Source of the DNA: a bacterium
GTDB lineage: Bacteria > Omnitrophota > Gorgyraeia > Gygaellales > Profunditerraquicolaceae
Assembly: GCA_037133515.1 (NCBI GenBank)
Contig: JBAXNZ010000001.1
Location: 1 to 28,023 of the forward strand
Length of the DNA stretch: 28,023 nucleotides
Direction of reading: 5' to 3'
In this document: in pieces, positions 1 to 28,023 of the stretch
How the letters are laid out: every line of letters starts with the position of its first letter
Numbering within the stretch: position 1 is the stretch's first letter
Notes under the pieces: generated by a model
The model's database searches: none
What the model was told of the DNA's origin: nothing
What the model saw: the letters and a program-made list of their open reading frames with translations, nothing else
Program-made: the position numbers and the translations under genes

Positions 1-677
1 CCCAACCCCCCGAGCACATTCCAGTCCGGCCTTGCGGGATTGGGGGTGCCCAGAGTAAGGACCCTAACCATAAGCACGATACCGAAAATAAACAAAAGCG
101 GCATCGCCCATTTGCAGAGCAGCTCAATCCCTCCTTTTATCCCGTGATAGATAACCCAGATATTCAAGATAAAGGTGGCCAGAAAGAATAAATACGCCAC
201 TGCCATACCATTAAAATGCTGGTTATGTTCTAAGCCCTGAAAACCTCTTAAGAAGCTCTGCATAGATGCCTGGTCCGACAGCCCCTGATATTTCCCTAGC
301 ATGGCAAACAGACTATAGGCCAGGGTCCAGGATTCGATATAAATATAATAGATAAATATGACCAGCGGCCCGAATATACCGATGATCCCGAAGTATTTGA
401 TGAAACGGTTTTTCTGTAAGAGGCTGTGGAATATCCCCGGGGCAGTGCCGTGGCCAAAACCTCCTCCGAAACGGCCCAAGGTCCACTCAATCCACATAAG
501 AGGTATCCCCAGAAGCAAAAGAGAGACAAAATAGGGAATCATAAAAGCGCCTCCGCCATTGGAGGCGGCCTTGGCAGGAAAACGCAGGAAATTACCCAGG
601 CCGACGGCAGAGCCTGCTACCGCCATAATGATACCGAGCCTTGAACCCCAGTTATCCCTCTTTTTTATCTGCGGCAT
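1..677 (-). CDS. Sodium-dependent transporter, neurotransmitter:sodium symporter (NSS/SNF) family, LeuT-like; 3' end runs off the window
   Basis: Not in the ORF track. Manual translation from ATG at 677 gives MPQIKKRDNWGSRLGIIMAVAGSAVGLGNFLRFPAKAASNGGGAFMIPYFVSLLLLGIPLMWIEWTLGRFGG...YYIYIESWTL..., open to position 1. GSAVGLGNFLRFP, NGGGAFMIPY and GIPLMWIEW are NSS TM1-TM2 signatures and closely match Aquifex LeuT as I recall it. Confidence 0.95.
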   Translation of the reverse strand, partial: MPQIKKRDNWGSRLGIIMAVAGSAVGLGNFLRFPAKAASNGGGAFMIPYFVSLLLLGIPLMWIEWTLGRFGGGFGHGTAPGIFHSLLQKNRFIKYFGIIGIFGPLVIFIYYIYIESWTLAYSLFAMLGKYQGLSDQASMQSFLRGFQGLEHNQHFNGMAVAYLFFLATFILNIWVIYHGIKGGIELLCKWAMPLLFIFGIVLMVRVLTLGTPNPARPDWNVLGGL

Positions 678-1122
678 CTAACCAACCTTCTAAAAAATCT
701 AGCGTCTTAGAAACCTCTTCGCTTAAAATATCAGAAAAGACAATCGTCTTAGGTTGAATAATTAAAATAATTATATCGGCCTTTATACTGCTTTTCAAGT
801 AATTAATGGTTAAGGTGATAGAGGCATTATGCGTAGAGAAGAAGTTTACCGTACGTAGCTCATCAGCCTCAATGACCCTGTACTCACCCGGTGAGCCTCC
901 GAAATCAGCAGCATCCAAGATTAAGATATTATCGGGATTTTCTTTTATGATTTTTTCTAGATAATTCTCAGGGGTGGGGCCGGAATCAAAGACCTTAAAG
1001 GAGACTTTGTCTTTGATGCGGTTGGCTAATATAGAGCCTGCGCCGTCGTCGCTACGCAGGGTATTTCCTATACCCAAGATGATAACTTTTCCGCTTAAAT
1101 GCGCTTTAAGGTGAGAGAGCAT
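652..1122 (-). CDS. hycI: [NiFe]-hydrogenase maturation endopeptidase (HycI family)
   Basis: VIILGIGNTLRSDDGAG, GPTPENY, ILILDAADFGGSPGE and FSTHN are the HycI/HybD peptidase motifs. The window also encodes a large subunit with a cleavable C-terminal extension. Confidence 0.92.
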   Translation of the reverse strand: MLSHLKAHLSGKVIILGIGNTLRSDDGAGSILANRIKDKVSFKVFDSGPTPENYLEKIIKENPDNILILDAADFGGSPGEYRVIEADELRTVNFFSTHNASITLTINYLKSSIKADIIILIIQPKTIVFSDILSEEVSKTLDFLEGWLDAADKKEG

Positions 1123-1134
1123 GAGGTTATGGTT

Positions 1135-1527
1135 TTATGCGGTGAGCGCCTGCTTGATCTGGGCCGGGATAGGCTTAGGCTTAAAATCTTTCCCCACGCA
1201 GACCCAGGTAGTCTTTGCTTCTAATAACAGCGTTTCGTCCTTAAAAATCTGCTGCAAGAAATAAAGAGAAGCAGTCCCTGTTTTCTGGATTTGGGCGGTG
1301 ATCTTAATGGTATCCTGATAGCGCGCTGGCGCCTTATAATCCAGGTCAACGTGCGCCACCACAAAATAAGTGCCGTTTTCACCCAGCTCCTTAAGATTTA
1401 TCCCCCTCTTTAGGCAATACTCAGTACGCGCCTCCTCCAGGTGTTTTAAATAATTAGCATAATAGACCACGCCTCCGCAGTCAGTATCATGATAATAGAT
1501 CTTACGCTCAATATAAAAGTTATTCAT
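1135..1527 (-). CDS. ybgC: Acyl-CoA thioesterase, YbgC/4HBT hotdog family
   Basis: IYYHDTDCGGVVYYANYLKHLEEARTEY matches the YbgC/FadM DTDxxGVVYxxNYL motif; 130 aa. Confidence 0.88.
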   Translation of the reverse strand: MNNFYIERKIYYHDTDCGGVVYYANYLKHLEEARTEYCLKRGINLKELGENGTYFVVAHVDLDYKAPARYQDTIKITAQIQKTGTASLYFLQQIFKDETLLLEAKTTWVCVGKDFKPKPIPAQIKQALTA

Positions 1528-1533
1528 CTTTAT

Positions 1534-1842
1534 CTATCCTGTGCTTAACCTGAAACTTAAATCTAAGAGCGTCTTTACTAGAAATGACTTTAAAAATATT
1601 ATTGCCATAAATACCAACAGAGGCGAGATGTCGATACCAAACTTAAGGCTAAAAGGCAACATCCTCCTTACCGGCTCAAGCACAGGCTCGGTAGCGCGGT
1701 ATAAAAACTGCACAATCGGATTAAAGGGGTCGGGACTGACCCAGCTGATCAGGGCGCGGATTAAAATCAGCCAGTAAAATATAGTCAGGACTATATCTAC
1801 TATCTTTGCCAGGGCAACCAGAAGATTAGAAAACGCAAACAT
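1534..1842 (-). CDS. yggT: YggT family membrane protein
   Basis: ILIRALISWVSPDPFNPIVQFLYRATEPVLEPVRR...IDISPLLVF is the YggT signature. Confidence 0.93.
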   Translation of the reverse strand: MFAFSNLLVALAKIVDIVLTIFYWLILIRALISWVSPDPFNPIVQFLYRATEPVLEPVRRMLPFSLKFGIDISPLLVFMAIIFLKSFLVKTLLDLSFRLSTG

Positions 1843-1845
1843 ATC

Positions 1846-2301
1846 TTATTCTTTCTTTTCCTGTTCTTCTTCTGACTCTTTAGGGTATTTCTCCGGGTGC
1901 AGCATCCTATCTAAGCCGCGAAATAATATCTTGGATAACAGCTCCTTCGCGTAGGCGCTGGGAGAAGATACGCTTATTTCGGTATTAGAGCCGTCTACGC
2001 TTTTAAAGAAAATCCCTACCGGGGTCGTATCGTTTTCAGAAAGATACACCGCAATCATCTCTTTATTCCTGGCGTAAATATACGAGCCGGATTTTTCCAG
2101 TATCTCCCGCGATTTATTATAGCAGGTTTCATAGCCGTAATTGATCTGTTGGCTGATAGCCTTTGGCCGATTATCTTCTAGCACTTTGGTTGAGGTTCCG
2201 GCTATACCCTTGGCTGTCTCCTTAATACTCGCGCAACCTCCCAACAAAAGAATGCAGGAAGAACAAAATAGAATCACTAAACAACATTTGCGTATATACA
2301 T
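1846..2301 (-). CDS. Uncharacterised lipoprotein (DUF3568-like, tentative)
   Basis: Start moved to ATG 2301, which has AAGGAGG 6 nt upstream; the longer ORF-track start runs into repeat element A. Signal peptide with lipobox LLGG-C (MYIRKCCLVILFCSSCILLLGGCASIKE). The domain call is by eye only. Confidence 0.7.
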   Translation of the reverse strand: MYIRKCCLVILFCSSCILLLGGCASIKETAKGIAGTSTKVLEDNRPKAISQQINYGYETCYNKSREILEKSGSYIYARNKEMIAVYLSENDTTPVGIFFKSVDGSNTEISVSSPSAYAKELLSKILFRGLDRMLHPEKYPKESEEEQEKKE

Positions 2302-2313
2302 GAATAACCTCCT

Positions 2314-2442
2314 TAAATGATCCCCGCTGCTTCGTACTTTTTCGCTTTGCGAAAAAGTACGACGGGGAGAATTAATCCCGCAGCTGCGAGAAAATTTTGG
2401 AGCGTAGCGACACAAATTTTGGAGCGCTTAGCTGTCGGGATC
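2314..2442 (-). repeat. Structured intergenic element copy A (two hairpins, REP/BIME-like)
   Basis: Perfect 14-bp inverted repeat TCGTACTTTTTCGC-TTT-GCGAAAAAGTACGA (2332-2362) inside TCCCCG/CGGGGA. A second hairpin is bounded by ATCCCG (2375-2380) and CGGGAT (2436-2441). Shares sequence blocks with 23294-23409. Confidence 0.8.
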
Positions 2443-4447
2443 ATTCATTAATAACCTGCAGGATCCTGCTTAAGTTTTTCCTGGCCTCTTCCTCTCCCCT
2501 CCTGGCAAAATCCTCTGCCCGATGCAACTCCAGCCAATGCAGGCCATGGGTATCAGGATGAATTATTATATCGGCAAGCAAGCCTTCTTTCTCGGCGACC
2601 TCTGACTGCAGCATCTCGATACTGCCGAAGATAAAACCCAGTATGTTATTCTTAAACTTTCCTTTAATATACCTGCCCAGGCTAAAACCCTTCTTATGAA
2701 TATTATCTATGTTATTCTCCTCTTTCATTTTTTCGTATCCTTTTAGTATATCTTCCCTGGAAGGGGTAACGTTGACTGCGATAATTTTTTTCACCCCCAT
2801 CTTAAAGAGCACCTCCGTAGGCAGCGGATTGACTACCCCGCCGTCAAAAAGCATCTCCTCCTTTAATTTAAAAGGCATAAATACCCCCGGCATAGCGCAG
2901 CTGGCCATAATCGCATCCGCAAGCAGCCCCTTCTCAATAACCCGGGATTCCCTTCTTCTGACATCGCTGGCGACTATCTTTAAGGGACATTTTACATCAT
3001 AGAAGGTCTTATTGCCAAAATGTCTTTTCAAGAAACTATGCAGCTTATTCCCCTTGATAAAACCTAAGAAAGGCAGGGTCAGGTCTACAAAACCCCAGAT
3101 ATGCTTGGGGCCGCTGAACTCTTTTGTAATCTCCAATATCTCTTTACTTGACCTGCCAATAGCCCAGAGCCCGGCGATAACCGCCCCTATACTTGAGCCG
3201 GATATAGCATCAACCGGGATCTGTTCTTCTTCAATAACCTTCAGTACTCCTATATGGCAGAAGCCGTAGGCAAAGCCCACGCCCAAGGCCAGGCCTACCA
3301 GACAATCCCCCATCTGGCGGGCGATCCTCCTTACTGCCCTGGCATATTCTGAGTCGGGAGAGGCTAAAATCATAATATCGGCTCCCGTAAAATCTATCTT
3401 GGGAAGGGTTGCGAATATGGGATGTTCCAGCATTAGAACCTGCTCGTCATAACTGAGTTTTGCTAATTTATACTCATTGATAATGATCTTTATCTTGTTC
3501 GGGGGGAAATTGAATTCGCTTTTAAGCCGGTGTATCAGGTTATGAGTCCTCTTTAAATCTACCGGCTCGGGGCTTGAGAGTATATTGATAATATCGGACT
3601 GGTTGAGGATATCAAAAACAGAGCGGTCCATCACCGAAGGCAAATCCAGGATGAGGTAATGATAATCATTGACCAGAAGGCTTAAGATAGCCACCAGCCT
3701 CTTGACGCATGACTCGTCCTTCTCTTCATAAGAGAGACAGATCAGGTCTACCCCAAACCTGTCGTGCAATAGGAAATTTTTTATCGACTCAGGAGCGTCT
3801 TTAGAATCACTGGAGAGGTTAAAGATAGGATAATCCCCTACTATCTCTAAGCGACGGGGAAGGCTGGGCAATCTGTCTTTTAAGAAGATATCCAGGATAA
3901 CTACGGATTTATGCGTTTCCTTGCTCAGGTTAAAAGCCAGATTTAGGGCATATACGGTCTTACCTGCCTGGGAATAAGAGCTAAATACCGAGATGACCGT
4001 GCTTTCAAAGACAGTCTTGGGGTGGATATCTTTGTTCTTTAGCCTGCGCGAGAGGGTCTGGCTCAGATCAATAGCTAGGGCCGGGATTCGCCTTAAGATA
4101 AAATCAAAATCATCCTTCTTGATAACCAAAAGCACGGAGTCATTCATAGCCTCCGCGCTTACGGAATGCGGATCACCCGTCAATAGCGAGATTATACCGA
4201 AGTACTTACCGCGGTGGAGATATTCCAGTATTGTTTTTTCTCCGCAAGAATTGGTAGTATAAATCATAGCCCTGCCTGTGACCAAGCAATAGAAGGCATC
4301 CGGGCTACTGCCCTCTTTATAAATAACCTGGCCCTTCTTATATTCCACTACGCTAGATCTTTCCCGCACGATTGCGCGCTCCTGCGCCGTGAGCCCGGAA
4401 AAGAGAGACAATTCTTTTAATATATTATTCCTATTAATGTATTCCAT
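2441..4447 (-). CDS. cNMP-binding domain + MinD/ParA-like P-loop domain + patatin-like lipid hydrolase (NTE/RssA-like architecture)
   Basis: N-terminus has a CAP_ED fold pattern (YKKGQVIYKEG...FYCLVTG...YFG). The middle has VISVFSSYSQAGKTVYALNLAFNL, VVILDI and LILDLPS (MinD/CpaE-like). The C-terminus has GLALGVG, GSSIG (nucleophile Ser) and DGGVVNPLP (catalytic Asp). Confidence 0.88.
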   Translation of the reverse strand: MEYINRNNILKELSLFSGLTAQERAIVRERSSVVEYKKGQVIYKEGSSPDAFYCLVTGRAMIYTTNSCGEKTILEYLHRGKYFGIISLLTGDPHSVSAEAMNDSVLLVIKKDDFDFILRRIPALAIDLSQTLSRRLKNKDIHPKTVFESTVISVFSSYSQAGKTVYALNLAFNLSKETHKSVVILDIFLKDRLPSLPRRLEIVGDYPIFNLSSDSKDAPESIKNFLLHDRFGVDLICLSYEEKDESCVKRLVAILSLLVNDYHYLILDLPSVMDRSVFDILNQSDIINILSSPEPVDLKRTHNLIHRLKSEFNFPPNKIKIIINEYKLAKLSYDEQVLMLEHPIFATLPKIDFTGADIMILASPDSEYARAVRRIARQMGDCLVGLALGVGFAYGFCHIGVLKVIEEEQIPVDAISGSSIGAVIAGLWAIGRSSKEILEITKEFSGPKHIWGFVDLTLPFLGFIKGNKLHSFLKRHFGNKTFYDVKCPLKIVASDVRRRESRVIEKGLLADAIMASCAMPGVFMPFKLKEEMLFDGGVVNPLPTEVLFKMGVKKIIAVNVTPSREDILKGYEKMKEENNIDNIHKKGFSLGRYIKGKFKNNILGFIFGSIEMLQSEVAEKEGLLADIIIHPDTHGLHWLELHRAEDFARRGEEEARKNLSRILQVINE

Positions 4448-5666
4448 TATCTAGCCTTGCGCTCTTACAAACCTGAGCAAACTTCTTTGCGCTCTCCCTG
4501 ACCCTACGCGTAAAATTATTGTAGTCTACCTCAACTAGCCCAAAACGCGGGGTGAAACCCTTATCCCATTCGTAATTATCCAACAGAGACCAGTATAAAT
4601 ATCCTTTCACCTGCACCCCCTCCTGCATGGCGCGATAAATGGCAGAAAGGTGGCCCCAGATATATTCCCAGCGCAGATTATCGTCTTCGGTGCAGATGCC
4701 GTTCTCGGTAATAATGACCGGCAGGTTATACCTCTTTAGCTTAACTAACAACAGGTACAGGCCTTGGGGATAAATATCCCAGCCCAGGGAATTTTTCTTA
4801 CAGGGATGGTGGTTATCCTGGCAGGTATCTATCAGGAGGCTACTGACTCCCCAGCTGCGCGGCTCCGCGAGATTGCGGCTGTAGTAATTGACTCCGATGT
4901 AATCTAGCGTAGATGCGCGCCTTAGTTTATCCAGGAGGCTAAAATTAATATTCCTATCTCTAAGATAGGCAGCAAGTTTATTTCTAAAAGTAGGCTGACA
5001 TGGCAGGAATGCCTGCATATTATGGGCGATACTTATTAACGGTAGCGCTAAACCTTTCTTCCGGTAAATACGCTGTATGAGCCGGTATGAGCCGATATGC
5101 GCACCCGCTAACTCCTGCCGGACGCGATTGGCCTTTATAAGAGAACGCTCTCCAGGCGGCCAATCGCCAGCGACGTAAGAAAAGTAAACATATATAAGCG
5201 GTTCATTGATCGTTATCCAGTAGCTTACTTTATCGGCCAGGAGATCCACTACGCGCTCTACATAACGCAAAAAATAGGCGGTAGCGCGCCTGTTGTGCCA
5301 ACCTCCGATACGGGAAAACCATACGGGATTGGTAAAATGATGCAGGGTAACCAAAGGCTCCAGGTTACGTTCCTTTAGCGCTGACAACACCTGCCGGTAA
5401 TGCAGGAGTTCTTTCTCGGAAAATTCCCCCTCCCTTGGCTCAATGCGTCCCCATTCCAGAGAAAGACGATGGGTATTATGATTGAGGCTCTGGGCCAGAT
5501 CAAAATCTTCTCTATAAAGTTCGTAGTGCCTGCAGGCCTGGCCTGAGTGGCCTTTGCCCCTGCCTCTTTTTTCCCACTCCCACCAGTCGCTATTGTTATT
5601 TTCCCCCTCGACCTGATAGGCAGAGGTAGCTGCGCCCCAGAGGAAATCTTTAGGGAATTCAATCAT
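4434..5666 (-). CDS. Glycoside hydrolase family 1 (beta-glucosidase/beta-glycosidase), no signal peptide
   Basis: FPKDFLWGAATSAYQVEG, TINEP (acid/base Glu), ITENG (nucleophile Glu), WSLLDNYEW, RFGLVEVDY. Confidence 0.96.
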   Translation of the reverse strand: MIEFPKDFLWGAATSAYQVEGENNNSDWWEWEKRGRGKGHSGQACRHYELYREDFDLAQSLNHNTHRLSLEWGRIEPREGEFSEKELLHYRQVLSALKERNLEPLVTLHHFTNPVWFSRIGGWHNRRATAYFLRYVERVVDLLADKVSYWITINEPLIYVYFSYVAGDWPPGERSLIKANRVRQELAGAHIGSYRLIQRIYRKKGLALPLISIAHNMQAFLPCQPTFRNKLAAYLRDRNINFSLLDKLRRASTLDYIGVNYYSRNLAEPRSWGVSSLLIDTCQDNHHPCKKNSLGWDIYPQGLYLLLVKLKRYNLPVIITENGICTEDDNLRWEYIWGHLSAIYRAMQEGVQVKGYLYWSLLDNYEWDKGFTPRFGLVEVDYNNFTRRVRESAKKFAQVCKSARLDNGIH

Positions 5667-5699
5667 GATTTAGACTCCATAGGTAAGCTTATAACGTTT

Positions 5700-5728
5700 A
5701 TTATAGCATTGTAAAATAAAAATCCCAA
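5700..5728 (-). promoter_or_regulatory. Putative sigma70 promoter for the GH1-patatin unit
   Basis: Minus strand TGCTATAAT (extended -10, 5708-5700), with TTGGGA 17 nt upstream of TATAAT, about 35 nt before the GH1 ATG. Confidence 0.55.
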
Positions 5729-5751
5729 CATCATTTTTGTTGGGATTTTTA
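5717..5751 (-). terminator. Intrinsic terminator downstream of the peptidoglycan-binding lipoprotein gene
   Basis: Perfect 14-bp inverted repeat TAAAAATCCCAACA-7 nt-TGTTGGGATTTTTA, followed by a T-rich run on the minus strand, 22 nt after the stop at 5774. Confidence 0.75.
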
Positions 5752-5773
5752 TCATTAGCTATTAAAATCTGTC

Positions 5774-6250
5774 TTATCTTACTCTCAGCGATACGGTCTT
5801 CTCTTTTGATACTGGCTCGGATGCGCTAGCGCTTAAGTGCTTGCTCAATACTGCCCAGGTCTTAGAGCCCACCTTACCGTCTGCTTTAAGATTATTGGCC
5901 TTTTGAAACGCCTCAATTGCCTTTTTGCTCATCGGGCCTATCTTGCCGTCAATAGCGCCGGTGTAATACCCTGCGTTTTTCAATGCTGTTTGAATATCCC
6001 GAGCAGCAGGCTTAGAAGAACCAACCGGAGGCAAATTAGCCTCTAATCCAACAGGCGCGGTTGTCTGTACTGCGGGGCTAGGCATTTCAGAAACTGCCGG
6101 CTTAAACTCCGGCGTAGTGGCGTTTATGGCGGTAAGCGTATCCATAGACATCGGCTCCTGCATCTGCTCAAGCGAGGTATCTTTCTTGCTGCAGCCAAAA
6201 ATAGAAAAGACCAAAAATACTGCCACTAAAACAACTAGGTAATTCTTCAT
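5774..6250 (-). CDS. Peptidoglycan-binding domain (PG_binding_1) lipoprotein
   Basis: Lipobox IFG-C, a Pro/Thr/Ala-rich linker, then IQTALKNAGYYTGAIDGKIGPMSKKAIEAFQKANNLKADGKVGSKTWAVL. Confidence 0.9.
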   Translation of the reverse strand: MKNYLVVLVAVFLVFSIFGCSKKDTSLEQMQEPMSMDTLTAINATTPEFKPAVSEMPSPAVQTTAPVGLEANLPPVGSSKPAARDIQTALKNAGYYTGAIDGKIGPMSKKAIEAFQKANNLKADGKVGSKTWAVLSKHLSASASEPVSKEKTVSLRVR

Positions 6251-6278
6251 AACTTCCTTTCTCCTTTCTTTTTTATCT

Positions 6279-6306
6279 ATTATAATACTTTTTTTGTTAG
6301 AATCAA
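6279..6306 (-). promoter_or_regulatory. Putative sigma70 promoter for the PG-binding lipoprotein gene
   Basis: Minus strand TTGATT (6306-6301), 16 nt, TATAAT (6284-6279), followed by AAGGAG/AGGA SD-like sequence before ATG 6250. Confidence 0.6.
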
Positions 6307-6320
6307 ATTAAACTTTATTT

Positions 6321-6809
6321 TTACTTTCTAGGATTTTCGTGACTACGGATAATCCTTATTACTTCCTTGGCATCCTTGGCCTGGCGCAACAAGTCCACGA
6401 TAAATTTATCTTTTATAAGATAAGATATTTTGGCTAAGATCTTCAGATGCTCTCCTATCGGCTCAAGCGGAGAGGCCAGAATAAAAAACAGGTATACCTT
6501 TTCTCCGTCCAGCGCACCAAAATCAACCCCCTCCTTGGATTTGGCAAAGGCCAGGGCAAAGCCTTTTATGGAGCCGGCCTTGGCATGAGGGATAGCTACG
6601 CCGTTTCCTATTCCAGTCGAACCCAGCCTCTCCCGCTCCAATATAGAACGCAGGAAGGCGTTCTTATTTTTAAGCTTACCTGACTTACCCAGGAGCTCGA
6701 CCAGCCCGACGATCAGCTTGGACTTGTTCTTCTCTTTAAAATCCAGATCGATCACCTTTTCATTCAAAAGACTGTGCAACTTCCTTTCTACTGGACCCCT
6801 GCCGCTCAT
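6321..6809 (-). CDS. PTS IIA protein, fructose/mannitol/nitrogen-regulatory (PtsN-like) family
   Basis: ILERERLGSTGIGNGVAIPHAK with the phospho-acceptor His, and GVDFGALDGEKVYLFFIL; stand-alone, 162 aa. Confidence 0.92.
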   Translation of the reverse strand: MSGRGPVERKLHSLLNEKVIDLDFKEKNKSKLIVGLVELLGKSGKLKNKNAFLRSILERERLGSTGIGNGVAIPHAKAGSIKGFALAFAKSKEGVDFGALDGEKVYLFFILASPLEPIGEHLKILAKISYLIKDKFIVDLLRQAKDAKEVIRIIRSHENPRK

Positions 6810-6827
6810 AATACCACCTTCCTCTGA

Positions 6828-8027
6828 TTAAATATTTTTTATCTCCGGATAAAATATAGTTATAGCCACGAAAAATAAGGTGCAGATAATTCCGCTAAAC
6901 ATAACCGTTAGAGGCACACCCAAACTATGCGCAAGCGCCCCGGCCAACAGATTTCCAAAAGGCATAAAACCGGCAAAGGTAAACATATAAACGCTCATCA
7001 GCCTGCCTCTGAATTCATCCGGGACCAACTGCTGCAATACGGTATTGATCAGGCTAATAGCAGTTATAGAGGCCCAGCCCAGGAGCATTAAAGCAGCTAA
7101 AGATAATAAATAAGACCTGGAGGATGCAAAGAGCACCAGGGAAATAGAAAATACCATAGCCGAAATAATCAAAAGCCTGCCCTTATGCCTGAAATCCCCT
7201 AACCTAGCCAAGCCCAGGGCAGCAATAAGAGCCCCTACCCCGGTTACCGACATAAGCACCCCCAGGCCTTTAGCACCTACTTTTAAAATATCATTGGCAA
7301 AAACCGGCATAAAAGTGGCGTAAGAAACTCCGAAGAAACTAGTAATGCCCACCATAAACACCAAAATCAGCATGATCCGATGACCCAAGATAAACCTTAA
7401 ACCCTCCATAAGATCATGCACCAAGACTCCTTTATTTTCTCTCTTTGCGCTGCCGCCGTCAATCTTTATCATAAGCAGCGCGATTATGGGAGCCAGGAAA
7501 CTTATTGCGTTAAGATAAAAACACCCGCTCATCCCGATAGTCGCGATAAATATGCCGGCCAAGGCCGGGCCGATCATGCGGCTTGAGTTAAAGGCAGCGG
7601 AGCTTAAGGCTATAGCATTGAGCAGATTCTCCTTACCGACCAGCTCTACTACCACCGATTGGCGGCTGGGGGCATCAAAAGCCATCACCACGCCGTTTAA
7701 TACTGCAATAGCCATAATCTGCCAGGGGGTGATCAATTTAAACTGCGTCAATATTGCCAAGGCAAAAGCCAGGAGCATAAAGGCACACTGAGTGCATAAA
7801 AGTATCTTCTTCTTATCTACTCTATCCGCGACTACCCCCCCGATTAAAGATAGGAGAAATATGGGCGCAGAACCTAAAAAAGCCACCAGCCCCAGAAGAA
7901 ATACGGAATTGGTCAACTGAAAAACCAGCCAGCTCTGCGCAGTCACCTGTATCCAGGTGCCCACCAGAGATATAAGCATTCCGAACCAATAGACTCGGTA
8001 ATTCTTAACTTTTAGTGAAGAGAACAT
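6828..8027 (-). CDS. MFS transporter (MFS_3/EntS-like, DHA3-type exporter)
   Basis: About 12 hydrophobic segments. NYRVYWFGMLISLVGTWIQVTAQSWLV, GGVVADRVDKKKIL (MFS motif A), AFDAPSRQS, VPDEFRGR. Confidence 0.9.
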   Translation of the reverse strand: MFSSLKVKNYRVYWFGMLISLVGTWIQVTAQSWLVFQLTNSVFLLGLVAFLGSAPIFLLSLIGGVVADRVDKKKILLCTQCAFMLLAFALAILTQFKLITPWQIMAIAVLNGVVMAFDAPSRQSVVVELVGKENLLNAIALSSAAFNSSRMIGPALAGIFIATIGMSGCFYLNAISFLAPIIALLMIKIDGGSAKRENKGVLVHDLMEGLRFILGHRIMLILVFMVGITSFFGVSYATFMPVFANDILKVGAKGLGVLMSVTGVGALIAALGLARLGDFRHKGRLLIISAMVFSISLVLFASSRSYLLSLAALMLLGWASITAISLINTVLQQLVPDEFRGRLMSVYMFTFAGFMPFGNLLAGALAHSLGVPLTVMFSGIICTLFFVAITIFYPEIKNI

Positions 8028-8033
8028 AGCCCT

Positions 8034-8645
8034 TTATGACTTTAAAACTGCCTCTCTGCGGCAACGCGGACAAAGTACTTTGATGCGGTCTGAACGTAGG
8101 AGCTCTGACTCACGGAGTTTAAGAGAATCCTCCCTTGAGGCAAGATTCAGGGCATTCAAATAAAATAGCATGAGCGAGGCGTTCGAGAAACACAAGGCCC
8201 CAAGCCTCTTGGCCACCCATAATATCTGGTCTTTGGGCGCTATGATATCCAGGCAACAGTCGCAAAGGGCAATTTCTTTCTCGATAGATTCAAAGAGCGC
8301 TGCGTGCTCTTCGGTCGTGCTCATCTCAAAATCCTGCGAAAGCACTATCCCTTTAGAGGTCGGACAGTTCGCCTGGCACTGGCCGCAGCAGATACACTTA
8401 TCCCAATGCACAACCAGGGTCCTCTTGGCCTTGCCTGACCTCACCTCATCCTTGAATTCTATCGCGCCTGCCGGGCAAACCTGAAAACAGGCAGTGCAGC
8501 CGATACAATCCTCTTTATGAAAATGCGGGGCGCCGCGGAATCTTTCATACGGCTTATGCGGCTCGTAAGGGAACCTGCTGGTATAGGGACCTTTAAATAT
8601 TGCCCTTATCGCCTCTTTTAATTCGCGTATTTTAGGATAACGCAT
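8034..8645 (-). CDS. mbhN: 2x[4Fe-4S] subunit of the membrane hydrogenase (MbhN/HycF/NuoI-like)
   Basis: Start moved to ATG 8645 (GAGGA SD 8 nt upstream; MRYPK...KGPYTSRFP...RFRGAP). Contains CIGCTACFQVCP and CICCGQCQANCP, plus a C-terminal CDCC...CPRC pair. Confidence 0.88.
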   Translation of the reverse strand: MRYPKIRELKEAIRAIFKGPYTSRFPYEPHKPYERFRGAPHFHKEDCIGCTACFQVCPAGAIEFKDEVRSGKAKRTLVVHWDKCICCGQCQANCPTSKGIVLSQDFEMSTTEEHAALFESIEKEIALCDCCLDIIAPKDQILWVAKRLGALCFSNASLMLFYLNALNLASREDSLKLRESELLRSDRIKVLCPRCRREAVLKS

Positions 8646-8967
8646 CTTTATCATCCTCGTATTTATCGCATACTGATTTATCCCACAGTTTGACGCCAGA
8701 GCGGTGCGTGGCGCGCGCCAAGGCATGCGCAGAAACAGGAGAGGTAAGCAAAAGAAATACGATACAGATAAGCGCCTTGACGCCGGCTGCGGTAAACCCG
8801 AATTTTATCAATACGCCAAAGAGTATGCCGCAGGTGCCCAAGGTCACGCATTTGGTAGAGGCCTGCAGGCGGTTATAGATATCCGGCATGCGCACCAGCC
8901 CTATGCAGCCGAATAGGTCAAAGGTAATGCCTACTATAATAAATATAAGCGCTATGATCTCATGCAT
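8632..8967 (-). CDS. mnhG: Na+/H+ antiporter subunit G (MrpG/MnhG/MbhC)
   Basis: Start moved to ATG 8967. GCIGLVRMPDIYNRLQASTKCVTLG and LLLTSPVSAHALARA. Confidence 0.92.
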   Translation of the reverse strand: MHEIIALIFIIVGITFDLFGCIGLVRMPDIYNRLQASTKCVTLGTCGILFGVLIKFGFTAAGVKALICIVFLLLTSPVSAHALARATHRSGVKLWDKSVCDKYEDDKDALS

Positions 8968-9298
8968 CGAAACTCTTCCCCTCAATAAATTTAGCCAGGG
9001 CCAGTGCACCGATAAAACTCTGCAGGCCCCAGGCAATAGCGATATCCATATACCAATCTCGGCCGGTATAGACTGCCAGGATAGCGCAGAAACCTATAAC
9101 CAGTATGCCTAATACATCCGTAGCTATGGCCCTATCTGCAGGAGTAGGGCCCTTAAGTATCCTAAAGAGTGAAAGTAAAAATGAAATTAAAAGATAGAGC
9201 ATGAGCTTAGCCTGTAGGTCTACTTTAAGATAGGCAAATATAAAAATAATTGCCCCTGCCAGAAAGATAAAACCTAACAGCCAGCGAAAAAACCTCAT
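8960..9298 (-). CDS. mnhF: Na+/H+ antiporter subunit F (MrpF/MnhF/MbhB)
   Basis: RILKGPTPADRAIATDVLG and YMDIAIAWGLQSFIGALALAKF. Confidence 0.92.
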   Translation of the reverse strand: MRFFRWLLGFIFLAGAIIFIFAYLKVDLQAKLMLYLLISFLLSLFRILKGPTPADRAIATDVLGILVIGFCAILAVYTGRDWYMDIAIAWGLQSFIGALALAKFIEGKSFDA

Positions 9299-9789
9299 TC
9301 GAATACCTCTTTCAATATCTTTTCAAACTTCGAGACTATTATCTTAGATGCCTCCTCTATATCCTGGGTCTTGACGTCTATCCAGTGTATATATAGGCAG
9401 CCGTTCTCCTGATCGATATCTACGGACAATGTCCCGGGGGTAAGGGTGATAAAATTAGCCAGGAAGGCAAGGCCGGTCTCGGTCTTCAATATAGTCTTTA
9501 CCTTGACAATCCCCGGGTTAATAGGCAAGCGCGGATGCAGGACCCTTGAGGCAACATCTATATTTGACTTAAAACACTCCCAGGCAAAAACCAGGATATA
9601 GTATATAAACCAAACATAGCGGTGCGGGTGGAACCATTTCTTAGGGTAGCTGGTAAACATATCTCCCATCATAAGAGCGACTATTAAAGAAACAAGCGCC
9701 CCGATTAGGATATGCTGCCAATCAAGGCTAAAGCAAAGCAAGGTCCATATTAAAAGAGAGATCACAAATGTGACTACCCTGGAATACAT
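9295..9789 (-). CDS. mnhE: Na+/H+ antiporter subunit E (MrpE/MnhE/MbhA)
   Basis: SNIDVASRVLHP..PINPGIV, LANFITLTPGTLSVDI, LYIHWID. Confidence 0.94.
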   Translation of the reverse strand: MYSRVVTFVISLLIWTLLCFSLDWQHILIGALVSLIVALMMGDMFTSYPKKWFHPHRYVWFIYYILVFAWECFKSNIDVASRVLHPRLPINPGIVKVKTILKTETGLAFLANFITLTPGTLSVDIDQENGCLYIHWIDVKTQDIEEASKIIVSKFEKILKEVFE

Positions 9790-9794
9790 CTTTT

Positions 9795-11270
9795 CTAACC
9801 TCCTAAAATCAACCTGGCGTAATCCCTACCTTCAAGCAATACTGCTGCCGCAGGTTTTATTATCATATCGACAAAGGGGACAAAAAATAACCCTACCAGG
9901 ATGCAAAGTAAGGCCAAGGCCAGCATAGAAAACCTCATAAAAACAGGGGCTTCTTTAACCGTTAAAGCCGCCTGCTCTATTTTACGCATAAAGGCATACT
10001 TCTGCACTTTTAAAAATGAGGCTAAAGTCACCATAGCTACCAGTATACAGACTACTGCGCCGAAGATATTATTCGCCTGGAAGGCAGCGATGATGATCAT
10101 AAGCTTACTCCAGAAACCGCAGAAAGGCGGTATCCCGGCAATAGAAAAAGAGGCGACTAAAGAGGTAGCGCTAGTTACAGGCATAGACTGATAAAGCCCT
10201 CCCAGCTTCTCTAGCCTTCTTGTCCCTGTAGAATACTCAACAGCCCCTGAGTTTAAGAAAAGCAGGGATTTGAAAAGTGAGTGATTAAAAAGATGGAATA
10301 GCCCTGCCGTAATCCCCAGGGGTGTGCCCAGGCCTATTGCAAATACCACATATCCGATCTGGCTTATGGAATGGTAAGCCAGGAGCCTCTTAAAGTCCCA
10401 CTGTCCTATGGCAAGCAATACACCCGCAGCCATTGAGAGTATCCCCAGCCAGATAAATATCTTAGAGACTATTAGGCTAAAGCCGATAATATTAAAGATC
10501 ACCCTGATTAATGCATAAACACCCACTATCTTGATCACTACTCCGGAGAGCATCGCTGACATAGGAGCCGGAGCAGCAGGATGCGCATCCGGAAGCCAGG
10601 CATGCAAAGGCACCAGGGCAGTCTTTAAACCGAAACCCATAATAAAAAGTGCTGTCGAGTAAAGTATGAGATTCGACGATGCTGCGGCATTTAGCGAACG
10701 GCTGATATCTGCCATATTTAAAGTAGAGACGCATCCCAAGAGCATACCGATAGCCAGAAGTATCAGGGTATCGGCAACGCTACCTAAAACCAGATATTTA
10801 AAAGCAGCCTCTAACTCTTCTGCCTCTGTGCCAAAGGCAATCAAAGAATAACAGGCAATAGAGGTTATCTCAAGGAATACAAAAAGATTAAACAGGTCTC
10901 CGCTGATTACGATCCCGTTTAATCCCGCTAATAAAAGACAGAATAAAGTATAGTATAGGTAAGTAGAGGTATATCTTTTGATGTAATCTACGGAATAAAC
11001 CAGGGCTAGAAAACCTATCAGGTTCACTACTAATAACATGAGCACCGTAAGGCCATCTAGCACCATACAGATACCAAAAGGCGGCGGCCATCCTCCCACA
11101 TGATAAATCTTAAGGCCTCCCCTTAACCAATAAATGCTGCAGATGGAAAAGAACAAAAGCAGGCCTGCCCCCAGGTTTGCCACGAGCGCAGCTAACCCTT
11201 GGCGAAACTTAGCTAATATAGGTATCAAAAACGCAGCCCCTAGAGGTATAATCACAAAAACAGGTAACAT
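9795..11270 (-). CDS. mnhD: Antiporter-like membrane subunit, MrpD/MbhH type
   Basis: FVFLEITS (TM5 Glu134), GLKTALVPLHAWLPDAHPAAPAPMSAMLSGVVIK, KRLLAYHSISQIGY, GFWSK. Confidence 0.92.
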   Translation of the reverse strand: MLPVFVIIPLGAAFLIPILAKFRQGLAALVANLGAGLLLFFSICSIYWLRGGLKIYHVGGWPPPFGICMVLDGLTVLMLLVVNLIGFLALVYSVDYIKRYTSTYLYYTLFCLLLAGLNGIVISGDLFNLFVFLEITSIACYSLIAFGTEAEELEAAFKYLVLGSVADTLILLAIGMLLGCVSTLNMADISRSLNAAASSNLILYSTALFIMGFGLKTALVPLHAWLPDAHPAAPAPMSAMLSGVVIKIVGVYALIRVIFNIIGFSLIVSKIFIWLGILSMAAGVLLAIGQWDFKRLLAYHSISQIGYVVFAIGLGTPLGITAGLFHLFNHSLFKSLLFLNSGAVEYSTGTRRLEKLGGLYQSMPVTSATSLVASFSIAGIPPFCGFWSKLMIIIAAFQANNIFGAVVCILVAMVTLASFLKVQKYAFMRKIEQAALTVKEAPVFMRFSMLALALLCILVGLFFVPFVDMIIKPAAAVLLEGRDYARLILGG

Positions 11271-11274
11271 ATTC

Positions 11275-11613
11275 TTAGCCCTTCAATCTGCGTATCTCGT
11301 TAATATCAAAGGTGCGGTATTTTTCGTAGATGCGCACCGTAATCGCAACCATCAGCGCCGTAACACCCAGGCCGATAACAATAGAGGTAAGAATGAGCGC
11401 CTGCGGCAGGGGATCGACAAAATTAGTAATAGGGGTATCCTTACTTAATATCGGAGCCTCCCCTCCTTTAGTGTAACCTAAAAGAATAAAAAAGAGGTTT
11501 ACGGCATATTCAGTAATGCCTAGCCCTACTATTTTCTTAATCAGGTTCTTTTTAACTATAAGGCAATACAGGCCTATGGCAAATAGAATCAGGCAAAGGA
11601 TATAAAGACTCAT
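11275..11613 (-). CDS. mnhC: Na+/H+ antiporter subunit C (MrpC/MnhC/MbhG)
   Basis: KKNLIKKIVGL, APIL, VDPLPQALILTSIVIG. Confidence 0.94.
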   Translation of the reverse strand: MSLYILCLILFAIGLYCLIVKKNLIKKIVGLGITEYAVNLFFILLGYTKGGEAPILSKDTPITNFVDPLPQALILTSIVIGLGVTALMVAITVRIYEKYRTFDINEIRRLKG

Positions 11614-12074
11614 CTGTTTTCTCCTTTTTTCTCTTCTGGAGGCAGCCTTATAAAAGCCAGGGCAAGAAATATAGCAAATAACCCTGCTCCCACTTTTAAG
11701 AATATAGCGATATTACAGAAAATAATTATCCCGGAGCTGAATAAGTCAAAGGGCCTGCCCTTGGGTAGAATATTCAAAAAGAAGTAGCTGCCGAATATAA
11801 GGCCTAGCAGCGCCAAACCCCAGAACATAAGCCCGCCCAAAGATTCAATGATTGAGACGGTTGCCTGGCTCATCTTCTTTAAGGCAACCTCCTTGCCGAA
11901 GGCAAGCACCAGGTGAATAAAAGAAAGCGCGATGATCACCCCTCCGGCAAAGCCTCCTCCGGGAGTAAGGTGGCCGTGCAGGACGATATAGACGCCAAAT
12001 AAGAAAATAAGGCTTACTGTAATCTTGGTAATGCGCTTAACTATCAAAGACATCCCGCTATTATCTTCTTTCAC
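11610..12074 (-). CDS. mnhB: Na+/H+ antiporter subunit B (MrpB/MnhB/MbhF)
   Basis: YIVLHGHLTPGGGFAGGVI. Confidence 0.93.
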   Translation of the reverse strand: MKEDNSGMSLIVKRITKITVSLIFLFGVYIVLHGHLTPGGGFAGGVIIALSFIHLVLAFGKEVALKKMSQATVSIIESLGGLMFWGLALLGLIFGSYFFLNILPKGRPFDLFSSGIIIFCNIAIFLKVGAGLFAIFLALAFIRLPPEEKKGENR

Positions 12075-12589
12075 GTTTTTCTTCCTTTTATCCTTAATAC
12101 CGCCAACACGCCTATTACCGAAGTAAATAATATGGTGGCCTCGCCTAACGTATCATAACCCCTGAAATCCAGGATAACGGCAGCCACGATATTGGCCGCT
12201 CCGGTTTTGGCTAATGCCTCTTTTATATACAGAGAGCCCATCTTCATTATAGGAAAACCAAAAACAGGAAGCTGGGCCAGGGCCTTGTAACTGAAAAATA
12301 AAAAAAGGGCAGCAAATACGAGCGCAAAGACAAAATAACCTATCCTGGTGGCTATCCTCTCCCTGGGCAGGCTTACGCCCACAGTAGCCCTGATCAGTAT
12401 AATCAAAGATAATATCTCAACTACCAGCTGCGTAATCGCAAGGTCCGGCGCGCGAAGCAGGAGGAACTCCAAGGTAAGCCCTATGCCCACGGCACCCAGG
12501 GCAATGACGCTAGAAAGCATATCCTCAAGCTCCATAGCTACCACTGCCCCGATAATCATCAATATTAATATTACATGTAACTCTATCAT
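12071..12589 (-). CDS. Fused MbhD (DUF4040)-MbhE subunit, equivalent to the C-terminal part of MrpA
   Basis: Start moved to ATG 12589, 1 nt after the upstream stop. LRAPDLAITQLVVE (DUF4040) and GAANIVAAVILDFRGYDTLGEATILF (MbhE). Confidence 0.88.
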   Translation of the reverse strand: MIELHVILILMIIGAVVAMELEDMLSSVIALGAVGIGLTLEFLLLRAPDLAITQLVVEILSLIILIRATVGVSLPRERIATRIGYFVFALVFAALFLFFSYKALAQLPVFGFPIMKMGSLYIKEALAKTGAANIVAAVILDFRGYDTLGEATILFTSVIGVLAVLRIKGRKT

Positions 12590-12590
12590 C

Positions 12591-14495
12591 TCATCTAACC
12601 ATAAGAATAATAAACATAACCAGAAGCCCAAGCAAGCTCCAGACCAGATATAAATCCAGGACCCCGGAGTGCAGTTTACGCAATAGCCAGCTTAAACCCA
12701 GAACCAGATAGCCGGTGAGGCTAGTCAACAGGTTTATAAAACGGTCAACCAGAATAAATAAAAGGTAAGCCAGAAACCTAAGAGAGCCGTTCAAAAGGTT
12801 ATATAAGTCCAAGGCCTCAAACTGCATAAGCGAATATAGCTTTTTTATAGGGGGGAGTTCCTCTATGGTGCGATAAAAATGCGTGGCAGGAAAGTCCGGG
12901 CCAAATACCGGCTCCTCTCCTCCGATAAAAAAGTTATCCGTTCTTAATTTTTTAGATTTCAAGCCCTGCCAGAAGATAAGGCCCAATAAAAGGCCTACCC
13001 CCAGGAGCCCGGCTGCAAGCTGGCTATTCCATGCGCCGATAAAAATAATCTCAAGGCCCAGCCAGGGCTGAATAAAATATTTTAAGAACAACCCCGGCAT
13101 AATCCCTAATAAAAGGCATAGGCCCGCGAGCACCAGAACAGAAAACCTCATCCCCGAAGATACCTCCCCTGTATTTTTCTTATCTTGGGAACTCTCCTGG
13201 CCTAAGAATACCGCATGGATAAACTTGATAAAACTGGCCAGGGTCAGGGCACTTCCGAACATCGCAGCTATTAAGGCAAAGATATAAATGAAACGCATAA
13301 CCGCGCCCTCTGAATTAAAAAGCCCAAGCAACACGCCCTGATAAAGCATCCACTTGGAGGCAAATCCGTTAAAAGGAGGGACACCTGAGATGGATAAGGC
13401 AAAACAGACCCCACAGGCAAAGGTTATAGGCATATAAGCAGCCAGGCCGCCTAATTTGTCCAGGTCAAAGGTCTTTCTCTTTTCTCCGACGGAGCCGGCG
13501 GTCAGGAATAATCCGCTTTTGTAGATAGCGTTATTGATCATATGAAAGATCCCGGCAGCTATCCCTAGGCTGGTGCCTGTGCCGAATCCTAAGACCATAT
13601 AACCTACCTGGCTTACCGCGTGAAAAGAGAGCAGCTTCCTGGCATCATGCTGTATAAGAGCCAACATCACCGCAAAGATTATAGTTAAACTGCCTAAGAC
13701 TAATAAAATTACCGCAATTACTTTATTAAAAACAAAAAAGTCTACTGAGATCCTGGCTAAAAGATATATGCCCAGCAATTTATCTAAAGAAGCGGGTAAT
13801 ATCGCCATTGCCGGTATTGGCGCCTCCTCTGCTGCCTGGGGTATCCAGGTGTGAAACGGCGCGCATCCGGCCTTAGCCAGGGCGCCTATAAGCATAAGGA
13901 TAAAGGCGAGCCAACCCAGCGGCTGATTCAAAAGCAACTTTGCCGTCTGATTATCAGGCATAATAGTGCTTCCTGTAACAAAGACATAAAAGCATACCCC
14001 TAAGATTAAGGAAAAATCAGCCATACCTACGATAGAGAGTGCCTTTTTGGCGCTTGAGCCTGAGCCTAAACTTAAAAAGGCATAAAGAAGTACCAGGGTC
14101 GCTCCCCAGGAGAAGATAAAAAGGATGAAATCTGCCGATAAGCAGACCAGATTAGAGAAGGCAATCAGAGAAAGCAGATAAAGAAAATAGGGCCTTCTGT
14201 TTTTCACTTCTGTATAATCTGCGGAATAAAGACAGACCAATAATCCGAAGAGATTGCTAAAAACCAGTATAAGCCCGGAGAGCTTATTTAAACCTAACAA
14301 CAGACTATAGTCTCCTATCAGGTTTAGGCTAAGGCCTTGCGCTGGTTTTATAAATAAAAGGACTGAACTCGCCAGAGATATACTTAAGATTAATAGCGCG
14401 AGCCCCTTCCTTAGGCCTTCTGATTTAAAAACCATAAGCAAAAAGCCTGAGCATATCGGCAATATGGTTAAGAAAAATAAATAGCGCGTCATCAT
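12591..14495 (-). CDS. Long antiporter-like membrane subunit (NuoL/HyfB/MbxH'-like) with C-terminal extension
   Basis: AKAGCAPFHTWIPQAAEEAP, ASLDKLLGIY, RKLLSFHAVSQVGY, PPFNGFASKW. A hydrophilic, probably amphipathic stretch precedes a final TM. The TM5 Glu position is Gly131. Confidence 0.88.
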   Translation of the reverse strand: MMTRYLFFLTILPICSGFLLMVFKSEGLRKGLALLILSISLASSVLLFIKPAQGLSLNLIGDYSLLLGLNKLSGLILVFSNLFGLLVCLYSADYTEVKNRRPYFLYLLSLIAFSNLVCLSADFILFIFSWGATLVLLYAFLSLGSGSSAKKALSIVGMADFSLILGVCFYVFVTGSTIMPDNQTAKLLLNQPLGWLAFILMLIGALAKAGCAPFHTWIPQAAEEAPIPAMAILPASLDKLLGIYLLARISVDFFVFNKVIAVILLVLGSLTIIFAVMLALIQHDARKLLSFHAVSQVGYMVLGFGTGTSLGIAAGIFHMINNAIYKSGLFLTAGSVGEKRKTFDLDKLGGLAAYMPITFACGVCFALSISGVPPFNGFASKWMLYQGVLLGLFNSEGAVMRFIYIFALIAAMFGSALTLASFIKFIHAVFLGQESSQDKKNTGEVSSGMRFSVLVLAGLCLLLGIMPGLFLKYFIQPWLGLEIIFIGAWNSQLAAGLLGVGLLLGLIFWQGLKSKKLRTDNFFIGGEEPVFGPDFPATHFYRTIEELPPIKKLYSLMQFEALDLYNLLNGSLRFLAYLLFILVDRFINLLTSLTGYLVLGLSWLLRKLHSGVLDLYLVWSLLGLLVMFIILMVR

Positions 14496-15886
14496 TTTAT
14501 AAGACTACTTACTAAATTAAGCGGCAATTTAACTACCAACCCTAAAAATAAAGAAAGTACGCATAGAATGAGAACTACCGCTACCATAAAAGACCCTCCG
14601 TCCTCCTGGGCCTGGATCTTGACCTCTCCCAGAAAGACGCATTCAAATAATCTCATCAGATAAAATAAGGTAAACAAGGCACCTATGACCATAGCTGTGC
14701 CGGCCAAGAGATACCCTGCCTTGAAAGAAAGCAGCACTACCATAAGCTTGGGCCAGAAACCTAAAAAAGGCGGGATCCCGATGATAGAAAAAGCGCAGAG
14801 AAGATAAGCCGTGGCAGTATAAGGCATGCTCTTTAACAGGCCGCCTAATTCATTTATGTTTTTGCTGCCGGTTTTATGCTCTATGATGCCTGCGCACAAA
14901 AACAGTCCTGCCTTAGCCAGGCTGTGCGCCAGGATATAAACAAGCGCTATCTTAAAAGAAATGCTGGTATTCAGTGCCAGGGCAAGCAGTATATAACCCA
15001 GCTGGCTGATAGTAGAATAAGCCAGGATCCTCTTCATATTCTTTTCAACCAGGGCAGAGCCGGCAGCTACAATTATAGTGATGACGCTGATCAGAATAGC
15101 GCTATTAAGGAATAAGGGGCTTGAAACAAAGGTCAGGCTAAAAAGCCTGGCAAAGGCATAGATACCGATCTTGACTAAAACCGCGGCATGCAAAAGCGCG
15201 GTTACCGGCGTAGGCGCGACCCCCGCATCAGGAAGCCAACTCTGCAGGGGAAGCTGCGCGGATTTTGAGATTATCCCGGCTAAAAACAAAAACGCTACCA
15301 GGTTCGCCAGAGATACCCCCTTTAAAACGCTAAGCTCTAGGGTGCCGTAATTAAGATAGACTAAAACTATAGCGGCTAAGAAAAGCGAGGCGCCGAAGAA
15401 AGTAACCAGAAAGGCCTTATCCGCGGCCTTGAGGTCTTTCTCCCCGCGGTAAAAACCGATCAGCCTCCAGGAGCATACTGATGTAATCTCCCAGAAACAG
15501 AAAAGAAGCAGGAGGTTAGCTGAAAAAACCAGGCCGGTCATGCTGCCTAAGAATAAGACCATCCAGAAATAAAACGAGCCGTTTTCTTCATAATCACGCA
15601 TATATTCCAGGGAATAAAGCGCGATCAAGAATCCTACCAAAAGCGAGACCGAGGCCATAAATACCGCCAGGCCGTCTGCCATAAAAGATAAACTTAGCCA
15701 ACTGTTAAGGTAGCGGTAGAATATAATCTCTTTTCCTTTTAAGAATACTGCGGCGAGTAAAAGACTGAACAAAAATGCGCTACCTAAAATCAGAACCGAG
15801 GCAGGGGCTTTATATCTCTTAGGCAGGCCATAAACTAAGAGGCTGCCTAAGATCGGAAAGAATATTACCGTCAATAACAGTTTCAT
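14492..15886 (-). CDS. Antiporter-like membrane subunit, NuoL/MrpA-type core without lateral helix
   Basis: FWEITS (Glu133), SKSAQLPLQSWLPDAGVAPTPVTALLHAA, KRILAYSTISQLGY, GFWPK. Confidence 0.9.
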   Translation of the reverse strand: MKLLLTVIFFPILGSLLVYGLPKRYKAPASVLILGSAFLFSLLLAAVFLKGKEIIFYRYLNSWLSLSFMADGLAVFMASVSLLVGFLIALYSLEYMRDYEENGSFYFWMVLFLGSMTGLVFSANLLLLFCFWEITSVCSWRLIGFYRGEKDLKAADKAFLVTFFGASLFLAAIVLVYLNYGTLELSVLKGVSLANLVAFLFLAGIISKSAQLPLQSWLPDAGVAPTPVTALLHAAVLVKIGIYAFARLFSLTFVSSPLFLNSAILISVITIIVAAGSALVEKNMKRILAYSTISQLGYILLALALNTSISFKIALVYILAHSLAKAGLFLCAGIIEHKTGSKNINELGGLLKSMPYTATAYLLCAFSIIGIPPFLGFWPKLMVVLLSFKAGYLLAGTAMVIGALFTLFYLMRLFECVFLGEVKIQAQEDGGSFMVAVVLILCVLSLFLGLVVKLPLNLVSSLIK

Positions 15887-16503
15887 TATTTTATCTTTAA
15901 GAGGCCCCTGGCTATCTTTTTAGCATGATAATAAACCGCGGCAGTAAAATCGAGCATATTCAAGAACATATTGCAGGCCATTGGGCTACAGATGCCGTCG
16001 AGCAGCCTCTGATTATGCCTGCGGCGGTACTCATCCACCATCTTATCAATATGACCTTCCCCTTTAAGCACCTCTTTAACCAGGCCGGGCTTATCTTTAT
16101 CCAGGGCCTCAGTTATTTCTTTAAGGGAAGACTCGGTTTTGCGATAGAGCTCTTCATACTCCTTTACCGCATCGTCGCTAAAAAGCAGTTTTTCTTCTAT
16201 CTTTATCTGGATACGCTCCAGCATATCCTTGCAATAATCGCCGATAAGCTCAAGGTCTGCCACCACATCGGCATAGATCAATACCTTGGTCTTATCAGTT
16301 TTAACTTTTGTAGCGCGGCCAAACTCTACGAGTTCGATAGTCAGCTCCTTCTCTAAATCATTGAGCTTAACCTCCTTCTCCAATACCCCTGGAATTATCT
16401 GGAGGTCATGTTCCATAAATGCAGCGTGCGTATCCTGCCACATCTTAAGGCTTAACTTGGACATTGCCGCGATTCGTGATTTTATATTTCTAAGCTCCGC
16501 CAT
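15886..16503 (-). CDS. Stand-alone PhoU-fold protein resembling the cytoplasmic C-terminal domain of Na+/Pi cotransporter (NptA/YjbB-type) proteins
   Basis: Soluble, helical, with two repeats. EKEVKLNDLEKEL, ADLELIGDYC (cf. DLERIGD), LLFSDDAVKE, IDKMVDEYRRRHNQRLLDGICS (cf. HxxRLxxGxC), FLNMLD...YHAKKIA. Confidence 0.75.
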   Translation of the reverse strand: MAELRNIKSRIAAMSKLSLKMWQDTHAAFMEHDLQIIPGVLEKEVKLNDLEKELTIELVEFGRATKVKTDKTKVLIYADVVADLELIGDYCKDMLERIQIKIEEKLLFSDDAVKEYEELYRKTESSLKEITEALDKDKPGLVKEVLKGEGHIDKMVDEYRRRHNQRLLDGICSPMACNMFLNMLDFTAAVYYHAKKIARGLLKIK

Positions 16504-17695
16504 CTTTAAACCTCTCTCTCAACTTATTGGTCTTCTCCTGGGATAATTTAATCAGGTCCCAGCCGTTCATTATCTTTTTATTATCCGGCTTGTTGATCAC
16601 CGCTACCCTCTCGGTGCAGCAGTAGCAAGGGTCAACCGCAGCCAGGGTAATGGTAGCATCAGAGATAGTCCCTCCTACTGCCCCGACTTTATTAGAAGCC
16701 ACATTCATAAAGCTGGGCGCGCGTATCTTATGCCTTATCGGCCGGTTTGTCCCGTCGCTTTTTATATAATGGATGCATTCTCCCCTTGGCGCCTCGACCC
16801 TTCCTATCCCCTCACCAACAGGGATATCTTTAATATCGGCATCAATAGCTCCGCGGGGAAGCTTATCCAGGCACTGACGGATAATGCGTATGGACTCATA
16901 CATCTCAAGGATCCTCACCACGGTCTTGGCAAAGATATCGCCGTCTTTTTCCATAATTATATTCCAATCCAGGTTGCTATAAGCGCCGTAAGGATCATCC
17001 CGCCGCACGTCTATATTTATGCCGGAGGCCCTGGCAGTCGGGCCGACCACGCAGTAGTCAATTGCCTGCTCTTTAGTTAAAACGCCCACGCCCACCAGCC
17101 TTGCCTTTATTACCGGGTCATCCATAACCGCGCCCTTAAACATATCCACTGCCGGAACTAGCTCATCCAGCGTCTTTTTTAAGACCGATATATCTGCGTC
17201 TTTTATATCGCGTCTGATCCCTCCTATCTTTAACATCCCGTAGTTATTCCTATTGCCGGTGATCATCTCAAAACAATCTAGCACAGGCTCGCGGTATTTC
17301 CAGGCCCACATCCAAACCGTATTGTAACCGATAAAATGCCCTGCCAGGCCCAGCCATAACAAGTGGCTGTGTATGCGCTGCAGCTCATCTACTATGGTGC
17401 GTATATATACGGCGCGCTCCGGCACCAGCTTCTCCTCACCCCCTAATATATCCTCTACTGCCAGCACATAGGCATAGGGGTGGCTGGAAGAACAGATCCC
17501 GCAGATGCGCTCCACAAGAAAAGCGACTTGGTCAAAGTGCTTTGACTCTGAGAGCTTTTCAATCCCGCGGTGGTTGTAACCGATGATGATATCGATATCC
17601 ACCACGCGCTCTCCCTCAACATAAAGCTGAAAGAACTCCGGTTCTTCTTGTAAAGGGTGATACGGACCTATAGGTACGATTACTCTATGGCTCAT
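16490..17695 (-). CDS. mbhL: Group 4 [NiFe]-hydrogenase large subunit (MbhL/HycE/EchE-like)
   Basis: GPYHPLQEEP, GYNHRGIEK, L1 ERICGICSSSH, EAPRGE, IRAPSF, L2 DPCYCCTER, followed by a 38-aa C-terminal extension. Confidence 0.93.
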   Translation of the reverse strand: MSHRVIVPIGPYHPLQEEPEFFQLYVEGERVVDIDIIIGYNHRGIEKLSESKHFDQVAFLVERICGICSSSHPYAYVLAVEDILGGEEKLVPERAVYIRTIVDELQRIHSHLLWLGLAGHFIGYNTVWMWAWKYREPVLDCFEMITGNRNNYGMLKIGGIRRDIKDADISVLKKTLDELVPAVDMFKGAVMDDPVIKARLVGVGVLTKEQAIDYCVVGPTARASGINIDVRRDDPYGAYSNLDWNIIMEKDGDIFAKTVVRILEMYESIRIIRQCLDKLPRGAIDADIKDIPVGEGIGRVEAPRGECIHYIKSDGTNRPIRHKIRAPSFMNVASNKVGAVGGTISDATITLAAVDPCYCCTERVAVINKPDNKKIMNGWDLIKLSQEKTNKLRERFKDGGA

Positions 17696-18120
17696 TTGCC
17701 TTGCCTTAGAGGATAGTCGCCTTGCGGCCAGTCCTCTGCTAAAAGCAACCTTTTTAGATTAGGATGGTTCTTAAAATTTATACCCAGCATCTCCCAGATC
17801 TCCCGCTCAACCCACTCTGCGCCGGCGAATATAGGCGCCAGTGAATCCACCTCTGGATGTAATTTGTCAGAAAGCATAACGCGCAGGGAATAAACCGCCC
17901 CGCTTGCGTCATCGCTAAAGTGATAGATTATTTCAAAGGCTAAAGGCGTATCTATGCCTGAAGCAGTAGAAAACCTAAGCCCTAATTCTTTGAATAAAAA
18001 CCTGGAGACTTCGAATATATCTTCCTTTTTAACCGTAATATATATGCGCCTGGGGGAGTGTTCTTCCCAGGAGACGATCCTTACCCCTAAACCTTCTTTT
18101 ATTTTCTCTATCATATCCAT
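17692..18120 (-). CDS. mbhK: NuoC-like subunit (MbhK/EchD)
   Basis: FEIIYHFS, AEWVEREIWEMLGINFKNHPNLKRLLLAEDWPQGDYPLR. Confidence 0.9.
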   Translation of the reverse strand: MDMIEKIKEGLGVRIVSWEEHSPRRIYITVKKEDIFEVSRFLFKELGLRFSTASGIDTPLAFEIIYHFSDDASGAVYSLRVMLSDKLHPEVDSLAPIFAGAEWVEREIWEMLGINFKNHPNLKRLLLAEDWPQGDYPLRQGK

Positions 18121-18123
18121 GGT

Positions 18124-18549
18124 TTATTTTTTATTTTTGATCTTATCCGTAAGTTTGGCAATCCCGGCAATTATCGCCTCCGGCTTAGGAGGGCATCCCG
18201 GTATATAAACATCCACCGGTATTATGCTGTCCAAGGGGCCTGCTACATTATAGCTATCCCGGAACATATTCTGCGACACCGCACAGATCCCGCAGGCAAC
18301 CACCAGGCAGGGTTTAGCTGCCTGTTCATAGATTTTTTTAAGGAGCGGGACTGCCTTGCGGCTCATGGCGCCGGTGACCAATAGCGCATCCGCATGCCGC
18401 ACAGACCCGATTAATTGTATACCGAACCTCTCTATGTCAAACCTGGGGGTGAAGCAATCCAATATTTCTATATCACAGTTATTGCAGGAACCAGCGCTCA
18501 CATGAAAAACCCAGATAGACTTGGTAAGCGCCTTAAGCCTTAAATCCAT
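18124..18549 (-). CDS. mbhJ: Group 4 hydrogenase small subunit (MbhJ/HycG/NuoB-like), 1x[4Fe-4S]
   Basis: GSCNNCDIE (hydrogenase-type CxxC, not the tandem CC of NuoB), RFDIERFG, ACGIC, VDVYIPGCPPKPE. Confidence 0.93.
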   Translation of the reverse strand: MDLRLKALTKSIWVFHVSAGSCNNCDIEILDCFTPRFDIERFGIQLIGSVRHADALLVTGAMSRKAVPLLKKIYEQAAKPCLVVACGICAVSQNMFRDSYNVAGPLDSIIPVDVYIPGCPPKPEAIIAGIAKLTDKIKNKK

Positions 18550-18550
18550 T

Positions 18551-19462
18551 CTATAATCCTCCTGCTGCCAAGGCCACGCTAAGTATTGCCAATAATGTAG
18601 CTGGCCCCCAGAAAAATTTAAGCGCCTGGTCGATGCGCAGCCGCGGATTGGTATTCTTGATCAATATGATCAATACCAGTATCGCTATAAACTTTAAAAT
18701 AATAAAGAGGGGGCTGGTATCCTTTCCCAGAAAAAGGAAAATCACCAGCAACGGCATTGTATAAAGTAAGCTTGCCTTTGTCAATTTAAATACTGCCAAA
18801 GGCAAGCCTGAATATTCTATCATTGTCCCGGCCATGATCTCCTGCTCTGCCTCTGCGATATCAAAGGGGTTCATCCCTAATTTTGCCTGCATGCAGAATA
18901 ATACTACTATAAAGGCAAGGAAACCGGACCAAGAGAATATATTCGATCCTGCACTCGCCTGGCTGCTCAGTATTTGAGCCAGCTGTATTGAGCCTTTTGC
19001 CCTAATTGCCACCGCGATTATTGCCAGGATAAAGGGGAGCTCATAAGAAAGCACCAGCTTGATCTCGCGGCTTGCGCCCACCGAAGCCAGGGGGTTCCTG
19101 GAAGAAGAAGCGCCCAATATTACGGCGATAGCCGGAATGACCAACAGGTATAAGAGCACGATAAGGTCGGCGCGGAAAAGCTCCGAATGAAAAAAAAGAT
19201 TCTTTCCCAGTATTGTAGCTATCAGGACCGCGCTTAATAGCCCCAGGTAAGGAGATAACAAAAAGGCACCTCCGGAGCCCTTGGGGACTATGACTTCCTT
19301 GCCCAGTAATTTTACGATATCTACGAAGTTCTGATACCAGGGCGGGCCTACCCGCCACTGGATGCGGGCAGTGACCTTGCGGTCTATCCAGCCTGCCAGG
19401 AGCCCGGCCGAGACGGTAAACAAAAAACCAGGGAATACGAGATAATCAAATAATGGCATCAT
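18551..19462 (-). CDS. mbhM: NuoH-like membrane anchor (MbhM/HycD/EchB)
   Basis: Start moved to ATG 19462 (ATGA overlap with the upstream stop). WIDRKVTARIQWRVGPP, GASREIKLVLSYE, PFDIAEAEQEIMAGTMIEYSG, PRLRIDQ. Confidence 0.92.
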   Translation of the reverse strand: MMPLFDYLVFPGFLFTVSAGLLAGWIDRKVTARIQWRVGPPWYQNFVDIVKLLGKEVIVPKGSGGAFLLSPYLGLLSAVLIATILGKNLFFHSELFRADLIVLLYLLVIPAIAVILGASSSRNPLASVGASREIKLVLSYELPFILAIIAVAIRAKGSIQLAQILSSQASAGSNIFSWSGFLAFIVVLFCMQAKLGMNPFDIAEAEQEIMAGTMIEYSGLPLAVFKLTKASLLYTMPLLVIFLFLGKDTSPLFIILKFIAILVLIILIKNTNPRLRIDQALKFFWGPATLLAILSVALAAGGL

Positions 19463-19950
19463 CTTTTCTTTGGTTGAAAATCCTCCCTTACCCATTTACT
19501 GGAATGCACTGCCAGATGCTCTCCCACAAAATAAATATTATTCTCTGTGCTCTCCTCTATCTCCCGTAAATCCACTGCCTTATGCGTGCAGCTGGTTATA
19601 CATTTAGGAAGCTGGCCTGTTTTACCTATGCAATAATCGCATTTTGAGTCAAGATAGGGAATAAAATCAGCAAAGATAACCCCAAAAGGGCAGGCAAGGG
19701 TACAAGATTTACAACTGGTGCAACGCATCTTATAGCGTTTTAGGTGGCCATCAGAGCCACGTTCAAGGGCATTATGGTAACAGGAATTAACGCAAGGAGC
19801 CTCTTCGCAATGCCGGCAGATAATGGCAAAGGTTGAGTATTCGCGTAAACCCGCTACCCCGTTATTCTGCGGATGATAGAAATACTCACAGCAACTTATA
19901 CACTCTTTACAGCTGCTGCAGATATCCAGGTCAACAAACAGGCGTTTCAT
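19459..19950 (-). CDS. Polyferredoxin, 4x[4Fe-4S] HycB/CooF/HydN-like electron-transfer subunit
   Basis: CSSCKECISCC, CRHCEEAPCVNSC, CTSCKSCTLACPFG, KCDYC...CITSC: the DmsB/HycB-family Cys pattern. Confidence 0.88.
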   Translation of the reverse strand: MKRLFVDLDICSSCKECISCCEYFYHPQNNGVAGLREYSTFAIICRHCEEAPCVNSCYHNALERGSDGHLKRYKMRCTSCKSCTLACPFGVIFADFIPYLDSKCDYCIGKTGQLPKCITSCTHKAVDLREIEESTENNIYFVGEHLAVHSSKWVREDFQPKKR

Positions 19951-19954
19951 ATTT

Positions 19955-20770
19955 CTAGTCCCATATATCGGGTATATCTTTTAATTCCCTGTAAGTAAAG
20001 ACCGGGCCGTCTTTGCAGGCATAAAACTTTCCGATGCGGCAGTGCCCGCATTTACCCAGGCCGCATGACATGTTTTTTTCCATTGAGAGGTATATCTCCT
20101 GTGGCTTAAATCCCAGGTCCATTAATTTTAATACTCCGAATTTCATCATTATCGGCGGGCCGCAGACTATTGCCACTGCCTTCTTTAAATTAAGGGGCAG
20201 GTCTTTTAGTATTGTAGTAACTAGCCCCACATTCCCTTTCCAACTAGGGTCTCCTACATCAACTGTGGTGACGATATCCACCTTTTTTTTCTTAGACCAT
20301 TGCGGTATGGCAGACTTATAAATGATATCCGCTGAGCTACGCGCGCCATAGCGTAATAATACCTTATTGTATTTATCTATATCGGAAAAAAGGCTAAACA
20401 ATAACGAGCGTAGCGGCGCCAGGCCCACCCCTCCGCCTAATATCAAGATATCCTTACCCTCAAAACTCTCCAGTGGGTAACCCTTACCATAAGGCCCGCG
20501 TATGCCAACGGTTGTTCCTTTAGAAGCCTGATGCAATAAAGAGGTGACCCTACCCGCCTTCATTATAGTTACCTCCATGACCTCGCTAACATTCGGGTCA
20601 GAGGAAGGGGTAAAGGGCGCCTCCCCTATGCCAGGTATGGAGAGCTCGATGAACTGCCCGGTTTTAAAAGAGAACTGCTCCTTTGGCCTGATTACGAAGG
20701 TCTTTATATTAGAGGTCTCACTGATGACATCTTCGATAGTCGCCTCTATAGGCAGATAGATATTTTTCAT
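19955..20770 (-). CDS. FAD/NAD(P)-binding [2Fe-2S] oxidoreductase, AsrB/HydG(gamma)/FlxA-like
   Basis: FNR fold: GQFIEL, GEAPFTPSS, GPYGKGYP, GGGVGLAPLRS, YGAR, CGPPIMM, MEKNMSCGLGKCGHC...CKDGPVF. Confidence 0.92.
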   Translation of the reverse strand: MKNIYLPIEATIEDVISETSNIKTFVIRPKEQFSFKTGQFIELSIPGIGEAPFTPSSDPNVSEVMEVTIMKAGRVTSLLHQASKGTTVGIRGPYGKGYPLESFEGKDILILGGGVGLAPLRSLLFSLFSDIDKYNKVLLRYGARSSADIIYKSAIPQWSKKKKVDIVTTVDVGDPSWKGNVGLVTTILKDLPLNLKKAVAIVCGPPIMMKFGVLKLMDLGFKPQEIYLSMEKNMSCGLGKCGHCRIGKFYACKDGPVFTYRELKDIPDIWD

Positions 20771-21828
20771 AATTTAGCGTGCAATTTCTTATCCAGGTCT
20801 TTTAGGACTTCTCTTATATCAATTTTTCCCGGGCAGACCTCGATACACCTGCCGCAGCCGCAACAGGCAGGCAGGCCCAGATTATCAATAAAAAAGTCAA
20901 ACTTCTTCATAAATCTGTTTCTTAACCTCTGGGTCCTGGTCTTTAAAGGATTTGCGCCTCCTGCAACCCTGGCATAATTAGCATACAGGCAGGAATCCCA
21001 GAGCCTTACTTTTTCATTTTGATTACCCTTTCTTCTGTCTGAGAGCAGAAAACAATGACAGGTATCGCAAACAAGATTGCACCCTCCGCATTCAACGCAG
21101 GTAAGCATGAATTCGCTCCAGGTAGAGAGGCCATACCCCTGCTTAACCAGGCCCTGGAGGCTATCTTTTACCGGGATGTTTTGAGGCAGGAGGTGCTTTT
21201 GAAGCCGCTCGATCAGGTTATCCCTTTTTATGGAGCGGCCGGCAATCTGCGTATCTTTGGCAGGGATAAAATACTGCTGGTAGGCCTTAAGCAGGTCTTG
21301 GCCCTTTGCTGAACCTACCTCTACCAGATAACCTTCATTTAGAGGAGAAAGGTTTAAGTCAAAACCCTCGCTCGGATAAGGAAGGATATCCAGGGCCAGG
21401 CAGAAACATACTTTTTTAAAGGCCGTACAATCAGAAGAAATAATAACGGTATTCTCTCTTCTAAGGCGGTATAAAGAATCTACCTCCTGGCCTTCCATGA
21501 ATACGAAATCCTGTATCTTGTGGCCGGCGAGGTCGCAGCTTTTTACCCCCACAATAACGGCCTTTTTAACCTGGGTTATTTTTTTGTCCTCTGTGAAATA
21601 CCCGCCTACCAAATCTTGCGGCCAGGTAAAAAAAGACTTTAGCGGTTCGACTACGCGGTAAGGATTAAAGGTAAGAACTTGCGGGTATATGAATTTTTGA
21701 TAGGAGTATTCAGTTTCTTTGGGGGGAGTATTCTCTTTGGCCTGGGGGACAAATACGCTGAGGTCTTTCTGGAGTTGATTTAGAAAATCTTCTAACCTAG
21801 CAGTTTCGATATAATATATTCTGTGCAT
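20767..21828 (-). CDS. 4Fe-4S protein, AsrA/HydB(beta)/FlxB-like
   Basis: GVKSCDL, CFC, CVECGGCNLVCDTCHCF, RLWDSC, RLRNRFMKKF, CCGCGRCIEVCP. The start is uncertain (ATG 21828 or TTG 21867). Confidence 0.9.
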   Translation of the reverse strand: MHRIYYIETARLEDFLNQLQKDLSVFVPQAKENTPPKETEYSYQKFIYPQVLTFNPYRVVEPLKSFFTWPQDLVGGYFTEDKKITQVKKAVIVGVKSCDLAGHKIQDFVFMEGQEVDSLYRLRRENTVIISSDCTAFKKVCFCLALDILPYPSEGFDLNLSPLNEGYLVEVGSAKGQDLLKAYQQYFIPAKDTQIAGRSIKRDNLIERLQKHLLPQNIPVKDSLQGLVKQGYGLSTWSEFMLTCVECGGCNLVCDTCHCFLLSDRRKGNQNEKVRLWDSCLYANYARVAGGANPLKTRTQRLRNRFMKKFDFFIDNLGLPACCGCGRCIEVCPGKIDIREVLKDLDKKLHAKL

Positions 21829-21896
21829 ATTGAGGAAAACGTTCGGGCGGGAATATTTAGAGCCCAAAACGACAGATTATTATTTTTAGAGTAGAT

Positions 21897-21925
21897 ACTA
21901 TAATGCAATGCGCAAGGATTGTCAA
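21897..21925 (-). promoter_or_regulatory. sigma70-type promoter of the hydrogenase operon
   Basis: Minus strand TTGACA (21925-21920), exactly 17 nt, then TATAGT (21902-21897), in the only sizeable gap between yqeY and the operon. Confidence 0.8.
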
Positions 21926-21931
21926 GTGAAA

Positions 21932-22387
21932 CTATAATGCGGGCCCAGAGAGCCGTTCTTTTACCAGGTCGCTGACCAGTTTACTATCCGCGCCAGGCCC
22001 CACCTTAACACTCACCTCTTTCATGACCTTGCCCATATCTTTCATCCCTGTTGCCCCAAGACTAAGAACCGCTTCTTCAATTATCTGTTTTACCTGCTCA
22101 TCAGAGAGTTGGGGGGGAAGGTAGCTTTTTAATATTTTTAATTCCGCCTCTTCCTTGACGGAGAGATCTTCTCTATTTCCTTTCTTAAACTGCTCTACGG
22201 AATCCTGATGCTGTTTAATCTGTTTCTTGATTACAACGAAGACCTCGTCATCTTCAAGCGCCTTCTTTTTCTTGGCGATGGCTACATTCATAAGCTCGGC
22301 GCGCAGGAAACTCAAAGTAGAGCTTCTTATCTTATCCTGGCTCTTCATCGCCTCTTTATAATCATTAAGGATCTTCTCTTCTAACAT
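21932..22387 (-). CDS. yqeY: GatB/YqeY domain protein
   Basis: DYKEAMKSQDK, IKKQIKQHQDSVEQFKKGNREDL, ILKSYLPPQLS, MKDMGKVM. Confidence 0.94.
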   Translation of the reverse strand: MLEEKILNDYKEAMKSQDKIRSSTLSFLRAELMNVAIAKKKKALEDDEVFVVIKKQIKQHQDSVEQFKKGNREDLSVKEEAELKILKSYLPPQLSDEQVKQIIEEAVLSLGATGMKDMGKVMKEVSVKVGPGADSKLVSDLVKERLSGPAL

Positions 22388-22395
22388 AGTCCCCC

Positions 22396-23294
22396 CTATA
22401 ATAAAACGTATTTCTTAAAAATAACTAAGCGCCTTTCTAAATCCTCTAAGGTAAGGCGGCTGGTCCTCTTTAAACCGAAATCCTCGATGTTAAAAGATGC
22501 GGCTATCGTGCCATAACTGATCGCCTTTTTAAGGCTCTTCTCATTTATCTTTTTGGTTTTTGCCAGATAACCCATAAACCCTCCGGCAAAGGTATCCCCT
22601 GCGCCGGTAGGGTCCACTACCATGCTCATAGGATAGCAGGAATGACAAAGATAAACCTGCCGCTGTAAAACAAGACCCCGTGCTCGCCTTTCTTTATTAG
22701 CACCATCTGGGGCCCGAGCTTATGCAGATAGCGGGCTGCCCTGACCAGATTATTCTCTCCCGACAAATCCCTGGCCTCCTGGTCATTAGCCACATAGATA
22801 TTGACTTTCTTTAATAGGCGCAGCAGGGACTTACGCTTATGCTTTATCCAAAAATTCATGCTGTCTAAACCCACAAGCCCAGGGGATTGCATGCGGCCTA
22901 AAAAATAGCTTTGTACCTCGGGGTCGATATTAGCCAGGAAGATATTTTTTATCTTTCTTTGTTCTTTTGATAATCTGGGCTTGAAATCAGAGAGCACGCC
23001 CAGCCTAGTATCATTGGTAATAGCGCAGTTAAGGTCTCCCTGATATTCTCCGTCCCATCTGAAACTCTCTCCTTCTTCTCTGGCAAGTGAGGCCAGGTCC
23101 AGGCCTTTTCTGCGCAAAAAATCTACGTGCCTGATAGGGAAATCCTTGCCTATAACCGCCACCAGATGCACCTGGGTAAAAAGCCTGGCGGACATAGCAA
23201 AATGCGCGGCTGAGCCTCCCAGCATATTTTCCCTCTTGCCGAAAGGGGTCTTAACCGTATCCAGCGCTACTGTGCCCAAAACAATTATGCTCAT
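22396..23294 (-). pseudogene. PfkB/ribokinase-family sugar or nucleoside kinase split by a 1-nt frameshift (real lesion or sequencing error)
   Basis: The 5' part (ATG 23294 to 22626) has GTVALD, LGGSAAHF, LANIDP and KKGEHG and ends PAIL*. The 3' part (22629-22396) has VVDPTGAGDTFAGG. One extra T near 22635 restores ...PAYPMSMVVDPTGAGDTFAGG. Confidence 0.8.
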
Positions 23295-23409
23295 AAATGA
23301 GGCCACAACTTACGGAGCAAAAGCGAACGTAAGTTGTCCGGCCGAATTTATCCCGACGAGTGCAAAAAAATTTGGAACAAATTTTTGCAGCTGCTTACGA
23401 GTCGGGATC
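23294..23409 (-). repeat. Structured intergenic element copy B (two hairpins, REP/BIME-like)
   Basis: Perfect 10-bp inverted repeat ACAACTTACG/CGTAAGTTGT (23305-23337) closed by GGCC/GGCC. A second hairpin, ATCCCGAC (23350-23357)/GTCGGGAT (23401-23408), has an inner TGCAAAAA..TTT/AAATTTTTGCA stem. Homologous to 2314-2442. Confidence 0.8.
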
Positions 23410-24153
23410 TTACCTTATGAATAATAATACAGTTATTGCTAAAAAAATACAGTAATAGCCGAAATAATAGAACTTTGCTTTCTTAAGAATCATTCTTAAA
23501 AGCTTAAGCGCGATTATGCCGCAGGAAAAACTGGCCAAGAAGCCTAAGCCCAGCCCAAGCCAATCTTCTTTTAGCGCAAAATTTATCTTCCTGGATTCTA
23601 GCAGCGCTGCGGCAAATATAACAGGTATGGCTGCCAGAAAAGAAAGACGCAGGCTCTTCTCCTTCTTAAGCCCCCTGAATAAAAGAGTGGCTATGGTTAT
23701 ACCAGAGCGAGAGACCCCCGGGATAATGGCTATTGACTGAGTAAGCCCTAAGATAAGCGCGTCTTTAAGATTAAAGTTGCTTCTTTCACCGTGCAGGAAT
23801 CCCTTAGTAAATATCAGCATAACCCCGGTTAGCATGAAGGCAAAGGCTACTCTCTCGGTTGAGCTAAATAACCCTTCAAAGAATGATCTCCCCGCCAGGC
23901 CGATTATGCCGGTAATCAGGGTAACAACCGCTAAAAGTAAAAGCAGCCTGAGATTGCTAAGCAGATCTATTATGTCCTTTAAGAAAAAGGCTACAAGCGC
24001 GCAGGCTGTCCCCAGGTGTAAGACTATTGAAATAGCAAGCCAGTCTCCAGTGAAACCCAAGAGACGCTGCGCGATAATCAGATGCCCAGAGCTACTCACG
24101 GGAAAGAATTCGGTTAATCCTTGGATTGCGCCTAAGAATATAAATTTAAGCAT
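23410..24153 (-). CDS. uppP: Undecaprenyl-diphosphate phosphatase (BacA/UppP)
   Basis: GAIQGLTEFFPVSSSGHL, LHLGT, AIIPGVSRSGITI, SFLAAIPV. Confidence 0.96.
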   Translation of the reverse strand: MLKFIFLGAIQGLTEFFPVSSSGHLIIAQRLLGFTGDWLAISIVLHLGTACALVAFFLKDIIDLLSNLRLLLLLAVVTLITGIIGLAGRSFFEGLFSSTERVAFAFMLTGVMLIFTKGFLHGERSNFNLKDALILGLTQSIAIIPGVSRSGITIATLLFRGLKKEKSLRLSFLAAIPVIFAAALLESRKINFALKEDWLGLGLGFLASFSCGIIALKLLRMILKKAKFYYFGYYCIFLAITVLLFIR

Positions 24154-24772
24154 GTTTTTCTAGAAAATCCTTTAAGTCTGCCGGAAGCTCGGATACCAAA
24201 TGAAGATATTGATTAGAAATGGGGTGCGTAAAGCTTAATTCTTTTGCATGCAGGCATAACCTCTTGCTTCTTAGTTTAAAATCGCGCCTGAATGCGTATT
24301 TAGTTTCCCCGACCAACGGATGGCCTATTGCTTTAAGATGTATCCTGATCTGGTTAGTCCTTCCGGTAACAGGCATTACCTCTATAATACTAAAATCCTT
24401 CCTTTTTTCAATAACTATGTACCTGGTTAAGCTTGGCTCTCCTTCGACAGGAGAATCGATCTGGCCTTGGTTGCTAGGCAATGCCCCTTGCACAAAGGCA
24501 AGGTATGTTTTTTTTATCTTTCTTAGCCTAAAAAGCTCCATCATCTTTTGCTGGGAGGACTTTCCTTTAGCATAAACAATCACTCCGGAGGTATCTCTAT
24601 CTAGGCGATGGCAGGGGTGAAAACGGTAAGCTAGGCCTTTCTGTTTTAAATCATCATTAAGGATGCTGGTAAGCGTGCGGGATTCCTTCTTTGGGGTAGG
24701 TATAGTCAGGAGGCCTGCTGGTTTATCTATAGCTGCCAACCATTCATCCTCATATAAAACCGCAAGATTCAT
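24146..24772 (-). CDS. RluA-family RNA pseudouridine synthase, no S4 domain
   Basis: IDKPAGLL, HRLDRDTSGV (catalytic Asp), TGRTNQIRIHL..IGHPLVGE, LCLHA. Confidence 0.94.
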   Translation of the reverse strand: MNLAVLYEDEWLAAIDKPAGLLTIPTPKKESRTLTSILNDDLKQKGLAYRFHPCHRLDRDTSGVIVYAKGKSSQQKMMELFRLRKIKKTYLAFVQGALPSNQGQIDSPVEGEPSLTRYIVIEKRKDFSIIEVMPVTGRTNQIRIHLKAIGHPLVGETKYAFRRDFKLRSKRLCLHAKELSFTHPISNQYLHLVSELPADLKDFLEKHA

Positions 24773-24774
24773 TT

Positions 24775-25698
24775 CTAGATAATCTCAAGCATCCTGTCTA
24801 TTGCTTTTTTTGCGCGGCTACGTATTTCGGCGCAGACCTTCACCTCTTCCTTGAGCTCCTCTAATGCCCAGAGGATCTTCTCCTGTGTAGTGCGTTTCAT
24901 ATTCGGGCATACTGCTGCCTCTGAGGCCGGATAGAATTCCTTACCAGGATTATCTTTTTTCAAACGGTAGATAAGGCCGACTTCCGTGCCTACGATTATC
25001 TCTCCCGCCTCTGTCTCTTTAGCGAATTTACCCATCTGGCTGGTGGAAAGCACGGCATCTGCCATAGCCACGACCGAAGGCAGGCACTCCGGATGCACTA
25101 TTACCTTGGCGTGGGGATGAAAATGTTTTTCTCTTTGTATATCTTGCGGCAATATCTTAATATGCGTGGGACAGAAACCATTCCAGGTAATCAGTTTCCT
25201 ACCGGTCTTCTTGGCTACGTAATCCGCTAGATATTTATCCGGAACAAAGATAATCTCTTCGCGGTCACGAAAGGCATTGATTACGGATACGGCATTAGTG
25301 GAGGTACAGCAGACATCGAGTTCTGCCTTGACCTCTGCGGAGGTATTGACATATCCAACTGCTACTGCCTTAGGGTGCTCTGCTTTAAGCTTTTTGAGGT
25401 CTTTGGTAGTAATCATATTAGCCATGGGGCAGCCGGCATTTATATCCGGGACAATTACTTTTTTATCAGGGCAGAGGATAGAGGCTGTCTCTGCCATAAA
25501 ATGCACCCCGCAGAAAATTATAACCTTAGCCTCTGTTTTGGCGGCAATACGGCTGAGCTCCAGGGAATCCCCGCGGTAATCCGCAACGTCCTGCACCTCC
25601 GGCAGTTGATAATTATGCGCCAGGATCACAGCATTGCGTTTCTTTTTTAATTCCCGTATCTTTTTTTCCAAATCATCTCTGAATATCTTCTTTAGCAT
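24775..25698 (-). CDS. nadA: Quinolinate synthase A
   Basis: ILAHNYQ, GDSLEL, FCGVHFMAETA, AGCPMA, YVNTSAEVKA, CPTH, HPEC, CPNMK. Confidence 0.97.
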   Translation of the reverse strand: MLKKIFRDDLEKKIRELKKKRNAVILAHNYQLPEVQDVADYRGDSLELSRIAAKTEAKVIIFCGVHFMAETASILCPDKKVIVPDINAGCPMANMITTKDLKKLKAEHPKAVAVGYVNTSAEVKAELDVCCTSTNAVSVINAFRDREEIIFVPDKYLADYVAKKTGRKLITWNGFCPTHIKILPQDIQREKHFHPHAKVIVHPECLPSVVAMADAVLSTSQMGKFAKETEAGEIIVGTEVGLIYRLKKDNPGKEFYPASEAAVCPNMKRTTQEKILWALEELKEEVKVCAEIRSRAKKAIDRMLEII

Positions 25699-25699
25699 A

Positions 25700-26785
25700 T
25701 TAATTCAACACCCTGTCTATGATGCCTCCGCCCACAATAATACTGCGGCTATAGAATACCGCTGATTGTCCGGGGGTAATAGCAAACTGAGGCCTTAAGA
25801 ATCTTACCTTAAAAACCCTACCTGACCTTTCTATATACGCGGGCGCTTCCTTGTGATTATATCTTATCTTAACCAGCAGGGCAACTTTCTTTTTCGGCGA
25901 ACCGGCTGCAAAATGCGGCTCCCTGATTAAAAACTCTCTCCCGCAAGCCTCATCTTTAGCGCCTATGGTTATCTGATTACTTCTATAATCTATCCTTGTG
26001 ATATATGCCGGATAGCCCATGGCAAGGCCGAGGCCCTGGCGCTGTCCGATGGTATAAAAAGGTATGCCTTTATGCTCTCCAAGAATATTACCCTCTTTGT
26101 CCACTATTTTACCCCGCTTAATCCGTCCTCTAGATTGTTTTTCTAAAAAAGGGCGGTAATCCTTCTGATCTGGCAAAAAGCAAATCTCCTGGCTGCCCGG
26201 CTTTGCGGCTACAGCCAGGCCAAATTCCTTAGCTAAATGCCTGACCTCTTCTTTTTTGTATCCGGCTAAGGGAAATAATATATATTTGAGCTGTTTTTGA
26301 CCCAGGCGGTATAAAAAATAGGACTGATCTTTAGATAGGTCTCCTGCCTTGGCTAAAGAATAACCCTCTTTTGTTTTTATGATGCGGCTGTAATGGCCGG
26401 TGGCAAGATGGCTTGCCCCCAAGAAGATAGCCTTTTCTAACAATAACCCGAATTTCAAATACTGATTGCACCTTACGCAGGGGTTAGGGGTCCTGCCCCT
26501 TAGATACTCCTGGCAAAAGTTTTTAATCACCTTCTCGGAGAGAGCCTTTTGCATATTCAAAACATAATGTCTTATCCCTAATTTATGGGCTACGCGCCTG
26601 GCATCTTCTATTCCCTGCCTCCCGCAGCAGTTGGGCCTTCTCCCCGAAGACTCAGGGAGATTAAAACACATGGTAATGCCGATAACCTGGAATCCTTTTT
26701 TTACCAGTAACGCTGCGGCGACAGAAGAGTCAACTCCTCCGCTCATTCCTACCACCACCCTCTTGCCGTCGCCTGGCTTTAGCAT
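25700..26785 (-). CDS. mnmA: tRNA-specific 2-thiouridylase MnmA
   Basis: MSGGVDSS PP-loop, GRTPNPCVRCN, ATGHY, KDQSYFL, SQEICF, YTIGQRQGLG, TPGQSAVFY. Confidence 0.97.
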   Translation of the reverse strand: MLKPGDGKRVVVGMSGGVDSSVAAALLVKKGFQVIGITMCFNLPESSGRRPNCCGRQGIEDARRVAHKLGIRHYVLNMQKALSEKVIKNFCQEYLRGRTPNPCVRCNQYLKFGLLLEKAIFLGASHLATGHYSRIIKTKEGYSLAKAGDLSKDQSYFLYRLGQKQLKYILFPLAGYKKEEVRHLAKEFGLAVAAKPGSQEICFLPDQKDYRPFLEKQSRGRIKRGKIVDKEGNILGEHKGIPFYTIGQRQGLGLAMGYPAYITRIDYRSNQITIGAKDEACGREFLIREPHFAAGSPKKKVALLVKIRYNHKEAPAYIERSGRVFKVRFLRPQFAITPGQSAVFYSRSIIVGGGIIDRVLN

Positions 26786-26787
26786 AT

Positions 26788-27573
26788 TTAGCGCCTGTAT
26801 TCCTTCATCACCATCGTATAACCCAGGAAACCTGTCCCGCGTATCTTAACCGGTATCCTGCGCTCATCGATACTCACCCAGATTTCAAATTTCCGAGGGG
26901 TACTCTGGAAATGGTAAGATTTAAAAATTCCTGCCGGGACCGTTACATCCTCTATTGAAACAAGCGTAATTACAAACTCCTGCGTGGGCAGCCTTATAAC
27001 CGAACTCCAGCCTATATCAAGCCCAAGGCTAAGACGCAGGGCAAAAGGAAGGAGTATGGCGTTTTGTATGGCGCCTGTCTTGTTAATCAAAAGCTCTTCT
27101 TTATTTTTACCTTTAATCTTAGTTATGCTCAAGGTGAATTTATCCTGGTCGTAGTTTTCGGTAATTCTCTCCTGATTAGGCCAGATGAATACATCGCGCT
27201 CTATCAAAAGCGGCAGGAAAGTCCTTGCATCGCTGTAGATTTTTTCCAGGTCATTGAAACGCGCAAGACTTGTCTGGAATGTCATCAGGTTCACCACCTT
27301 TGCGCCAAGCCTGGTCCTTGAGATATGCCGGAAATCAGCCTTACCCAAAGTCATACCGCCTAGCTTAACATTATAGATGATCTGCTCTCCGGGAAAACCG
27401 CAAAATTTTTCTTCAGCCGGATCGACCTTCGCAACCCCAACAACTTCTTTTGCCTGAAAGCTAGTAAACTTTAGCTTTAACCATATAAGACCATGCAGTA
27501 CAGAAATCAGCACTGCAAGCCAAATAAGCGTCTTTATTCCCCGGGTTATCTTGCTGCGTAATAAAATAGGCAT
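26788..27573 (-). CDS. Membrane-anchored or exported protein, DUF3108-like
   Basis: N-terminal hydrophobic segment, then GEQIIYNVKLGGMTLGKA, EDVTVPAGIF and IWVSIDERRIPVKI, a pattern I associate with DUF3108. The family call is by eye. Confidence 0.65.
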   Translation of the reverse strand: MPILLRSKITRGIKTLIWLAVLISVLHGLIWLKLKFTSFQAKEVVGVAKVDPAEEKFCGFPGEQIIYNVKLGGMTLGKADFRHISRTRLGAKVVNLMTFQTSLARFNDLEKIYSDARTFLPLLIERDVFIWPNQERITENYDQDKFTLSITKIKGKNKEELLINKTGAIQNAILLPFALRLSLGLDIGWSSVIRLPTQEFVITLVSIEDVTVPAGIFKSYHFQSTPRKFEIWVSIDERRIPVKIRGTGFLGYTMVMKEYRR

Positions 27574-27593
27574 AAGCTCATTGTACTAACAAA

Positions 27594-28022
27594 TCAGAGG
27601 TAGCGCAAATTCTCAATTACCTCAATCATCTCTCTTTTTAACTTTAGGCGGCATATCCTCTCGCGCAAAGGCCTGACCTTGCGGAATCCTTTGGTATAGT
27701 AGCTAAAGAATTTACGGAATAGCACCACTCCATTCTTTTCGCCGTGCACCTTTACGGATAATTCCAGGTGCCGAAGCATAATATCCACTATTTCTTCTCT
27801 CTTGGGCCGCTGGGGAACCTGCTGGTTCTTAAAAAATGCGCTCAATTCTTTGAATATCCAGGGGTTGCCTAACGCGCCGCGGGCAACAGCCAAGCCGTCG
27901 CAGCCTGTCTCATCCAGCATCTTTTTAGCCAGCTCTCCTGAAAATACATCCCCGCTCGCAATAACCGGTATATCCAGAGCCTTTTTCACCTTTTTAACAG
28001 CCTTATAATCCACGTCTCCGCT
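27594..28022 (-). CDS. dusB: tRNA-dihydrouridine synthase (DusB-like), 3' fragment; 5' end lies outside the window
   Basis: IPVIASGDV, TGCDGLAVARGALGNPWIF and FRKFFSYYTKG. The frame is open to the window edge. Confidence 0.9.
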   Translation of the reverse strand, partial: SGDVDYKAVKKVKKALDIPVIASGDVFSGELAKKMLDETGCDGLAVARGALGNPWIFKELSAFFKNQQVPQRPKREEIVDIMLRHLELSVKVHGEKNGVVLFRKFFSYYTKGFRKVRPLRERICRLKLKREMIEVIENLRYL

Positions 28023-28023
28023 G

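What the first reader, a model, noticed from the sequence alone, without database searches (positions are those of the whole stretch)
8034..21925. Candidate NAD(P)H-linked, ion-translocating Mbh/Mrp [NiFe]-hydrogenase: a sulfhydrogenase-type diaphorase module on a group 4 membrane hydrogenase
Seen: after a TTGACA-17-TATAGT promoter, the first genes are AsrA/HydB-like, AsrB/HydG-like (FAD/NAD(P), [2Fe-2S]) and a HycB/CooF-like polyferredoxin. They abut or overlap (GTGA/ATGA overlaps, gaps of 5 nt or less) and run straight into mbhM-J-K-L and the Mrp membrane arm. There is no AsrC, no group 3b HydD/HydA and no HdrABC in the window, so the usual partners of this flavin module are missing here. 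Established: MBH takes electrons from ferredoxin, and other group 4 enzymes use formate or CO dehydrogenase input modules through HycB/CooF-type subunits; HydBG and FlxAB modules exchange electrons with NAD(P)(H). Inference: this is a group 4 complex whose input module is a pyridine-nucleotide diaphorase. NAD(P)H (about -320 mV) to H2 (about -414 mV) is uphill at standard state. The complex might therefore use the ion gradient to drive H2 release from NAD(P)H, work only at very low pH2 (syntrophy or life on a host), or interconvert H2, NAD(P)H and ferredoxin. This is the best candidate for an undescribed system in the window, but I cannot confirm it is unpublished.
Basis: partly seen in the sequence, partly recalled or inferred. 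Interest (0 to 1): 0.82.

Follow-up and report, generated by a model that had tools for sequence, protein, structure and literature searches.

The report
Hun-type membrane hydrogenase with NAD(P)H module
This is an intact 18-gene operon of an uncultured Omnitrophota bacterium for a membrane-bound, ion-pumping nickel-iron hydrogenase with an NAD(P)H-type flavoprotein module at its electron-entry end; genome papers named this operon type "Hun" in 2021, but nobody has tested what feeds it electrons.

Summary
Eighteen tightly packed minus-strand genes (21828 to 8034) follow a TTGACA-17-TATAGT promoter. In order they are HydB/AsrA-like, HydG/AsrB-like, HycB-like, MbhM-J-K-L with intact NiFe cysteine motifs, a PhoU-domain gene, an Mrp arm and a NuoI/MbhN-like ferredoxin.

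The gene order holds in almost every related locus I fetched: 125 of 127 have HycB and 97 of 99 have MbhL. These loci span about 20 bacterial and archaeal phyla. About a quarter of 401 sampled Omnitrophota species carry the module.

The flavoprotein keeps its FAD, NAD(P) and [2Fe-2S] motifs. Near-complete relatives have no other hydrogenase and no AsrC. One relative carries a complete group 3b operon directly beside this operon, so the module is not a stray half of another enzyme.

The architecture is not new. Glass et al. 2021 named it the "Hun" supercomplex and listed Omnitrophica among its hosts. Two other genome papers also noted it, and this scan has met it many times on other DNA.

Glass et al. 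assumed ferredoxin as the donor. The NAD(P)H reading is better supported by sequence, and a Rex operator sits upstream in 41 of 148 relatives (not in this window), but it remains untested.

Verdict: a new member of a known kind, with an open donor question.

The parts
21897..21925 (-). Sigma-70-type promoter TTGACA-17-TATAGT in the only intergenic gap upstream of the operon. No Rex operator lies in the leader of this copy.
   Evidence: 11 of 12 matches. The TTGACA box is kept in other genera. The best Rex-box match here has 5 mismatches.
20767..21828 (-). HunA: HydB/AsrA-like iron-sulfur subunit, 353 aa from the ATG at 21828, with 15 invariant Cys.
   Evidence: Pfam Fer4_22. Best solved relative is P. 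furiosus sulfhydrogenase 1 beta, 9NEZ_B, E 4e-37. NCBIfam ShyB, HydB and AsrA hits are all below their cut-offs. Invariant Cys are listed in A1.
19955..20770 (-). HunB: HydG/AsrB-like flavoprotein with FAD, an NAD(P)-binding fold and a [2Fe-2S] site. It overlaps HunA by 4 nt.
   Evidence: Pfam. Best solved relative is SHI gamma, 9NEZ_C, E 3.5e-57. Invariant PFTPSS, RGPYG, GGGVGLAPL, CGPPxMM and C-x4-C-x2-C-x7-C. The motifs are kept in 163-166 of 167 family members.
19459..19950 (-). HunC: HycB/CooF-type polyferredoxin with 16 invariant Cys, enough for four [4Fe-4S] clusters.
   Evidence: Pfam Fer4_11. Solved relatives are HDCR HycB4/HycB3 (7QV7) and FHL HycB (7Z0S_B). Invariant Cys are in A3.
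18551..19495 (-). HunD: NuoH/MbhM/HycD-like membrane subunit.
   Evidence: Pfam NADHdh, E 1e-63.
18124..18549 (-). HunE: NuoB/MbhJ-like hydrogenase small subunit carrying the Cys for the proximal [4Fe-4S] cluster.
   Evidence: Pfam Oxidored_q6. Sequence has SCNNC, CGIC and GCPP.
17692..18120 (-). HunF: NuoC/MbhK-like subunit.
   Evidence: Pfam Complex1_30kDa.
16490..17695 (-). HunG: [NiFe] large subunit (NuoD/MbhL-like) with L1 RICGICSSSH, L2 DPCYCCTER and a C-terminal tail for protease processing.
   Evidence: Best solved relatives are MBH 6CFW_L (1e-86) and FHL HycE 7Z0S_E (5e-78). Both motifs are kept in 124 of 124 orthologues.
15886..16503 (-). PhoU-domain soluble protein. It is an extra gene not in the 16-gene Hun description, present in only part of the family.
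   Evidence: Pfam PhoU. Present in the window's family and some others; absent in L019, L020, L022, L023 and L025.
14492..15886 (-). Extra antiporter-like (NuoL/MrpA-N-type) subunit. This third pump subunit is present only in a subclade.
   Evidence: Pfam Proton_antipo_M and Proton_antipo_N. An orthologue is found only in L015/L044, L036, L045 and L048 among close relatives.
8632..14495 (-). Mrp/Mnh-type membrane arm. Its genes are: MrpA-like (12591-14495), MbhD/E (12071-12631), MnhB (11610-12074), MrpC (11275-11613), MrpD (9795-11270), MrpE (9295-9789), MrpF (8960-9298) and MrpG (8632-9036).
   Evidence: Pfam and NCBIfam. Conserved order in relatives.
8034..8645 (-). HunP: NuoI/MbhN/HycF-like 2x[4Fe-4S] subunit. 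It has a C-terminal extension carrying four further invariant Cys.
   Evidence: Pfam. Solved relatives are 7Z0S_F (1e-16) and 6CFW_N (8e-14). Alignment A4.
652..1122 (-). HycI-type hydrogenase maturation endopeptidase. It lies outside the operon here but directly follows it in relatives.
   Evidence: Pfam HycI. It follows the last subunit in L023 and L025.

Best explanation
The stretch is an Omnitrophota copy of the 'Hun' operon. [quoted passage not shown]

Its electron-entry end carries three extra subunits. HunB is a HydG-like protein with FAD, an NAD(P)-binding fold and a [2Fe-2S] cluster. HunA is a HydB-like multi-cluster protein. HunC is a HycB-like protein with four clusters.

Most likely mechanism (inferred, not measured): HunB oxidises NAD(P)H. 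Electrons then run through HunA, HunC, HunP and HunE to the NiFe site in HunG, where protons are reduced to H2. The membrane arm couples this near-equilibrium reaction to ion movement. At very low H2 pressure the complex could conserve a little energy. At higher H2 pressure the Na+/H+ gradient, made for example by Rnf, would pull H2 release from NAD(P)H. The reverse reaction, H2 to NAD(P)+ with ion export, is equally possible.

Shown here: gene content, cofactor motifs, conserved synteny, lack of alternative partners, and Rex operators in relatives.

Inferred: subunit contacts, the donor, the direction of the reaction, and the ion coupling.
For: - Domains and cofactor motifs are present.
- HunA and HunB are most like the beta and gamma subunits of the NADPH-linked sulfhydrogenase I, 9NEZ. 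After the nucleotide-binding strand, HunB shares an AR...D..YK stretch with SHI gamma, where the NAD+-linked PyrK has AS-E.
- NAD(P) and FAD motifs are kept in 163-166 of 167 family members.
- Gene order over 183 non-redundant loci from about 20 phyla: HunB 164/167, HunC 125/127, MbhM 122/127, MbhL 97/99. All 124 large subunits keep both NiFe motifs.
- In G000, G015 (94% complete) and G031 (96%, 2 contigs) this is the only NiFe large subunit. No FeFe hydrogenase and no AsrC are found.
- G016 has a complete 3b HydB-G-D-A-protease operon directly upstream of its Hun operon, so each enzyme has its own beta/gamma pair.
- A near-perfect Rex operator lies 15-75 nt upstream of HunA in 41 of 148 loci, against none expected.
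- hypD often lies within a few kb upstream of HunA.
Against: - No biochemical data exist for any Hun enzyme in the papers I could search.
- The paper that named Hun assumes ferredoxin as the donor. These genomes do make reduced ferredoxin and have Rnf.
- A four-cluster HycB could also accept ferredoxin.
- Rex also controls ferredoxin-dependent hydrogenases in other bacteria (my own knowledge), so a Rex box does not prove direct NADH use.
- This window has no Rex box, and no Rex gene was found in its 74%-complete genome.
- NAD(P)H to H2 is uphill at standard state.
- About 1 in 9 family members carry a molybdopterin protein between HunB and HunC, so the module may have arisen around another substrate.
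Confidence: 0.55

Rival explanations
1. Ferredoxin-only Hun, the published reading. HunABC is just a longer iron-sulfur wire that takes electrons from reduced ferredoxin. The complex then works like MBH (ferredoxin to H2 with ion export), and the nucleotide fold of HunB is structural or regulatory.
For: - Glass et al. propose this, and Williams et al. model the Omnitrophota enzyme this way.
- 2-oxoacid:ferredoxin oxidoreductases are present in all five genomes checked.
- MBH and most group 4 enzymes use ferredoxin or ferredoxin-like inputs (established knowledge).
Against: - The FAD and NAD(P) motifs of HunB are almost invariant across about 20 phyla, which is hard to explain for a vestigial site.
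- The nearest characterised relatives of HunB (SHI gamma, PyrK, NfnA-type proteins) all bind pyridine nucleotides.
- MBH needs no such module to use ferredoxin.
Confidence: 0.2
2. Three-way or confurcating enzyme. The complex takes electrons from both NAD(P)H (through HunB) and reduced ferredoxin (through HunC or HunP). It either sums them on H2 or acts as an ion-coupled ferredoxin:NAD(P)+ oxidoreductase with H2 as an overflow valve.
For: - Both redox carriers are made in these cells.
- In Omnitrophota that carry a single hydrogenase of another type, that hydrogenase is one of the NAD(P)-linked or confurcating classes 3b, 3d or A3.
- G023 and G028 carry Hun but no RnfC hit over the cut-off, so some other link between ferredoxin and NAD would be needed there.
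Against: - No known bifurcating flavin site (NfnB, HdrA, EtfAB or NuoF-type) is in the operon.
- A PyrK/HydG-type FAD is not known to bifurcate (established knowledge).
- Nothing here shows a ferredoxin docking site.
Confidence: 0.17
3. Separate soluble enzyme. HunA, HunB and HunC form a cytoplasmic NAD(P)H:ferredoxin or NAD(P)H:acceptor oxidoreductase that is merely co-transcribed with an ordinary Mbh-Mrp hydrogenase.
For: - Saganbacteria have AsrAB-like genes with a formate dehydrogenase and no hydrogenase, so the module can work apart from a hydrogenase.
- The complex prediction gave no verdict.
Against: - The three genes are joined to MbhM by overlaps or gaps of a few bases.
- They precede the hydrogenase in 122-125 of 127 loci across about 20 phyla.
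- HycB-type proteins dock on the NuoI-like subunit in the solved FHL complex 7Z0S (established knowledge; homology).
Confidence: 0.05

Closest known systems
Hun Ni-Fe hydrogenase-Na+/H+ antiporter supercomplex (hunA-P), Glass et al. 2021, bioRxiv 10.1101/536078
   Same: - Same gene order: AsrA-like, AsrB-like, polyferredoxin, NuoH, NuoB, NuoC, NuoD, Mrp module, NuoI.
- Same unusual large-subunit motif pair, CGIC and CYCC.
- AsrC is missing in both.
- Omnitrophica is listed among the hosts, and an optional molybdopterin protein between HunB and HunC is noted (confirmed here).
   Different: - This copy has 18 genes rather than 16. The extras are a PhoU-domain gene and a third antiporter-like subunit.
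- The paper assumes ferredoxin as donor, whereas the sequence evidence here points to NAD(P)H.
- Hun is known only from genomes.
Pyrococcus furiosus membrane-bound hydrogenase MBH (PDB 6CFW; HydDB group 4d)
   Same: - Best solved match of the large subunit (E 1e-86), and a match for the NuoI-like subunit.
- Same core (MbhJ, K, L, M, N) joined to an Mrp-type arm.
   Different: MBH takes electrons from free ferredoxin at MbhN. It has no flavoprotein, no HydB-like subunit and no HycB-like subunit.
Pyrococcus furiosus soluble sulfhydrogenase I (group 3b; PDB 9NEZ)
   Same: HunA and HunB are most like its beta and gamma subunits (E 4e-37 and 3.5e-57). HunB shares the FAD, NAD(P) and [2Fe-2S] motifs of the NADPH-binding gamma subunit.
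   Different: - No group 3 small or large subunit (HydD, HydA) is present.
- HunA is only 28-30% and HunB 36-42% identical to the 3b subunits of related Omnitrophota.
- HunA forms a separate clade from those 3b subunits.
E. coli formate hydrogenlyase (group 4a; PDB 7Z0S) and the Fdh-Mfh-Mnh type of Thermococcales
   Same: - A HycB-type four-cluster protein links an input module to the HycF/NuoI-like subunit.
- About 1 in 9 Hun-family loci carry a molybdopterin protein in the matching position.
   Different: This operon has no molybdopterin subunit. Its only recognisable substrate-binding input is the flavoprotein.
'Mbh-Mrp-oxidoreductase type' and the 'enigmatic' Saganbacteria RX5A group 4 hydrogenase (10.1101/765248; PMC6349859)
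   Same: Same combination of AsrA-like, AsrB-like and CooF-like genes with Mrp and a group 4 hydrogenase. The supplement likens the pair to NuoE and NuoF.
   Different: The Saganbacteria version includes the molybdopterin protein. Both papers state that its function is unknown.

Membership tests
[quoted passage not shown] | Large subunit with the N-terminal RxCGxCxxxH and C-terminal DPCxxCxxR/H nickel-iron ligands | tested here: met
   RICGICSSSH and DPCYCCTER are present. Both are kept in 124 of 124 orthologues.
[quoted passage not shown] | NuoB-, NuoC-, NuoH- and NuoI-like partner subunits in the same operon | tested here: met
   Pfam Oxidored_q6, Complex1_30kDa and NADHdh, plus the NuoI/HycF-like protein.
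[quoted passage not shown] | Maturation machinery in the genome (Hyp proteins and an endopeptidase) | tested here: inconclusive
   HycI is in the window. HypE and HypF fragments are in G000, but HypD was not found in this 74%-complete assembly.
Hun supercomplex (Glass et al. 2021) | Gene order hunA-P: AsrA-like, AsrB-like, polyferredoxin, NuoH, NuoB, NuoC, NuoD, Mrp module, NuoI; no AsrC | tested here: met
   against the description read. This copy has two extra genes, PhoU and a third antiporter-like subunit.
Hun supercomplex (Glass et al. 2021) | HunG motif pair CGIC and CYCC | tested here: met
   DPCYCCTER occurs in 108 of 124 orthologues.
Hun supercomplex (Glass et al. 2021) | HydDB class 4g for the large subunit | not testable with these tools
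   HydDB is not available here. Published Omnitrophota and Hun enzymes are classed 4g.
Group 3b sulfhydrogenase (HydBGDA) | Group 3 small and large subunits (HydD, HydA) next to HydB and HydG | tested here: not met
   None in the window or elsewhere in G000. In relatives the 3b operon is a separate unit. HunA and HunB score far below the ShyB/HydB/HydG equivalog cut-offs.
Anaerobic sulfite reductase AsrABC | Sirohaem subunit AsrC, with AsrA and AsrB scoring over the equivalog cut-offs | tested here: not met
   No AsrC match over the cut-off in five genomes. AsrA scores 125 bits against a cut-off of 323, and AsrB 230 against 289.
Formate hydrogenlyase / Fdh-Mfh-Mnh (groups 4a, 4b) | Molybdopterin formate dehydrogenase subunit in the complex | tested here: not met
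   No molybdopterin domain in any operon gene. It is present in only 14 of 127 family loci.
NAD(P)H-linked enzyme (functional claim, not a family) | Intact FAD and pyridine-nucleotide binding motifs in the flavoprotein | tested here: met
   PFTPSS, RGPYG, GGGVGLAPL and CGPPxMM are invariant in 20 orthologues. They are kept in 163-164 of 167 family members.
NAD(P)H-linked enzyme (functional claim, not a family) | Measured NAD(P)H:H+ or H2:NAD(P)+ activity of the complex | not testable with these tools
   No biochemical report was found in ten literature searches.

The most novel reading that the evidence does not exclude
Hun enzymes, including this one, are true ion-coupled NAD(P)H:H+ oxidoreductases. 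In effect they would be 'complex I with protons instead of quinone as acceptor', using a flavin input module unrelated to NuoEFG. The ferredoxin-based metabolic models published for Omnitrophota, Cloacimonadota, Atribacterota and others would then need revising. A living intermediate between MBH and complex I logic would also exist in hundreds of anaerobic species.
Probability: 0.45. Interest if true: 0.8.

Novelty: new member of a known kind. Interest (0 to 1): 0.45.

Why it matters
The operon type is widespread. It is in about a quarter of sampled Omnitrophota species and in roughly 20 other phyla of sediment, groundwater and digester anaerobes. In several near-complete genomes it is the only hydrogenase.

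Published models treat it as a ferredoxin-driven MBH. If it instead exchanges electrons with NAD(P)H, three things would change: the redox balance of these fermenters, their dependence on low H2 (syntrophy or host association), and their energy yield.

It would also show that the complex I family acquired a pyridine-nucleotide input at least twice, from unrelated flavoproteins. A cultured carrier (Kosmotoga) is named in the literature, so the question can be tested directly.

Tried and rejected
- **Complex prediction.** I submitted HunA, HunB, HunC and HunP with HunC as the partner. The result was no verdict: score 0.86, but 0.74 when HunA was replaced by an unrelated protein. This is no evidence for or against binding.
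- **Rex operator in this window.** None was found with up to 3 mismatches; the best site in the leader has 5. No Rex family hit was found in the 74%-complete genome. The Rex argument therefore rests on relatives only.
- **AsrC as the missing partner.** Only weak ferredoxin-domain hits were found. One 243-aa ORF in G031, 9 kb upstream of the operon, matches the N-terminal half of AsrC (E 1e-22, far below the cut-off). I did not pursue it.
- **Distant-relative scan with a 17-sequence alignment.** It failed for lack of a conserved stretch. Repeating with 8 sequences worked.
- **The look-up of encoding contigs on representative proteins.** Most contigs were under 5 kb and said little. One gave the archaeal variant with the molybdopterin protein.
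- **RNA evidence.** Three sediment metatranscriptome libraries hold short contigs at 88-100% identity along the operon. Some cross the HunA/HunB, HunB/HunC and MbhK/MbhL junctions. DNA carry-over was not excluded, and contigs do not prove a single transcript, so this is only weak support for expression.
- **NAD versus NADP preference.** I have only a motif resemblance to SHI gamma, which does not decide it.
- **Rooting of the HunA tree.** Rooted on 3b HydB, copies with the molybdopterin protein fall near the base. The outgroup branch is long and joins another long branch, so I do not claim an order of events.

Full report
**What is there**

The window comes from an uncultured Omnitrophota bacterium. 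Record titles of near-identical contigs say so. The assembly is 1.10 Mb and 74% complete.

All genes lie on the minus strand. A TTGACA-17-TATAGT site at 21925-21897 is the best promoter-like match of the region and sits in the only upstream gap. After it, 18 genes run from 21828 to 8034 with overlaps of 1-41 nt or gaps of 1-5 nt.

Pfam, NCBIfam and PDB sequence searches name the genes as follows:
- a HydB/AsrA-like iron-sulfur protein;
- a HydG/AsrB-like flavoprotein;
- a HycB-type polyferredoxin;
- NuoH/MbhM, NuoB/MbhJ, NuoC/MbhK and NuoD/MbhL;
- a PhoU-domain protein;
- two antiporter-like subunits;
- MbhD/E, MnhB, MrpC, MrpD, MrpE, MrpF and MrpG;
- a NuoI/MbhN/HycF-like protein.

The large subunit carries RICGICSSSH and DPCYCCTER, so it is a true [NiFe] hydrogenase and not an Mbx/Ehr-type relic. 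A HycI-type protease lies 7 kb downstream. The only correction is that the first gene most likely starts at the ATG at 21828, where all orthologues begin.

**Is the flavin module part of the hydrogenase?**

In every Omnitrophota locus fetched with the first gene, the same order follows as far as the contig reaches.

A wider scan brought in loci titled Planctomycetota, Eisenbacteria, Latescibacterota, Krumholzibacteriales, Caldisericota, Atribacterota, Elusimicrobia, Nitrospirota, Cloacimonadota, Fermentibacteraceae, Dehalococcoidia, Actinomycetota, Margulisiibacteriota and WOR-1. It also brought in the archaeal Hadarchaeota and Hecatellales.

Over 183 non-redundant loci, the counts among those with enough downstream sequence are:
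- HydG-like gene in 164 of 167;
- HycB-like gene in 125 of 127;
- MbhM in 122 of 127;
- MbhL in 97 of 99;
- Mrp genes in 94 of 99.

The few exceptions are mostly loci of a paralogous pair. All 124 full-length large subunits keep both NiFe motifs.

In a sample of 401 Omnitrophota species genomes, about 103 have an orthologue of the first gene. These score 337 bits or more, with a clear gap to 220 bits or less for paralogues.

**Is the module a stray half of another enzyme?**

The evidence says no.
- In G000, in G015 (94% complete) and in G031 (96%, two contigs), this operon holds the only NiFe large subunit. There is no FeFe hydrogenase and no AsrC hit over the cut-off.
- The paralogous pair is 28-30% (beta) and 36-42% (gamma) identical to the operon's pair. 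It belongs to canonical group 3b operons, HydB-G-D-A-protease.
- In G012 that 3b operon sits between yqeY and the MFS gene, exactly where the window has its operon.
- In G016 the 3b operon and the membrane-hydrogenase operon lie in tandem on one strand, each with its own beta/gamma pair.
- In a tree, all 150 best representatives from a 1.84-billion-protein library group with the window's protein, apart from the 3b HydB sequences.

**Cofactors**

Across 20 orthologues the flavoprotein keeps PFTPSS, RGPYG, GGGVGLAPL, CGPPxMM and a C-x4-C-x2-C-x7-C site. Across the whole family these motifs are present in 163-166 of 167 sequences.

Its best solved relative is the NADPH-binding gamma subunit of P. 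furiosus sulfhydrogenase I, 9NEZ_C, at E 3.5e-57. The two share an AR...D..YK stretch after the nucleotide-binding strand, where the NAD+-linked PyrK reads AS-E. This is a hint of NADP(H) preference, not a determination.

The other subunits carry these invariant Cys:
- The HydB-like protein has 15.
- The HycB-like protein has 16, enough for four [4Fe-4S] clusters.
- The NuoI-like protein has the usual eight plus four more in a C-terminal extension.

A continuous iron-sulfur path from the flavin to the NiFe site is therefore plausible, by analogy with FHL (7Z0S). My one complex prediction gave no verdict and is not used as evidence.

**Physiological context**

The genomes checked have 2-oxoacid:ferredoxin oxidoreductases. 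Near-complete relatives also have NfnB/GltD-type genes. G000, G015 and G031 have RnfC. [quoted passage not shown]

A near-perfect Rex operator (TTGTGAA-N4-TTCACAA with at most one mismatch) lies 15-75 nt upstream of the first gene in 41 of 148 non-redundant loci, against none expected in shuffled sequence. Carriers include other genera of the window's own family. This ties expression to the NADH/NAD+ ratio in many carriers.

This window and its genus lack the operator. No Rex gene was found in the incomplete genome.

**Prior description**

The architecture is published.
- Glass et al. (bioRxiv 10.1101/536078, 2021) describe a 16-gene 'Hun' Ni-Fe hydrogenase-Na+/H+ antiporter supercomplex in Atribacteria, Firmicutes, Omnitrophica, Elusimicrobia, Bacteroidetes and cultured Kosmotoga. 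Its features are AsrAB-like HunAB, missing AsrC, a HydDB 4g large subunit with the CGIC/CYCC motif pair, and an optional molybdopterin protein between HunB and HunC. They assume ferredoxin as donor.
- Matheus Carnevali et al. (PMC6349859) saw the version with the molybdopterin protein in Saganbacteria. In their supplement they likened the AsrAB-like pair to NuoE and NuoF.
- Meheust et al. (10.1101/765248) call it the 'Mbh-Mrp-oxidoreductase type' and state that its function is unknown.
- Williams et al. (PMC8542988) list a 'Group 4g, Mrp-linked' enzyme in Omnitrophota and Cloacimonadota and model it with ferredoxin.

Earlier notes of this scan had already met the same operon on many other genomes and pointed me to the Hun paper, which I then read myself. 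I found no biochemical study in ten searches.

**Conclusion**

The finding is real and intact, but it is a further copy of a described operon type. It differs by two extra genes: the PhoU-domain gene and a third antiporter-like subunit, both confined to subclades.

I put it at about 0.55. Ferredoxin-only, mixed-donor and separate-enzyme readings are the rivals. Only enzyme assays or a structure can decide.

Noticed in passing
G031, G015 and G028 (relatives); Near-complete Omnitrophota genomes carry the intact operon, with NiFe motifs and in G031 a HycI protease, but no detectable HypD, HypE or HypF. G031 is 96% complete in two contigs. By hand tally, about 24 of 103 operon carriers lack HypD. 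Across the sample HypD is strongly associated with the operon: 79 of 103 carriers have it, against 53 of 298 non-carriers.
   Followed up: partly
L029 12356-18816 (G012); L023 2952-19620 (G016); window 6828-22387: yqeY | hydrogenase | MFS is a conserved slot. The window holds the Hun-type operon there, G012 holds a canonical group 3b operon, and G016 holds both in tandem. This suggests differential loss and perhaps functional overlap between the two enzymes.
   Followed up: partly
window 15886-16503: A PhoU-domain gene is wedged between the large subunit and the membrane arm. It is present in the window's family and a few other lineages (for example L177) and absent in many others. It is not part of the published 16-gene Hun set.
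   Followed up: partly
window 8034-8260 (C-terminal part of the last subunit): The NuoI/MbhN-like subunit has a C-terminal extension of about 75 aa with four invariant Cys (CxxC...CxxC). Neither HycF (7Z0S_F) nor MbhN (6CFW_N) matches it. It may be an extra metal site.
   Followed up: no
window 22396-23306: A pfkB-family kinase is split into two ORFs that overlap by 4 nt. Pfam profile positions 170-243 fall in one ORF and 251-295 in the other. This is a frameshift, a pseudogene or an assembly error.
   Followed up: no
window 6828-8027: An MFS_3 transporter starts 6 nt after the last hydrogenase gene. Orthologues follow the hydrogenase loci of G031 and G012 as well, so it may be co-transcribed.
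   Followed up: no
L131 2990-5740; L162 6621-9321 (Planctomycetota): About 1.9 kb lies between the HydG-like and HycB-like genes and is not matched by the archaeal molybdopterin query. It may be a divergent or degenerate molybdopterin-type subunit.
   Followed up: no
L121 1090-3138: In one metagenome contig the HydB-like protein is called as a 682-aa fusion with response-regulator and histidine-kinase ATPase domains. This may be a gene-calling artefact.
   Followed up: no

Follow-up and report, generated by a model that had tools for sequence, protein, structure and literature searches.

Gene content of the locus

The window, that is, the entire 28,023-nt stretch of contig JBAXNZ010000001.1 (assembly GCA_037133515.1) analysed here, carries a long hydrogenase operon on its minus strand and, embedded in it, a small gene for a PhoU-like protein (Table 1). 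The operon is that of the published Hun, or group 4g Mbh-Mrp-oxidoreductase, [NiFe] hydrogenase, which is a membrane-bound, ion-pumping enzyme. As in Hun, the large subunit of the window carries the CGIC-CYCC pair, given as the HunG signature by Glass et al. (bioRxiv 10.1101/536078).

The PhoU-like gene is co-translated with the structural subunits of the hydrogenase. It starts with the ATG at 16503, so that its first 14 nt overlap the end of the large-subunit gene before it; the stretch GAGAGAGAGG is located 8 nt 5' of this start codon. At the other end, the TAA stop and the ATG of the following antiporter-like gene share base 15886 in the sequence TAATG. Both the overlap and the one-base sharing had been pointed out in a preliminary description of this DNA, and the ORF coordinates agree with them. 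All four motifs quoted there are likewise present in the protein, namely DLELIGDYC (residues 83-91), FSDDA (108-112), HNQRLLDGIC (163-172), and AAVYYH (188-193). Furthermore, the claim that pst and pho genes are missing from the window holds for its profile-scanned ORFs of at least 100 aa, which also lack a Na_Pi_cotrans domain, and the domain scan of the 205-aa protein detected no transporter membrane domain, as had been stated. Across the source genome, no Na_Pi_cotrans domain was found. In the assembly, which is 74% complete, a tiny contig carries a PstB-like gene, and a second PhoU-domain gene was not found.

Table 1. Features of the hydrogenase locus, with positions numbered along the window
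Feature	Position	Strand	Evidence or remark
HunA/HunB-like input module	19955..21867	-	consists of the two proteins below
AsrA/HydB-like Fe-S protein	20767-21867	-	part of HunA/HunB-like module
AsrB/HydG-like FAD/NAD(P) protein	19955-20770	-	part of HunA/HunB-like module
Polyferredoxin	19459-19950	-	block 17692..19950
NuoH-like subunit	18551-19495	-	block 17692..19950
NuoB-like small subunit	18124-18549	-	block 17692..19950
NuoC-like subunit	17692-18120	-	block 17692..19950
[NiFe] large subunit (HunG / MbhL / NuoD-like)	16490..17695	-	RICGIC and DPCYCCTER; 3' end overlaps the PhoU-like gene by 14 nt
Stand-alone PhoU-fold protein, 205 aa	15886..16503	-	PF01895 match, AlphaFold2 model, Foldseek, dN/dS
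First antiporter-like subunit, NuoL/MrpA-type core, 464 aa	14492..15886	-	start codon and PhoU-like stop codon have one base in common
Remainder of membrane arm: 634-aa antiporter-like protein, MbhD/E, MnhB, MrpC, MrpD (491 aa), MrpE, MrpF, MrpG	8632..14495	-	
NuoI/HycF-like 2x[4Fe-4S] subunit (HunP-like)	8034..8726	-	last structural gene
HycI-type hydrogenase maturation endopeptidase	652..1122	-	about 7 kb downstream of the operon

Fold and family of the PhoU-like protein

The protein is a stand-alone member of the PhoU fold, as the preliminary description had proposed. Two stretches of it match the Pfam PhoU profile PF01895 with 59.4 bits against a cut-off of 23.5, and the AlphaFold2 model built from 64 homologues is all-helical (mean pLDDT 95.6, pTM 0.92). 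This model superposes on PhoU of Pseudomonas aeruginosa (4q25), the best Foldseek match, over 205 columns with a TM-score of 0.89-0.90 and an rmsd of about 2 Å. The next matches are the PhoU proteins of Aquifex, Thermotoga, and Streptococcus, and Foldseek gave no significant match other than PhoU-type proteins. The models for PhoU proper are nevertheless not reached, with 39.5 bits against a cut-off of 130.25 for the equivalog model TIGR02135 and 23.7 bits against 342 for PRK11115. Moreover, the position of the second E(D)xxxD / RxxERxxD[R/H] motif in helix alpha-6 reads AAVYYH, so that neither the two acidic residues nor the arginines are present. In canonical PhoU this alpha-6 motif has been proposed to act in Pi sensing (PMC12301784). 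Owing to its absence, a phosphate-sensing role cannot be transferred from PhoU to the present protein.

The first metal-type site, formed by E44, N48, E85, and D89, is 96-100% conserved. Additionally, hydrogenase-linked copies have a family signature of their own, consisting of the fixed residues R97, K101, E104, N178, M179, and D185-F-T. From geometric reasoning, the conserved basic residues R97, K101, R160, H163, and R166 may cluster at one end of the helical bundle.

Descent from the Na/Pi-cotransporter module

The hydrogenase-linked copies fall into a single clade with 98% local support, which also holds a few stand-alone relatives unconnected with hydrogenase. The tree places the C-terminal PhoU modules of Na/Pi cotransporters closest to this clade among outside relatives, and the earlier comparison with the cytoplasmic module of these transporters is thus borne out. 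Most of the remaining conserved residues are common to these modules as well. The acidic motifs had been described as partly eroded, and the second ExxxD is indeed lost; the loss is, however, a property of the whole clade and not an erosion specific to this gene.

Many orthologues are automatically annotated as "Na/Pi cotransporter family protein", which might suggest that the gene is the remnant of a broken transporter gene. This explanation is rejected, with a practically negligible probability, because more than 90 orthologues have a uniform length of about 205 aa with intact reading frames and evolve under purifying selection. In comparisons with orthologues, the dN/dS of the PhoU-like gene is about 0.1 (0.09-0.14) and that of the large subunit 0.03-0.09. 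Furthermore, the sequence upstream of the gene is the large-subunit gene and not that of a transporter, and the genome scan found no Na_Pi_cotrans domain.

Related stand-alone copies adjoin other membrane-protein genes. One such relative is located upstream of atpZ/atpI. Whether bioenergetic operons generally harbour stand-alone PhoU-like genes was considered, and this idea was rejected: a relative with 36% identity has a different context, and the atpZ/atpI-type theme therefore does not generalise.

Association with hun operons

In the window, as in over 90 related loci, the PhoU-like gene has hydrogenase genes as its neighbours. A pattern scan based on a narrow alignment, with divergent subfamilies lying outside its all-phyla sampling, recovered 70 species genomes at 38-92% identity, and all 70 carry the gene inside a hun operon. 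Remoter relatives (29-37% identity) are likewise found in hun operons. The proposed dedication to hydrogenase thus stands, as hun operons, and not pst or Na/Pi contexts, are where homologues with as little as about 30% identity are located. Within the Omnitrophota set, hydrogenase-linked copies occur exclusively in genomes that have the hydrogenase, and a location in or beside a hun operon is confirmed for 39 of the 41 copies. Genomes G071 and G213 have only a non-hun stand-alone relative.

The position within the operon is variable. The gene is most commonly found directly 3' of the large-subunit gene and before an antiporter gene, as in the window. It also occurs between MrpG and the NuoI-like gene, after the NuoI-like gene at the operon end, between the NuoI-like gene and HycI followed by HypA, and between NuoH and NuoB. 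In all five arrangements it adjoins the gene of a peripheral-arm or junction subunit, and in most of them it lies between structural genes and is translationally coupled on both sides. The gene is also mobile between operons, one of which has gained a foreign copy laterally. The description of the gene as locked between the catalytic subunit and the membrane arm consequently does not hold, given both the five arrangements and this exchange.

These observations also bear on the possibility that the protein is a general regulator of phosphate homeostasis, a PhoU paralogue that is only a passenger in the operon and has Pst, Pho, or Na/Pi transport as its target. The PhoU domain itself, the PstB-like gene, and the fact that no second PhoU-domain gene was found in the incomplete assembly speak for such a paralogue. 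It is nonetheless very unlikely in view of the score far below the equivalog cut-off, the missing alpha-6 signalling motif, the lack of a nearby pst gene, and the confinement of hydrogenase-linked copies to hydrogenase genomes, with the operon link being kept through five rearrangements and one lateral transfer.

Optional occurrence in the operon

Among 401 Omnitrophota genomes, 105 have the hydrogenase, and the PhoU-like gene is present in 41 of these and was not found in the other 64. In all 20 inspected operons without the gene, the large-subunit gene abuts the antiporter gene with no room left between them. The tree requires 15 gains or losses, at least 10 of which are forced by well-supported branches. 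Since about six in ten related operons lack the gene, the protein is an optional accessory factor, so far undescribed and almost confined to hun operons, and not a fixed subunit. An obligate subunit is ruled out by the same distribution.

The preliminary description had considered a scaffold, and an integral subunit located where the peripheral arm meets the membrane arm would explain why the gene is placed between catalytic and antiporter genes with translational coupling on both sides. Lineage-specific accessory subunits are, besides, common in complex I-like enzymes. Nevertheless, this reading is largely refuted and retains very little probability. The gene is dispensable in the majority of hydrogenase genomes, its history of at least 10-15 gains or losses is at odds with a structural part, and it occurs with three different membrane-arm designs. 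Its phylogeny follows the peripheral-arm genes and shows no co-variation with the membrane-arm genes. Additionally, Hun itself has been described with 16 subunits and without a PhoU-like gene (bioRxiv 10.1101/536078).

Search for a partner subunit

Pairwise distances of the PhoU-like gene follow those of the peripheral-arm genes (r = 0.87) and not those of the Mrp genes (r = 0.16), and in this comparison the peripheral block also includes the NuoI-like gene, which is located at the far 3' end of the operon. Deep splits provide most of the co-inheritance signal, which becomes faint inside the shallow clade. Distance-matrix co-variation was discarded as a means of naming the partner, as it separates peripheral and membrane modules only at deep levels and singles out no subunit. 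Moreover, none of the 17 subunits differs in length with the presence of the gene in the manner of a docking extension or insert. Subunit evolution is also not faster after gene loss, the ratios to the large-subunit distance being equal in loss and control pairs. Since the gene is optional and portable, and its loss entails no change in subunit length or rate, a loosely bound regulator fits better than a structural part.

Relation to hydrogenase maturation

The main rival explanation is a maturation or assembly factor that would act outside the finished enzyme, for example as a chaperone of the unprocessed large subunit or as an aid in metal delivery. In the P0139/P0281 subfamily the PhoU-like gene is directly followed by HycI and HypA, and for this reason a maturation role also fits. 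No close relatives of this HycI-adjacent subfamily were found among the 401 Omnitrophota genomes. The usual position directly 3' of the large-subunit gene is consistent with it, as are the conserved metal-type site and the fact that accessory maturation proteins are often dispensable. Works cited in PMC12301784 report binding of Mn/Mg by PhoU proteins and multinuclear Fe in one crystal structure. In addition, HypB was not found in 10 of 10 high-quality relatives, and of 20 main-type PhoU-positive genomes only 6 yielded HypA.

Several results speak against a maturation factor, and we regard it as rather unlikely. HypB was found in neither the PhoU-positive nor the PhoU-negative genomes. HypA occurs overall in 78% of genomes without the gene versus 30% of those with it; within the same clade, however, the contrast shrinks to 5 of 11 (45%) without versus 6 of 20 (30%) main-type positives with the gene, and the anticorrelation is thus attributed to phylogeny. 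A substitute for HypB or HypA was rejected on these grounds. Furthermore, the C-terminal tail of the large subunit, including the stretch NGWDLIKLSQEKT, is the same with and without the PhoU-like gene. HycI follows the operon in deep lineages irrespective of the gene. The gene mostly lies among structural genes, and the protein has no Cys/His-rich nickel-chaperone motif. Once phylogeny is allowed for, these comparisons show no link to HypA, HypB, or HycI.

A possible regulatory adaptor of Hun

The optional, hun-dedicated accessory protein is tentatively understood as a detachable cytoplasmic regulatory adaptor, which is the reading we favour. The protein derives from the PhoU pair that Na/Pi cotransporters normally carry as a fused cytoplasmic part, and it has turned free-standing and been recruited into the hun operon. 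We infer that the adaptor binds Hun physically; it would dock on the cytoplasmic face, the antiporter arm being a less probable site than the peripheral or junction subunits. There it might tune activity or ion coupling upon sensing a small ligand, the candidates being phosphate, another anion, or a divalent metal bound at E44/N48/E85/D89, the site that is retained. A putative sensor of phosphate, Na+, or metal had also been put forward in the preliminary description. The fuller proposition, in which a PhoU-type sensor derived from Na/Pi cotransporters now serves an ion-pumping hydrogenase as a ligand-gated regulatory subunit, is in our judgement unlikely. Any regulation by the protein would be non-essential, as six in ten operons work without the gene.

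If the ligand-gated proposition were true, H2 production and the build-up of the Na+/H+ gradient would be throttled directly by the phosphate, divalent-metal, or energy status of the cell. The same type of control module would then be found on Na/Pi symporters, which consume the Na+ gradient, and on Hun, which generates it. To our knowledge, post-translational regulation of group 4 hydrogenases is largely unknown, and the Hun enzyme has never been purified. There are practical limits as well: the factor is dispensable, and its hosts are Omnitrophota that have not been cultured. The family is confined to one hydrogenase type and is under selection, yet it has been repeatedly lost, moved, and transferred between operons. 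It therefore constitutes a natural add-on, the effect of which could be measured on near-identical operons with and without the gene. The operon at locus L094, for example, lacks the gene, and its large subunit is 86% identical to that of the window. More generally, the PhoU module of Na/Pi cotransporters can turn free-standing and be reused with other membrane machines.

Comparison with known systems

Complex I-like enzymes have accessory subunits and assembly factors that are small soluble proteins, encoded with the conserved core or added to it in particular lineages. We know of none with a PhoU fold, and of no complex I-like enzyme (MBH, MBS, Ech, FHL, or complex I) with a PhoU-fold partner. 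In gene content and order, the window operon matches Hun as published (bioRxiv 10.1101/536078; Meheust et al. 10.1101/765248; Williams et al. 2021, PMC8542988). As published, Hun comprises 16 subunits, and a PhoU-like gene is nowhere mentioned; the gene is thus an extra, optional 17th one, occurring mainly in Omnitrophota. A literature search on PhoU together with hydrogenase, Mrp, Hun, or group 4g returned nothing relevant, and no paper describing the gene in a hun operon was found, in accordance with its being regarded as new.

The PhoU phosphate signalling proteins (TIGR02135; 4q25, 1t72, 1sum, 2i0m) have in common with the PhoU-like protein the six-helix, two-repeat fold (TM 0.83-0.90) and the first E(D)xxxD site. 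They are soluble adaptors acting on membrane proteins, a feature that may by analogy extend to the present protein. However, identity to them is only 14-20%, the family cut-off is missed by far, the second repeat lacks RxxERxxD[R/H], and the pst context is absent. The Na/Pi cotransporter-like proteins consist of a Na_Pi_cotrans domain (PF02690) followed by two PhoU domains (PF01895), as in the 563-aa example L148. In contrast to them, the PhoU-like protein is free-standing, has no transporter domain, is encoded in a hydrogenase operon, and carries fixed residues of its own in the hydrogenase-linked copies. Nevertheless, it shares with their C-terminal modules the loss of the second ExxxD motif and the residues M14, E44, E85, G88, D89, F108, S109, H163, R166, C172, P174, and H193. 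By analogy, it may also share with this PhoU pair the nature of a cytoplasmic module on an ion-coupled membrane machine.

The PhoU-like gene and its product

The PhoU-like gene of the window encodes a free-standing, hydrophilic protein of 205 residues (pI 6.3) with the PhoU fold. Its start codon overlaps the end of the preceding gene by 14 nt, its stop codon and the following start codon have one base in common (TAATG), and a purine-rich GAGAGAGAGG lies 8 nt 5' of the ATG. Two PhoU repeats are recognized by Pfam (59.4 bits against a cut-off of 23.5), the first of which gives most of the match in a PDB-sequence profile search. The AlphaFold2 model, built with 64 homologues, is all-helical (mean pLDDT 95.6, pTM 0.92) and superposes over its full length on P. 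aeruginosa PhoU (4q25) with a TM-score of 0.89-0.90 and an rmsd of about 2 Å. The structural matches that follow are the remaining solved PhoU proteins, and none beyond PhoU-type proteins is significant. Coordinates, Pfam and model therefore bear out the preliminary description, which had reported a PhoU-fold gene coupled between two operon genes, and all the motifs that it cited are found in the translation.

With a mean pairwise distance of 0.87, the protein diverges about as much as the long antiporter-like subunit (0.83) and the HydB-like protein (0.78), and roughly three times as much as the large subunit (0.27). A pseudogene fragment is an unlikely reading of a gene that is under selection (dN/dS 0.09-0.14; large subunit 0.03-0.09) and co-translated inside hun operons.

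Operon context

All the minus-strand neighbours of the PhoU-like gene form a single operon, which spans 8034-21867 (see table). Glass et al. (bioRxiv 10.1101/536078) named this operon design 'Hun', a 16-subunit complex, and assigned HunG to group 4g with the signature CGIC-CYCC, which is also found in the window's large subunit. The Omnitrophota enzyme has been described as 'group 4g, Mrp-linked' by Williams et al. 2021 (PMC8542988), and the hydrogenase type as 'Mbh-Mrp-oxidoreductase' by Meheust et al. (10.1101/765248). PhoU is absent from the text of all three papers, and full-text literature searches returned no paper tying PhoU to group 4g/Mbh-Mrp-oxidoreductase hydrogenases.

Features of the window and of related loci (L numbers denote fetched loci)
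Feature	Position	Strand	Remarks
AsrA/HydB-like and AsrB/HydG-like proteins		-	hun genes 1-2
Polyferredoxin		-	next in operon
NuoH-, NuoB- and NuoC-like proteins		-	next in operon
NuoD-like large subunit	16490-17695	-	both Ni-Fe motifs, RICGIC and DPCYCCTER
3' end of large-subunit gene (tail)	16490-16610		follows DPCYCCTER
PhoU-like gene	15886-16503	-	after large subunit, before antiporter-like genes
Membrane-arm genes	14492-15886 (first gene)	-	two antiporter-like subunits, then MbhD/E, MnhB, MrpC, MrpD, MrpE, MrpF, MrpG
NuoI-like ferredoxin		-	last hun gene
HycI-type maturation endopeptidase	652-1122	-	about 7 kb downstream of hun operon
pfkB-family kinase	22396-23306	-	two overlapping ORFs, 226 and 77 aa
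Interval between HydG-like and polyferredoxin genes	L082:2730-6554		about 3.8 kb; sole operon with order NuoH, PhoU, NuoB
Nearest Omnitrophota stand-alone non-hydrogenase relative	L129:6190-7530		adjoins DUF6962 membrane protein
Nearest Omnitrophota stand-alone non-hydrogenase relative	L130:6736-7674		adjoins PQ-loop protein
Stand-alone PhoU-like protein	L135:110-1562		26% identity to window's; directly 5' of atpZ-like (ATPase_gene1) and atpI

The pfkB-family kinase gene, a single 299-aa gene in the related locus L001, is split in the window by a frameshift, pseudogenization or an assembly error. The genome assembly is 74% complete.

A word-based search yielded 398 relatives of the PhoU-like protein, of which the top 120, at 60-92% identity, all measure about 205 aa and come mainly from Omnitrophota MAGs. 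Similar 205-aa proteins may also exist in MAGs labelled Thermodesulfobacteriota and Nitrospirota, to judge from ESM Atlas clusters. A pattern scan across phyla for the closer relatives, with one genome per species, returned 75 loci. In all 70 loci with 38-92% identity the gene lies within a hun operon, the one locus where it does not directly follow the large subunit being L082 (labelled Nitrospirota), with the gene between those for the NuoH- and NuoB-like proteins. Representatives at 30-37% identity with usable flanks, from an exhaustive search, again belong to hun operons, where the gene follows the large subunit or stands between MrpG and the NuoI-like gene. Among the phylum-sample regions, the latter position occurs 14 times, a place after the NuoI-like gene once, and a deep-lineage position after the large subunit four times; in the P0139/P0281 subfamily of relatives the order is NuoI-like, PhoU-like, HycI, HypA. 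The gene thus stands right behind the large-subunit gene in 69 of the 70 pattern-scan loci, and four other positions occur besides. All five arrangements belong to one operon type, and in each a peripheral or junction subunit gene adjoins the PhoU-like gene. The association with hun operons is real, and a Pho regulator that simply hitch-hikes there is an unlikely explanation, even though the protein carries the PhoU fold; the curated PhoU equivalog model is not passed (39.5 bits vs 130).

At the HydG-polyferredoxin spot, which is extended in L082, Glass et al. (10.1101/536078) described a molybdopterin-domain protein in some MAGs.

Optional presence and transfer

A HunG orthologue (at least 60% identity) was found in 105 of 401 evenly sampled Omnitrophota genomes; four of the 105 are partial at contig ends. 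The hydrogenase-linked PhoU-like gene occurs in 41 of these 105, its operon position being confirmed by coordinates or fetched loci for 39 copies, and every genome among the 401 that carries this hydrogenase-linked gene has HunG. A fixed scaffold at the arm junction, one option of the preliminary description, is unlikely for a gene missing from most HunG-bearing genomes. In all 20 gene-less operons inspected, including ones with large subunits 83-86% identical to the window's, an antiporter gene follows the large-subunit gene within about 15-130 nt, and the 13-19.5 kb of sequence retrieved for every operon contained no PhoU-like gene or remnant sequence of that type.

On a FastTree large-subunit phylogeny of 99 operons, the distribution of the gene takes 15 changes between presence and absence, and well-supported branches force no fewer than 10 of these. 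Moreover, the large subunit of locus L063 (G012:C28) belongs to a deep lineage and is 85% identical to that of L091, whose PhoU-like gene follows MrpG. The PhoU-like gene of L063, placed after the large subunit, is of main-lineage type: its identity is 53-58% to the main lineage but only 32% to the copies in close relatives of L063. By these identities, lateral acquisition affected the accessory gene alone. The PhoU-like gene is dispensable, movable and transferable.

Co-inheritance with enzyme modules

Pairwise distances over 23 complete hun operons fall into two blocks, peripheral-arm genes and Mrp-type genes, and the NuoI-like gene groups with the peripheral block from the far 3' end of the operon. 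Between the blocks there is almost no correlation (r = 0.26), which suggests that whole arm modules have been swapped between operons; three membrane-arm designs are intermixed over the large-subunit tree (loci L017-L084, e.g. L019 vs L017). PhoU-like distances correlate at r = 0.87 with the peripheral block vs 0.16 with the Mrp-type block. When two deep operons are removed, the values are 0.57 (HydG), 0.51 (large subunit) and at most 0.15 (membrane genes), and the signal is gone inside the shallow clade. There is moderate evidence from these distances that the PhoU-like protein goes with the peripheral block. Additionally, the gene is found with all three designs, namely one that includes the 464-aa subunit, one that lacks it and one that lacks the MrpB-G set.

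In L025, L035, L040, L054-L056 and L059, MbhD/E, MnhB and MrpC-G genes were not detected in the hun operon. There, the NuoI-like and MFS transporter genes come directly after a single long antiporter-like gene (two in L025), giving a much shorter membrane arm.

Possible partner and maturation roles

No subunit is longer or shorter where the PhoU-like gene is present than where it is absent, and no faster subunit evolution was seen after its loss. The main rival to the adaptor reading given below, a maturation or assembly factor, is the less likely of the two. Of the 64 gene-less genomes, HypA was found in 50, and among gene-bearing ones in 15 of 21 from deep lineages and 6 of 20 from the main lineage. 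Inside the main clade (11 of 31 in all) it accompanies 5 of 11 genomes without the gene vs 6 of 20 with it, so the overall contrast is explained by phylogeny. In deep lineages the operon is directly followed by HycI irrespective of the PhoU-like gene, which likewise makes no difference to the high conservation of the large-subunit tail beyond DPCYCCTER.

This tail (32-55 residues, containing ..NGWDLIKLSQEKT..) is unusually conserved over 101 large subunits, which is odd given the presumed cleavage of the tail peptide by HycI. Furthermore, a search for HypB (TIGR00073) found none in five PhoU-like-positive and five PhoU-like-negative genomes (G157, G197, G277, G240, G266, G362, G324, G207, G312, G332), which are 92-96% complete and encode the Hun [NiFe] hydrogenase. 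Nickel insertion in these hosts may differ.

Ancestry and comparison with known PhoU systems

A FastTree phylogeny of 137 PhoU-like sequences places every hydrogenase-linked copy in a single clade (98% local support), together with a few stand-alone proteins without hydrogenase link. The latter adjoin genes for a DUF6962 membrane protein, a PQ-loop protein or, in a single instance (L135), atpZ/atpI; the context of L147, a relative with 36% identity, differs from that of L135. The nearest relatives outside the clade are C-terminal PhoU modules of Na/Pi cotransporters, and by this tree the protein evidently derives from such a regulatory module.

We tentatively regard the protein as a detachable regulatory adaptor of Hun, a possible reading that we hold short of even confidence. 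It would bind the complex at a docking site, sense a ligand and modify the action of Hun. An adaptor fits descent from a module normally tethered to an ion-coupled transporter, as well as the dispensability of the gene and the lack of compensating changes elsewhere.

Unlike PhoU, the protein is without the alpha-6 motif proposed for phosphate signalling (PMC12301784). Metal-type site 1 (E44, N48, E85, D89) is intact. The second site, thought at first to be eroded in the window's gene, is replaced in the whole clade, so no erosion peculiar to this gene is involved. E44, E85, G88, D89, F108, S109, H163, R166, C172 and H193 are common to the protein and the Na/Pi cotransporter modules, whereas R97, K101, E104, N178, M179 and D185-F-T are fixed in the hydrogenase-linked copies alone.
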